Part shown: positions 1 to 64,000 of the stretch, piece by piece
Numbering within the stretch: the first letter of the stretch is position 1
How the letters are laid out: every line of letters starts with the position of its first letter
Assembly: GCA_026770705.1 (NCBI GenBank)
Contig: JANJGN010000007.1
Span: 69,192,001 to 69,256,000 of the forward strand
Origin: Isurus oxyrinchus
Lineage: Eukaryota
Direction of reading: 5' to 3'
Length of the DNA: 64,000 nucleotides
Program-made: the position numbers and the translations under genes
Notes under the pieces: generated by a model
Told to the model about the DNA's origin: nothing
Databases searched by the model: none
What the model saw: only the letters and a program-made list of their open reading frames with translations

Positions 1-361
1 AGTGATATCCACATCCCATCAATATTTTTTTTTTAAAAGGATGAAAGATTGAGATTGAGCTCTGTCATGCAAGAATTTGCCTAGATCCTTTTATCTGGCG
101 CAATCATGATTTGCTTATGCTGGAATGTCAGAAACTGGTTAATGTGCACAGTTAGAACTCAAGCCCTGATTTACTTCCCACCATCACAAAAGATCCATTG
201 TGACTTCCCATATTGTGCTCACAGTCAAATTGTTTTTAATTTGAGGAATAAGGAGATGTGGGACACCAAGAGTCACCTAGAAATGAGCTCAGAATTATTT
301 CATAACATCCACGTTATTTTGTTTTATTTTAACTGTTTTTTCCTTCTCGATTTGCTGATAG

Positions 362-442
362 CTGGCCTGCAATTTGAAAGTATCTTACTCATACCTGGTC
401 ATGAAAAGGAAGTCAAACCTCCACTTGTTGTAATTCCACATG
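362..442 (+). CDS. APEH: APEH-like exon (first in window; upstream exons lie outside)
   Basis: AG/GTGAGT boundaries, 81 nt, phase 1-1. Encodes (A)GLQFESILLIPGHEKEVKPPLVVIPHG, matching human APEH AGLDFEAILLQP...VPMVVMPHG. Confidence 0.9.
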
Positions 443-1017
443 GTGAGTAGAAGCACATGCCACACTTTGCTCTGGAAAATGTGCATGAAAGGAAACAGGA
501 GTAAAATGTTGAACTGTGTCCTGTTTACATTTGATTCTTGGTTAAAACAGATATTCCACAGAAAAAGTGACTTTAGAAGAATCAGGGTAAAATTAAACAC
601 ACTGGTATCTATCAGGAGGAGGAAAATTTAAATGAAAAGGGATTTTGATTTAGAAAATATCCACAAGATGGATGCAGGTGGAGAGAGCTAGAGAATCTTT
701 AAAGTCCATGTGTAAACTTTTGTTTGAACTGTATGTACTTACGACATTCCAATAATTTAGAATTGTATGAGGGGCTGCTCTTTGGGTGATGGGAAGAAAC
801 CTTGTAGAACTTCCTCATAATAAGGTAGATTGTACCTGGAAGGATCATCTGCCTCATGTTCCATCTCTGAAGTTCTTCCTCCATTTAAATTAAGCCTGAA
901 GATTAAAGATTATGAGAAGCAATACAGATTTTATTAATATTTAAATGTGGGAATATTTAAACTATAGGAGAGTTGTTGGACTTGTCTGTTGGCTCTCAGA
1001 AAAGTAAAGATTTTACT

Positions 1018-2280
1018 TAATTCATTCACGGGATATGGGCATCATTGGCAAGGTAAAACTAGTATTTATAGGCCATTCTTAAGCATTAATGGTCCTTGCG
1101 AAGGTGGAGGTGAGCCTCCTTCTTGACGACCAAGTGGCTTGCTAGGCCATTTCAGAGAGTAGTTAAGAGTCAACTGCATTCAGGCCAGACTGAGTAAGAT
1201 CATAAGAAAAAGAAGCAGGAGTAGATCGTGCTGCCTCCGCCATTCAATAAGATCATAGCTGACCTGACTGGAGTCTTAATTTCACTTTGTTGCCTGCCCC
1301 CGATAACTGTTGTAGATCAAATATCTATCTATCTAACTCTGCCTTGAGTATAATCAGTGACCTAGTCTACACTGCTTTCTGTGGAAGAGAACTCCAATGA
1401 GAAACGACCTCTGAGAGAAGGAATTCCTACTGATCTAAGTCTGAAATAGGCAGACCCTTATTTTTAAACTGTGCCCCTAGTTCGACATTCCCCCATGAAG
1501 GGAAACATCATCTCAGCATCTACCCAATCAAGCCCCTCAGAATAAGTTTCAACAAGATCATGTCTTAAAGGCCCAACCTCCTAAACCTTTACTGATAAAA
1601 CAATCTCTTAATTCCAGAATCTGCCAAATGAACCTTCTCTGAACTGCTTCCAATGCAAGTATAATCCCCCCTTAAGTAAGACCAAACCAGTACACAGTAC
1701 TCTAGGTGTAGCCTCAGCAATTTTCTGTACAGTTGTAGCAAGACTCCTCTACATATATACTCCATCCCTGTTGCAATAAAGGCAAATATTCCACATAACT
1801 AGCTAATTACTTGCTGTATCTGCATGCTAACTGTTTGTTATTCATATGGGAGGATACCCAGTTCCTCCTGTATTGCAATATTCAGTAGCCTCTCTCCATT
1901 TAAACAATATTCTGTTTTTCTATTCTTCCTAAAGTGGACAAAATTGCATTTTCCCACATTATACTCCATTTGCCAAATTTTTGCCCACCCTCTTAACCTA
2001 CCTATATTCCTTTGCAGACTATTTGTATCCTACTCCCACGCATTCCTACGTACCTTTGTATCATCAGCAAATTTGGCTACAATGCAAGTAAGGACATCAA
2101 GTTTCATTCCCTAAAGGATATCAGTGAAACATCTGGGTTTTTACGAGAATGCAGTAATTATATTGTCACCGTTACTAATGCTGGCTTTTTATGCCATATT
2201 TATTAATCAATTGAATTTAAATTTTCCAGCTGCTGTGGTAGGATTTAAACTCATGTTGTTGGATCATGCTTCCAGGCATT
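1018..2280 (-). mobile_element. degenerate HE1-like SINE interrupted by a CR1 LINE 3' fragment (~1200-2085)
   Basis: Both flanks resemble the SINE at 14720-15036. The interior resembles the CR1 RT C-terminus and 3' UTR seen at 6860-7890. Confidence 0.65.
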
Positions 2281-3172
2281 TGTCATTCGTGAGGATTTAC
2301 CTAAAATATAAGTTTCTTCAATGTACATTATTGACCAATGTTTTCACCCCTGCTTATAATGGACACTTTTACCATTGATGTCCAAGGTAGAATCCCTTGC
2401 TGGCACTGCTTATTTGATCCAATGAGATTATTCAACTAAATTGCATCAATTAAATGAAGATTTTAGTTAAATATCCTTTCATTTTGAAACAGCTCTTCTA
2501 ACTTTTCAGCTTTTAGCACCCCTCTTTTTGCATCCCTCTGACCTGTGGTTTTACATTGTGTTCAGTTAAGTCACATTATCACTTTTTAATGTTTTTAGTC
2601 ACCCTCTTGTTTTCTCCTTGTCCCCTCTCATAAGGAAGGGGACATTTTTTGATACTTTGCCTCTGCAGACATTGAAAGCCTAAACAAAGATAAAATAGTT
2701 TATCTTTGTACTGCTGGAACAAACAGGGTCAATTCCACTCTCCTCACGGCAGGAGAAATATTACAGAAATTAGTGTGGACTTTATAGCTGTCACCATGAG
2801 ATACATTTTTCTCATTCATTCAGTTTAGCAGGAAAATAGATGTAAAGCGTATATAATATGGCATTGCCTATTTTACAATTGTCATTTTTAGCAAATAATG
2901 AGCAAACCAAGAATTGTATATGCATGCTGTACTGGACAGTTCTAATAGAGCCTTGTGAAATCTTTCCTCAAGAATATTTTCTGTATGGGATTTTGACTTC
3001 GCATTTCACACAATTGTTTGCTATTTGGGGTGCAGTGACTATCCATTTGTAGACAAGCCAAAAGGAGAAATGGAAAGGAGCTGCAGGTTTATTCTCGTGT
3101 CAGTAGCCCACTCAACCATGTTAACATACATTTTAATGCCAGCTCTCTCAGTCTATTTGCTTCATTCTGCAG

Positions 3173-3253
3173 GGGGACCTAACTCGATCTTTGTTGTCAG
3201 TTGGATGTTGCTGCCTGTTGCTCTTTGTAAGCTGGGATACGCAGTGCTGCTCG
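3173..3253 (+). CDS. APEH: APEH-like exon
   Basis: cag/GTTAGT, 81 nt. Encodes GPNSIFVVSWMLLPVALCKLGYAVLL (human GPHSSFVTAWMLFPAMLCKMGFAVLL). Confidence 0.92.
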
Positions 3254-3553
3254 GTTAGTACCAGATTTGGTAATTATGTTTTTGACAATTTCCCTCCCTA
3301 CTCCATTTTGTATCCACTATGGGTGTGGTTTTGCATTAGACAAGTGTTCTACAGTACCTTACCCAAAAAATAATTCAATCCCTGGGGCTGTACAGCTGAA
3401 TTCAGCCTTGTCTTCAATCAGCAAACGCACAAAAGGGACCAGTCAGTGAGTCACAAGTGGGAAACCTGGTTTATTTTTCCTTTTTTGCTTTAGGGGCTCT
3501 GAGGACATTGCAATTGGGGGTTTATCTTTGCTCTCCAGGATGATTCCCATGTA

Positions 3554-6500
3554 CAGATTGAATGTGCAAAATCCGACACCCTCGGAACTGAGACCATGTC
3601 GGATTTTGGATTTTCCCGGGTTTTGGACAATAAAGTCAGGTAGCCCATCCTCGGCCAAATTCAATGAATAAGAAATGCATGAAAAATAATCAAACGTTTA
3701 CATACAGTTTGAAAAAGAATAAACAATATATTTTTAATAAAGTGTGAGAAAGAATGCATAATAATGTATACATAAAATTTGAAAGAAAATGTGTTTTGTA
3801 TATACCAAATATTCTTCCTGTGATCCTCTTTCAAAGTAAGATGCACAAAAATGAACACTGAGTCCTTTACATCTCACTGAAGGTTGAGCTTGAGAGAGCT
3901 GTTGAGGGAGAGGGCTCAGCTGAGATGTCTGGGGTTGATGACAGGCCAGCAATAGGATTTTCCAAACCAGGAAATTGTATTTGAAGTGGCAGTTGAAGTC
4001 AGGTCAATAGTACTCAACTGGGATGCTTTATTAAAGAGATCAGCTTCTTAAACCTTGGCTTCTCTATGAGTGGCTTCTCTAAAATCTTGTAAACCCACAT
4101 TATCTCTTGTTCCAATTTGAAGCTAGAGCATTAATTAAATCTTCATGCATATTTATATACTTATCTATCGACTTTCCCTGCTTGATCACCAGTGTCATCA
4201 TTGTCATTCTCGCTGTTTTTAATTGTTCATCTGGATGTAAAACTATTTCTACAATTTCACCATAAGTGTGTGAATGACTGGAGCATCGTTGTCTATGTTC
4301 ATAAGCTCTTTGATTTCATATTTCATTCAATGATTGCATAGCTTGAGAAGACAACCCTTTTGCATGCTCTAACACTTCAGAAATCATTTCTTTCTCATTA
4401 GACATGTGAAATCCTTAAAATCAGCAGCAGCATCTTCATCAGCATCAAACATAGTTGCCAGTTACAAGTTGTCCCAAGGGTTAGTCATGGTGTCTTTAGT
4501 CTCTTGATTTCACGCATGTGCCGCAGACCAGATGGCATCCTTCACTAAAAATTATTTTTGGAACCTTTCTGTCCACAGGTCTCGATTCACAGTACTAGGC
4601 ATTTGCCTCATCATTTTGCCTTTATACTTACATGGACCTTAACGTCATTGATACAGCGAAGGATCAAGTCATTTTATGTTCTGGGGTAAATATTTGGCCA
4701 CAGTGTCTTTCATGAGAAGTTCAGCGTAAGGATGTGCTGAGCAATTGTCAAATAACAACAATACCTTACACTTTTCATCAAGCCCAACTGACTGACAATG
4801 AGCGTAAGCCTCAGGAACAAAGTACTTCTTAAACCAATCTAAACAAATTTGCCTGGTTATCCATGCTCTCTAGTTAGCATAATAATGACCTGGAAATATT
4901 TTTGCCCCCTTGAAACATCTTGGACGCTGGCTTTTTCCGATGCTTACACTAATATGCCCCAGCTGCATTAGCAAAACCAGGCACAGTAAGCCTATCTTTT
5001 GTGTCTTTTACATGTGTTGGTGCCACCTCATCAGTTGTTGCTAAAGTTTTCCTTGATATGTAATGCCAAAATAGGAATTTTTCATCGGCATTATAGATTT
5101 GTTCAGCTGAAAGGTTTTCATCAGCGATTAACTTGGCGCACTCATCAACTAATTTTCAGCTACCTCATAATCTGCTGAGGCTTTATCACCGCACATCTTG
5201 GGCAGGATTTTACCATTGGTGAGCGGAGGCAGGGGCGGGGCCCATTCGCCGACGCAGGATGACATCGGGCGGAACTCCTGACATCACCTGCCCCATTTAA
5301 ATTTTCAGGAAGGTGGGGGGTGTAGCAAATTCAGCTGCACACCCGCCGAACTGTCAGTGGCCAATTGAGGCCATTGACAGGATCAATTAAGTAATTAAAA
5401 GACCTGCTCGTCCAACTTTAAGGTTGGCAGGCAGGCCAGGAGCCCCAGCGGCAACTAGAAAAAAACATGAAACCTCATCCACTAGCAGGATGAAGTTTCA
5501 TGTAGGGTTTTAAAAATTTGAATAAAGTTGTTATGGAAATTATGAACATGTCTCAGCTCATGTGACATTGTCACATGAGGGGACATGTAAGGGAATTATT
5601 TTTTCCTATTTTTAGTATTGTTGAAAGTAGAGCCAATCACCCTGAGGTAGCACTTAGCCTCAGGAAGATGAGTGTGCTCTTTCGTGTACATGCGCAAAAG
5701 AGCGCACTCTCAATTTTAGGGATTCCCACCTGCCCACACAGGGAGCGCAAAGCTCCCTTAATTGACCTACCCACATTAATTGGCCCTGCGCCTCCGATTG
5801 GGGGTGCCGATCGGATGCATGCCCACACTCGCCAGCCCATCAACTTCACCGCCCCCCCCCCCCTCAATGGGGGATAATTCTGCCCCTTGAGTTGCTATAT
5901 TCCATGATGCCTTTTAAATTTGGTTAACCAACCTGAAGTGTAGTCTCATGGAGTTGAAATATTCAGTTAATTGCAGAAAATCTTGGCTTGCTTAACCAAC
6001 ATCTGCCAATCAATGGCACCCTCTTACTTTTCCACTGTCACATTCACTCCACAGCACTCTGCCTCAATCATCATTTCCAGATTTATGTATCATTTTTCAT
6101 TTATTCAATTCTTTCTGAACATGATTTTCAGCATAAAACTTTTGTAATCTGGTCTTTCTCTTAAATCCGAAATGGTGGAGGTACCCACCCATACTCCTCA
6201 CTCAGTTTTCGCATGGACGCACCACTATCTAATTTCTGTAGTAATTCCACTTTCTTAGCTACAGACAATGAATTATGCTTCATATTTTCAGTGCTGCCCA
6301 TGAGGATATCTGCTGGCCTTTGACATGATTGCAATGGTAAAAAGCACAGGAAATCACAGAAAATGATACTGGTACAGCAACAGCAGTTTGGGCTAGGCTG
6401 GGCGGGGTGGGGTTGCAGGTTGTTGAGGTCAACTCAGAGCATGAAAACTAGAACAGCTGCCACTGTAGACAAGCGGTGAAGCTGATAACCAGCCCGCCTC

Positions 6501-6636
6501 ATCGCCAAGAATGAGCGCCTAGTTGAATTGTCCCGGTATTTGAGCAATAAGTCCGAATTTCATTTAACTGAATATCAAATGGAATATTTTCAAAAATTTC
6601 AGTTTTGGAAAGGCCGGATTTGCAAAGTACCACCTG
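3554..6636 (-). mobile_element. Tigger/pogo (Jerky-like) DNA transposon relic
   Basis: TA|CAG...CTG|TA ends with degenerate TIRs (cagattgaatgtgcaaaatccg / ccggatttgcaaagtaccacctg). Minus-strand transposase remnants: MKHNSLSVAKKVELLQKLDSG (CENP-B-type HTH, ~6283), YNADEKFLFW (~5095), LFDNCSAHP (~4755). Frameshifted. Confidence 0.8.
5200..5885. mobile_element. non-autonomous PIF/Harbinger-like element nested in the Tigger transposase
   Basis: Termini gggcaggatttt / ataattctgccc with a 3-bp TSD CTT. GC-rich interior. The transposase frame resumes across the insertion (LK|MCGDKASADYE). Confidence 0.7.
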
Positions 6637-6859
6637 TAGTGAATGGTTTTCGTAGGGGAGGATGAGGCTTGATATGGTCCAGCTACATCTGATGGCTTTA
6701 TCAGTTGCTTTCCAGATTACTCCTAAGTCTGCATCACTGGGAACTGAGGAAGCAAAGGTGGGTATACTAAGGGAGTGACCAGGATAGAAGTGGGTAAAGA
6801 TCTTTCTGGAAACAAGCACATCAATAGTAGAGGTATGGCGATAGTTTAGCTTATTGAAC

Positions 6860-7890
6860 ATACGAACAAGGTGCAGGAGTAGGCTGTTTGGCCCTTCGAG
6901 CCTGTTCCACCATTTAATAAGATCATGGCTAATTTGATAGTAACCTCAAATCTGCATCCCCCTTTCCCCGATAACCTAACACCCCCTTGCTTACCAAGAA
7001 TCTATCCATCTCTATCTTAAAAATATTCAAAGACTTTGCTTCCATTGCCTTTTCAGGAAGAGAGTTCCAAAGACTCATAACCCCCCGAGAGAAAAAAATT
7101 CATCTCATCTCTGTTTTAAATGGGTGACCCCTTATTTTTAAACAGTGACCTCTAGTTCTAGATTCTCCCACAAGAAGAAACCTCCTCTCTATATTCACCC
7201 TGTCAAGTCCCCTCAGGATCTTACATGTTCCAGTCAAGTCACCTCTTACTCTTCTAAACGCCAGTGGATACAAGCCTAGCCTGTCCAACCTTTCCTCATA
7301 AGACAACCCGCCCACTCCAGGTATTAGTGTGGTAAATCTTCTCAGAACTGCTAACGCATTTACATCCTTCCTTAAATAAGGTGACCAATACTGTACACAG
7401 TACTCCAGATGTGGACTCACTTGCCAAAATGGACAATTTCACATTTTTCCATAATATACTCCATTTGCCAGATCTTTGCCCACTCACTTAACCTATCCAT
7501 ATATGTTTGTAGCCTCCTTATGTTCCCTTCACAAATTACTTTCCTACCTATTTTTGTCTTATCTGCAAATTTGGTAACCATCCCACCCATCCTTTCATCC
7601 AAGTCATGTATATAAATTGTAAGCAATTGAGAACCCAGCAGTGATCCCCATGGCATACCACTCATTACACCTTTGGCAACCTGAAAAAGACCCATTTATG
7701 CCTACTGTGCTTCTTGCTAGCCAGCCAATCTTCTATCCATGCCAATATGTTACCCCCTATATCATGAGCTTTTATTTTCTGCAATAATCTTTGATGTGGC
7801 ACCTTATCAAATGCCTCCTGGACATCCACCAGTTCCACTTTATCCACAACACATGTTGCACCTTCAAAGAACTCCAATGAGTTGGTTAAA
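6860..7890 (-). mobile_element. CR1 LINE 3' fragment
   Basis: Broken RT: AFDKVPH, KFADKTK, PHLEYCVQYWSP, followed by 3' UTR. Confidence 0.9.
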
Positions 7891-8349
7891 AATATCAGTG
7901 ACTGCAGAAGTTGCATGGTGAATGGAAATGCCAAACATTTTGGCATTTGGATGAACATTTTGTTCCAGGGATAAATGTAGAGGAATGGTGTTGGAAGGAG
8001 ATAAGCAGTTGTATGTGGTGAAGGAAAAGGGGAAGTGATTGGAAATGGCCTTACCTATGATTGAGACCATGGAAGTAGAGAGGCCCCAAAAGAAAGCAAG
8101 CTCAAGGTGGTAGCCATAAATATGGGTAGGAGAGCGGCTGTCAATTGAAGAAAAAAAGGATGAGCTGTATGGAGATGAAGATCAACATCATTGGAACGAG
8201 GAGTTACTGAGGAAGGAAAGGAAAGCTATCCTAGGGCAGTGCTGTAAGGTGCTAGGTAACTATTTTTTGGTCATAGGTTGAACAACTCTGTTTTGCTTTG
8301 ATGTTGATGCAATTGCCCAACACTGACATTCCAATTGCCTCACAACTGT

Positions 8350-8632
8350 ACTGCAGGCATTCACCAAGTATCTTTAGACAGCACCTTCCAAACCCATGAC
8401 TGCTACCATCTAGAAGGACAAGGGCAGCAGATGCATGGGAACATCACTGCCTGGAAGTTCCCCTACAAGCCACTCACCATCCCGACTTGGAAATATATCG
8501 CCGTTCCTTCACTGTCACTGGGTCAAAATCCTGGAACTCTCTCCCTAACAGCACTGTGGGTGTACCAAGACCACATGGACTGCAGTGGTTTAAGAAGGCA
8601 GCTCACCACCACCTTTTCAAGGGCAACTAGGG
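8350..8632 (+). mobile_element. HER1-like LINE 3' fragment
   Basis: Reverse-complement match to 27450-27780 and 41600-41900. Confidence 0.8.
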
Positions 8633-9215
8633 TTATTTCTGACTTAAATTAAACTACTCTTGTGGGCAGTCCTTCTAACATATAATTCTGGTTGACTGTC
8701 GAGCCCTGAGAAGTAAATTATTTACAGAAACAGAATTACCTGGAAAAACTCAGCAGGTCTGGCAGCATCGGCGGAGAATAAAAGAGTTGACGTTTTGCGT
8801 CTTCATGACCCTTCGACAGAACTTGATTTCGAGTCCAAGAAAGAGTTGAAATATAAACTGGTTTAGGTGTGTGTGTGGGGGGCGGAGAGATAGAGAGACA
8901 GAGAGGTGGGTGGGTGTGGTTGTGTGGACAAACAAGCAGTGATAGAAGCAGATCATCAAAAGATGTCAGCGACAATGGTACAATAGAACACATAGGTGTT
9001 AAAGTTAAAGTTGGTGATATTATCTAAACGAATGTGCTAATTAAGAATGGATGGTAGGGCACTCAAGGTACAGCTCTAGTGGGGGTGGAGGGAGCATAAA
9101 AGATTTTAAAATATTTAAAAACAATGGAAATAGGTGGGAAAAGAAAAATCTATATAATTTATTGGGGAAAAAAAAAGGGGGAAAACAGAAAGGGGGTGGG
9201 GATGGGGGAGGGAGC

Positions 9216-11030
9216 TCACGACCTAAAGTTATTGAATTCAATATTCAGTCCGGAAGGCTGTAAGGTGCCTAGTCGGAAGATGAGGTGTTCCTCCAGTTTG
9301 CGTTGGGCTTCACTGGAACAATGCAGCAAGCCAAGGACAGACATGTGGGCAAGAGAGCAGGGTGGAGTGTTAAAATGGCAAGCGACAGGGAGGTTTGGGT
9401 CATTCTTGCGGACAGACCGCAGGTGTTCTGCAAAGCGGTCGCCCAGTTTACGTTTGGTCTCTCCAATGTAGAGGAGACCACATTGGGAGCAACGAATGCA
9501 GTAGACTAAGTTGGGGAAATGCCGCTTCACTTGAAAGGAGTGTTTGGGCCCTTGGACGGTGTGGAGAGAGCAAGTGAAGGGGCAGGTGTTACATCTTTTG
9601 CGTGGACATGGGGTGGTGCCATAGGAGGGGGTTGAGGAGTAGGGGGTGATGGAGGAGTGGACCAGGGTGTCCCGGAGGGAGCGATCCCTACGGAATGCCG
9701 ATAAGGGGGGTGAAGGGAAGATGTGTTTGGTGGTGGCATCATGCTGGAGTTGGCGGAAATGGCGGAGGATGATCCTTTGAATGCGGAGGCTGGTGGGGTG
9801 ATAAGTGAGGACAAGGGGGACCCTATCATGTTTCTGGGAGGGAGGAGAAGGCATGAGGGTGGATGCGCGGGAGATGGGCCGGACACGGTTGAGGGCCCTG
9901 TCAACGACCGTGGGTGGAAAACCTCGGTTAAGGAAGAAGGAGGACATGTCAGAGGAACTGTTTTTGAAGGTAGCATCATCGGAACAGATGCGACGAAGGC
10001 GAAGGAACTGGGAGAATGGGATGGAGTCCTTACAGGAAGCGGGGTGTGAGGAGCTGTAGTCGAGGTAGCTGTGGGAGTCGGTGGGTTTGTAATGGATATT
10101 GGTGGACAGTCTATCACCAGAGATTGAGACAGAGAGGTCAAGGAAGGGAAGGGAAGTGTCAGAGATGGACCACGTGAAAATGATGGAGGGGTGGAGATTG
10201 GAAGCAAAATTAATAAATTTTTCCAAGTCCCGACGAGAGCATGAAGCGGCACCGAAGTAATCATCGATGTACCGGAGAAAAAGTTGTGGAAGGGGGCCGG
10301 AGTAGGACTGCAACAAGGAATGTTCCACATACCCCATAAAGAGACAGGCATAGCTGGGGCCCATGCGGGTACCCAAAGCCACACCTTTTATTTGGAGGAA
10401 GTGAGAGGAGTTGAAGGAGAAATTGTTCAACGTGAGAACAAGTTCAGCCAGACGGAGGAGAGTAGTGGTGGATGGGGATTATTCGGGCCTCTGTTCGAGG
10501 AATGCCCTCAGACCATCCTGGTGGGAATGGAGGTGTAGAGGGATTGGACGTCCATGGTGAAGAGGAAGCGGTTGGGGCCAGGGAACTGGAAATTGTTGAT
10601 GTGACGTAAGGTGTTAGAGGAATCACGGATGTAGGTGGGAAGGGACTGGACAAGGGGAGAGAGAAGGGAGTCAAGATAACGAGAAATGAGTTCTGTGGGG
10701 CAGGAGCAAGCTGAGACGATCGGTCTACCGGGGCAGTTCTCTTTGTGGATTTTGGGTAGGAGATAGAAGCGGGCCGTCCGAGGTTGGGCGACTATCAGGT
10801 TGGAAGCTGTGGGAGGGAGATCCCCAGAGGAGATGAGGTCAGTGACAGTCCTGGAAACAATGGCTTGATGTTCAGTGGTGGGGTCATGGTCCAGGGAGAG
10901 GTAGGAGGAAGTGTCTGCGAGTTGACGCTCAGCCTCCGCGAGGTAGAGGTCAGTGCGCCAGACAACAACAGCACCACCCTTGTCAGCGGGTTTGATGACA
11001 ATGTCAGGGTTGGACCTGAGAGAATGGAGT
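9216..11030 (-). pseudogene. Penelope RT/GIY-YIG ORF, 5'-truncated, frameshifted near 10503
   Basis: Motifs IKPADKGG, LPKIHK..PGRPIVS, TMDVQSLYT, GVALGT, RYIDD, LPFLD, and GIY-YIG NLVYCIRCSQCGLLYIGETKRKLGDRFAEH. Confidence 0.92.
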
Positions 11031-12354
11031 CCCCACCAGGATGGTCTGAGGGCCCTTAGCTTCTTCCTCGAACAGAGGCCTGAATAATCCCCATCCACCA
11101 CTACTCTCCTCCGTCTGGCTGAACTTGTTCTCACGTTGAACAATTTCTCCTTCAACTCCTCTCACTTCCTCCAAATAAAAGGTGTGGCTTTGGGTACCCG
11201 CATGGGCCCCAGCTATGCCTGTCTCTTTATGGGGTATGTGGAACATTCCTTGTTGCAGTCCTACTCCGGCCCCCTTCCACAACTTTTTCTCCGGTACATC
11301 GATGATTACTTCGGTGCCGCTTCATGCTCTCGTCGGGACTTGGAAAAATTTATTAATTTTGCTTCCAATCTCCACCCCTCCATCATTTTCACGTGGTCCA
11401 TCTCTGACACTTCCCTTCCCTTCCTTGACCTCTCTGTCTCAATCTCTGGTGATAGACTGTCCACCAATATCCATTACAAACCCACCGACTCCCACAGCTA
11501 CCTCGACTACAGCTCCTCACACCCCGCTTCCTGTAAGGACTCCATCCCATTCTCCCAGTTCCTTCGCCTTCGTCGCATCTGTTCCGATGATGCTACCTTC
11601 AAAAACAGTTCCTCTGACATGTCCTCCTTCTTCCTTAACCGAGGTTTTCCACCCACGGTCGTTGACAGGGCCCTCAACCGTGTCCGGCCCATCTCCCGCG
11701 CATCCACCCTCATGCCTTCTCCTCCCTCCCAGAAACATGATAGGGTCCCCCTTGTCCTCACTTATCACCCCACCAGCCTCCGCATTCAAAGGATCATCCT
11801 CCGCCATTTCCGCCAACTCCAGCATGATGCCACCACCAAACACATCTTCCCTTCACCCCCCTTATCGGCATTCCGTAGGGATCGCTCCCTCCGGGACACC
11901 CTGGTCCACTCCTCCATCACCCCCTACTCCTCAACCCCATCCTATGGCACCACCCCATGCCCACGCAAAAGATGTAACACCTGCCCCTTCACTTGCTCTC
12001 TCCACACCGTCCAAGGGCCCAAACACTCCTTTCAAGTGAAGCAGCATTTCCCCCAACTTAGTCTACTGCATTCGTTGCTCCTAATGTGGTCTCCTCTCCA
12101 TTGGAGAGACCAAACGTAAACTGGGCGACCGCTTTGCAGAACACCTGCGGTCTGTCCGCAAGAATGACCCAAACCTCCCTGTCGCTTGCCATTTTAACAC
12201 TCCACCCTGCTCTCTTGCCCACATGTCTGTCCTTGGCTTGCTGCATTGTTCCAGTGAAGCTCAACGCAAACTGGAGGAACAACACCTCATCTTCCGACCA
12301 GGCACCTTACAGCCTTCCGGACTGAATATTGAATTCAACAACTTTAGGTCGTGA
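11031..12354 (+). pseudogene. Penelope RT/GIY-YIG ORF, second inverted copy, frameshifted near 12050
   Basis: ORF 11136-12119 is identical in translation to the left copy until KQHFP, then shifts frame. The native stop is TGA at 12352-12354. Confidence 0.92.
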
Positions 12355-12756
12355 GCTCCCTCCCCCATCCCCACCCCCATCCCCACCCCCTTTCTGTTTC
12401 CCCCTTTTTTTTCCCAATAAATTATATAGATTTTTCTTTTCCCACCTATTTCCATTGTTTTTAAATATTTTAAAATCTTTTATGCTCCCTCCACCCCCAC
12501 TAGAGCTGTACCTTGAGTGCCCTACCATCCATTCTTAATTAGCACATTCGTTTAGATAATATCACCAACTTTAACTTTAACACCTATGTGTTCTATTGTA
12601 CCATTGTCGCTGACATCTTTTGATGATCTGCTTCTATCACTGCTTGTTTGTCCACACAACCACACCCACCCACCTCTCTGTCTCTCTATCTCTCCGCCTC
12701 CCACACACACACCTTAAACCAGTTTATATTTCAACTCTTTCTTGGACTCGAAATCA

Positions 12757-12795
12757 AGTTCTGTCGAAGGGTCATGAAGACTCGAAACGTCAACT
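12757..12795 (+). ncRNA. minimal type I hammerhead ribozyme-like motif in the Penelope 3' repeat
   Basis: AGTT-CTGTCGA-a-GGGTC atgaa GACTC-GAAA-CGTC-AACT: stem I, core, stem II, GAAA, palindromic ACGT, GUC site. Other copies at 8785-8823(-, mutated), 15521-15559(-), 15628-15666(+), 30787-30825(+), 34359-34396(-). Confidence 0.7.
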
Positions 12796-13389
12796 CTTTT
12801 CTTCTTCGCCGATGCTGCCAGACCTGCTGAGTTTTTTCAGGTAATTCTGTTTTTGTTTTGGATTTCCAGCATCCGCAGTTTTTTTGATTTTATCGAAGTA
12901 AATTATTTGCCTGACCTTGTTGTGGGACCATTGAGAAATCTTAATCTTAAATCATTAGTCTAGCTTAGTTCTACTGTGCTACCATGAAGCCTTAGTTTCC
13001 CCATGCCCCTTCACTCCTTCAAAACTATAGTTAAAGCAGAGGAGAAATGGAAGCAAACAGGGCAGTAAAAAATAAAAGATTCACCACTTCCCTCAGATAA
13101 AATGCATTATTCTGATCTGAACGGCAGAAACTGATACCCTGGCAGTGTTTTCTTGTAATGTTCGCTTGCCTTGTAGATTATCCATATGGCCCCACCCTGC
13201 CCTCCGAGCTTTGTAATAAGTGTTACAATTTGGATAATTCACTTCATCTGTGCTTGTTTGGCTCTTAAAAGACAGCTGCTAACTAATTTAAATAACATTG
13301 CAGTTATGCTGTAACATCAATACAGATCTAACCTATCTCGTCTGAACTAGAACAACTGTGAATAGCAAGAACTGGGACACATGAACTCA

Positions 13390-14718
13390 TTAGAATCATA
13401 GAGGTCTACAGCACAGAAAAAGGCCCTTCAGCCTATCGCGTCTGCACCAGTCAAACAAGTACCTGACAATTCTAATCCCATTATCCAGCACTAGGCTTTG
13501 AATGCCATGGCATCGCAAGTGCACATCCAAATACTTCTTAAATGTTATGAGGGTTTCTGGTTCTACCACCCTTTCAGGCAATGAGTTCCAGATTCCCACC
13601 ACCCTCTGGGTGAAAACATTCTTCCTCACATCCCCTCTAAACCTCCTGCCCCTTACCTTAAACCTATGCCCCTGGTTATTGATCCCTCCACCAAGGGGAA
13701 AAGTTCCTTCCTATGCCCCTCATAATTTTATATACCTCAATCATGTGTACCCCCCCCACCACCAATCTCCTCTGCTGCAGGGAAAATAACCCCAGTTTGT
13801 CCAATCTCTCCTCATAGAAAACTCTCCAGCCCAGGCAACATTCTGGTAAATGTTCTCTGCACTCTTTCCAGTGCAGTCACATCCTTCTTATAATGTGGAT
13901 TCCTGAACTACATGCAATACTCTAGCTGTGGCCTAACCAGCATTTATACAATTCCAGCATAACCTCCCTGCTCTTATATTCTATGCCTTGGCTAATAAAG
14001 GCAAGTATCCCATATGCCTTCTGAACCACCTTATCTATCTGTCCCACTACCTTAAGGGACCGGTGGGCATGCACACCCTCGGTACTTGCCAGGGTCCTAC
14101 CATTCATCGTGTATTCCCTGCCTTGTTTGTCCTATCCAAGTGCATCATCGCACACTTATCCGGATTAAATTTCATTTACCACTGATCAGCCCATCTGACC
14201 AGCCTGTGTACATCCTCCTGTAATCTAAGGCTATCCTTCTCACTATTTACCACCCTACCAATTTTCATGTCATCCGTGAACTTATTGATCAACCCTCCTA
14301 CATTCAAGTCTAAATCGTTTATATATACCACAAACAGCAAAAGACCCAACACCAATTCCTGTGGAACCCCACTGGACATAGGCATCCAGTTACAAAAACA
14401 CCCCTCAACTATCACCCTTTGCTTCCTGCCACTCAGCTAATTCTGGATCCAATTTGCCAAATTGCCTTGGATCCCACGGGCCCTTACCTTCATTATCAGT
14501 CTCCCATGCTGGACCTTATCAAAAGCCTTGCTGAAGTCCACGTAGACTACGTCAAATGCCCTCATCTACACACCTGGTCACCTGTTCGAAAAATTCAATC
14601 AAAATGGATATAACTTCCCCTTAACAAAACCATGCTAACTGTCCTCGATTAACCCCTGCCTCTTTAAGTGTAGATTAATTCTGACCCTCAGAATTGCTTC
14701 CAATAGTTTCCCCACCAC
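13390..14718 (-). mobile_element. CR1 LINE 3' fragment
   Basis: SGVPQ..LG.LLF..YINDL, KFTDD, and [13 protein letters not shown], followed by 3' tail. Confidence 0.9.
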
Positions 14719-14719
14719 A

Positions 14720-15036
14720 TTTTTTTATTATTTGTTCATGGGCATCGCTGGCTAAGCCAGCATTTATTGCCCATCCCTAATTGCCCTTGTTAAGAGGGCA
14801 GTTAAGAGTCAACCACATTGTTGAGGGTCTGGAGTCACATGTGCCAGACCAGGCAAGGACAGCAGATTAGTGAACCAAATGGGTTTTCACCACAATCAGC
14901 AATTGTTTCATTGTCATCATTAGTCTTTTAATTCCAGATTTTTATTGAACTCAATTTTCACCATAGTAGGATTCGAACCCTGGTCCCCTGAGCATTACCC
15001 TGGGCCTCTGGAATACCACTATGCTACCACCTCCCC
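14720..15036 (-). mobile_element. HE1-like tRNA-derived V-SINE
   Basis: B box GGTTCGAATCC (- strand, ~14969-14980), V-domain-like core, and a 3' tail (gggcaattagggatgggcaataaatgctggc) shared with the HER1-like LINEs in this window. Confidence 0.75.
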
Positions 15037-15301
15037 TATGGGGATTGAATTACACCAAATGCAAACTGCTTAATTTCTTAAATTTCCTGATAAAACCTTA
15101 AAAAAGCTGAAAAAATAATTTTCTTGTCGCATGTTACTTGCTTTTGGTCAGTTCTCAGACTGATGCAGTTATGATGCAGTGGAAACATTCTTTTTCCTTT
15201 CTCAGTATCTTTAGGGAGGTTGAGTTCATATTCTGTGAGAAATTTTTTTAATCAGCAAAAGTCAGGCCATTTTTAGTGGGATTATTTTATGTATTTTGCA
15301 G

Positions 15302-15390
15302 TGAACTACCGAGGATCCAGTGGCTTTGGACAAGACAGTATTCGCTCACTGCCTGGTAACATAGGAAGTCAAGATGTGAAGGATGTACAA
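15302..15390 (+). CDS. APEH: APEH-like exon
   Basis: cag/GTAAGG, 89 nt. Encodes [30 protein letters not shown], containing the S9 family NYRGSxGFG motif. Confidence 0.95.
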
Positions 15391-15478
15391 GTAAGGAGTT
15401 AGTCAACAGCTTTCACATGAGTAGATGACACAGAATAACACTGCAAAAGAGTTTCAGCTCAACCCAACAATAAACATG

Positions 15479-15764
15479 GAAAAACTCAGCAGGTCTGGCA
15501 GCATCGGCGGAGAAGAAAAGAGTTGACGTTTCGAGTCCTCATGACCCTTCGACAGAACTTGATTTCGAGTCCAAGAAAGAGTTGAAATATAAGCTTATAT
15601 TTCAACTCTTTCTTGGACTCGAAATCAAGTTCTGTCGAAGGGTCATGAGGACTCGAAACGTCAACTCTTTTCTTCTCCGCCGATGCTGCCAGACCTGCTG
15701 AGTTTTTCCAGGTAATTCTGTTTTTGTTTTGGATTTCCAGCATCCGCAGTTTTCTTTGTTTTTA
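15479..15764. mobile_element. short palindromic Penelope 3'-end insertion
   Basis: Perfect palindrome 15477-15710 centred on AAGCTT, plus a 3' tail. 15-bp TSD ccaacaataaacatg at 15464-15478 and 15765-15779. Confidence 0.92.
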
Positions 15765-17881
15765 CCAACAATAAACATGTTTGCTTTAGGTATGGTGGAC
15801 CAATGATAAATTGCTGTGTCGCAGAGGAAAACACAAAATCCTATACATTATTTTAGTGAGTGAAGCTGACCCAATTACTTTAAAGATTAAAATGAGGGCA
15901 CTAACATTTATTGCTGGGTTTCTGTGTAGCATTGTTGTTCAACTTGTAAATGCAGTCTGTTAAATTATAGCTCCTTTACCATGATTTAACAGTTAAACAG
16001 AAACATTATGGAAGGATTACCCTCCTGTATCAAATAATTTGTAGGCTTACCTACTACCCGTTAGGAGAAGTAGCAAATTTTGTTCACTTGCTGTCTGCCT
16101 GCTTAGAGACCTCTCATGCCAGCTCTTAAGAGTTGGAAGGAAGGCATGGAGCCAAGGCACACAGTTAGTTTGTCTATGAGTGGCTGTTATTATAGGAGAG
16201 CACATCAACATTCTTTACTGTTTCTACAGAGTGCAGTACCTTAGAGCATGACTTTTCCTATTTAGTCATATGACTGGATATCTGATAATGTTGTTGTTCT
16301 CCTTCCACAGGCATTCCTATTAATAGATGGTTCCAAGAATTCTAGTTGTTGACTGTGTAGCTGTAGGCAGTAAGATGAGATTTTATTTGCACAGTGTGGG
16401 TATAAGAGTGGAGTGGATATAGATTCCAAATTAATTTGAGTGCTGCAACACAAGCAATGTGTTTTATTCTATAGTACAGTCACATTAACTTTAGTTAATT
16501 AGGGTTTGATTCTAGAGTGTGTCAATCCCCCGGTGTCCAAGGAAGATTTTGCTGGAAAAGGTGCTTGGGTCCTGTGGAGTTACTGCTCCCGATTAATTTA
16601 AAACTAAATCACAGAATTGCTACCCGGTTATCTTTACCCCTGCCCTGCATGTGCTTATTTAAGAATTAATGGAGTTGGTGGGTTACTGAGATTCAAATGC
16701 TGGGGAATGTTCCATGAAATTTCATTTGTGCCACTTCCTGTGCCACATTGAATTTATGTTGACTTGTTCCTGCTCACTCCATGGTCTCAGGTTTGATCCT
16801 CGGTTTGTGCTAACTTTTCTGACCTTGGGTTGCACAGCAGTGAGGGTGCTTTAGGAGGCACCTTGTGTCCTGGTCAAGAGTTTCCACTCCTGGCCACTAT
16901 GCAGTGACTGTGTGGAAAGTGAAATAAATGTGTGTCCCATCAACCCAGGACTAACTAAAGGAAAAGCCTCTTTGATGGTTCATAGTTTATCCAGTGAGTA
17001 TCTCATCCATACAGAGCAGAAAATCCTATTTTTGATCCTCTGTACCTGCTGGGCAATAGTAGGACTGGGACATTGACACTTGGGTGGGTTGACCACCATC
17101 TACTGACTTCTATTGGACCTATGCATGAGAAATGTCAGCTTAGGACATAGTTGGGCTTGTTTGCAGTGCTCCTTATGACTGAATTGCCTATCAATACTCA
17201 TTGTCAAGCTTCACATATGAATAATGGCCACTTTGGTGAGTTCTGGAGGGGAGGACATGGAGATCAACTATGAAAATTTACAACATTTATTTAATTTCAG
17301 TGAGATGCATTACAGGTGTGTTTTTTTTTCCTTTATGGTGGTTTTCATTTTGCAATTATTGTCATATAGAATGCATAGTGAAGCTTTAAAATTGAGTACA
17401 TTGAAGAATACTGAAATCAATATATGCATGTACATGAGGTGAAGAGAAGAAGAGCGTTGGCACCTGTATTAGCCATGGAATTAGAATGAGGCTCCTTGAT
17501 GCTGGCTTCAGTCACAACCTGCTTGTACTTACATAAAGAGCTTCGTCATTCACAGGGAAAACCAGAGCCTGTGTTTTGTAACCAAATCATGTAATATTGC
17601 ATTGAACACCAACAATTCCAGCTTGATTATGGGAACTGGAGTTGTGTAAATTTATGAAGAAACTTTCTTCAGTGCCACGCCAGTTGTCTTTGGCTAAAAG
17701 AGTTTGGTTGGAGGGTTTGGAAAGAAACCTTGTCCTCACAAAGAATGGAAAAAGAAATCAGCCATGCATGTCAGTCATGGTTTGACCGGAGTATTACTAG
17801 GGTGCTAGTGCTAGTGAGTGAATACTCCAGCACAGTGTCTGTTCTTGTACTGCTGTTCCAAAAGCTTCACTTTTATTTCAG

Positions 17882-18072
17882 TATGCTGTCGAAAGTGTGT
17901 TAAAAGAAGGGTGTGTGGATTCTGACAAGGTGTTACTGATTGGTGGCTCACACGGAGGCTTTATTGGCTGTCATCTGATTTGCCAATATCCTGGTTTCTA
18001 CAAGGCATTTGCGACAAGGAATCCTGTCATTAATCTGGTTTCCAAGCTGGGGACAACAGACATTCCTGACCA
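17882..18072 (+). CDS. APEH: APEH-like exon with catalytic Ser
   Basis: cag/GTGAGT, 191 nt. Encodes YAVESVLKEGCVDSDKVLLIGGSHGGFIGCHLICQYPGFYKAFATRNPVINLVSKLGTTDIPD, with the GGSHGG nucleophile elbow. Confidence 0.95.
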
Positions 18073-18947
18073 GTGAGTGCAGACTTTCCTTCCTGGATTC
18101 AGTATGTTTTTAAATAATATACTTTAGATTTTGTTTCCAGGGGTGTTGCCAGGTATAAATGCTTGTGTAAAGAGTGCATCCATTGGTAGATTCCTGCTCT
18201 GGTGAAGAGTAAGATTCTGGCACTTTACTGAGTTAAATCCAGTCTTTCACCCCAGGGACCGAGACTTTATTCCAGCCCAGTGCAGTCTGATGAAAGCCTC
18301 TTTCTGTTGGATCTAAGGACCCTCTTCTGTGAACTGAACTTGAATAAGTTACAACACAGTTTGGGCTCATAGCATTAAATTGTCTGAAATTGTCAGTCTA
18401 ACACAAAGGAATCATAAGGCTGGCTAGTGCGGGAAAGGGAGATGTCACATTAGTGTCATCAAGTCTCATTTTCAAGCTAAGGCAAATTGTTCAAGCTGTA
18501 AGGTTAACTGGCTGCACCTGACCTGACCTGGAACTCTTCAGGTCACCACGTGCCTGAAATGGGAAACCTTTCATTTTAAAAAGCACAAAAAGCCCTTTTT
18601 TGTCCAAAGTGCGAGGAGTTGAATGAACCTGTCACTAGTAAATAGTAGTTGAAGCACTTCCCCACCTCCTTGACTTGTCGTAATATTTATAACTACTGTA
18701 TACCACAGACTGCATTGCTGAGACCATGAGCTATGATTTTTACTGGATTGTTTTCAGTATGCATTGTATTCTTTGAAGTTGTTACCGTGTATTGTACCAT
18801 CTGCAGTTATGTTAAGTATGCCTGGGTGTTTAAATGGTTAGTAACCCTTTCAGCGTATAACCAATTTGTTTCATCATTGTTCATCCAATAATTTGCCCAT
18901 ACGCCAAGGGAAAAGCACACATTTAAAAAAGGAAGTTCTACCTTCAA

Positions 18948-19068
18948 TACAATATAAAATAAAAACAAAGTGCTGCAAATACTCAGCAGGTCTGGCAGTG
19001 TCTGTGGAGAGAGAAATAATCTAGCATTCCGAATCAAATATGACTCTTCTATGGAACTCCCTTCTATC
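18948..19068 (-). mobile_element. old Penelope-type 3' tail fragment
   Basis: ctcagcaggtctggcag motif. Candidate 12-bp TSD ttctaccttcaa at 18936-18947 and 19069-19080. Confidence 0.65.
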
Positions 19069-20171
19069 TTCTACCTTCAAATGGGCATTGATGCATTTGA
19101 GGGGATCCAGTGTAGAGTGACAAGGATGATTCTGGAACTTGTGGTTTTAAGTTGAAAGAAAAAGCTTGTATAGCTGAACTTTTCATTAAGAAAGTTGGGA
19201 ATGGGCAGATCTTCACAGTGGTGAGAGATGTAGGTGATGTAGATGTAAGCAGGTCATTTGGCTTGAGTTGGGTGCACGGACTTTAAGTAAACCTGGAATT
19301 CAGAAGAAACTAATTTAACTAACTTTGGTAATCAGTAAGTATTCCTATAAGATATTTCACTGGATTAAATTGACAGGATAATGGTAATAATGTTGCCTTT
19401 AGGGTATGCCTTTTTTCTTCTCTATCTTTCTTTCCCTTTAGCCCCTGCGTCAGGGACAGGGGCCATTACATTATGAACATTACTATATTCCCTCAGACAT
19501 GATTACTCCACGGAAGAAACTGATACTTGTGTGTTATTTGATCCAGAACCCCCAATGGAATAAATATTGTCCAAGGCATCCCTGAAGAGTATCTTCTCTT
19601 TGCAGGGCTTTCAGAGGTTGAATTTCATTATTCATGTTCAGAGACCAATCATTGGGAGTTTAATTTTGTTTCAATAAATGCAGCTTAGAAATCTTCAAAT
19701 GAGATCAAAAGTTGCCTCCGAAAACCCGTTTGACTTCCAAGTAGATCACTGCAACTGATGGCAGTGGTACAGAACCAGCACACCACAAAGGAATTGCCAA
19801 GCTCTGCACACCTGAGCATATCTACTGCTTTCCAGTAGTTGGATATAGGACTCCAAGGGGACTGCATTCATAATTATTACAATAACTTTAGCTTGCTTTG
19901 AATGAAGGTCTTCAGTCTCTAGCATTTTTACCAACTCCACTATTGTCAATTGATTGCATTTCTAATGTTTTTTGTAAATACTTCGCAACAGTGCAAGGTG
20001 TTATTCTCATACTGTTTATACATTTTAAAGGTGGATGGGATTCATTTTTCCAGAAACACTCCAATACTCCTGTATCAGTTCAGTAACTTTATTGAATTGG
20101 GTCCTGGCTATGCTAAGAGCCACTATGCTGCTGGTGCCATAGTACAGTGCACTACAGCAGTGAACGACCCG

Positions 20172-20217
20172 CACCACCACCACCACCACCACCACCACCA
20201 CCACCACCACCACCACC

Positions 20218-20248
<31 letters not shown>
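20172..20248 (+). repeat. (CAC)n microsatellite fused to a poly-C tract
   Basis: About 16 CAC units followed by about 30 C. Confidence 0.95.
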
Positions 20249-20576
20249 ATCAAGCCAACAGTGGCAAAATATTAACTTTGTTCCTAATTTAGACCATGTT
20301 GGGTTGGGAAGTTACTTGGTGTAGGTTGTAATGCTCCACTCACAGTGGCAGGGCAAATTGAAAGGAGTTTTCCTGTCTGGCTGACATTTACTGCTCCTGG
20401 GGCAAAGGGCATTGCAGAGGTTTGAGCTAATTGCTAATCTCAGCAAGTGAGACATGAGTTCAGGCTGACCTTGACTTAAAGTGCAGCTGTAAAATACATG
20501 GAATAATAAATGCAAAAAAAAATGGAAATTCTGATTCAAACCTAGTGTTGTGATTTTTGCTATGCTTTCCCAACAG

Positions 20577-20679
20577 TACCATGGTGCAAGCTGGGTTTGA
20601 TTTTGCCCCAGAACAATTGCCAACTCCGTCTGTGCTGACAGCACTGCTGAGCAAATCACCTATCACTCGTGTATCTCAG
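20577..20679 (+). CDS. APEH: APEH-like exon
   Basis: cag/GTAAGA, 103 nt, phase-compatible with neighbours. Encodes (H)TMVQAGFDFAPEQLPTPSVLTALLSKSPITRVSQ. Confidence 0.9.
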
Positions 20680-21816
20680 GTAAGAAGTAAACTGTTGTAC
20701 TTGCTGCACTTAAAATAAGTGCTTATTCTACAGGAAGCTGCAAGACTTATCTGAACTGAGGACAGCTTATGTTTCAGTGAAAGTGTAGAATTTCCTAGTT
20801 TGTGGCATGATGCTGCAGTATGCAGTCTCATTGTGGTCTAAAGTTCTGTCGACTGAATCCTTAGCATTGTCCAGCTATCGTGCTACTGCACCCCCCCCAC
20901 CCCCCCATCCCACCAGTTCCAGTTTGAAACAATGTGAAATACTGATTACAAATAGGCCATCCAGGGAAAACAACCCAAATAAACAGAAGGCCTGGCCTGA
21001 AGGGGAAAGAAGAATGCAAGACGCCATGTCATTCTTTCAAATCTACTGACAGCAAAATAGCAAGAGCCTGCAAACAAGCTAAATATAGTAACAAAGTGAA
21101 ATGATATGGTGGTTTTAAATGCATGTCAATTGATGCAAATACTCTTTGAATTAAAGGGAAAGCTAACTGTACCTGTAAGCATATATCTTTGATGAGACAG
21201 AAGGAACTCTGTGGGTAATTGCCTAGCCAAGGTGGTACCTATTTATCTTTACATGTTGACAGACCAATGGAAACTTTATGGTGTGCGCAGTAGGAGGTTG
21301 ATTTGAGGCCATTATATGTGTGAATGATGCAGCATATCCTATACACAAAATCCCAGAGATGGCAAACCTTCAATAGCCATTTTCCCATCAGTCTTGAAAT
21401 CATAAGTTATTACTTATACTGACGGACAGACATTCATTAAAATATTACTGCATTTTTTGGCCATGATCCTACATTTGGAAACAGAATCAGGGTCAATTGA
21501 TTTTCTACATAGCTTCCCCTGAAGGAACATCACACATGCACTCGATTGAAAAACAAAATGTGCAACGTGGAATAAAATCACTTAAAACTACTGAAATAAA
21601 ATCACACTCCTTTACATTTTGTCATATTGAGCACTGAGGGCTTATTACTTCAACAATGAGGAGATGGCAGTGGGGGATGGGGAAGTCATTAGGTTTTCAG
21701 TTTTGAGCAAAATTAATATCAAAGTGTATTAATTCCTGGGAATTGCATTTCAATCGTATTAAATGTAGTTCTGTATCTCTTTGTGGTATGTAAATGTATT
21801 ACATTTGTTTTCTCAG

Positions 21817-21923
21817 GTGAGAACTCCAGTTTTGATAATGCTGGGTGAAAAAGACAAACGCATTCACCCAACACAAGGTCTTGAGCTCTATCATGCGCTG
21901 AGAGCCAGAAGTGCTCCTGTGCG
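21817..21923 (+). CDS. APEH: APEH-like exon with catalytic Asp
   Basis: cag/GTAAGT, 107 nt. Encodes VRTPVLIMLGEKDKRIHPTQGLELYHALRARSAPVR (human VKTPLLLMLGQEDRRVP...). Confidence 0.95.
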
Positions 21924-22015
21924 GTAAGTTAAAGAGTGGGACATGTGACTTTCCTTTGGACTCATGAAACTGCTGACAGGAATTATAGCTGGCAGTAAAG
22001 GACTCTTATTCATTT

Positions 22016-22170
22016 TAAACCAGCAGCTATGGGCTCTTTACCAGCCATGAAACCCAAAGCTATGAATGCTTTGTCCACACAATAAACCAATGTCTATGAA
22101 CACTTTGCCCAGCTATTAACCCTAGCCATGAATGCCCAAAGCCAATAGCACTTTGCCAACATATTCAGCC
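22016..22170 (+). repeat. degenerate ~33-bp tandem repeat, 4-5 units
   Basis: Recurring aaaccNaagctatgaaNNctttgNcca unit. Confidence 0.6.
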
Positions 22171-24678
22171 TGTGGGTCTGAACTGTATTTCAATGCTTTG
22201 AGAGATCTAGTACACAGAAGGTTGTTACAAGCTTATAAGTCCAGTAGGAAAAACATTTCCTAATGAATCGTCTTGTGACAAGTGATTCAACTAATGGTTC
22301 CTGTATTAAATCTCAACTCTTTTTCTTTGTTTATATTTTTAACACATGGCACATTCCCAGTGAGGTTTTAACAAGGGAAATAAAATAGCTTATTTTTTAC
22401 TTAGGGTGAAAGTCTCTGTTCAGAAATTGTGCTACACAGTTAAGCTTCATGCAGGTAGTGAATGACGCACTGTGATCCTACCAGCTAAAAGGTCAGTGGT
22501 GGGGAGGGGTGCTAAAATTCACTGTGGTCAGGGGCATAAACTGGGCAGCAGTGGATTTGCCACCGGTTATATATCCCACTCAATTGTCACTGCTATTGAA
22601 GGCAATGAAGAGGAATATCAGGCAAGAGGTTAAACGTGCAACCAATCTGCCACAGTCCATTTGTACCTCCTGGTGAAGTTGAAGTTTCCCCCTACAATGT
22701 TTGATTGAGACAGCATTGCAGTGAATTTCATTTTAAATTCTCCTTATTTTAAACGAATGTCTCTTTCACTTTAGATTTTCATTTGCCTCCTCGATTATGC
22801 AACCAACGGTATGGTTGGATGACTTCATTTGCAGAGCTTGGTCAGATGACAGTCTGCAAACCTTGGCCAAAGCTGTTCATAAACCAGCCATCAAGGACTG
22901 TGTAATTGTGGTATAACTGATCCACCATCTCACTTTGTCTCTCTTCCCACTTGGGAAATCCCTTCTCTCTGCTTGGCTGAGATTGGGAACTCATAGGACT
23001 AATCATTAGAAGAGAGCCCATGTCCTCGCAACTTAAGATAAAGCACACTGATCCACTGAGCAGCGAGAACAGGCCTTTCTCTGTATTGTTATTCAAGATC
23101 AATAACAGTTTGAATGGTGAGGAACCACAAGTAATGACAGGTTGAGAAGGGCTTTATGGGATGGATGCCTTTTTCTGGCTGGAATTATTGATAGCCCAGC
23201 ACCTCAGATTTAAAACCAAATAAGTTTTTTTGTGACAAGCTCATTATCAACCTGATTTCTTATGTGAAAGCAGAAGGGGGAAAGAGGATAATTCAATTGT
23301 CTCATCTCATTTACACTGTCAACTGGGCCTGTTATAAAGGAAAATGCTCAGACTGCTGGTATTTCCAGCCCTCCCATCTTGAAACTTAGCCCACATTATT
23401 TTCCTCTGTGCACTGTCAAGGTTAAAGGAACATGTATAGGTGAGCCAAAGTGCTGGTAATAATCTAATTTTTCAGCATACATGCAGATAAAGGCATGGTA
23501 TTAGTGAGTTCAATCAGCTCTTATGAATGAATTACACATTTGATTTACTTTGTGTACTTGTGCTAACAGGTGTGGTAATTATACATTAATTTTGTAAATT
23601 TGCATTAATTGAGTTTACAGCCTATGGCAGGGGGAGCGGGGTGGAAGAGGTCCAAGAGCTGGACATTTTCATGCTTACAGTTGCCATAACTATACATCCC
23701 ATCTATTTGCAAAAAAAGACAAATATTGCTTGGATTCTGATGAAAGTAAAAAGTGTCATCACAGTGAAAGTATGTAATTGTCGTTGAACAAATCCAGGAC
23801 ATTACTGTCTGAGCAAATCTCATCAGCTCTAAGGCTTACAATGGGGTTCCAGTCTTTTAAATCCATAATGGCGTGCTAAAGAACAAAGCCTCATTAAATC
23901 ACATTCAAGTGCCAAGAAAAAAATAAAACCCCAAATAGCATTTTGGCAATGCAGTCATAGAGAAACACTCATTTTGTGATCGACTGTTAATAATTCCTGA
24001 TACTGACCAAACATTACAAAGTAAAGAACTTGTCACTCGGATTTAACTGAAGATAGCATAAGTGAATAAATCTCAAAAGAGTAGTGAAGTTGTACCATGC
24101 ACATTTTATAATTGGAAGATCCTGTTAAAGAAACTTTCCCCTTATCTGTATTATTATCATCATTATTATAATTATTATTCACTGGCTACTGCCTCGTATG
24201 TAACCAAAGCCCTAATCTTAACCCAGCTTGGGATTGATGAGGACGCAAGATCCCAGGTATTTGTTAGCATGGGTATTTTTAACTCTCAGACCTTATTTTA
24301 ACATGTCATCTGTGAAAATATTCAACGGATAAATATGTTAGAATATTATCCCTGTACAACAGCAAACCTCTGCTGTGTTCTGCAGTTCTCTGTTCAGTTT
24401 GATGATGACTACTTCCATTTGGATTTGTGCCTTTAGCTCCCTTCTCAGCCTGTGGATTTTCTGATCCTGGCTGTTCTGTGAGAAGAAACCTGATTGAAAA
24501 CTAAATACCAGGAGCTTCCTTAAAGGAGGTAGGCATCTCTGAGGCCAGTCCTAAGCATCTAAGATTGGCCAATTGGCAGAAATCCTGTAAAATAATGGAT
24601 GACCAAAATAAAAAAGGGCAGGAAAGAGAAAGGAACTCCTCCTCATAAGAAATAAAATATTTGACCTTTTCTCCTCAG

Positions 24679-24796
24679 GTTACTGTGGTATCCTGATGAC
24701 AACCACTCGCTCTCCAAAGTTGGCACCGAAGCTGATGTGTTTATGAATATTGCTTTGTGGTTTGTCTTTGCACTGGACATTACTAATGCAGCTTGA
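24679..24796 (+). CDS. APEH: APEH-like last coding exon with catalytic His
   Basis: cag acceptor. Encodes LLWYPDDNHSLSKVGTEADVFMNIALWFVFALDITNAA*, with TGA at 24794-24796. Confidence 0.93.
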
Positions 24797-24949
24797 GACA
24801 ATCTGGCATGTGGATGACAATCCAACTCAATTTGAATGTGTGTGCAGCTAATTTTAGTCTGATGAAAAGATGGCTACAATGGATTTCCTTTTAGCCATAT
24901 GATAGGACTGCACATCCCTTTGTCTTTATATGGAATTCATTCAACTATT

Positions 24950-25380
24950 AGATTGGCTCAAAGATAGCACCCTTTCCTCTGAAGCAATGGTTATGGATTT
25001 ATACCCTACTCTATAACTTGACTAGATAATCTAAGTTGGCACTTCTGTGTGATAGCGTGTGCGTAGGGTTTTGTTAGAGGTGGGCTATTTTACATGAGAT
25101 GTTAAATAGAGATCTATCTGCCAGTTCAGGTGTGTGGAAATTATCCCATGCCACTATTTGAAGGTGATCAAGAAGTTCTGCTGGTGTCCTTGCCAACATT
25201 TATCCCTCAACCAACAAAGACAGAATCTGATCATTTGCTATTTAAGGGACCTGGCTGTGCATGTGCTGGGTGCCATATTTTCCTACAAAATGGTGATTAG
25301 CCTTAGAAGAAACTTATTGGCTGTGAAACACTTTGGGACATCTTGAGGATGTTAAAGGTACTATATAAATACACTGTCTC
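24950..25380 (+). mobile_element. degenerate DeuSINE (SacSINE1-like) between the two stop codons
   Basis: Similar to 44295-44735: tggctcaaagatagcac head, gagatgttaaa core, aaggtactatataaatac tail. Confidence 0.6.
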
Positions 25381-25522
25381 CCTTGTCTTTATAAACCTGC
25401 AAATTTCAAACATGTTAATCTTTCTGACTGTAGTTGACCCATCCTTCTGTTTGCCTTAATGTCCTATTTTGGTTGAGTGTATCAGATCAGCATAAATGTT
25501 CAAAATCCAGATTAAATTACAG

Positions 25523-25528
25523 AATAAA
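25523..25528 (+). promoter_or_regulatory. candidate polyadenylation signal of the APEH-like gene
   Basis: AATAAA on the + strand about 730 nt downstream of the stop codon. Confidence 0.35.
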
Positions 25529-25804
25529 AATTCCCTTTCTAACTGATTGCACTGGAAGTGCTCCTGTAGTGTAGTAAAGGGTGGTTTTCCAAAACTTAAT
25601 ATTTTGTGCATTGTTGGGGTTGAATCAGTGGAATCATTAACCTGTATTATAACTGATGACTGTACCAAAAGTTCAAACTCATTGGAAAGAGTTTGTTTCC
25701 TACAGTTGATGCCTGACCTTAAGTACAAAGTTTATTTTTTCAAAGTATCATGTTGTTCCTTGCGCATGGATGACATAAATGTAGAAGTGAAGGTAAGATC
25801 ATAT

Positions 25805-25810
25805 TTTATT
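25805..25810 (-). promoter_or_regulatory. candidate polyadenylation signal of the CAPZA-like gene
   Basis: AATAAA on the - strand about 60 nt past the stop. A second copy lies at 25731-25736. Confidence 0.45.
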
Positions 25811-25868
25811 TCTGTTCATGCACTTCAATTTTGCATTATAATGACTGTAATGTTATGAGTCAAAGATA

Positions 25869-26048
25869 TCAATGAAAATTTGGACATTCAGGTTTAGAAT
25901 CTTGCATTGCCTGTGCCAGGTCCATCTCTCTGACAATCTTGGCATTGATGATCTTGTTCCAGTCAATTGTTGTGTGTGTAAATGGCAGCTGGCGCCGAAG
26001 ACCCTTGAGCAGAGAATCCAGCTTTTGATAATTCTCCATTAGGCCAAG
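25869..26048 (-). CDS. CAPZA-like last exon
   Basis: cag acceptor. Encodes LGLMENYQKLDSLLKGLRRQLPFTHTTIDWNKIINAKIVREMDLAQAMQDSKPECPNFH*, with the LRRQLP..IDWNK signature. Confidence 0.93.
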   Translation of the reverse strand, partial: LGLMENYQKLDSLLKGLRRQLPFTHTTIDWNKIINAKIVREMDLAQAMQDSKPECPNFH

Positions 26049-27439
26049 CTGGAGGGAGACAGAGAATGAGAGGATATTCTTTTGCTGCTCAATAGAAAAG
26101 ATTGCACTTTTATCATTGCAAAGTTTCAAGCTTTCAGCCAATTACAATGATTTTCAGTTATAATAAAAGAAACAAAGCTTCGCCTGAATATTGGAAGCCT
26201 TACAGTTTTATTTATTGAAATGCTAATGTCCCTCTTGGTGTCATTTGGAGTTTTGGATCTGTGAAGAGGAGCTGAAGATATCAAATATATGTGAATAAAC
26301 AATTCCTCTTTTTGACAAAATTATTACTTTTAAAGTTTTTTAGGCTTCTGCCTTCGTGAAGCAAAGCACTCTGGTGTTGGGCTGGAAATGATTTGTGCAT
26401 CATCAGTGGGATGATTCTACATGCAAATTATATAATCGCTTCATTCTGCACAATTTATATCACTGTGTCCTACCTTTGTGAGCAAATGAAGAAAGTCTTT
26501 GTAATAAAACAGTGACCTCTTTAAAAATGTGATCTTAAAATCTAGTCTTTAGGAGGGTATGTGCCAGTAAATAACAAAGGAGCCAAGTCTAATAAGTTAG
26601 CTTGAACTGTTCATCACCTGGACAATGCTGACTGGCTAAAATATTTGTTTAAAAAGGAAAATCTAGAAATGTGGAAATAAAACAAAGAACAGATTCGTAA
26701 AGGTACACACCTGCAACATGGTCACCTGCCTTTTCTTTTTGCAAATGCTATGTAGTTCCAGAAATTTGTGTTTTTAATACCAATTAGTTAGCTGACTCAA
26801 ATTTGACAGACAGCCATCCGGAACTACTTAATCAGATATGATGACTTCAAGTCCTTCTCAGAATGTGGGCGTCACCAGAAAGGCTCACTTTTTTTTTTGT
26901 TCATTCCTAGTTGTCCTTGAGAAGCTGTTGGTGGCCCATCTTGAACAGCTGGAGTCTATGTGGGGAAGGTACTTGTATGGTGCTGTTAAATAGAGAGTTC
27001 CAGCATTTTGACCCGATGATGATGCAAGAATGGCAATATATATCCAAGTCAGGATGGATTGAGACTTGAAGGTGAATAAGTGTATTTATGAGAGGCCCAG
27101 TAGCTTCAGTTGTGATGCCCTGTTCATTGAATCCTTAGAACACAGTTGAGCTCATACACGGAGAAGGCATGTAGGTGGAAGCCAGAGCTGTATTCTGAGA
27201 GACTTGGAGAAAGTGGGTTGGGGGGGGTGGTGGGGGGGTTGTGGTGGTGGAGAAATACTGTTGTCTTGCAGCTGAACTGATTTATTTTCTCTGATAGAAG
27301 AAAGCAATATTGCATAGGCAACAAGAGGATTTTGGTCCTTGCAGATTTTTAGATGCAGCAAAACACAAATTCTACTCTTGAATGTATATTAGAATTACAG
27401 CATAGGCATTCTACGTGACTGAGTTTTTATTAAAATAGT

Positions 27440-30170
27440 TTTTATTTATTCACGGGATGTGGGCTTCACTGGCTGGACCAGCATTTATTGCCCATCCCCA
27501 GTTGCCCTTGAGAAGGTAGTGAACTGTCTTCTTGAACCGCTGCAGTCCATGTGGTATAGGTACACCCACAGTGCTGTTTGGAAGGGAATTCCAGGATTTT
27601 GACCCAGTGACAGTGAAGGAATGACGATATATTTCCAAGTCAGGATGGTGAGTGACTTGGAGGGGAACTGGCAGGTGGTGGTGTTTCCATCTATCCGCTG
27701 CCCTTATCCTTCTAGATGGTAGTGGTTGTGGGTTTGGAAAATGCTGTTGAAGGAGCCATGGTGAATTTCTGCACTGCATCTTGTAGATAGTACACACTGC
27801 AGCTACTGTGTGTCGGTGGCAGAGGGAGTGAATGTTTGTAGATGTGTTGCCAATCAAGCGGTCTGCTTTGTCCCAGATGGTGTCAAGCTTCTTGAGCATT
27901 GTGGGAGCTGCACTCATCTAGGCAAGTGGGGATTACTCCATCACACCCCTGACTTACGCCTTGTAGATGGACAAGCTTTGGGGAGTCAGGAGGTGAATTA
28001 CTCATCACATGACTCCTAGCCTCTGACCTGCTCTTGTAGCCACAGTATTTGTATGGCTAGTCCAGTCCAGTTTCTGGTCAATGGGTAACCCCCAGAAATG
28101 GTGATAGTAGGGGATTCAGTTATAGTAATGTCGTTGAACATCAAGGGGTGCTGGCTGGATTCTCTCTTGTTGGAGATGGTCATTGTCTGACACTTCTGTG
28201 GTGTGAATGCTACAAGGTCCATTGTCCAGGTCTTGCTGCATTTGGGCATGGGCTACTTCAGTATCTGAGGAGTCATGAATGGTGTCAGACATTGTGCAAT
28301 CATCAGCAAACATCCGTACTTCTGACCCTATGATGGAAGGAAAGTCATTGATGAAGCAGTTGAAGATGATTGGGCCGAAGACACTACCCTGAGGAACTCC
28401 TGCATTGATGTCCTGGAGCTGAGATGACTGACTTCCAACAACAACAGCCATCTTCCTTTGTTCTAGGTATGATTCCAACCAGTGGAGAGTTTTCCCCCTG
28501 ATTCCCATTGACCCCAGTTTTGCTCGGGCTCCTTGATGCCACACTCGGGCAAATACGGCTTTGATGTCAAGGACAGTCACACTCACCTCACCTCAGGAGT
28601 TCAGCTCTTTTGTCCATGTTTGAAGCAAGGCTGTAATGAGGTCAGGAGCTGAGAGACCCTGGCAGAACCCAAACATGGGCATCAGTGAGCAGGCTATTGT
28701 TAAGCAAGTGCTGCTTGATAGCATTGTTGATGACCTCTTTTATTACTTTACAGATGATTGAGAGTAGACTAAACAGGCGGAAATTGGCTGGGTTGGATTT
28801 GGCCTTATTTTGTGGACAGGACATAGCTGGGTAATTTTCCACATAGCCAGGTAGATGCCAGTATTGTAGCTGTACTGGAAGAGCTTGGCTAGAGGTGCGG
28901 CAAGTTCTGGAGCACAAGTTTTCAATCCAATATTGTCAAAGTCCATAGCCTTTGCAACATCCAGTGCCTTCAGCCATTTCTTGATATCACGTGGAGTGAA
29001 TTTATTGGGTGTATTTCAGATCAAGATAGATAGGTTCTTCATTGGTAAGGGGATCAAAAGTTACGGGGAGAAGGTGGGAGAATGGGGTTGAGAAACTTCT
29101 CAGCCATGATTGAATGGCGGAGCAGACTCGATGGGTGGAATGGCCTAATTTCTGCTCCTATGTCTTATGGTCTTATGGCTGAAGACTGGCATCTGTGATG
29201 CTGGGGACCTCCGGAGATGGCCGAGATGTATCATCCCTTGGCACATCTGGCTGAAGATTGTAGGAAAGTCTTATCTTTTACACTCATGTGCTTGGCTCTT
29301 CCATCATTGAGGATGCGATATTTGTGGAGCTTCCTCCTCCAGTGAGTTGTTTAATTGTCCATCACCATTCATGACGAGATGTGGCAGGACTGCAGAACTT
29401 AGATCTGAGCTGTTGGCTGTGGGATCACTTTGCCCTGTCGATCACTTGCTGCTTATGCTGTTTGCCACGCAAGTAGTTCTGTTTTATAGCTTCACCAGGT
29501 TGCCACCTCATTTTTAGGTATGCCTGTTGCTGCTCCTGACATACCCTTCTGCATTCTTCATTGAACCAGGGTTGATCCCCTGGCTTGATGGTAATGGTAG
29601 ACTGGGGGATGTGCCGGGCCATTAGGTTACAAATTGTGTTCAACTCTGCTGCTGCTGCTGATGGCCCACAGCGCCTCATGGATGCCCAGTCTTGGGTTGA
29701 GTTGTTTGAAATCTATCCCATTTAGCACGGTGGTATTGCCACACAACAAAATGGAAAGTATCGTCACTGTGAAGGTGGGATTTTGTCTCCATGATGGCTA
29801 TGCGGTGGTCACTCCTATCAATACTGTCATGGGCAGATGCATCAGTGGCAGACAGGTTGGTGAGGATGAGGTCAAGTATGGTTTTTCCTTATTGCTTCCC
29901 TCACTACCTGCCGCAGACACACTCTAGCAGCTATGTCCTTTAGGACTCAACCAGCTCAGTGAGTAGAGGTGCTACCGAAGCACTCCTGGTTATGGACATT
30001 AAAATCCCCAACCCAGAGTACATTCTGCACCCTTGCCACCCTCAGTGCCTTCTCCAAGTAGTGATCAACATGGAGGAGTACAGATTCATCAGCTAAGGGA
30101 GCGCAGTATGCGGTAATCAGCAGGAGGTTTCTTTGCACATGTTTGACCTGATGCCATGAGACTTATCCAA
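27440..30170 (-). mobile_element. HER1-like (CR1-clade) LINE with endonuclease and RT remnants, and a nested CR1 3' tail at ~29003-29175 (+)
   Basis: LWVGDFNVH, DQPWFNEEC, LDIKAVFARVWH, GVPQGSVFGP, MFADD. The 3' tail is shared with the HE1-like SINE. Confidence 0.88.
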
Positions 30171-30784
30171 CAATTTCTTACCTAGTAGAGACTGTAATCC
30201 TAGCTCTAAACAGGCTGGCGGACTGCAGCATTTTATTAACATCACTATTGAAAGTCTTTTCACTCAGTTGGCAGTTAGCCTATGTTATAAATGTTAAATG
30301 TCTAAAACTACAAAAAAAAAGCTGCAGTGCAAAAGAGGTGGGTTGATGGCAGGGTCTGTAGAGAGGTGCATGGCAGAACACACAATTTTCAATGTATTAT
30401 TAACCCTAAGTGCCATGTAAAAACATGGTTCAAATCATACTCTTTAAGCATACTTTAAGCATATGACTAACTGTACTGAAAAAGAAAGGATCATTAAAGC
30501 ATAAATTCTAATAATGATGTATTGATAAAGATTGCCTCTATGTGCTTTTGTCACCAATAAAATGAGAGAGATGGGATGGGCAATAATTCTGTCACCTTAT
30601 TTCCTAATTACCCTCTTTCTTGATTCCATTCATCTGGGTAAAATGATGTTAACACCAGTATGAGTGCCATTAAGAAAGCTCTTTTACTTGGTGAATGTCA
30701 TATAACATAATAAACAGGTCACCAATGCATCTGAAGATCAGTTTTTGTAAATCAATATTTTGAAGGCCAAGATAAGATATGCTT

Positions 30785-30923
30785 CAAGTTCTGTCGAAGG
30801 GTCATGAGGACTTGAAACGTCAACTCTTTTCTTCTCCGCTGATGCTGCCGGACCTGCTGAGTTTTTCCAGGTAATTCTGTTTTTGTTTTGGATTTCCAGC
30901 ATCTGCAGTTTTTTTGTTTTTAT
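30785..30923 (+). mobile_element. Penelope 3' tail insertion
   Basis: Near-identical to 12755-12894. 13-bp TSD ataagatatgctt at 30772-30784 and 30924-30936. Confidence 0.9.
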
Positions 30924-30976
30924 ATAAGATATGCTTTGTTTTTTAAATGTGGCTTGACCACGGACCACCTAAATAT

Positions 30977-31093
30977 TGGCCGGAATTTTATGGCTCCGTT
31001 GTGGCTGGGACAGGGCTGAAAAATGCGAGAGCCATCCTGAACTCTATTAGCTTCGGTGGGAATATTAAATCCTACTGCTGTAAAATTCCACCC
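30977..31093. mobile_element. small Harbinger-type MITE
   Basis: Termini ggccggaatttta / taaaattccaccc. Related short elements with an aaagtccattgactttcgg core at ~40008-40099 and ~53559-53682. Confidence 0.55.
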
Positions 31094-31135
31094 ATTACGT
31101 GTGTATTAAATATACAAACACCAGCCATGAGCTAC

Positions 31136-31198
31136 CTGGAATTCAGTGTCAGCATTTTCAACCATTTTCACAAACTCTGCAGCTCCTTCGCATTCATT
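31136..31198 (-). CDS. CAPZA-like exon 9
   Basis: cag/GTAGCT, 63 nt. Encodes NECEGAAEFVKMVENADTEFQ (CAPZA1 [21 protein letters not shown]). Confidence 0.9.
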
Positions 31199-32150
31199 CT
31201 GGTGGAAGAAAGAAAAGTTAAAGATGGAAATTTAAGACAACTAGGCAACCTCCTATGGCATTGCACAGCGAGTGAGAGAATGTGAGCACACTCGTACCTG
31301 TCAGCTGTCTTTGTCTTCTGCTTCTGTCTCTTTTTTTTCTCTTTGCTGCTTCTCTCCCCTTACCTTTTTTTTTTAGTTTGCTCCTTTTGTTTGGAAGGTG
31401 ATAGATGATGTGCTATGGCGTGGCGGGATAAGGTACAACCAATAATTGCATTTGGGGTGGCGGTTGTAGGAAAAATGGGAGTCTTATATGGATCCCTTTC
31501 CATCTTCCCATGATCAGTTGTAGTTCTTCCACCTGGTACAACTCACCCCAACCACCCCCCACCCCTGTCATTTTCTCAAAGTACTTTTATTTACATAATT
31601 AACTGTTTACAAGATTCCAGAACATTAGGACAGAGCTGCTGCGCCGCTCCTAGATTCTGCTCACTCTTCTCTCTCAGACATATTATTATGACCTATCTCC
31701 TTATGCACATGCTCCGTGGCCATTATTAGAGGAGTGTTAACATTTTACTCTACACTACCTTCACATCCACCCCACTCCCACCCACGTCCCACTTTCAAAC
31801 TGTTTCTAGTGATTGAGGGTATGTTGATCTAAAATTAAATATAAGAGTTTTAGGTTTTTCTTAGTGTCATGAGCCTGTGAAATGCACTGCCAGTGTTCGC
31901 AAAGCAGCGACCACATCAATTAACACATTAGATAGGTGGTTCAAGGAAAAGTGAATAAAAGGATATGAGAACAAAGGGCACATATAGGATTAGGATTGCT
32001 GCTTGTGTGCAGAATAGTCTGGAAACTCTGATTATTCAGAGGTTCTGCTGTATGAGATAGGGTTTATAACTAGTTATATCACAGCATATCCTTCACTGAT
32101 GTGTAAAATTACATGTACACACTCTTAAGTGTAATGCACACTTTCCTTAC

Positions 32151-32222
32151 CTTTCGAGAAAGATTCTGTTTCAGATCAACATTACTGGTCAAACTGATGC
32201 TACCCTCCTCAAAGTAATGAGC
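32151..32222 (-). CDS. CAPZA-like exon 8
   Basis: cag/GTAAGG, 72 nt. Encodes AHYFEEGSISLTSNVDLKQNLSRK. Confidence 0.9.
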
Positions 32223-32819
32223 CTGAGGGAGGAAAAGTTAGAAAGAAAACTGAAAAACTTAATCTGTTTATAAGAGTAAACTTTTCCATTTCCTCTCTTT
32301 CTCTACCAATATTCCTTACGAGTTAACTTCACCAAGAGAGCAGTTGGGAAAACTGTTCTCCACATTCTGATCGATGTTAACAGTCAAGCTGCTGGCACAA
32401 AGCAAACAAGAGTGGGCTGAGTGTGACTTATCCATTGTTACAGCCATTCCCCTTGTGAGGAATTCAACACCACTTGTGTAGTGAGGCAAGGATCTGGAAC
32501 TCAGTGAACTGGGAACTGACCCTACATTCCTGCAACGTCACATTGAATTGCCACCGAGAAAATTATTTTCTCCAAATTCTCTCCCATGAGATAATGTTAT
32601 GTTAATTAAAACTGAAACAAAGAGTGATATAAAAGTTAGGTTGGGACAATTGAGGGGCAGAGAAACATTACTTTCCAAGCATCATCCACAAGATGGATAT
32701 TGGTAAAGGGAGAGCTGGAGAATCTTTTAAATCCATGATTTTGTTTTGATGAAATGGCAGTCTATCTTTCTGTATCATGATTTGTTGCTCAAGATGTATA
32801 ATCAACAGTACTGAATGAG

Positions 32820-35260
32820 TTGACCCAAGTGGATCAAATAACAGTGGGAGAGCATTTAGGGGACAGTGACCATTGTATCATTGGGGTTTAGGTTGGTCAT
32901 GGAGAAGGACAAGGAGCAATCCAGAGCAGGGATAATTAATTGGGGGAAAGCAAACTTTGATGGAATGAGAATGCGCATGAGTCAAGTGAGTAGAATCAAA
33001 TGTTGGCAGAAAAGATGCTGGCTGAACAATGGGCTACCTTCAAAGACGTAATATTACAAACAATGTCAAGGTATATTCCCTTGAAAGGGAAAGGTAGGAC
33101 AATTAAATCTACAACACCCTGGATGATGAGAGAGAGATAGAGGTGGATGAAAAGGAAGGAGTACGTGTGTGACAGATGTCTGGTTGAAAATACAATGGAG
33201 AATCAGGCTGCATATAGAAGGATCAGAGGGGAAATCAAAAAACTAATCAGAAAAGCAATGAGGGAGCATGAAAAGAGACTAGCAGCTATCATAAAAGGGA
33301 ATCCCACGATCTTTTATAAGCATATAAATAATGAAAGGGTGGTAAAAGAAAGGGTAGGGCCAATTAGGGATAAAAGAGGAGACTTGCATTTGGAGGCAGG
33401 AGAAGTAGCAGAGGTATTAAATGAGTACTTTGCATCTGTCTTTACAAAGGAAGGGGATGAGAGAGGAGGTAACTGGTACACTCGAGGAATTTATAATTAA
33501 GGAGGAGGTATTAGAAAGGCTATCTTTACTTAAAGTTGATAAGGTACCAGAACTGGATGAGATGCATCTGAGGATACTGAGGGAGGTGAGATGGAAATTT
33601 CAGAGGGACTGGTGATAATCTTCCAGTCTTTCTTAGACACAAGGGTGCTGCTGGAGGACTGGAGAATTGTGAATGTTATACGCTTGTTCAGAAAGGGGTG
33701 CAAGGATAATGCCAGCAACTACAGACCAGTTAGTTTGACTTCAATTGTAGGGAAACTTCTAGAAACTATAGTTCGGGACAAAATCAATCGTCAAGTGACA
33801 GGTGTGAGATATTTATGGAAAGCCACCATGGATTCATTATGGGGAAATCATGTTTAACTAACTTGCTGGAACTTTTTGAGGTAACAGAGAAGGTTGATAA
33901 AGGCAATGCTGTTGATGTGTATATGGATTTTCAAAAGGCATTTGATACAGTGCCACACAACAGACTTGTGAACAAAATTCTAGCTCATGGAATTAAGGGG
34001 AAAATAGGCACTTGGATAAGAAATTGGCTGAATGACAGGAAACAGTAGTGATAAATGGTTGTTTTTCAGCTTGGAGAAGGTTTGTGGTGAAGTTTCCCAG
34101 GGGTTAGTGTTGAGACTCTTGCTGCTCTTGATATATATTAATGACCTAGATTGTGGTGTGCATGCAGGATTTCAAAATTTGCTGATGATATGAAGATTGG
34201 AAGCAATGTCAATTGTGAGGAGGATAGTCTTGAATTTCAAAAGGACATAGACATATTAGTGGTTAAAGCAAAGTACAGTGGATGCTGAAAATCTAAAAGA
34301 AAAACAGAAAACATTGGAAAAGCGCAGCAAGTCTGACAGCACCTGTGGAAAGAAAAACAGTTGACATTTAGAGTCTGTTTGACCCTTCTTCAGATTGAAA
34401 AAGGGTGATATGGACATGTTGGTGGATTGGGCAGACAAATGGCAGATGAAGTTCAATGCAGAGAAGTGTGAGGTGATTCATTTTGGCAGGAAGTGTGTGG
34501 AGAGACAGTACAAAATGAAAGGAGTAACTCTCAAGGAGGTGCAAGAACAAATTGACCTTGGTGTATATGTATATAAGTCATTGAATGTGGCAGATCATGT
34601 TGAGAGAACAATTAATAAAGCATATAGTATCCTAGGCTTTATTAATAGGGGCATTGAGTACAAGGGTGAGCAGGTCATGTTAAACTTGTGTAAGACACCA
34701 GTTAGGCCTCATCTGGAGTACTGCGTCCAGTTCTGGGCTCCATACTTGAGGAAGGATGTGAAGGCATTGGAGAGAATACAGAGGAGATTCACAAGAATGA
34801 TCCAAGGATGAACAACTGTAGCTATGAGGATAGATTGGAGAGGTTGGGTCTGTTTTCCTTGGAGAAAAGAAGGCTGAAAGGAGACTTGTTAGAGGTGTTC
34901 AAGATCCTAAAGGGCATGGACAGGGTAAATAGCGAGAACCTGTTCCCACTCAAGAATACATCAAGAGCGAGAGGGAACAGATTCGAAATAATGGGCAAAA
35001 AGGAGTATAAGTGATGTGAGGAAAATTTTTTTCACCCAGAGGGTGGTTGGAGCTTGGAACGAACTTGCTGAAAGGGTGGTGGAGGCAGGGTTGATTGAGG
35101 TATTCAAAGGGGAATTGGATTGCTATCTGAAAAGGAAGAATGCACAAGGCTACGGGGACAAGATAGAGAGTGGGATTAGGTAGAACGCTCTTTCAGCGAG
35201 ACAGTGCAGACTCGATGGGCTGAATAGCCTCCTTCTGCACTGTCAAGATTCAGTGATTCT
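32820..35260 (+). mobile_element. CR1 LINE ORF2 remnant with a nested Penelope tail (~34264-34405, -)
   Basis: NYRPVSLTSIVGK, YMDFQKAFDTVPH, RPHLEYCVQFWAP, and 3' tail. Confidence 0.92.
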
Positions 35261-35289
35261 GTCTAATTTCCTTAGTTTAACCCATAGAG

Positions 35290-35490
35290 TTCAGGTATCT
35301 TTGTGGTAAATCCATGCTGTACTCCACTAATCACATCCTGCCAATTTGAGAATCTGCCCAAGATCACTACTTTCTGCCTCCAGCACAGACAATTTCCTAT
35401 CCAGATCAATAATGGGCCTTCAATTCCATGAGCTTCAACTTTAGCTAACATTCCCTTATGCGCAGCTGTATCAAATGGCTCTGAAAGTTT
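35290..35490 (-). mobile_element. small CR1 RT fragment
   Basis: PFDTAAHKGMLAKVEAHGIEG...VISGVQHG. Confidence 0.65.
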
Positions 35491-36709
35491 GAAAGACAAA
35501 AGAGCGATTAAAGATGTAGCTGCCCCCTTGCAATTTCACATAAAAAAGATAAGGAGTGTGAGCAGGCAGATAAGGGAATAGAATACGTGCAGAATAACTT
35601 GGACTTTGGACCCGTCTGGAAGCAGTGAAAAAGAAATAAGGAAAGACTCGTGAGGTCAGGTGGCAGAAGAAAACAAATCGATGGAAAGGACACAGAATCA
35701 AGTCTGCAATGTGTAAAAAAAAAAAAAATGACAACACATTGTGCTTTGTAAATCAGTACAGTGAGAGCATGCATGTGTCATATTCTCTCTGTATAGCTAC
35801 TCTGCCTATAAATTGTTTGCTGAAGTAGCTGAGGCATTGCACCTCTCAGCATTGACTATTTCTGATACTAAAGTAAAAAGAAAACATCCATCTTTTTAAC
35901 AACATAACCCCATCACCAACCCAAGTGCTCTCCATCAATAATTTCCTGCTGTAAGTGCGGAATCACAACATTTACCCAATATAATTTTTCTCCCCTTTAC
36001 TTCTGAAGGAAATTGATCTATTGAAAAGGCTAAATGCCTTTAGTCACAATGAGTGTTTTACAGAATTGAATTTGTTTGTACAAAACAAAAAATGATAGAA
36101 GAGATAGGTTAGATTTTGGTCTTTATCACCGAGATGGCGTTTGACATGGTGGAGGTTGGAGGGAGGGGGGTGGTGTTGTCAGATCTCTTGTTCTTTATTG
36201 ACCCAGCCCAGTTTTATTCTATTCCATGGTAAGAAAATCAGACAGGTTCAAGCAAGGGTATCCAATCTCCCCAACAGATTTCCAGCCAGATTGTGAAGAT
36301 AAAAATCTACCCCCATGATCTTGGGTTTGAAAGTACAGACTGGAATAGCTGTTGTAAGTGCAAGCAGGCTACTTAACTTGAGCAGTGAAGGCACAGCTAA
36401 AGATTAGTGAACAAACTCTTCCTGCCTCCACAATGTAGCGAATAAGCTAATCTAAGAATGATCATCTGAAACTTACAGCCAAATGTTTATTATTCTTATA
36501 TAGCATGCACTTCATTTAAATTCATTTTTACAGCTGTGCAATAGGGAATTGAATAGGGTAGTCAGTTAGCAGACAGTCAAGAGACCTGTGCTTAAATGCA
36601 GACACTCACATAAAACAGTTAATGTTATGTTACTTAAAAGAATTCTAAAGATAGCACATTAGAAATAAGTCTGAAGATCATAAGGTCGAACACAGATAAT
36701 GATGACTGC

Positions 36710-37605
36710 TGTTATGTTGCAGTAGATGATGTGTGCCAGGCGGATCAAATCTACAAGGGAAACTTGATCCCACTATCACAACGGTTTTTGCAATTTGTAT
36801 TTATTTTGAGATGCGTGCCCTGAATTCAGAAGTAATAAGTCCACCGAGACTTTAGAGATTTAAAAAAAAATTAAATTAAACATTTATTAGCAAAAGCACA
36901 TACAAAGATCTACAAATTACTAATATAATAACTCCTAAAACCCCGGATCAATCTGACTTCCAGTTACACCCCCCCCCCCCCCATGAAGGCGACAGGAAAA
37001 AAAAAGATTTTAACCAGATCCAGGCAAGCCAACACAATACAGTGGACAGTAGAATTCAAAGTGGCTTTTTCCAGCTTTGGTTTCTGTAGACGGCAGGCTT
37101 AATGCCAAATACTGGAGGCTTCTCACATTTCTGTTAGATCTTACAATGCCTTTCATAACACATGGCATTATTCTCCTTTATACATGTTTCTCCCTTTTAA
37201 TGTAAATTCCAGTGCTCTCATATGTCTTTGGAACTTTACCTTTCTCATAATATAAATCTTTTCATGGTGCTAAAATTGGCAGTAACCTTTGGGAAAAATA
37301 TACACACTGCTTGGCCTAGCTTTTCTGGCTAGGTGTAAACATCCTACCATCTCTTTGAAATTCAAATTGCCCTGATTTATCTAAAAATGCAAATTCTCCT
37401 CACCATACATTCTAAGACTTTAGCCACGATTACATATTTAGCATTTCAAACCTAGCTTCTTTTGATGAGTCAAAGCCTCCAGACTAGCTGTCTCCAATTC
37501 AATTAAATCCCAAGCGCACAGACAGAAACTATCCAAACCCCACTATTAACCTACTTTTACAATAAATCACAATAATGTTATGAGAATCATTATACTTTCA
37601 TGATA
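36710..37605. mobile_element. solo LTR (Gypsy-like)
   Basis: TGTTATG...CATGATA imperfect inverted ends, 4-bp TSD CTGC (36706-36709 and 37606-37609), 896 bp, non-coding. Confidence 0.65.
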
Positions 37606-38179
37606 CTGCAGTTTGGGACATTAGACTTCCATAATCTCGGGAACCAGAAAGGAAATAGTGAAGGCCTTTACAATATAAGATGTAAGGTTTATAGGTATCT
37701 GGAGTTTTGCTTTATTTACTTTAGCTTTGTGAACTATATCATAGGAAACTAAATAGGTTGGATAAAATCCACAATAGGCTGGTTTGTATACATTTTCTTG
37801 TCCACTGCTATTTGATGCCATTAAAAATAAATGAAAGAAAGACTTAAATTATTAGGTACTAACTCTAAAGGTTAGAGATTATTAATGTCAGCAGTAGCTT
37901 CTAAATTGTTGAAACTTACTGCCAGATAATTATTATTCTTTAATTGTAAAGTCTTTAGGTCATCTTTTTTAAAAAAAAATAGTCCTTGAGAGGGGAATAG
38001 GGTAGGATAGTGATTTAGCACAGATAATTAGGTCCTAGTTTTAAGTTCAGTTTATTAGCACTTAAGTAAAAGATCTCTCTGTAGTCTCTGTAGAAAATAA
38101 GTTTGGAGAAGCAACACGGTCCAAGTCAGCATGGCCTCCCAGTATAGACTGTGCACAGTTCAATCCCCATGATAATGTT

Positions 38180-39682
38180 GGTTCAAACATGAATGGTAGA
38201 GTTGAATACCAGAGGTGAACTGCCCTTGACGTAAAGGCAGCATTTGACCAAGTGTGGCAACAAAGAGACCTAGCAAAATTGAAGTCAGTTGGAATTGGAG
38301 AAAACTGTCCACTAGTTGAAGTCATATCTGGCACAAAGAAAGATGGTTGTGGTTGTTGGAAGCCAATCATCTCAGTCTCAGGACATCACCGCAGGAATTC
38401 CTCAGGTTATTGTCCTAGGCCCAACCATCTTCAGCGCTTCAACTCATCCTGCGAACCTAACATCAGAAGTGGAGATGTGCACTAATGACTGCACAGTTTT
38501 CAGTATCATTTACAACTCCTCAGATACTGGCCTGGACAACATTCAGGCTTGGGCTGATGATGTGGTGTGAATTTTTATTTTGCCACTTAAGTGCCAGGCC
38601 ATGATCATTCCCAACAGAAGAGATCTAACCATCTTTCCTTGATATTCAATGACATCATTGCTAAATTGTCCAGCAAAAAATCCTGGGTAGGTTTATCATT
38701 GATCAGAAATGGAACTGGACCAACCATATAAATACTGTGGCCACAAGGGCAGGTCAGAGTCTCACCTGACTCCCCAAAGCCTATCTGCCATCTACAAGAC
38801 ACAAGTCAGAAGTGTGATGAAATACTCTCCACTTGGCTGGAGGAGTGCAGCTCTAACAATGCTCAAGAAGCTTAACACCAGGATAAAGCAGCTCGCTTGA
38901 TCAGCATCCTATCCACCACCTTAATCATTCATTCCTTCTGCCACCAGCACACAGTGGCTGCAGTGTATACCATCTACAAGATGCACTGTAGCAACTTGCC
39001 AAGATTCCTTCGACAACACCTTCCAAACCCATGACCTCTGCCACCTAGAATGACAAGGGTGGCACATGCAAGGGAACATCGCCACCTGCAAATACCCCTC
39101 CTGGTCGCACCTCAACCTGACTTAGAAATATAATGGTGTTCCTTCACTGTCCCTGGATCAAAATCCTGGAACACCCTCCCCCACCAGCACTGTGGGCATA
39201 ACTACACCACTCCAGTGGATCAAAAAGACAGCTCGCCACATAAGAAATAGGAGCAGGAGTAGACCATACGGCTCCCTAAGTCTGCCCTGCCATTCAATAA
39301 GATTGTGGCTGATCTGACTCTAGCCTCAACTCCACTTTACTGCCTGTCCCATGTAATCCTTGACTCCTCAAAAATCTGTTTAACTCAGTCTTGAACTCAT
39401 ACAACAAATTGACCTCCACAGCTCTCTTGGGTAGAGAATTCCAAAGATTAACAACCCTCTGAGAGAACATATTCCTCCTCATCTTTGTCTTAAATGAGCA
39501 ATCCCATATTCTGCAACTGCCCCTTAGTTCTAGATTCTACCACAAGGGGAAAAGTCCTCTTAGCATCTATCCTGTCAAACCACCTCAGAATCATATATGT
39601 TTTAATGCCATCTTCTCAACGGATGAGTATTAAATGTTGGCCTTGCCAGTGATATTCACAGCACAGGAATTAATTAAAAAAA
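38180..39682 (+). mobile_element. HER1-like LINE 3' part with a nested CR1 tail (~39240-39605, -)
   Basis: RT remnants (GIPQVIVLGP; YKTQVRSVMKYSP). The tail resumes at ~39607. The insert encodes FSQRVVNLWNSLP. Confidence 0.85.
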
Positions 39683-40693
39683 TGTATATCTCATGTTTGA
39701 TCTCTGGTCTGTATAGATCTGGTTGATCTTCACTGAGGTGGTCAAAAGTGGGCTCTGATAGATCTGTTCTAGGTTAGGGTGTGCTGAACTAAGTATGATA
39801 TCCACTCTTGATTACTATCTGGTGATGTGCTCACATTCTCGTGTATGAACTTTGACTTACTTGTGGACACTTATTGTGCTCATGTGAATAATGGTCACTT
39901 CAATGAGGTATCAGAATTCCCCAGGAAATCATGACCAACCATGAAATTAAAGTCTCCAAGGGGAAGCGGGCAAGGAAAAGTTAATGGAAGAAAGGAATGA
40001 GTCCCCCTCATGGGAGATTCAGCAGCTCAGCCAAAAGTCCATTGACTTTCGGCAGGACTGGATGATCCTGGCAGCAGCAGGGCCGGAAAACCCTGCCCAT
40101 AGGTCTTATTGCGAGCACAGCCTTGCTGACAACACTTAAGCAGGTAGTTTCTCTGATGCATGCTGACTTGTAACTAAACTGTTCTACAGCAGGTTTTGTC
40201 CACTGAATCCATTCTGCCAAACCAACACATTCTTTGGGGAAATTTTTTCCATCCTGGTAACACCATTTTGGAATTTGCACTGATAGGATTCTTTCTGATC
40301 AATGTTTCCTGCCTGTATCCAATTGTTTCCGCCTTCTGAAGCTGTAGCTCTCATAGTATAGGTTTGAAAGATATGCTATGGATGAATGACATTTTTATTA
40401 ATATTTGCAAGGCATCAATTGTATGAATCACTACATGATATTGAACAATAAAGTGATAATAAGGTGACTGCTGTGAAATGTGTCTGCTTGTCAGTACTCC
40501 CCTCATAATAAGTTAATTCTGTCGTTATATGTACTAAAGGGCAACAGCAGCAATAATTCAAGCTTCCTTTGAATCTGTGAAATGTTTCTGTCTGGTTGGA
40601 TGGGAAATGGCACTATTTGATTATTAGTCCTGAGCAGCACAATGTTTGCACAATGTCCCCAAAACAGTAACCCACTGCTGACCTCTTACTTAC

Positions 40694-40772
40694 CTGCACC
40701 TTAACTGCGCCTGAGATTTCAGCATTTGGTGGGGAGAACACAAGTTTCCATTCGGATTTCCAAAAGCCATTC
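40694..40772 (-). CDS. CAPZA-like exon 7
   Basis: tag/GTAAGT, 79 nt. Encodes NGFWKSEWKLVFSPPNAEISGAVKVQ. Confidence 0.93.
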
Positions 40773-41554
40773 CTAAAATCAAAATTGTTAACAGAAACAT
40801 TTTACAGTTTATCTGTTAAACACTGAGGGGGCAAAGAAGTGATTGCAAGGTTCTGAGATAGATTTTGAGCATTCTCAGGGAAGTGTGCTCAACTGCAGTA
40901 GCCACAGTATACGTGATAATGAACTTAACATACTTATTAATAGTGACAGGGATGAAAAATAAGTTTTGGGGAAGCTTGGCTGAAATAATTCAATTCTTAC
41001 TCAGTTCTTAGTCAAAGAGAGTGGGATAACCTTTTAAAATATAATATTGAGTCCATAACACTTCATAATGTTAGAAGTATGAAAAACAACACCATTTCAT
41101 GCTGATTTCCAACCTGGAGCTGGAATTCATAAGACTTTCCCAATCTGCAATTAACTTCTAACTGATCCCTAGATATACTGGCTTGCTGTAATCAATGGGA
41201 TGACAAATTAACTAGATATTTTCTATTTTGTCATCTTTCCATGTTTTCAATTGCCCGGGAACGAAAGATAGCAGGGTTACAACCAGGAGATTCCAGAGAT
41301 CGCATCAGATTTATGGTTAAGGTGGAGACAAATGTTGGGTATAGCACGTTTTCCATGTTTGATTGTGGGTGGCAAATAGGTTGAGTCTTCAATTAATGAA
41401 AGTAATGCCACATTTTTTAAAAAATCGGATGTGAGAACCTAATGTTGGAAAGACACAGGAAGTTCCAGAAAAGATTAAGAAATCTTCTGAGCTTGTAAAG
41501 AGAAGTTAGGGTGAGATTTTTAATCTGTAATCTCCCTCCTCCAAGTGCAGTATC

Positions 41555-42485
41555 TTTTTTTTCATTCATTCATGTGATGTGGGCTTTGCTGGCTGGGCCA
41601 GCATTTATTGCCCATCCCTAATTGCCCTTAAGAAGGTGGTGGAGAGCTGCCTTCTTGAACCACTGGCAGTCCATGTGGTGTAGGTACACCTACAGTGCTG
41701 TTAGGAAAGGAGTTCCAGGATTTTGACCCAGCAACAGTGAAGAAACAGCGATATATTTCCAAGTCAGGATGGTGAGTGACTTGGAGGGGAGCTTCCAAGT
41801 GGTGGTGTTCCCATCTATCTGCTGCCCTTGTCCTTCTAGATGGTAGTGGTTGAGGGTTTGGGGGGTGCTGTCTAAGGATCCTTGGTGAACTCCTGTAGTG
41901 CAGCTTGTAGATGGTATGTACTGCTGCTACTGCCCATCAGTGGTGGAGGGAGTGAATGCTTGTGAATGTGGTGCCAATGAAACAGGCTGCTTTGTCCTGG
42001 ATGGTGTCAAGCTTTTGAATGTTGTTGGGGCTGCACTCATGCAGGCAAGTGGGGAGTGTTCCATCACACTCCTGACTTGTGCCTTGTAGATTGTGGACAG
42101 GCTTTGGGGAGTCAGGAAATGGGTTGCTTGTCGCACTATTCCTAGCCCCTGACCTGCTCTTGTAGCCACAGTGTTTATATGGCTAGTCCTGTTCAGTTTC
42201 TGGTCAATGGGTAACCCCCAGGATGTTGATAATGGGAGATTCAGCGATGGTAATGCCATTGAATGTCAAGAGGCGATGGCTGGTTTCTCTCTTGTTGGAG
42301 ATGGTCATTGGCTGATACTTGTGTGGCAAGAATGTTACTTGCCACTTGTCAGCCAAAGCCTGGATATTGTCCAGGTCTTGCTGCATTTGGACATGGACTG
42401 CTTCAGTATTTGAGGAGTTGCAAATGGTGCTGAACATCTTGCAATCATCAGCAAACATCCCCACTTCTGACCTGATGATGAAAGG
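41555..42485 (-). mobile_element. HER1-like LINE 3' fragment
   Basis: MFADDC, QQDLDNIQ, YKAQVRSVMEHSP, and conserved tail. Confidence 0.9.
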
Positions 42486-43124
42486 AGGGTTTGAATACAA
42501 ACAAGATACTGTGCACTAACAACATATAGACTACCTGGAGTAAGTGAAGAGAATGGCTAGGAAGTCTTTTGCCCAACGATATTAAATCACTTTCAGGTTG
42601 TGCTGGACAGGTAAGCAGTGTGATATGTTTGCACCAGGATGTTTAGGGACTGTAGTCTGCATTAAACACTTAAACCAGAAGAATACCACCTTAACATCAA
42701 AAGCTATACTTAACTTTCCCAAGCAGTGCGTATGTTAGGCTCTATAAATATCTTTGGTGGGCTGGAGCCAATCATTTAATATTGGATTTCTTTTGGTGGT
42801 ATGTTCTATGCGAGGAGACCTTGTGTGCATTTGGCAGGATTGTGTTCTCAGTACCAAGGGATCATTCAGCCCACCAATAGTGGAATTCATCCATCATGAG
42901 TGTATCATCATTTTTAATAGTAGACTAGTTAAAACCTTTCTGCACAAGAGCTAACATCATGCCAAGGAAGAACCATAGCTCCTACTCTAGCCAGGCAGAA
43001 GGTATGGCTGCTCCTCCCCTTTAATTCTTGGATGGCCTGGATGCCCCACGAGGTGATATAGCCCTTTGACACTCTCAGTTTTGGCTCACACATGAGTTGG
43101 TCGGGGTACCCCAGGGAAATTCTC

Positions 43125-43352
43125 ACCCACAGTGCTGTTAGGAAGAGAGTTCCAGGATTTTGACCCAGCGACAGTGAAGGAATGGCGATATATTTCCAAG
43201 TCAGGATGGTGAGTGACTTGGAGGGGAGCTTCCAGGTGGTGGTGTTCCCATCTATCTGTTGCCCTTGTACTTCTAGATGGTAGTGATTGCGGGTTTGGGG
43301 GGTGCTTTCTAAGGATCCTTGGTGAATTCCGGTAGTGCAGCTTGTAGATGCA
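43125..43352 (-). mobile_element. HER1-like LINE internal fragment
   Basis: Closely matches 41690-41912. Confidence 0.8.
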
Positions 43353-43512
43353 ACAGCAGGAAATTGATGCCATCAGGGGAGGAGAAGAGACAACAAGAAC
43401 TAGAGATGTCTAACCAATTACATAACAAAGTTGTTTGGATCACTTTTAGTCCATGTCAAGTAGAATATACAAGATTGCGAGGAATTAAGTGCATTACATA
43501 AATACAACTTAC

Positions 43513-43592
43513 CAGAACTCATTGCGCTGATATTTGTGAGATTCAATGCAGGCAGTGATAACTTTCTGATTGCCATAGGTTTTCCCATATAC
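43513..43592 (-). CDS. CAPZA-like exon 6
   Basis: cag/GTAAGT, 80 nt. Encodes VYGKTYGNQKVITACIESHKYQRNEFW. Confidence 0.93.
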
Positions 43593-44294
43593 CTGCCAAA
43601 GAAAATGCCAAAAATTCAGCAGAAGTAAGTGCAAGTAGTATCAAGAGCAATATGAAATAATAATCATGCATGAAAAGGTGAAATAGAAACGGTCTCTTGA
43701 AAGCACACCCACCTAGGGGAAATTGCTTGTTGAACTACATCAACAAGGACTTCCCTGGTTCAATCAGTGCCGAGTTAAATGATCTCAGTCGGGTGGTAGT
43801 ACAATTGGCCTAAGCGCTTCCGGTTAGAGAGGTGAAAATCAGTTAGCATTCCCCCTCCTGATTACCAATCAGCAGTTCCTGTTGGAAGTGCTTGTGTGCC
43901 AGTATTGGGTGAGGATATTATTGGGCTTGATTCTTTTGTCTTCCCTCTGGCCCAATACCTCCTCTACCCTCACACACTCACTGTCTAGGCTAACATATGA
44001 GGAATAGCGACTTATGCGAAGTAGGGTGGAAATATACCTCAGTGAGGATCCAGCATCTTGTGATGAGATAAAAATTGTTAGAAAAGGATGAAGAAGGGGC
44101 AAAGATCTAATGATTATGATATAATTATTAATCTTTCAGGTTTGGATATCATCACGCATCATTACATAGAGCACACTATCTTATGACTATCTAGTGATTA
44201 TTCTCCATGGACTGGGGAGGCATGTAAAGGCTTTTTGAGCTGAGTTGGCTGCAAGATGATAGGAAATTGCTCAGTGGTATCCCATATTTTAACA

Positions 44295-44735
44295 AGGTGT
44301 GTCAGCCATGACTCAGTTGGTAGCATCTCTTGCCTCTGAGTCACAAGGTTCCATTTTCAGGTCCCACTCCAGGCCTTGAGCACAAAAATCAAAGCTGATA
44401 CTCTGGATCAAGACAACACTCCAGTGCAGTACTGAGGGAGTGCTGCACTGTTGGAGGCACTGTCTTTTGGATGAAATGTTAAACCGAGCCCCCCTCTTCC
44501 CTTCCTTGGATGGATGTACATAATCCCATGGCATCTTTTTGAATCGACATCAAGAGAAAAACAGATTATGTGGTCATTGTTGCATTGCTGTTCATGGGAG
44601 TTTGCTGTATGCAAATTAGATGCTGTCTTTCCTGTATTGCAATATTGATTACACTTCAAAATTACTTCATTGGCTGTAAAACGCTTTGAGACATCTGCTG
44701 GTTGTGAAAAGTGCCATATAAATGCAAGGTTTTTT
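44295..44735 (+). mobile_element. tRNA-derived DeuSINE (SacSINE1-like)
   Basis: A box tgactcagttgg, degenerate B box, Deu-like core gtgcagtactgagggagtgctgcactg...gttaaaccgagcccc, and L2-type tail gccatataaatgcaag. Confidence 0.7.
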
Positions 44736-44885
44736 TTCTTCAGGCTATAACCTGAGTACTGCTACATTCCTTGTCGTAGCATATTTTATTGGTACCACAT
44801 AGCATTGTTTTCCAGGCTATACACACACACAGACAAGCATCAGGGTATGGTAATGGGAACAGTGTCGTTTCTGAAGGCTACTTAC

Positions 44886-45092
44886 AGAGCAGTTTCCATC
44901 TGGGTAATGCTTCTCCACATAACTAGTGAGTGCACTTTCTATAGCTCCTCTCCAGCTCTCCATGGAAATATCTAATTCATACGGTTGGATGTCAGAAACA
45001 TTTTTGTTCAAGTGATCAAACTTAAAAGAAACCTTCTGCTTTGGATCCAGAAAATATCCATTCCCAAGGTCACCATGTTCAGTGATTAGCAC
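44886..45092 (-). CDS. CAPZA-like exon 5
   Basis: tag/GTAAGT, 207 nt. Encodes [28 protein letters not shown]...[25 protein letters not shown]. Confidence 0.95.
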
Positions 45093-45189
45093 CTAAAGAA
45101 TAAACAGATCATGAGTTCACTGAACAACTGATTTTCCAGTATCATAAGGTCATTTGTATTGCTTAGCTATTTTTGAGTGTCAATAACTT

Positions 45190-45725
45190 ATTTTTTATTC
45201 ATTCACGGGATGTGGACTTCGATGGCTGGGCCAGCATTTATTGCCCATCCCTAGTTGCCCTTGAGAAGGTGGTGGTGATCTGCCTTCTTGAACTGCTGCA
45301 GTCCATGTAGTGTGGGTACACCCATAGTGCTGTTAGGAAGGAAGTTCCAGGACTTTGACCCAGCGACAGTAAAGGAATGGTGATATATTTCCAAGTCAGG
45401 ATAGTGAGTGACTTGTTGGGAACTTCCAGGTGGTGATGTTCCCATCTATCTGCTGCCCTTGTCCTTCTAGATGTTGGCTTTGGGAGGTGCTGTCTAAGGA
45501 GCCTTGGTGAATTCCTGCAGTGCATCTTGTGGATGGTACACACTGCTGCTACTGTGCGTCGGTGATGGAGGGAGTGAATGTTTGTGGATGTGGTGCCAAT
45601 CAAGTGGCTGCTTTGTCCTGGATGGTGTCAAGCTTCTTGAGTGTTGTGGGAGCTGCATTCAAAGTGGGGAGTATTCCATCACATTCCTCACTTGTGCCTT
45701 GTAGATGGTATACAGCTTTGGGGAT
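45190..45725 (-). mobile_element. HER1-like LINE 3' fragment
   Basis: Same family as 41555-42485. Confidence 0.88.
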
Positions 45726-46187
45726 TAAGAACATCTTCCCTTGTTCCCATTTCACATGGATCATTTAAAAATGATGCAGATAGGTTAACCTGGAGCACGA
45801 ATAAAAACTAGCAGCTTCAAAAGCTGTTACCTCAAACACAGCCCTGTACAAAAATCTAACATGCAACTGCACTTAAATTACAGTGAGACATGGGTTTTTT
45901 TTTTTGAATGAAGCCACTTGAGCCCACAACACCCTATCAATTGTGTTCTTCAGATAAAATACATTTAAGTACAAAAGTATATCAATGGCCAATTTAGACA
46001 TTTTGAAAGGAGATACAAGTACTGATGGTGCAAGATTTATTTCCTAGACCTCTGATGAGTTTCAGAAGACATCATTTTGAGAAATCTTTTAGCATATTTG
46101 ATCTATCAATATCTAATTTCTGTTGTATTTTGATAAAAAAAATTATTCCTGCAATGATCAAACTATTTTCTTTAGGGCAGCTCATAT

Positions 46188-46635
46188 TAACATTTGTAAA
46201 TGAAGTCCAGGAATGTCTTTATATTTGCAAAGGGGCGTTGGGAAAGTGTTGATATTTTCAGGGGGTGCTTTAGGGTGTGTTGATATTTAAATGGGGGCCC
46301 TTGGATGTTAATATCTCCAGGGAGTCTCCAAGAATGTGTTCATATTTGCAGGGATCTCTGAGAATGTGTAAATATGTCCAAGGGGCTCAAAGTGTGTTTG
46401 GAGGGAGACTTTGAGGTGTGTTAATATTTAAATTGAATCTCTGAGGGTGTGTTAATTGTTACCAAAGTCCCTGAATATGTGCTAATATTTTCAAGGGGTT
46501 CTCTGAATTAATTAATAATTTGTAGGAAAACACCAAGTGTTTGTTAATACAAGGGGTTCCATGAGAATTAATTTACGTCTGTAGGGGTTCCCTAAGAATG
46601 TGTTAATATTTGTTCATATTTTTAGGAAGTCCCAG
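46188..46635 (+). repeat. degenerate ~30-bp minisatellite
   Basis: About 14 units of consensus gaatgtgttaatatttgcaggggtctct. Confidence 0.75.
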
Positions 46636-47124
46636 CCTAGGTAAAGGTTTGAAACCTATTGATTTTTGATCACAAAATGTTATTCCTGCCATCTTGTGGC
46701 AGAATGTCAAAACAACAGTGGCTGGTTAAAATTGTGTATCCCAGGTATACCCTTCACCTGCAGCTGTGTTTTTGTGTTGCTTACAGGAATTTCATTAGCC
46801 CATTGAGAGTTTAAAGAAGTGGGTCAAAGTAATGGTGGTGCAACTTCACTAACCCCACCCTCCTACCCACAATGATCATCTTAACAGATCAACTGACCAC
46901 AGCAAATTTATTCAGCAGTGCAGTCCAGTTCTCAATCTCTGCTGAAATAGTCCCATGGTGAACCATCTAGAGTAGCTGAGTCCGAGGTGGATACAGTTAT
47001 GTTGCTGAGAAGACTAGCATTAGCCAAATTTCAGATTTGGTTATTAGCTGCGACCCTAGTTATGTCAGTGGATGGGAAATTCTGGCCACTGCACATAAAT
47101 GGAAGTCTTGTTGTATCAGGCATA

Positions 47125-47127
<3 letters not shown>

Positions 47128-47206
<79 letters not shown>
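47128..47206 (+). repeat. (TG)n microsatellite
   Basis: About 39 perfect TG units. Confidence 0.97.
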
Positions 47207-47209
<3 letters not shown>

Positions 47210-47497
47210 TGTGGATAGGGGGAATGGGGGCGAATGGAACACCTGCCCATCCCCCCCCCCATAATATAATTAGGCTTAATCCTATCGGGTAATCAAACGC
47301 TATCCCAGATTTCAGGAGGGCTAATTTTACAAAAATTGCTAAAGATCTAGTAAAAGTTTGCTGTGGGCAACCCTACCAGATAGGAAACCAAGTATTGAGT
47401 ACAGATGGATTCCATTTAGGGCCATTTTCAAACAAAATAAACATCAACCTCTGTCTTAGTGAAAAAATCAAGGAAATGATTAGAGAGAAAAAGGTAT

Positions 47498-47712
47498 TGG
47501 ATTGAATTCCCTCCTAAATCTCTTTGCCTCTCTCCTGCCTTCTCTTCCCTTAAGATGCTCCTTAAAGCCTCTGTCTTTGGCCAAGATTTTGGTCATCTGC
47601 CCTAATATGTCCTTTTGCGACTAGGTGACAAATTTTGCTTGAAAATGCTTCTGTGACGCGCCTTGGACCATTTTACTACATTAAAGACGCTATATAAATG
47701 CAGGTGGTTGTT
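47498..47712 (+). mobile_element. L2-type LINE 3' end
   Basis: ttccctcctaaatctct...gacgcgccttggacc...aaagacgctatataaatgcag. The tail resembles the DeuSINE tail. Confidence 0.6.
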
Positions 47713-48063
47713 CTAGAAGCCTTTTTGGGAGTGAGATTTCACTTTCTACTTCCACCATTTTCCTCTCCCCTCTCCCTTACTGGATCTTGCTATCTTGCTG
47801 CCCCACTCCAGCTTGAATGATAGGTGGGCATCAGGCAGGGACAGGGAGACTGGTTTTAGGTGTCTGTCTAAAGAAAGGGGTATATTTAAACAAAGTCAGT
47901 TTATTGGGCCAGGAAAAGAGACAATATAAAAAGTGAGAGGCAACAAAACAAAAACTGAAAAACTGAGCAGATCTTTAGGTTATTTAGTTGGGCTTTAACT
48001 TTCAATCTCTTTAGTTAAAACAGAATGGTAAATAAAGATTAATCTTGATCACTGTCCACCTAC

Positions 48064-48127
48064 CTTTCCCTTGTGTTCCTTTACTGCAACAGGAATGAAT
48101 TGTTCCAGGTTATACTTTGCAGTGATT
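48064..48127 (-). CDS. CAPZA-like exon 4
   Basis: cag/GTAGGT, 64 nt. Encodes ITAKYNLEQFIPVAVKEHKGK (CAPZA1 [21 protein letters not shown]). Confidence 0.88.
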
Positions 48128-49149
48128 CTGTAAAATAACACACCATCAGCGCACTGACTCTTATCTGAACCACAAAGGGCTTCTTTGGGTTACGATTGAG
48201 ACATAGGGATTGTGACCTTTGGTGAATGAGAAAGTGTCAGATTCACCCCATCAGTCAATCACTGCCAGAAACATCACGCTTCGGAGTTAAATCTAATTCC
48301 CAGTATTGATCCATTTCCCACAACATATCCAGGGACTTTATCATTTAACCTATTGTTCAATTTTGGCATATGTCAAATATCACCTTATATAAATCACTTC
48401 AAAATTTAACACTACTGCGGATTGCTTGTACGTTTCTTATTACAATTTTCTTCCCCTCTTGAAATCATTCATTTGTGCTGGAGTGGTGCCTCAGAGTCCT
48501 TGGCAGCCCTCTGGTGCCTCACTTGTATGTGAGCCAGACAGTGAATGCTCCCAGGATAATTGACCACCGAACACAAAACATCATCAGACTTCATCAGACA
48601 TCCATATGCAAATACTTTACTGCACTTGTTATTGTACAATGATTGAGCTGGGAACTCTGATTTTCTCCCATCTTAACCTTTCACAATAATAACCATTCTA
48701 AGGCCAATTGCAGCTCCATAGCGAGAGCAGTCATAAAATGGGAAGGAAACACGTTGCCATCTCTGAAGTTAACAGCGTGGCTGGACCCTCACAGTCCCTC
48801 CAAGAATGTCAACTGGGCCAGATGCAGCCACTAAGATGCTATAGTTAACTGTCAGACTCTCATAGGTCCAATCTGTGAGAGGTCACTGGCCATACACATC
48901 TCAAGAGCCCTTGACTGAGCAACAACAACCTTCCATCTTTATGCTAAATTCACTGGAGAATCACCTTGTAGAAGCACTAGGCTAGGTAAGAAGGCACTCA
49001 AGACAGGCAGCAGGGTCTCAGAGCTGGGTGATAATTAGGATTAGGTCTTTGTATAAACATGAAAATGGTAAACCTTTTTGAAATCTTTCTGTGCACAGGG
49101 GTGCTTCTGAAGTAGTTGATGGCTCTGCAATTTTAGACGGCAGAAGCCT

Positions 49150-49732
49150 TAGAAGTCTTGTTACAACTGTACAGGGTGTTGATGAAACCACACCTCCCCG
49201 TACGTAAGAAAGGATTTACTGGCATTGGAGGCAATTCAAAAGAGATTCACTAGGCTGATTCCTGGGATGAAGGGGTTGACTTATCAAGAATGGCTAAACA
49301 GGGTAGGCATTTATTCAATAGAGTTTAGAAGAATGAGAGGTGATCTTATTGAAATGTACAAGATTCTGAGGGAGCTTGACAGTTTAGATGTTGAGAAGAT
49401 GTTTCCACTAGTGAGGGAATCTCGAATTAGGGGACATAGTTGCAAAATAAGGGGACATTCGTTTAAAACTGAGATGTGAAGGAATATTCTTCTCTGAGAG
49501 TAGTGAATGTCTGGAATTATTTACTGCAGAGAGTTGTGAAGGCTAGATCACTGAAAGTATTTAAAGAGGAGGTAGATAGATTTTTAAAATATCAGGGAGT
49601 TGAGGGTTATGAAGAGCTGACACAAAAGAGGAGTTGAGGCCTGGGGCATATCAGCCAAGGTCTTATTGAATGACGGGGAAGGCTTGAGGGGCCAAATGGC
49701 CTACCCCTGCTCCTATTTCTTATGTTCTTATG
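49150..49732 (+). mobile_element. CR1 LINE 3' fragment
   Basis: EAIQKRFTRLIPG...RRMRGDLIE, ending in ttcttatgttcttatg. Confidence 0.9.
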
Positions 49733-49929
49733 TATACCAATGTTGGTCTTTGGATGAATACAATTTATTTGAGGGTAGAAGGACCGGGATACATGACTGT
49801 TAATAGAAGGGAATGCTAAAGTGCTAATGTTGAAGCCAAAGAGCTTTAGCTGTAGTAAATATTGGAGCCCTCTGTATCCTGAGTTATTCTCTATGTCATT
49901 GGTGTCATCTCCCTCATTGCATTGAACAC

Positions 49930-50340
49930 CTTCCAGTGGTGACTCCATGGGTTGTCTTTATTTCAGAGCAAAATTATGCCGAGTCCAGCACATCACAATC
50001 ATAGTGCATTCTCTTTCTAGGTTATTTTACAGATCTCTTCAGGCATTGGAATCATTGTTTGAGGACTCCAATACTATACTCAGTGAGGGCTGTAGTGGAG
50101 CCATAAATCTGACTGCACTGCAGTTCAGCTGCTGAGTATAGATTCCTGAAAGGAACCATGAACCAATTGTGTAGGAGATTGGCCTTATGTTCAAAAAACC
50201 AGTTGCTGTGCAGGGCCAAGGAGTGATAAATGGAAGATTGTTGCAAGACCTGCATGATGCTCTGCTGGTGAGCACACTGCAGTTATATTGGAAGCCGATG
50301 TGATTCATGAAGACAGAAAGCGTGTTTGCAGGACACCACA
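49930..50340 (-). mobile_element. Harbinger transposase relic
   Basis: FMNHIGF and TTALTEYSIGVLKQ*FQCL resemble HARBI1-type NRKGFHS and IERTIGLLKxRFRCL motifs. Heavily decayed. Confidence 0.5.
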
Positions 50341-51244
50341 GGATGACTTGGGCACAGTCAGTGAGGTTTTGGTCTGAGGAGAAGCCAGCAGCCTATGCAA
50401 ATCCCAGAGTCCTATCATTCCAGATACCCATGGTGAAAAGATGACACAGGTGCTTGCTCCTGTTTTAAAAAAAAGCATCAGTCACCTACTTGATGTAGGC
50501 ACAGACTGACTGATGTTGCTTGATGTACCCATGGCAGGCAGGAAGGAGCAAGAGACAAAAAGGCTGAGGACCACAGTGACTTAGACTGCCACAGGTAGTG
50601 CAGTGCCAACTGTGGGTGGCAGATATTGTTATAGGAGGTGATGCAATGCTCAAACCGCCTGTCAAGAGAAGCGTAGCCTCTTTACACATTTATCCTCAGA
50701 GAAGGCATGTGATTTATCTACTGCCAGTCTAATGACTAGGTAATTTTGGTAACCATTTTTTTTCTATAGGGAGTTATCTAGCTGATGCATAGCTTCCTAC
50801 ACTCCAACGGTGTTCCAGAAAGTCTGTATAGAGGTGCTGTCTGGTAAGTATAAGTTATCTGGCAGTCTGGAGATGTTAATTTGGTTATGGATTGCCATTT
50901 GCTAAATTGATGTAATTGGTCCATATTTTAAACCTTATTTGAATGTCAGTTGAGGATGGGTGAGGAGGCCTTTAACAAGAGTGGACAATGGGGGCTTCTA
51001 TCAGAAATGAAACAGGGTTCATATGACATTGCAGATGGGACGTTGTTGGAAAGTACTGTAATCTATACATTATTGCATCAACTTGTGCAGATTAAGGGGG
51101 GGATAAATCACTTTGGATATACTATTAAATCTATGAGATCTATTCCTTGTGTCCTTGTCTATCTTTAATATAATTTATAGAATAAATGTAGACAACTGCA
51201 TAAAAAAACAAAATACAGGAGGTATTATTCCAACTCAGGCTCAC

Positions 51245-51296
51245 CGTTCTATGTTCTCACATATCAGCTCATCATCATTTAGCAAAGCTCGCATAT
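51245..51296 (-). CDS. CAPZA-like exon 3
   Basis: cag/GTGAGC, 52 nt. Encodes DMRALLNDDELICENIER (CAPZA1 DVRLLLNNDNLLREGAAH). Confidence 0.88.
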
Positions 51297-51879
51297 CTGC
51301 AAAAACCAAGAGAAGAATTCCTAAACTATACAAAGTATTATGTCAACAGTCATCCAAGTGGCTCAGGCCTGAATTTAATCCTCAAGATAGATTTTATTCA
51401 CTGGCACCAATGAGAGTCTTCAACGTCAGGGTTTATACCACAATGCCATTCGGACCTTTGCAAATGGAGCTATGAGAAAAACAGAATGAACTGTAGGATA
51501 GACACATTGGGTTGCCTTTGTCAGAATTTGAGCAGAAGAATTTGTGGCTAGAACCCAGAGTAAAGTCAAATCTCTGTCCCCTGATGGATCACCAGCTTCA
51601 GGCATACACACAAGTAACCACTGAATAGAAAAGTTGGCAACTTCACTGATTGATGCAGCATTTGCATTGCAGTTCCCAATTTGACTGATAAGTGGTGCTA
51701 ATTTTTAGCTTGAAAGATAACATTTATTCAGTGGGGAACAGAGTACATTTTGAGCTCATTGATATGTGGGATGGCATTCTGGCAGAATTAAACAATCATC
51801 AACTTTTGACAACATGGGAAGAATCTTACCACCTTAGTCCTTGCTGCAATGGCAGGACCATTCTCAGGTCTAGAATCCA

Positions 51880-52020
51880 ACCCTCTACACAGCGCGGCTG
51901 ACAGTTGCTCTTTATCAGAGCAAGAAAAGGCAACCTCTCCAGCCAAGCAGATGTGGAGGGAAGTGACTGAGGAAGTCCACAGCAGGCATGTGCTCCCTCC
52001 AACCTGGAGACAGTGCACTG
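51880..52020 (+). mobile_element. Harbinger Myb/SANT-like ORF relic
   Basis: KQMWREVTEEVHSRHVLPPTWRQC resembles the trihelix W..V...V......RTW.QC motif. Confidence 0.5.
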
Positions 52021-54524
52021 ATCCAGGACCTCAAGATGAGTGACATAACAATTTCAAGTGCCAAACCTCTCACTCTCATTGTCCTAGCACTCCCCTGCAC
52101 AGCACTCCTCAGAACAGCACACCTTGCAGTTCCATATGTTCCCCTCTCTGCAGGCACCATACATCCCCATCTGAACAGCCAACACTCACATTCATCTCCA
52201 GCATTGCACTCTCGGATCCATTCTTCCTATACCCTCCATAAATGGTGTCTTTCTGTCCTCTGCACACAAACCATCATGAACACTCATAGCTCTCTGCTTT
52301 ATCTCCTTGCAGCAGAAGGGAGCAGACAATTTGGCCAGAGGCAGTGGTGCAGGGGTTGGATGGGTGGTCCTCAATCACTGCCACCTTATCTGCTTGTAGC
52401 AGTGCATTCCCAACTGATCCACTGGGAAGGAAGTTTAATTCCAGGAGGCCTCAGATGTCAGTAGTGACCTGCCGTGAGAACCTCAGCCTCCAGACATCTC
52501 AAGAGAGCTGATCCTCTGCATGTAGACCCTGTGTTGGCTGTGTTGCCTCCATCCAGCTGAAACTTTATCCATCTTCTCTACCCCGTGGAGGGGTATATGG
52601 TTGAGACGAAGGCTGCTGGCGTTGTTAGCGGTTGCTTGACCTCTGCTCTTCCTCTTCAGCAGAGTTGGGAGGTGGAACAGCAGAAGCTGCTTCCATGCCT
52701 TGGTGAAGTTGGGAAACAGAGAAGTGCAGCTGAAGGTAGGTAGAGTGTTAAACAGGAGAAGTGCCTTCCAAGAATTGGACAATCACCTATCAAGCAGTGA
52801 AAGTGTACTCTGAGAGACAAAGTACCTTGAGGAGAAGTCTCTTAATGACTGTGGCTGCAGCTCTTCAGTGTAACTGATCAAAATGTTTCCAGCTTGTCAG
52901 TTTCACTGAAGTTCTTCCCACTGTGCATTCGCCTTGATAAGCCTTGAGAGTTTCTGACACACTGGGGAAGAGGTTTCTATGGCTGGAAAATCCAGGGTTC
53001 AGGGCTGAAGCACCTCAAAATTACCTTCTTAACAACCTCAACACTTAATTACTCACTTGACAGATGCAAGAGGGTTCCCCATTTTCCTCAATGCCACCCC
53101 AGGAAAAGCTGGAAGAGGGCAGGATCAAGATCAGATCCTGATCCAACATCAATTTCTGGCACTTTCTTACCTCCTGCTCATCCCCAAACCCACATCCCAT
53201 CAGATGGAAAATTTCTGCCCTGAGTGTCATTATTAAACACTCTGAGCTCATGTACAATCCAAGCTATAAGTGCTGTGAAGCTCTCTCTACTCACCCAAAA
53301 AATGTATCTTAAAAGGACACAGCTGATCAGCTGGCATAGTTTTCATCATGACAATGTCAGGTGCAAGGGATTTTTGTTGTCCATGGTGTTATTGCATCTG
53401 AGCGTTTATCAAACAAATAAAAATTAGACATCTTTGAGGATCAAAGGCGGAACTCCCCAGTTAGACAAAGTGGGACACAACTATTCCCATACCAGCCACC
53501 TCTGAATGGGACGGACAATTGAATAGTTGAGGCTATCTAATATAAAGACACTCTTGAGAGGCTGGAATTTTCTAGCCCCATCGCAATGGGAACCGCCGTG
53601 GGAGATTTGGTGGCCCAAAAGTCCATTGACTTTCGGTGGGACTGGACGATCCCAGTGCCGTGTGCGGCCATAAAATCCTGAGTGTAATTTTCACCTTCAC
53701 TGCCTGGCTGATCCCCCATCTGTCATTGAAGCCACTGGATTTTCACCCCTCTGCCGAATCACTGTTGAGGTTGTGAAGGTGCCTGTTAATGCCAGAGAGG
53801 GATGAGACTTTTCTTACCAGCTGGAATTGCAATAAAACACAAGGCTATGAGGTGAAATTATAATGGTCAAATGTTATTCGTTTCAGAGGGACATTCTCTA
53901 TATTGCAATTTCTCTGGCCTCTATTTCTTTTACTGCTGACTCCCCTAGGAGTCCAAGATTCATGAATTGGCCTTTTTATAATATATCTGGGGTAGCAAAA
54001 ATAGCTTAGAGGTACTCCAGGTCTTGGAGCACAAACTCAGTGTGTATTTATGTCCTTCATCTGCAACAACCTGAATGGCAATAGCACTCTGGCCCTTAAT
54101 TGATAAGAAAAATACTTGTAAAGAAAGTTCAGTCCCAGTAGCAGAGTGCAATTCCAAATCTCAATGAGTTCAGCCGACAGAGATTTTGACACTTACCTAG
54201 ACATTGTTGGTCTGCAGGTACAGGGGTCATTTTATTAAAAAATCTCGAGTTATTTCCTTCTGGAGTACTTTGGATGAAAAGGACTTCTTTTTTAACAATA
54301 GACATGTAGTCTAGAGAGTTGGAAATTGAAGAGCTATGGGATTGTAGAAGAGAGTAAACCTCATTTGTGTCTTTATCCCCCTTCAATTATCTAAAATTTA
54401 CATCCAACTTTAACCTTTCTATCAAAGCATTCTATGCTATTCAAATATAAAATCACCATTTTTGTTGTATGCCACACTGTGCTGGTGCAGACCTCTGAAA
54501 TTTTTGACAAGTATGGATACTCAC

Positions 54525-54588
54525 CATTGACGACTTCGCTGAACTCGCCAGGAGGGGCCTGCAAGAGAATGCTGTTCAGGATGTTAAC
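54525..54588 (-). CDS. F-actin capping protein alpha-like, exon 2 equivalent
   Basis: tag/GTGAGT, 64 nt. Encodes VNILNSILLQAPPGEFSEVVN with the CAPZA APPGEF motif. Exon 1 was not found. Confidence 0.92.
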
Positions 54589-54687
54589 CTAAAAAAGCAA
54601 TCAACATTACAAAATGTAGTAGCTGCAATTTCACACAGAGGGAGCCATTCTATGTCATTCATGCAATGCACTGGAGTAAGATGAATA

Positions 54688-55372
54688 TTTTTTGTCCGTA
54701 AGCATTACCCAGACCTCCCTGTCGCTTGCCATTTCAACACTCCACCCTGCTCTCATGCCCACATGTCCATCCTTGGCTTGCTGCATTGTTCCAGTGAAGC
54801 TCAACACAAACTGGAGGAACAGCACCTCATCTTCTGAGTAGGCACTTTACAGCCTTCCGGACTGAATATTGAGTTCAACAATTTTAGATCATGAACTCTC
54901 TCCTCCATCCCCACCCCCTTTCTGATTTCTCCCCCCCCTTTTTTTTCCAATAATTTATATAGATTTTTCTTTTCCCACCTACTTCCATTATCTTTAAATG
55001 TATTTCTATCCATTGTTTTATCTCTACCTTTTAGCCTTTTTTTGATTCCTTCACCCCACCCAACCCAACTAGGTCTATCTGTACCTTGCTTGTCCTGCTT
55101 TCTACCCTTAATTAGCACATTCCTCAGATAATATCACCACCTTCAACACCTCTTTGTCCTTTTGTCTGTGACATCTTTTGGTTATCTCCACCTATCACTG
55201 GCCCTCTATCCAGCTCTACTTGTCCCACCCCCCTTAAACTAGCTTATATTTCACCTCTCTTCTATTTTTACTTAGTTCTTTTGAAGGGTCATTCGGACTT
55301 GAAACATTAACTGTTCCTCTCTGCAGATGCTGCCACACCTGCTGAGTTTTTCCAAATATTTTTGTTTTTGAT
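54688..55372 (+). mobile_element. older 5'-truncated Penelope copy
   Basis: GIY-YIG C-terminus (VRKHYPDLPVACHFN...GLNIEFNNFRS*), 3' UTR and decayed hammerhead motif. 11-bp TSD taagatgaata at 54677-54687 and 55373-55383. Confidence 0.88.
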
Positions 55373-56149
55373 TAAGATGAATAGCACCATCAGTTTGGGA
55401 ATGCAGTCATTGATTGTGTCAATGCACGACTAGTGGGAGCCCAAACTTCAGCCACAGCTCAAAGTGTAAATGTGCCTTGGATTATGAGGAAAGGTTAAGG
55501 AGACCCTCAGTGCCAGCATTGATTGGAAAAGGGGACAGTGCAAGGTGACCTAATTCAAGTTGATGGTCTAATTCAAATTTCCCAGATTACTGAGGGAATT
55601 AACATGGTTGATAGTGGCAAATCATTAACAATGATGGTAACTATGGATTTAAAAACCAGCCATGAAATTTTAAACTTTGGAAGACAGAGCTAAGACAGTA
55701 AGTGAGGTGAAACCTCCATTATTGGGTAGTAGAGTTGTGGGATAGTTTACTGAGAAGATTAAAGAATTGAACAATACCAGAAGTAATCAAACCTGTTTTT
55801 TTGGCAGTGACTTTTTACCAGCAGTGCACAGATCACACCTAGTGTCTGGAACTCAGCAAGTTAGGGGAGGAGAGTGCACAGCAGGAAATCATTGTGGTCT
55901 GAAACTGATTGAACAATAAAAGGGGAAAGTGTCAAGGCTGAAGTCAGCCATTGGTGGAGGCATGCCAATTCAGAAGGAACTCCTTGAAACTACTGTTACT
56001 GATAGGGTTGGGGAAAAAGAAGTTGCTGAAGGTTCCTCTCAATGGGGGAGAAGCTGCAATATCACCCAACTCATCCCAGGGAGAAGGGCCAGGAACTGGG
56101 AAAGGAGCATCAACTGCAGCATATAGAGCACCCATTTACAGCTGAACTT

Positions 56150-57050
56150 AGGCAGATAGAAGAAGGCACTATCTTTGCTATGTGGCCTACAGACATAGAA
56201 TTAACTTCTTGGACCTCTTGGAGCAGCAGTGCCTGCAAAGGCTGCAGCTCTAGTAATAGGTGATTTTTGGAGAAGAACCTGAGACCAGAAGAAACTCGCT
56301 TATTGCCCATGGTGGTCAGGGTGGCTGTAACACTGATTTCTTTGCATCTGGATCATTCCAGGGGTAGGCTGCTGACATCTACAACAGCTCACCATCTGTT
56401 TCACTCAGGTGATGGATGCCTTGAATGCGAGGGCATCAGACTACATCGCATTTGAGATAGATGCTGCCAATCAAGCCCAGAGGATTGGTGGCTTCGCCTA
56501 TGTGACAGGATTCTCTCAGTGATAGACTGTATTATGTGGCATCAGATCAGTCAGGTGCATTCGTAAATAGGAAGGGATTCCACTCCTTCAACATGTGGTT
56601 GGTGTGCAATCACTGCAAAAGAATCCTGCAAGTGTGTGCAGGGTTCCCAGGTAGCTGCCATGACACATTGATACTGAAGCAGTCTCAGGTGTCTCAACTC
56701 TTCAGGCCACTGATGGTTTCTGGATGGATGGTTCCTGGTTGACAGTGGATATCTGCTGAAGTCATGGCTGATGTCACTCATGCAGGAACCCTACCACAGA
56801 GGCATCATTTTATGGCTGGGAGAACCATTGAGCAGGCTGTTTGTTTGTTGATAATGCAGTTCTGGTCCCTTGACTGGTCTAGGGGTACCCTGCAATGTGG
56901 CTGTTTAAGGGTCTCCCGTATTATGGTGGTGTGCGGCACTCTGTACAACCAGGCACCGCAGAGAAGAGTGGAACTGATGCCAGAGGAAGATGCTGAGCAC
57001 TCATCATCCTCAGAGGAGGAGGTGAAAGATGCCAGTTGGTAGACAGAACA
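56150..57050 (+). mobile_element. PIF/Harbinger DDE transposase pseudogene
   Basis: [58 protein letters not shown] and an acidic tail. Frameshifted. The element probably continues beyond the CR1 at ~61710-62800. Confidence 0.85.
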
Positions 57051-57319
57051 TGTCAGTTCAGAAATCCCGCTGATGCCCATTAACTTGCATGCAGGGAAGT
57101 CTGTGACACTGCCATCTAGGCAAGATTCACCTGAGTCCAAGGCATGCAGATATACACTATTAGTACCCATGCCCCTGTGGCAACTGTTCTGACCCTTTCC
57201 CACATACCAATTCTTTTGCCTCAAGTAAGTCCAAGCCACAACCCCCCCACCCTCTAACAATGTGACCAATCACATTCCATGTGCTCACATCCATTCAGCT
57301 GCAAATGATCATTGTGTAA

Positions 57320-60300
57320 TATAGAAACATAGAAATAGAAACTAGGAGCAGGAGTAGGAAATTCAGTCCTTTGAGCCTGTTCCGCCATTCAATATGATCA
57401 TGGCTGTTCCTCTATCTCAACGCCATATTCCCGCTTTCTCTCCATACCCCTTGATGCCCCTAATATCCAAAAAATGATCAGTTTCCTTCTTGAATATACT
57501 CAGTGACTCGGCCTTCAGCCTTCTGTGGTAGAGAATTCCACAGGTTGACCACCCTCTGAGTGAAGAAACCTTTCCTGCTCTCAGTCCTAAATGGCCTGCC
57601 CTGTATCCTGAGACTATGGCCCCTGGTTCAAAACTCCCCAACCAGGGGAAACATCCTCCCTGCATCTAGTCTGTCTAGCCCTGTTAGAATTTAAACATTT
57701 CAATCAGATTCCCTCTCATTCTTCTAAACTCTAGTGAATACAGGCCCAGTTGACAGTCCTGCCATCCCTGGTATCAGCCTAGTGAACCTTCGCTGCACTC
57801 CCGCTATGGCAAGTATATCCTTTCTTAGGTAGGGAGACCAAAACTGGACATAATACTCCAGGTGTGATCTCACCAAGGCCTTGTCTAACTGCAGTAAGAC
57901 ATCCCTACTTCTGAACTCAAATCCTCTTGCAACGAAGGCCAACGTACCATTTGCCTTCCTAATTGCTTGCTGCACCTGCCTGTTTACTTTCATTGACTGA
58001 TGTACAAGGACACCCAGATCCCTTTTGTACATTCGCATTTCCCAATATATCACCATTTAAATGATAGCCTGCCTTTCTGTTTTTCACACTGAAGCATATA
58101 ACTTCACATTTATCCACATTATACTGCATCTGCCATGTTTTTGCCTGCACACACAACTTGTCTAAATCGCCCTGAAGCTTCCTTGCATCCTCCTCACAAC
58201 TCACAACCCCGCCCAGTTTTGTGTCATCAGCAAACTTGGAAATATTGCATTTGGTTCCCTCATCCAAGTTATTTATATATATTGTGAATAGCTGGGGCCC
58301 AAGCACTGATCTCTGCGGTACACCACTGCCTGCCATCCGGAAAAAAAAAACTCTCTCTTTCTGGTCTGTCAACCAATTCTCAATACATGCCAGTATATTA
58401 CCCCCGATCCCATGTGCTTCAATTTTGCCTACTAGCCTCTTATGTAGGACCTTATCAAAAGCCTTATTGAAATCCAAATACACCACACTCACTGGTTCTC
58501 CCTTATCTGTTCTACTGGTTACATCCTCAAAAAACTCCAGTAAATTATCTAAGCATGACCTTTCATAAACCCATGGTGACTGTCTAATCCCGTTAATGCT
58601 TTCCAAGTATTCTGTTACCATGTCTTTTATAATAGACTCTAGCATTTTCTCCACTAATGATGTTAGGCTAACTGGTCTGTAATTCTCTGTTTTTTCTCTC
58701 TCTCCTTTGTTAAATAGTGGGGTTATGTTTGCCACCCTCCAATCTGCAGGACCTGCTCCAGAGTCTATAGAATTTTGGAAGATGACTACCAATGCATCCA
58801 ATATTTCTAGGGCCACTTCCTTTTGTACTCTGGGACATAGATTATCAGGTCCTGGGGATTTTTCAGCCTTTAACCCCATTAATTTCTCTAGCATCATTTT
58901 TTAACTAATACTGATTTTCTTCAATTCCTCCCTCTCACTAGACCCTTGGTTCCCTAACATTTCTGGGAAATTATTTGTGTGCTCTTTTGTGAAGACAGAA
59001 CCAAAATATGTGTTCAATTCTTCTGCCATTTCTTTGTTCCCCATTATAATTTCCCCTGCTTCTGACCGTAAGAGACCTACATTTGTCTTTGCTAATCTTC
59101 TCTTCACATATTTGTCGAAGCTTTTACATTCAGTTTTTATGTTTCTTGCAAGTTTACTCTCATACTGCATTTTCCCCTTCTTGATCAATCTTTTTGTGCA
59201 CTTTTGCTGAATTCTAAACTAATCCCAATCCTCAGACTTGCTGCTTTTTCTGTCAATTTTATGTGTCTCGTCTTTGGATCTAATATTATCCCTAATTTCT
59301 TTTGTAATCCATGGTTGAGCCACCTTTCCTGTTTTATTTTTTGCGCCGGACAGGAAGGAACAATTGTTGTAATTCATGCATACATTCCTTAAATATTAAC
59401 CATTGCCTATCCACTGTCAATCATTTTTTAGTAAGGTTCCCCAATCCATCATTGCCACCTCGTGCCTCACAGCCTCCTAGTTCCCTTTATTTAGATTCAT
59501 GACCCTAGTTTTGGATTCAACTTCTTCATGCTCCATTTTAATGGACAATTCTATTATTTTATGGTTGCTCTTTCCCAAGGGACCCTGCATAACAAGATTG
59601 ATAATTAATCCTTTCCCATTGCACAATACCCAGTCTAGGATAGCCTGCTCTCTAGTTGGTCCCTCAACATAATGGTCTAAAAAATCATCACATACACACT
59701 CCAGGAAATCCTCCTCCACAGTATTATTGCTAGTTTGGTTTGTCCAATCTATATGTAGGTTAAAGTCACCCATGATTACAGTTATACCCTTACTACATGC
59801 ATCTCTAATTTCCTGTTTAATGCCTTCCCTTACATCTCCTTTACTGTTTGGAGGCCTATTGGCAACCCCTACCAATGTTTTGTGCCCCTTGGTGTTTCTT
59901 ATCTCCACTCAAACAGATTCCACATCATGACTTTCCGAGCCAATATCCTTCCTCCGTATTGCATTGATTTCCTCCTTTACTAACAGCGCTACCCCCTCTC
60001 CTTTCCTTATTTGTCTGTCCTTCCTAAATATCCTTGGTCACCTTGCAGCCATGGCTCTGTAATTGCAGCCAAATCATGTGTTTGTACCTATTTGCGCTGT
60101 TGATTCATCTACCTTATTGTGAATGCTCTGTGCATTAAGGTACAATGGCTTTAGACTTGTCTTTTTAACCTTGTTAGTCATCTTAGCTTTATTTTGCACT
60201 ATGACCCCATTTGTTTTTCACCCTTGTTTTTTCTGCCTCCCACTTTTGCTTCTTACTTTTCTGTCTTCCGTTTCTATCCTTGTTTCCTTCTCCTCTGTCT

Positions 60301-61560
60301 CCCTGCTCAGGTTCCCATCCCTGCCATTATAATTTAAGCTCTCCCCAACAGCACTAACAAACCACGCACTACCCACCCGAGAACATTGGTCCCAGTCCTG
60401 CCCAGATGCAACTCGTCCTGTTTGTACTGGTCCCACCTTCCCTAGAACCGATCCCAATGTCCCAGGAATTTGAATCCCTTCCCTCTACACCATTTCTTTA
60501 GCCACGTATTCATCCGATATATCCTGTTATTTCTACTCTTGCTATCACGTGGCACTGGTAGTAATCCTGAGTTTACTACCTTTGAGGTCCTACTTTTTAA
60601 TTTACGCCCTAACTCTCTATATTCAGTTTGTAGGACCTCATCCCTTTTTTTACCTATGTCGTTGGCACCAGTATGCACCATGACCGTTCGCCCTCCCCCT
60701 TTAGAATGCCCTGCAGCCTCTCCAAGACATCCTTGATCCTGGCATCAGGGAGGTAACATACCATCCTGGAGTCTCTTGCAGCCACAGAAACACCTGTCTA
60801 TTTCCCTCTCTATTGAATACCTTATCAATATAGTCCTTACACTCCTCTTCCTCCCCTCTTGTGCAGCAGAACCACCCATAGTGCCATGGACTTGGGTCCT
60901 GCTGCTTTCCCTTCAGACGTCCCCTCAACAGTATCCAAAACAATTTTTAATCAGTAAGAGAAGGGGACGGCCACGGCGGACTCCTGCATTACCTGCCTTC
61001 CTCCACTCTGCCTGGTGGTCACCCTTTCTGCCTGTTCGGTCTTTACCTACGGTATGACCACGGTGTGAAAGTGCTAACCACGACAATCTCACCATCGTGG
61101 ATGCCCTACAATGAATCCACCTGCAGCTCCAGCTCCAAAATGCAGTTAGCTAGTAGCTGCAGCTGGACACACTTCCTGCACACATGGTCATGAGGGACAC
61201 TGGAAATGTCCATGACTTCACACATAGCGCAGGAGGAGCATACCTCGTGTGCAAGCTCTGATGGCATGACTTGCCTTCTTCCCTTCCGATTAACTCGATA
61301 GTTACTCTCTTTAAAGAATATTAACTATGCTAAGGGCCTTATTCCACTCCAAATACTCCTGCTACAGTCCTAAGTTCTCACCTGATTTTGTTTAAGCTCA
61401 GCGGTTTAATTAGTAGAAAAAGTAGAAGCAGAAGTACTCACCTGACCCTACTTACCAATCAGCTGCCTCCCCTGCATCGTGTCACTTTTTGAATCATGAC
61501 GCCACTTCGAATTCCACCATCTGAAGGTCCTGAGCCTCTCCTCTCCGGTCAAAAACTCAC
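57320..61560 (-). mobile_element. near full-length decayed CR1 LINE
   Basis: ORF1 Cys motif HVCRKCVQLQLL (~61180) and SGNH esterase-like HTGANDI (60681). ORF2 endonuclease IMGDFN..IDW and RT YRPVSLTS, AFDKV, KFADDTKL. The 3' end is tttctatgtttcta. Confidence 0.93.
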
Positions 61561-63119
61561 ATTCTTCCAACCCTAACAGCAACTTTTAATTAATTGCTAA
61601 ATTAAAGAAAGCCTAGACTTTAGATAGAATTTAACCCTTAATTTAACCCTTAAACTCTCTCAGTCACTAATCTTCAAATAAAGCTCTCTACTGCAGCCAA
61701 ACCCAACACTCCTGGGGCACTAAGAATGATATGAGGCTAAACTGGTGGCCAAGAGAAATAGTTCTATTCCAATAAAGTTATCCATCATGACAATATAATG
61801 AAAGAAGGCACTCAAATGAATCCCATTGTGCAAATAAGTGTTTTTGAATTCTCTTCCTCGTACTTCTACATGGTTCTACTTATACGGTTGGCAGACCTGG
61901 AAAACGCTGGTTTATTTCTCTGCTCCATTGAATGAGATGCCCGTGGTACACACCCTCTGGGTTGCAGTGCCTGTGAAGGCCCCACCATAGATTAGCGCAC
62001 CTGCATCTGTGCATGGGCAGCCTCAGTCTTAGGGGTAGGCATAGCAATTGGGGCTATGTCAGAGGGGCTGAGGGGTCGGCTACAGACATGGGGAAGTGCA
62101 TGTGGGGGAGGGGGCCAGATGGGTTGGGGAGAGCCTCCACTGCCATTATCCCTGCCTCCCTCTGCCCTTTAAGGACCCCCACCTGTACTTCCTTGCTAAC
62201 CCAGAGTGGGCAACCACCAGGTTGGGTTTCCATGCTGCTCTGAGCCATCCCTGCATTGACTGATCAAATTGTTCATGGCTGCTGACATACTGTGGGGGCC
62301 ATTGCACTGGCACTACAGCCACTCCATCGACTGCCATATATGACTCTCCATGAGGGTGAGGTGGCCACTCTTTCAATGGAGGAAATGTGCACTCATACGC
62401 CTGAGTCACCACAGCACTCCTGGCATGGAAGGACTCCATCATTTTCTGCAGAAGGATGCGCACTGTCTCAGGAAACTCTGACAGATGCCCACACATCTCC
62501 CTCCGCTGCCCTGCAATAACCTGCTGTATATATGCACCAACCCAACCACCCCCCGCACCCCCCACCCCCTTCCCCTGCCTTCCTGCACAAAGCTCAGCAT
62601 GTCTTTCAAGCTGGGCATGATTGGATCTGTTCTCAGTCCTCCAGCGGGCATTCTCACAGTCATCACTGCCCCTATCAGCTGCTCCAGTTTACATATGAAA
62701 TCCCCCTTGCCTTGTGCCACCCTTTCTATTCACGAATGATGCCCCATCAAAGTGAGTGTATCTGCGCTGCTGGAAGGTGCATATGACACGTGTTGGTACA
62801 TCGTCAAAGTGCTGCTCTTCCTCAGAGATCTCTGGCATTGCCCGTTTTGGAGACAGGAAACTTCAGTTAATGAAGAACATAGGCAATAGTGGTTTCAGAC
62901 CCTTACATGCTGCTGATCTTGAACTGTATACTTATGGATACCACTGTCCAACTGAAGAAGCTGCTCATTCAATTATTATGTCATTCTTTCACTCGCTGCT
63001 CTTCAATCTCCCCTCAGCAAAGGCCTGGTCTGTGGCCATCCTTCCAATCTGTGGGGCTTCTTCCTCCATTGGCATCAGGATTGCCAGTAAGTGCACTCCA
63101 CACCAGTTTGACGCCCCTC

Positions 63120-63750
63120 CTGGACTTTATTAATAGGGGGCATAGAGTACAAGAGCAAGGAGGTTATACTGAATATATATCAGACACTCGTTAGACCTCA
63201 GCTGGAATATTGTGTACAGTTCTGGGAGACACATTACAAGAAGGATGTAAACACGTTGGAGAGAGTGCAGAAGAGATTTACAAGAATGGTTCCAGGGATA
63301 AGAAAATTTAGCTATAAAGATAAATTGGAGAGGTTGGGACTGTTTTCCCTGGAGAGAAGAAGGCTAAAAGGAGATTTGATTGAGATGTTCAAAATCATGA
63401 GGGGGCTGGACAGAGTACATAGGGAGAGGCTGTTCCCTCTCGTAAAAGGATCAAGAGCGAGAGTGCACAGATCCAAAGTGACTCGCAAAAGAAACAAATG
63501 TGATGTGAGAAAAAACTTTTTCACACAATGAGTGGTTCAGGTCTGGAATGCACTGCCTGGGAGTGTGGTGGAGGCAGATTCAATCGAGGCATTCAAGAGG
63601 GCATCAGATGATTAATGAATAGAAACAATGTGCAAGGATACAGGGAAAAGGCAGGGCAATGGCACTAGCCCATAATGCTCATTAGGAAAGCTGGTGCAGA
63701 CACGATGGGCTGAATGGCCTCCTTCTATGCCATTAAAATTCTGTGATTCT
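63120..63750 (+). mobile_element. CR1 LINE 3' fragment
   Basis: RPQLEYCVQFW, ERVQKRFTRMVPG, KNFFTQ, and 3' UTR. Confidence 0.9.
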
Positions 63751-64000
63751 CTCCTGGGAGTTATCCACTCTCTTACCTTGCATGAGAAAAAGAAGAGTGG
63801 GAATATGAAGGTTCCATGTGTGGATTATAAGACGCTTCCACATTTGATGGAATTCACTTTGGAATGGGGCACAAGGTCATCGTTTTAGGGCTGAATGAGA
63901 GTGTTGCCTGTGTATATGAAGGACAACAAAGGGAGTCATTCCCCAGTGTCGATGCAGAGTGTGTTTTTTTCTGCCTAATCCTGCATGAAGGACTGCTAAG

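Follow-up and report, generated by a model that had tools for sequence, protein, structure and literature searches.

The head-to-head insertion and its coding content

Within the window, which is the whole 64-kb stretch of DNA analysed here, two 5'-truncated copies of a Penelope-like element (PLE) lie head to head between two AT-rich 14-bp target-site duplications (TSDs), both on the forward strand, at 8710–8723 and 12895–12908. These agree at 14 of 14 positions, and their sequence, GAAGTAAATTATTT, has just these 2 occurrences in the whole 64 kb, with a probability by chance of about 1e-5 when 30 × 30 nt of slack is allowed at the boundaries. The left arm (8724–11030, minus strand, 2,307 nt) is without a tail, and its 3' end corresponds to right-arm position 12856. 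The right arm (11031–12894, plus strand, 1,864 nt) ends in a 38-nt tail of its own (12857–12894, plus strand), a diverged repeat of the adjoining U-rich unit upstream, and the left arm alone has a 504-nt stretch at its 5' end (10527–11030, minus strand), which is the spacer of the inverted repeat and encodes the N-terminal region of the reverse transcriptase (RT), including the DKG motif. The overlap between the arms is 1.8 kb, and each of them extends into the element's 3' end region; the right-only tail and left-only 504 nt confirm that neither is contained in the other. The first-pass annotation is borne out on all of these points, having described two 5'-truncated copies joined 5' to 5' at 11030/11031 inside one 14-bp TSD, a left arm about 0.5 kb longer at its 5' end, an extra right-arm tail (put at about 37 nt) and arms that are not nested.

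The junction itself (11030/11031) has 0–1 nt of microhomology and no inserted bases, judged against the family sequence that continues past 11030, which was taken from a loose end of run X4. Neither palindrome nor homology was found there, DNA folds of the junction ends gave no terminal snap-back, and the homology available for snap-back priming is 0–1 nt in either direction. With its unnested arms and 0–1 nt of homology, the locus departs from the pattern of a single cDNA that folded back and was left unrevised.

In the left arm, an open stretch of 420 amino acids (9216–10478, minus strand) contains the RT motif YIDD, a thumb, a C-x4-C-x2-C linker and, at the C terminus, a GIY-YIG endonuclease (EN) with two Cys and two His. 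An RT followed by a C-terminal GIY-YIG domain in one ORF is a canonical feature of EN+ PLEs; the Pfam GIY-YIG match (E = 1.6e-4, 22.3 bits) lies slightly below the cut-off of 22.6, and the DKG and endonuclease CCHH motifs, as defined in PMC8557442, were read by eye in the left-arm translation. A PDB sequence search gave 0 hits. The right-arm ORF is interrupted by a stop at 11085, common to the left arm, and by frameshifts, and both arms carry an 11–12-nt deletion near 12050, directly upstream of the CCHH/GIY-YIG motif. This is an ordinary dead copy and will not surprise the specialist.

Judged by its sequence, the element is a Neptune-type (or Nematis) PLE of a very high-copy family; its Zn-finger linker between RT and EN (CX2-5CxxC, present as C-x4-C-x2-C in both arms) fits either clade alike and cannot separate them. 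The family numbers roughly 65,000–108,000 3' ends and 14,000–23,000 ORF-region copies in organism B, at an assumed genome of 3–5 Gb. The tendency of Neptune and Nematis towards microsatellite targets is not seen here, each of the window's 3 young copies having AT-rich, non-microsatellite TSDs of 13–15 bp. An inverted 5'-truncated copy with a 30–40-nt tail at one end and a TSD is the typical EN+ layout in the available portions of PMC8557442, PMC3846280 and PMC2377424, and it is the layout found here; the head-to-head architecture is already published as typical for PLEs. Indeed, the canonical EN+ insertions (D. virilis Penelope, A. vaga Pen2a_Av and the Naiads), as partially available accounts describe them, have the same head-to-head arms, single TSD, one-end tail, AT-rich target and variable inverted repeats. 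The present copy differs from them in having long ORF fragments in both arms, no internal pLTR or tandem unit and no junction palindrome, and its TSD is 14 bp as against 8–10 bp in the A. vaga examples given there.

Arm-to-arm comparison and read support

The arms are 97.5% identical across 1,828 alignment columns, with 17 substitutions (0.9%) between them. The largest gap among these 17 is a tract of 857 nt (11082–11938, plus strand; P = 0.0004) without any arm-to-arm difference, which probably reflects conversion between the arms, assembly polishing being an alternative. By the base of the spacer (10503–10526, minus strand) the left arm has two lesions, both within 35 nt of the spacer: at 10503 it has lost 9 nt net, and near 10526 a 1-nt change shifts the frame. 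Among 21 alleles listed as rare in organism B, 15 are present in both arms, and 7 of those 15 are also uncommon in organism A; beyond the homogenised tract, rare alleles common to the arms stand at 11995, 12004, 12457, 12723 and 12778. Since the arms share these alleles as well as the 11–12-nt deletion, they would descend from one source or have undergone later conversion.

A 506-nt contig from runs X2 and X4, which are one sample of organism A (perhaps the organism from which the window comes), matches 12865–13370 with 0 differences and spans the tail end, the right TSD and the right flank. The first-pass annotation had made reads across the junction a test of its reading; in a comparison covering the central and right junctions, the right one is supported by this contig, and none of the 24 pieces listed of about 440,000 crosses the central one at 11030/11031. 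The organism B pieces listed begin at 13010 and do not extend to the TSD. A joint of 10527 to 11031 scored as lying on 'opposite strands' (3,772 reads) was set aside as junction evidence, being colinear family sequence read across the break in the reference stretch. Faulty assembly of a very high-copy repeat, through a mis-join or an error in polishing, might be suspected, given that inverted PLE structures are difficult to assemble, that no listed piece crosses the central junction and that polishing could produce the 857-nt identity. We nevertheless consider it the least probable of all the explanations weighed here and scarcely credible: exact TSDs flank both sides, the right junction is confirmed, and the arms retain private and rare alleles in place of the family majority.

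3' ends and other inverted copies

Of the 17,340 loose ends that organism B's raw reads give at the three 3' ends shown, 3,726 (21%) lie at 12859, with low flank agreement (0.36), and the remainder lie at the tail end (12884 and 12894). Those at 12894 run on into coherent sequence (agreement 0.44), a continuation that suggests tandem read-through. Since the tail-less end of the left arm lies only 3 nt from this recurrent family end at 12859, it is unlikely that the left end was shortened by a later deletion. According to PMC8557442, in its available portion, a PLE insertion can have the tail at one end or the other.

The window has one other inverted copy, at 15464–15779, which is nested and has a zero-length spacer and a self-complementary AGCT (4 nt) at its joint, where two identical cDNA ends could anneal and a single end would hardly fold back. 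This copy keeps alive the idea that our locus also began as a nested palindrome, either by fold-back of a tailed cDNA from the bottom nick or as a perfect palindrome like the 15.5-kb copy, and that an asymmetric deletion of at least 504 nt from the right-arm 5' end then created the spacer. Long perfect palindromes rearrange centrally in about 35% of mouse offspring, chiefly by asymmetric deletion (PMC8701086, in the part available), and the homogenised 857-nt tract and the lesions at 10503 and 10526 suggest that the centre has been processed since insertion; were this history true, the present shape would be uninformative on the number of cDNAs. We think it unlikely all the same, because the fold-back must halt at the tail-less end that recurs in the family, exactly flush with the TSD, and the deletion must hit right-arm sequence only and spare the left arm, which is a special case. 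An exact stop would be available only through a second endonuclease cut, as suggested in the available part of PMC8557442, but the tail has since been tied to two RT start sites (PMC11167929).

The palindromic joint at 15.5 kb also recalls the published proposal for head-to-head PLEs, made from junction palindromes (PMC3846280, as partially available), in which an antisense template primes itself at a palindrome and endonuclease resolution produces the tail. For the present locus we find this very improbable, since 11030/11031 has neither palindrome nor homology, nested arms would be expected, and the in vitro work on PAc, a Poseidon element from Anolis carolinensis, used sense RNA and target priming (PMC11167929).

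Among the 15 joints listed, 3 others are head to head with very unequal 5' ends and 0–2 nt of homology. The joints 10554/12106, 10960/11513 and 10672/12708 were not counted as such, their orientation not being stated in the table although they were once scored so. In addition, a 7-nt motif found at the left-arm 5' end and just upstream of the right-arm 5' end (null P 0.003–0.016, post hoc) was dropped, as it does not recur in six other joints (longest match 3–5 nt). Contigs of the three other head-to-head junctions have depths of 145–205, against 16–17 for the single-copy flank contig, in a listing that favours the deepest pieces, which would put them at about ten copies each. Such depths could reflect re-copying of an older inverted locus, whereby a transcript begun near the outer end of the inverted arm runs through an existing junction and is inserted by one round of target-primed reverse transcription (TPRT) from the tail, so that one RNA and one cDNA suffice and the junction is inherited. 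But this merely moves the origin of the junction one step earlier, a 4.2-kb RNA with 1.8-kb complementary arms would probably be a poor template, and there is no sign that the 11030/11031 junction is multi-copy; we rate it as decidedly improbable, between the nested palindrome and antisense self-priming.

Hammerhead motif, template RNA and priming

A predicted minimal type-I hammerhead-like motif, paired manually, lies at 12757–12796 (plus strand). It has a 4-bp stem I, the core CUGUCGA, a bulged A and a 5-bp stem II, with palindromic ACGU standing where helix III would be and cleavage predicted after 12792; two substitutions occur in the left-arm copy, and core position 6 is a non-canonical U in each of the 3 young copies that the window contains. 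An Rfam scan detected no hammerhead, and RNAcofold of two hammerhead regions returned −32.3 against 2 × −14.2 kcal/mol, in a fold other than the dimer fold. Like the minimal hammerheads of metazoan PLEs described in the available part of PMC4209133, the motif has a type-I layout, one additional base between positions 9 and 10.1, a G-C closing pair, a palindromic 15.2–16.2, no helix III and a location in the 3' terminal repeat; it differs from them in the U at core position 6 and in being predicted from sequence.

The sequence of both arms continues for 64 and 102 nt past the predicted cut site, and the template RNA would accordingly have been uncut at the hammerhead. The dimer-dependent hammerhead, which the first-pass annotation had named as fitting its reading, lends that reading no support: the arms cross the cut site, a tandem RNA could supply the dimer in cis, and hammerhead cleavage is dispensable for PAc in vitro (PMC11167929). 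The two-RNA claim itself was not sustained. It envisages a dimeric RNP with two separate RNAs paired through the hammerhead, each nick copying its own, and it does have attractions, in that two templates would most easily account for the overlap of the arms, PAc is an AF2-predicted dimer (PMC11167929) and the predicted motif is of a type proposed to work as a dimer. However, the rare alleles shared along the full arm length, also beyond the homogenised tract, mean that two RNAs would both have to derive from one defective locus, and we judge this explanation improbable; such shared rare defects speak against two RNAs of unrelated origin.

Our leading interpretation, held at just short of even confidence, is an ordinary Neptune-type head-to-head insertion, made most likely by double TPRT from one source. 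The GIY-YIG endonuclease would nick the two strands at positions 14 nt apart; primed by the bottom-strand 3' end, reverse transcription would begin at the start site at the end of the tail and yield a 1,864-nt cDNA, and primed by the top-strand 3' end it would begin at a start site 38 nt upstream and yield a second cDNA of 2,307 nt. The truncated ends would then be joined near-bluntly, with fill-in yielding the TSD. For both cDNAs the template would be hammerhead-uncut RNA from one and the same source locus, either as a single RNA that two RTs copy one behind the other, where the upstream tail-less RT runs ahead and makes the longer tail-less arm, as observed, or as two units within one tandem transcript. 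Afterwards the arms would have diverged and their inner 857 nt been homogenised. That both primings belong to the same event, and how many RNA molecules took part, we infer.

The polarity of the unnested arms is that expected of TPRT from each nick, and the PAc protein acts on both strands, cutting and extending each, with RT starting at two sites that bound the tail and no difference between strands (PMC11167929). The recurrent family end at 12859, the scant homology for snap-back, the AGCT joint of the 15.5-kb copy and the three other head-to-head joints with unequal 5' ends also count in favour of this interpretation. PAc resembles our element in its two 3' end classes one tail apart, its AT-rich target, its RNA uncut at the hammerhead and a left target end without homology to the RNA start site; it differs in belonging to the Poseidon clade, which is without the linker Zn finger, and in starting inside a stem loop rich in AC as opposed to the U-rich runs here (PMC11167929). 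In L1 twin priming, too, both nicks prime cDNA and an inverted join forms within one TSD, and the geometry of this locus would fit that, though the rivals give the same shape. There, however, the second primer sits upstream on the same RNA, so that overlap between the arms is slight and the 3' end is in only one of them (bioRxiv 10.1101/2024.12.14.628481, in part), whereas here the overlap is 1.8 kb and the 3' end region is in both.

Two nick-primed cDNAs are, in our view, probably the origin of the locus, though its geometry does not demand them. Of the first-pass argument that two cDNAs are needed, what stands is that simple fold-back of one cDNA does not give the present geometry; a central asymmetric deletion or re-copying of an inverted locus would also suffice. 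Priming at both target nicks, likewise, is made plausible by PAc, yet the rivals give the same shape, and a single locus cannot prove both-strand copying or the use of two RNAs. Other points also count against two cDNAs: original geometry and later remodelling are inseparable at one locus with a homogenised tract and two left-arm lesions; the in vitro system is a Poseidon-clade element, and the main text of PMC11167929 neither addresses inverted products nor contains a joined-cDNA model; and the nested 15464–15779 copy has its tail-less end about 19 nt further upstream, which indicates that the position of the second start site varies.

A broader model, which we offer as speculative and rather unlikely, is that a dimeric enzyme primes RT at both nicks, with one subunit per start site, and joins the cDNAs as its normal product; junction palindromes would then be annealing points of identical cDNA ends and not sites of self-priming, and in the boldest form separate RNAs would be held by an uncut, non-catalytic hammerhead dimer. 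We did not find this model in the literature searched, which left older reviews aside; papers on Penelope and twin priming, judged by title or abstract, included none on PLE insertion structure, and the text supplements of PMC11167929 gave no match, its supplementary figures, outside that scope, being where bearing on novelty might lie.

The mechanism of inverted PLE insertion is called undefined in the available part of PMC8557442, and the published proposals conflict, antisense self-priming standing against target priming on both strands. Whether the tail sits on the long or the short arm of young copies is a simple statistic that would separate them, and it follows from the logic of the first-pass annotation. 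The family is large enough for a genome-wide count of the tail-bearing arm.

Architecture of the head-to-head copy

The Penelope-like insertion at 8710-12908 is real and, as insertions of this known type go, ordinary, and the coordinates that the first-pass annotation gave for it are borne out. An exact 14-mer repeat (8710-8723 and 12895-12908, its only two occurrences in the whole window) forms the target-site duplication (TSD), and between its copies lie a minus-strand left arm (8724-11030; 2,307 nt) and a plus-strand right arm (11031-12894; 1,864 nt), which are 97.5% identical and abut at their 5' ends. The right arm is longer by 38 nt on the 3' side (the tail, 12857-12894) and the left arm by 504 nt on the 5' side, so that neither is nested in the other, just as the annotation had claimed. 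Could a nested palindrome have lost sequence later, on one side only? We consider this unlikely but a rival, asymmetric central deletion of long palindromes being documented in the part of the review PMC8701086 covered. The central junction (11030/11031) has no inserted bases and a microhomology of 0-1 nt, because family sequence past 11030, seen at a loose end in contigs of organism A (run X4), differs, leaving the T at 11030 as the sole base assignable to both arms.

The window holds two further young, TSD-flanked copies. One (15464-15779; 15-bp TSD; tail on the right) belongs to the same family and is short and inverted, with nested arms, identical over 120 nt and joined without a spacer at the palindrome AGCT, so that one of the two inverted copies here is nested and the other is not. 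Relative to the main copy, the tail-less end of this short one is shifted about 19 nt upstream, and its left end has 2 nt of target-RNA homology. The other, a single-arm tailed copy (30772-30936; 13-bp TSD), has a 5' end, equivalent to 12754, that falls on the upstream boundary of the hammerhead motif. Older 3' fragments of related families, 70-75% identical and all without an inverted partner, lie at 54693-55396, 34270-34394 and 18951-19058, the last flanked by a 12-bp direct repeat. High-copy repeat fragments stand on both sides of the main copy (7665-8640 and 13320-14500), and their translations resemble reverse transcriptase pieces of CR1-type LINEs.

The family in outside sequence

We compared 10527-14500 with four of 24 listed runs: X2 and X4 (contigs from one sample of organism A, possibly the window's own source), X12 (contigs of organism B) and X23 (raw reads of B, about 3% read). 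A 506-nt contig in both A runs matches 12865-13370 without a difference, and the tail end, right TSD and right flank are therefore real. None of the 24 pieces listed from these runs spans the central junction; mis-assembly strikes us as barely credible. A second version of the right flank (13144-13370), about 92% identical, is present in both organisms (in A as a 1,284-nt contig) and may represent a paralogous site that lacks the insertion; of the two versions, the contig with the insertion is the shallower (16.8 versus 30.1 in X2, 16.4 versus 21.6 in X4).

The family is very large, on an estimate that assumes a genome size. Loose 3' ends in the raw reads, counted from the three 3'-end rows among 24 listed of about 9,800, form two classes: 3,726 at 12859, and 13,614 at 12884 and 12894 (the tail end) together. 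With its end at a point equivalent to 12856, the left arm falls in the tail-less class near 12859, so that a later deletion, which the annotation had named as a possible refutation, is an unlikely cause of its shortening. Both recurrent 3' ends lie inside or beside U-rich runs, and within 12826-12894 the tail repeats, in tandem and in diverged form, the unit before it.

Among the 15 joints listed (1,266 more exist), three are head-to-head junctions of other copies in organism A (10587/12816, 10928/12573 and 10997/12564), where 1.8-2.0 kb separate the two 5' ends and homology is 0-2 nt. In A they reach about ten times the single-copy depth, and some inverted junctions therefore seem to have been amplified, by re-transposition or segmental duplication; that the main copy is itself an older inverted locus copied again we hold to be very unlikely.

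One template or two

Forty differences were listed (498 more exist), and 21 fall in the right arm, at sites where 93-99% of organism B reads have another base. Six are private to that arm and 15 occur in both; of these, organism A commonly has eight, which mark a subfamily, and the remaining seven, a stop codon at 11085 among them, are uncommon in A as well (88-99% other). Near 12050 both arms lack 11-12 nt of family sequence. Because rare alleles and deletion are common to both, the arms either come from one source or were converted later. The annotation's 'probably on two RNAs' thus loses ground: two unrelated RNAs are disfavoured, a pair from the same locus would be compatible with these data, and two separate RNA molecules as templates are, overall, quite unlikely. 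Arm-to-arm conversion within this transposon-made inverted repeat probably did occur, since there are no substitutions over 857 nt (11082-11938 versus 9628-10484), whereas the outer 918 nt, where the arms differ by 1.6%, hold 15 (P=0.0004, largest-gap test); the alternative is assembly polishing. Outside this tract lie the deletion near 12050 and five of the seven rare alleles.

Hammerhead-like motif and insertion mechanism

The linker, by the definition in the part of PMC8557442 covered, provisionally places the element with Neptune or Nematis. Repeats of this kind would suit a cartilaginous fish as host. A minimal hammerhead-like motif lies in the element's 3' region, where palindromic ACGU replaces helix III and core position 6 is U; the motif fits the description in the part of PMC4209133 covered, and an Rfam search did not detect it. 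Since both arms continue beyond the predicted cut (by 64 and 102 nt), the template RNA would have been uncut there. In the parts of PMC11167929 covered, PAc (a Poseidon-clade Penelope-like protein of Anolis carolinensis, studied in vitro) is a predicted dimer that nicks the two strands and extends each of them; on either strand its start points are two sites that bound the tail, and it can dispense with hammerhead cleavage. The annotation's appeal to the hammerhead consequently carries no weight.

Our best reading, held tentatively and at close to even confidence, is that each of two nicks would prime reverse transcription at its own start site, on RNA of a single source uncut at the hammerhead, and that the two cDNA ends would be joined bluntly. 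For this a single RNA, copied two times with strand displacement, or a single tandem transcript would suffice. Counting the two-separate-RNA form as well, an origin from two cDNAs seems to us rather probable; the annotation's inference to that effect was reasonable and largely follows published biochemistry, and is not forced by the main copy. No joined two-cDNA model appears in those parts of PMC11167929 or in the literature searched; older reviews by Arkhipova and Evgen'ev may contain one. L1 twin priming is the nearest mechanism, yet L1 arms are non-overlapping (bioRxiv 10.1101/2024.12.14.628481, as far as covered). The covered portions of three papers show how familiar the architecture is: PMC8557442 gives as typical a 5'-truncated copy lying alongside in inverted orientation, together with a tail of 30-40 bp 'at either end', by a mechanism termed undefined; PMC2377424 finds the inverted form most frequent in D. 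virilis; and PMC3846280 shows this architecture too, with TSDs of 9-10 bp, and puts forward self-priming on an antisense template, which we judge highly improbable here. The value of the main copy is that it points to a genome-wide test of the insertion mechanism.

What the first reader, a model, noticed from the sequence alone, without database searches (positions are those of the whole stretch)
25869..54588. Intron-containing CAPZA paralog with CAPZA3-like residues: candidate parent lineage of the amniote CAPZA3 retrogene
Seen: nine phase-compatible GT-AG exons (64, 52, 64, 207, 80, 79, 72, 63, 180 nt) splice into an open 286-codon frame. Known: CAPZA1/2 are extremely conserved in vertebrates, while CAPZA3 is intronless, testis-specific and considered a retrogene. 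The exon junctions fall where I recall them in CAPZA1/2, yet roughly half the residues differ. Many differences match recalled human CAPZA3 rather than CAPZA1: LLQAPPGEF, DIQ, GNC, WNGxWKS, VQAHxF, DLKxxL, terminal FQ, and a C-terminal extension. Inference: this is a third, spliced CAPZA lineage kept in sharks, possibly the source from which CAPZA3 retroposed.
Basis: partly seen in the sequence, partly recalled or inferred. Interest (0 to 1): 0.8.

Follow-up and report, generated by a model that had tools for sequence, protein, structure and literature searches.

The report
Spliced shark relative of CAPZA3
This shark genome holds an intact, ten-exon, spliced third gene for the alpha subunit of actin capping protein, and its family tree indicates that the intronless sperm gene CAPZA3 of mammals likely descends from this old lineage rather than from the two ordinary genes.

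Summary
Observation confirmed. The nine GT-AG exons give 286 open codons; a tenth exon (39 nt, with the ATG) lies 1.7 kb past the window, giving 299 aa. One contig from one public run joins exons 2-7 at the predicted junctions. The genome has separate CAPZA1-type and CAPZA2-type genes with identical exon sizes (47% identity to each). Sharks, rays and chimaera carry the gene, labelled 'CAPZA2-like' or 'CAPZA1-like'. Under a site-heterogeneous model it heads a clade (100/99) with divergent sturgeon, amphibian and reptile genes and amniote CAPZA3. Placement with CAPZA1, CAPZA2 or both is rejected (AU p 0.002 or lower), as is CAPZA3 with CAPZA2. It lies next to a PET-LIM gene, APEH and caveolins, mirroring the CAPZA2 block, with no phospholipase C nearby, so it is likely a genome-duplication paralog. 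Testis bias, dN/dS, and the introns and positions of the bony-vertebrate genes were not tested. The scan's index showed no earlier finding of it.

The parts
54589..64000 (-). Window part of intron 1 (11,145 nt in all); coding exon 1 (39 nt, ATG, 13 codons) lies beyond the window end at G000:C7:69,257,734-69,257,772 (locus L004; extended coordinates 65,734-65,772)
   Evidence: exon 1 matches the N-terminus of the catshark ortholog P0002 and has the size of exon 1 of both canonical genes
54525..54588 (-). Coding exon 2 (64 nt)
   Evidence: spliced to exon 3 in the run X1 contig
51245..51296 (-). Coding exon 3 (52 nt)
48064..48127 (-). Coding exon 4 (64 nt)
44886..45092 (-). Coding exon 5 (207 nt)
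43513..43592 (-). Coding exon 6 (80 nt)
40694..40772 (-). Coding exon 7 (79 nt)
   Evidence: its first 53 nt are in the spliced contig
32151..32222 (-). Coding exon 8 (72 nt)
   Evidence: not covered by a read test
31136..31198 (-). Coding exon 9 (63 nt)
   Evidence: not covered by a read test
25869..26048 (-). Coding exon 10 (180 nt to TGA): alpha-tentacle region, one-residue deletion, C-terminal extension beyond the canonical end
25731..25810 (-). Two AATAAA signals beginning at 25,810 and 25,736, just after the stop (candidate poly(A) signals)
   Evidence: sequence only

Best explanation
The window holds nine of the ten coding exons of an intact, spliced third CAPZA gene that sharks, rays and chimaera keep beside CAPZA1 and CAPZA2, which likely arose in the early vertebrate genome duplications and whose lineage likely gave rise to amniote CAPZA3. 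SHOWN: exon structure, splicing of exons 2-7, separate canonical genes, neighbouring gene families, tree placement. INFERRED history: a duplicated block (PET-LIM gene, caveolins, CAPZA) left this copy on the segment that also carries APEH. The copy then evolved fast. In bony vertebrates it duplicated again: turtles and lizards have two genes of the clade, and one copy became CAPZA3, which in mouse is intronless and back-to-back with PLC-zeta. An mRNA-derived copy of this lineage, not of CAPZA2, is the simplest source. Because the shark gene has all nine introns, the fast divergence began before intron loss. INFERRED function: the protein would pair with the beta subunit and cap actin barbed ends. 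It keeps K256, R259, R260 and W271 (canonical numbering) but has H266, T268, A277 and lacks residue 251, so capping is predicted to be weaker or differently tuned. A germ-cell role like CAPZA3's is my best guess (about 55%) and is untested.
For: Exons and frame; spliced contig. Only three CAPZA loci in this genome. The other two rebuild as 286-aa canonical proteins with the same exon sizes: one is head-to-head with an ST7-family gene on C9, the other lies in the order PET-LIM gene, two caveolins, MET, CAPZA, ST7-family gene on C20. The window gene has its own PET-LIM gene about 190 kb upstream on the same strand (62% identical to the C20 one), a caveolin pair 6 Mb away and APEH next to it. Orthologs: 10 of 10 hits are sharks or rays; chimaera at 59.6%. 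Tree (LG+C20+F+G4 PMSF, 49 rows): clade of cartilaginous fish, sturgeon, amphibians, a second sauropsid gene and CAPZA3 at 100/99, stem 0.30, cartilaginous fish first and sturgeon next, as in the species tree; repeated with 33 rows. AU tests reject shark gene+CAPZA1 (p 0.00018), +CAPZA2 (0.00028) and +both (0.0019), and CAPZA3+CAPZA2 (6e-6). Simulations of separate origins under C60, analysed with LG+C20+G4, reached the observed gain of 12.7 log units in 0 of 20 (maximum 4.0). ESM Atlas best cluster is named alpha-3 (0.96, against 0.95 for general alpha clusters; weak). PMC8429771 reports W271R and Y277V as weakening barbed-end binding.
Against: Every member of the clade is a long branch. Under plain LG+G4 the gain of 31.0 is reached by 50 of 100 C60 and 4 of 100 LG+C20 simulations of separate origins, so simple-model support is worthless and only the mixture result counts (20 replicates, 16 rows). 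The simulations do not model parallel loss of the same constraints. By raw identity the protein is closer to CAPZA1/2 (47-49%) than to CAPZA3 (32-38%). Of 171 sites conserved in the canonical set the shark genes differ at 46; the CAPZA3 majority has the shark residue at 10 of these and the canonical residue at 9. The base of the tree is unresolved: CAPZA1 is not one clade, and one long outgroup row fell inside CAPZA2. No MET paralog was found beside the gene; the Sema hit at C7:89.7 Mb is a plexin. Intron status and position of the sturgeon, amphibian and sauropsid genes are unknown. The transcript evidence is one contig, depth 4.5, one sample, RNA only by guess, tissue unknown.
Confidence: 0.75

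Rival explanations
1. The gene is a real third paralog from the genome duplications, but it is unrelated to CAPZA3. Both lineages lost the same constraints independently and are pulled together by long-branch attraction, with CAPZA3 derived from CAPZA1 or CAPZA2.
For: All clade members are long branches; LG+G4 support is reproducible by artefact in 50 of 100 simulations; only 10 of 46 changed sites are shared with the CAPZA3 majority; PMC3428356 lists Capza2 (35% identity, best Ensembl paralog) as putative parent of mouse Capza3.
Against: Mixture-model tree 100/99 with species-tree order inside the clade; AU rejections; 0 of 20 simulations reach the mixture-model gain; non-conservative shared changes such as H23Q are fixed in all groups.
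Confidence: 0.13
2. Same clade, but no retroposition from a parent elsewhere: the gene moved as DNA with its introns to the PLC-zeta neighbourhood and lost them later, in place, perhaps only in mammals, so reptile or bird CAPZA3 may still be spliced.
For: Two palaeognath database models depart from their relatives exactly at the position of the exon 1/2 junction (printout); a lizard CAPZA3 has annotated isoforms.
Against: Those departures can be gene-prediction errors; other truncated models break away from junction positions; newt isoforms vary only upstream of the methionine, as a single-exon frame would; mouse Capza3 is intronless (PMC7138945). This rival changes only the last step of the best explanation.
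Confidence: 0.08
3. A cartilaginous-fish-specific duplicate of CAPZA1 or CAPZA2 that moved and diverged quickly, as the 'CAPZA2-like' database label implies.
For: RefSeq names; higher raw identity to the canonical genes; a one-residue deletion at 251 found only in cartilaginous fish.
Against: AU rejects both placements; it sits in a block paralogous to the CAPZA2 block, with its own PET-LIM and caveolin paralogs; equal distance to both canonical genes.
Confidence: 0.03
4. A decaying pseudogene.
For: Faster change than its paralogs: 59.6% to the chimaera ortholog against 75.5% and 88.5% for the canonical genes; substitutions in the actin-binding tentacle.
Against: Open 299-codon frame, nine GT-AG introns, spliced contig, 76-88% identity to skate and catshark orthologs.
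Confidence: 0.01

Closest known systems
CAPZA1 and CAPZA2 (F-actin capping protein alpha-1/-2; Pfam PF01267; PDB 1IZN chain A), including this genome's copies on C9 and C20
   Same: Full-length alignment almost without gaps (E 1.5e-95 to 1IZN_A for the catshark ortholog); identical sizes and phases of exons 1-9; K256, R259, R260 and W271 kept.
   Different: Only 47% identical; residue 251 deleted; H266, T268, A277; 299 aa against 286; a different chromosome segment; faster rate.
CAPZA3 (CP-alpha3, Gsg3) of amniotes
   Same: Same well-supported clade; shared changes at canonical-conserved sites 23, 42, 163, 174, 192, 199, 236, 239, 243 and 250; loss of K268 and Y277.
   Different: Ten coding exons against an intronless gene in mouse; no phospholipase C domain found near it, whereas mammalian CAPZA3 is back-to-back with PLC-zeta (PMC7138945); 32-38% identity; testis restriction not tested.
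Unnamed 'CAPZA1-like/CAPZA2-like' database models of sharks, rays, chimaera, sturgeons, newts, frogs, turtles and lizards (e.g. XP_072328263.1, XP_042195645.1, XP_041112160.1, XP_078540211.1, XP_048337609.1)
   Same: The cartilaginous-fish models are direct orthologs (60-88% identity); the others belong to the same clade.
   Different: Their names assign them to CAPZA1/2, which the tests here reject; several shark models have wrong first or last exons.

Membership tests
F-actin capping protein alpha subunit (PF01267) | Full-length match to the family profile and to solved alpha subunits | tested here: met
   Full-length orthologs score 284-287 bits against a cut-off of 24.2; window exon 10 E 4.8e-9; 1IZN_A E 1.5e-95
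F-actin capping protein alpha subunit (PF01267) | Alpha-tentacle residues that bind the barbed end | tested here: inconclusive
   K256, R259, R260, W271 kept; R266H, K268T, Y277A changed. W271 and Y277 from PMC8429771; the role of the basic residues is recalled
F-actin capping protein alpha subunit (PF01267) | Heterodimer with the beta subunit and capping activity | not tested
   No complex job sent; needs an assay
CAPZA1 or CAPZA2 ortholog | Nests within the CAPZA1 or CAPZA2 clade | tested here: not met
   AU p 0.00018, 0.00028 and 0.0019
CAPZA1 or CAPZA2 ortholog | Lies next to an ST7-family gene | tested here: not met
   All 25 ST7 matches lie on C9 or C20, beside the other two CAPZA genes (that search used a stricter first look)
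CAPZA3 lineage in the wide sense | One clade with amniote CAPZA3 to the exclusion of CAPZA1/2 | tested here: met
   100/99; 0 of 20 null simulations; long-branch caveat
CAPZA3 in the strict, mammalian sense | Intronless coding region | tested here: not met
   Nine introns of 952-11,145 nt
CAPZA3 in the strict, mammalian sense | Back-to-back with PLC-zeta | tested here: not met
   None of 46 PLC-X and 25 PLC-Y matches lies near C7:69.2 Mb; the nearest on C7 is at 158.7 Mb. A very divergent PLC could be missed
CAPZA3 in the strict, mammalian sense | One-to-one sister of CAPZA3 | tested here: not met
   Exclusive shark+CAPZA3 clade rejected, p 0.0011
CAPZA3 in the strict, mammalian sense | Testis- and spermatid-specific expression | not testable with these tools
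   Run tissue is not given
Paralog from the vertebrate genome duplications | Lies in a block paralogous to its sisters' blocks | tested here: met
   PET-LIM gene upstream on the same strand at both C7 and C20; caveolin pairs on both; MET has no adjacent counterpart found at C7
Paralog from the vertebrate genome duplications | Duplication dated after the split from invertebrate chordates and before the gnathostome radiation | tested here: inconclusive
   Present in cartilaginous and bony fishes, but the base of the tree is open and no named amphioxus or tunicate row was available

The most novel reading that the evidence does not exclude
Jawed vertebrates have an unrecognised third CAPZA lineage from the genome duplications that was already a fast-evolving, germ-cell-tuned capping subunit with all its introns more than 400 million years ago. 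Mammalian CAPZA3 is an 'orphan' retrocopy whose spliced parent survives in sharks (and perhaps as the second turtle/lizard gene) but is not CAPZA1 or CAPZA2. The sperm-specific capping heterodimer would then predate both the retroposition and the pairing with PLC-zeta.
Probability: 0.45. Interest if true: 0.65.

Novelty: new member of a known kind. Interest (0 to 1): 0.5.

Why it matters
CAPZA3 is a mammalian sperm gene listed as a retrogene with Capza2 as putative parent (PMC3428356), at only 35% identity. A spliced member of its own lineage explains that gap: much of the divergence is older than the loss of introns. It gives an intermediate for tracing how the actin-binding tentacle changed, shows a likely fourth CAPZA gene in turtles and lizards, and corrects 'CAPZA2-like' labels in many genomes. 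It makes one question directly testable: did germ-cell specialisation come before or after the move next to PLC-zeta? It is a gene-family history result, not a new kind of system.

Tried and rejected
PLC-zeta neighbourhood: no PLC-X or PLC-Y match near the gene. Exon 1 inside the window: no convincing candidate; it lies beyond the end. A MET paralog beside the gene: nothing in translated comparisons of 464 kb (which held only part of the C20 block and not the MET Sema exon); the C7:89.7 Mb Sema hit is a plexin. Run search: no holder on record as RNA; X1 is RNA by guess. The first laying of reads was swamped by repeats. Runs X8, X9, X10 and X12 showed no listed exon joints, which is not evidence of silence. 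AlphaFold2 of the catshark ortholog with a 7-row alignment gave pLDDT 53.5, pTM 0.46; not used. ESM Atlas gave no usable hit for the PET exon, so the name LMCD1 is recalled, not shown. dN/dS could not be computed: no coding DNA of orthologs was available. LG+G4 likelihood support was rejected as artefact-prone. No complex job was sent: a textbook pair would pass by likeness. PMC2688473 was not held. The scan's own index gave no related finding.
Full report
OBSERVATION. A six-frame motif scan placed capping-protein motifs on the minus strand. Listing AG...GT segments of the stated lengths with an open frame recovered the nine exons: 54588-54525, 51296-51245, 48127-48064, 45092-44886, 43592-43513, 40772-40694, 32222-32151, 31198-31136, 26048-25869. 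They give 861 nt, 286 codons and TGA. The window is G000:C7:69,192,001-69,256,000 of a 4.98-Gb genome. In the neighbouring stretch, a 39-nt ATG...GT exon at extended position 65,772-65,734 matches the catshark ortholog's N-terminus (score 59, next best 21), so the gene has ten coding exons and 299 aa. Introns are 952-11,145 nt and two AATAAA signals follow the stop. Exon 5 is 97% identical to a white-shark model, so the source is a shark close to that species; I did not identify it further.

TRANSCRIPT. The run search listed 14 runs, 7 holding the exon-5 words, none on record as RNA. At 97% likeness, one 532-nt contig of run X1 (RNA by guess, depth 4.5) joins exons 2-3-4-5-6-7 across five introns with GT..AG ends (2 runs of one sample laid). 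The run shares 0.67 of the words, so it is probably a relative. Tissue is unknown, and exons 1 and 8-10 were not tested. The genome search found no processed copy that could mimic the joints.

PARALOGS IN THIS GENOME. Exon 5 and the Pfam profile find three CAPZA loci: C7, C20 and C9. Both others rebuild as 286-aa canonical proteins with exons of 39, 64, 52, 64, 207, 80, 79, 72, 63 and 141 nt. They are 71.3% identical to each other and 47.7% and 47.4% to the window protein. The C20 gene lies in the order PET-LIM gene (34.93 Mb), two caveolins (34.76, 34.73), MET (34.54), CAPZA (34.4), ST7 family (34.19-34.13), all on one strand. From my own knowledge this is the human TES-CAV2-CAV1-MET-CAPZA2-ST7 order. 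The C9 gene is head-to-head with the other ST7-family gene, as I recall for ST7L and CAPZA1.

NEIGHBOURHOOD OF THE WINDOW GENE. Exon prediction in 464 kb gave 119 candidates; 99 were scanned with Pfam (the CAPZA exons, obvious repeats and some others were left out). Clear hits were peptidase S9 at two places and a PET domain (E 8.9e-29) with a LIM exon at C7:69.435-69.449 Mb, upstream on the same strand. The PET exon's only other match is the C20 gene, at 62%. I recognise it as LMCD1, but that name is recalled. The S9 exon in the window matches acylamino-acid-releasing enzyme (APEH; E 9.5e-20). A caveolin pair lies at C7:75.4-75.5 Mb. I recall APEH, LMCD1 and CAV3 on human 3p. So both the C20 gene and the window gene have a PET-LIM paralog upstream and caveolins on the same contig, the pattern expected of whole-genome duplicates. 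No MET paralog was found adjacent, and the Sema hit at 89.7 Mb is a plexin. None of 46 PLC-X and 25 PLC-Y matches is near any of the three CAPZA loci.

RELATIVES. Exon 5 retrieved 10 proteins among 14 candidates, all from sharks and rays and all named 'alpha-2-like'. A profile added bamboo shark and a chimaera protein (best 120 of 403 listed). Identities to the window protein are 88.3% (catshark), 83.0% (sevengill), 75.8% (skate) and 59.6% (chimaera), against 75.5% and 88.5% for the canonical genes to chimaera. The representative search (best 150 of 1,623) and name look-ups gave divergent proteins from sturgeons and paddlefish, newts, frogs, and two separate groups in turtles and lizards: CAPZA3 and a second gene. 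(best 120 of 405) added CAPZA3 of turtles, crocodile, squamates, birds, monotremes and eutherians. Pogona and Elgaria each have both genes. No teleost, gar, coelacanth, lungfish, bird or mammal member of the second group appeared, but the lists were cut, so absence is not shown.

PHYLOGENY. With 49 of 69 assembled rows (redundant, partial and frameshifted rows left out), LG+C20+F+G4 PMSF gave a clade of 28 rows at 100/99, stem 0.30: cartilaginous fish (100/99), then sturgeon (93/87), then a tetrapod group (100/99) holding newts, frogs, the second sauropsid gene and CAPZA3 (99/97). The relation of this clade to CAPZA1, CAPZA2 and lamprey is open, CAPZA1 is not one clade, and one long outgroup row fell into CAPZA2. 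With 33 rows (the longest and some redundant ones dropped) the clade stayed at 100/99, and the newt joined CAPZA3 at 98/86. AU tests on the 33 rows reject shark+CAPZA1 (p 0.00018), shark+CAPZA2 (0.00028) and shark+both (0.0019), and CAPZA3+CAPZA2 (6e-6), shark+sturgeon+second sauropsid gene (0.0017) and shark+CAPZA3 alone (0.0011). Long-branch control on 16 rows: joining the two divergent groups gains 31.0 log units under LG+G4 and 12.7 under LG+C20+G4. Data simulated with separate origins reached 31 under LG+G4 in 4 of 100 (LG+C20) and 50 of 100 (C60) cases, so that figure means nothing. Under LG+C20+G4, 0 of 20 C60 simulations reached 12.7 (range -8.4 to 4.0; only 20 of the 100 were run). 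Parallel relaxation at the same sites is not modelled and remains the main doubt.

All eight patterns occur in the window protein and in eutherian CAPZA3 P0330, which clusters with mouse Gsg3. But LLQ and DLKxxL are missing from the catshark, skate and chimaera orthologs, and GNC from skate and chimaera. Column by column, 171 sites are conserved in the canonical set; the cartilaginous-fish majority differs at 46; the CAPZA3 majority shares the new residue at 10, keeps the canonical one at 9, and the second sauropsid gene shares it at 16. C-terminal extensions are absent in sturgeon, newt and gecko and did not look alike by eye in the printed sequences, so I give them no weight.

MECHANISM. The catshark ortholog aligns end to end with solved alpha subunits, so a heterodimer with the beta subunit that caps barbed ends is the expected function (established knowledge; not tested). 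In canonical numbering the window protein keeps K256, R259, R260 and W271 and has H266, T268, A277 and a deletion at 251. K268 and Y277 are changed in every clade member examined except sturgeon (11 of 12 rows). PMC8429771 says the alpha tentacle wedges into the penultimate actin and that W271R and Y277V weaken binding, so I predict weaker or retuned capping. A germ-cell role is inferred only from CAPZA3.

WHAT IS KNOWN. Papers seen: PMC7138945 (passages and section 4: mouse gene intronless, haploid germ-cell specific, back-to-back with PLC-zeta); PMC3428356 (passages with Table 1: Capza2, 35%, as putative parent); PMC8429771 (passages); PMC8870547, PMC4558521, PMC4212906 and PMC6173279 (passages; nothing on this lineage). 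No supplements were read. Nine full-text searches (CAPZA3 with intronless; with PLCZ1 and synteny; with retrotranspos; with ohnolog; with chicken and retrogene; capping protein, alpha3, shark, phylogen; PLCzeta, CAPZA, pufferfish, medaka; capping protein, vertebrate, whole genome duplication, CAPZA2, CAPZA3; capza, shark, testis) listed nothing that by title or abstract describes a spliced CAPZA3-lineage gene. Most listed papers were not opened, subscription papers are not in the library, and public gene trees may already show the clade. The gene itself is already predicted in RefSeq under a misleading name.

VERDICT. A real, conserved, spliced third CAPZA gene; very likely a genome-duplication paralog (about 0.9) and likely the cartilaginous-fish member of the lineage that includes CAPZA3 (about 0.8). 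The retroposition step, its date and the expression pattern are untested. New member of a known kind; interest 0.5.

Noticed in passing
window 367-24,766 (+), continuing upstream to about G000:C7:69,157,700; sister copy at C7:69,050,500-69,130,400 (-): The 3' exons of an APEH (acylamino-acid-releasing enzyme) gene lie in the window, tail-to-tail with the CAPZA gene about 1.1 kb from its stop. It is one of two diverged, head-to-head APEH copies (exons about 45-90% identical); both show the GGSHGG serine motif and the last catalytic exons.
   Followed up: partly
Proteins P0126, P0287, P0288, P0290, P0291, P0294 (lizards) and P0245, P0266 (turtles, partial): Turtles and lizards carry a further divergent CAPZA gene besides CAPZA1, CAPZA2 and CAPZA3, labelled alpha-1-like or alpha-2-like; the five rows put in the tree form their own clade (100/99). 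Its introns and position are unknown.
   Followed up: partly
L004, extended window coordinates 67,433-67,290, 69,251-69,117 and 66,150-66,073 (-): Upstream open segments that white-shark and smooth-hound database models (P0001, P0006) use in place of the 39-nt first exon; they may be prediction errors or alternative first exons.
   Followed up: no
window 9,219-12,116: Two copies of a reverse-transcriptase-like repeat frame face in opposite directions about 600 nt apart (open frames at 11,088-12,116 + and 10,478-9,219 - begin with the same residues), in an intron of the APEH copy.
   Followed up: no
G000:C9:155,923,978-155,969,360 (-): The CAPZA1-type gene of elasmobranchs is itself faster than usual (stem 0.18; 75.5% to chimaera against 88.5% for CAPZA2) and does not group with bony-vertebrate CAPZA1.
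   Followed up: no
G000:C1403:121,222-121,548 and 84,340-84,531; C3045; C3827: Extra caveolin matches on small contigs, one inside a 1,362-codon open frame.
   Followed up: no
G000:C23:50.05-50.07 Mb (-) and 50.49-50.55 Mb (+): Two phospholipase C genes with similar exon patterns lie 0.4 Mb apart in opposite directions; which PLC here is PLC-zeta was not determined.
   Followed up: no
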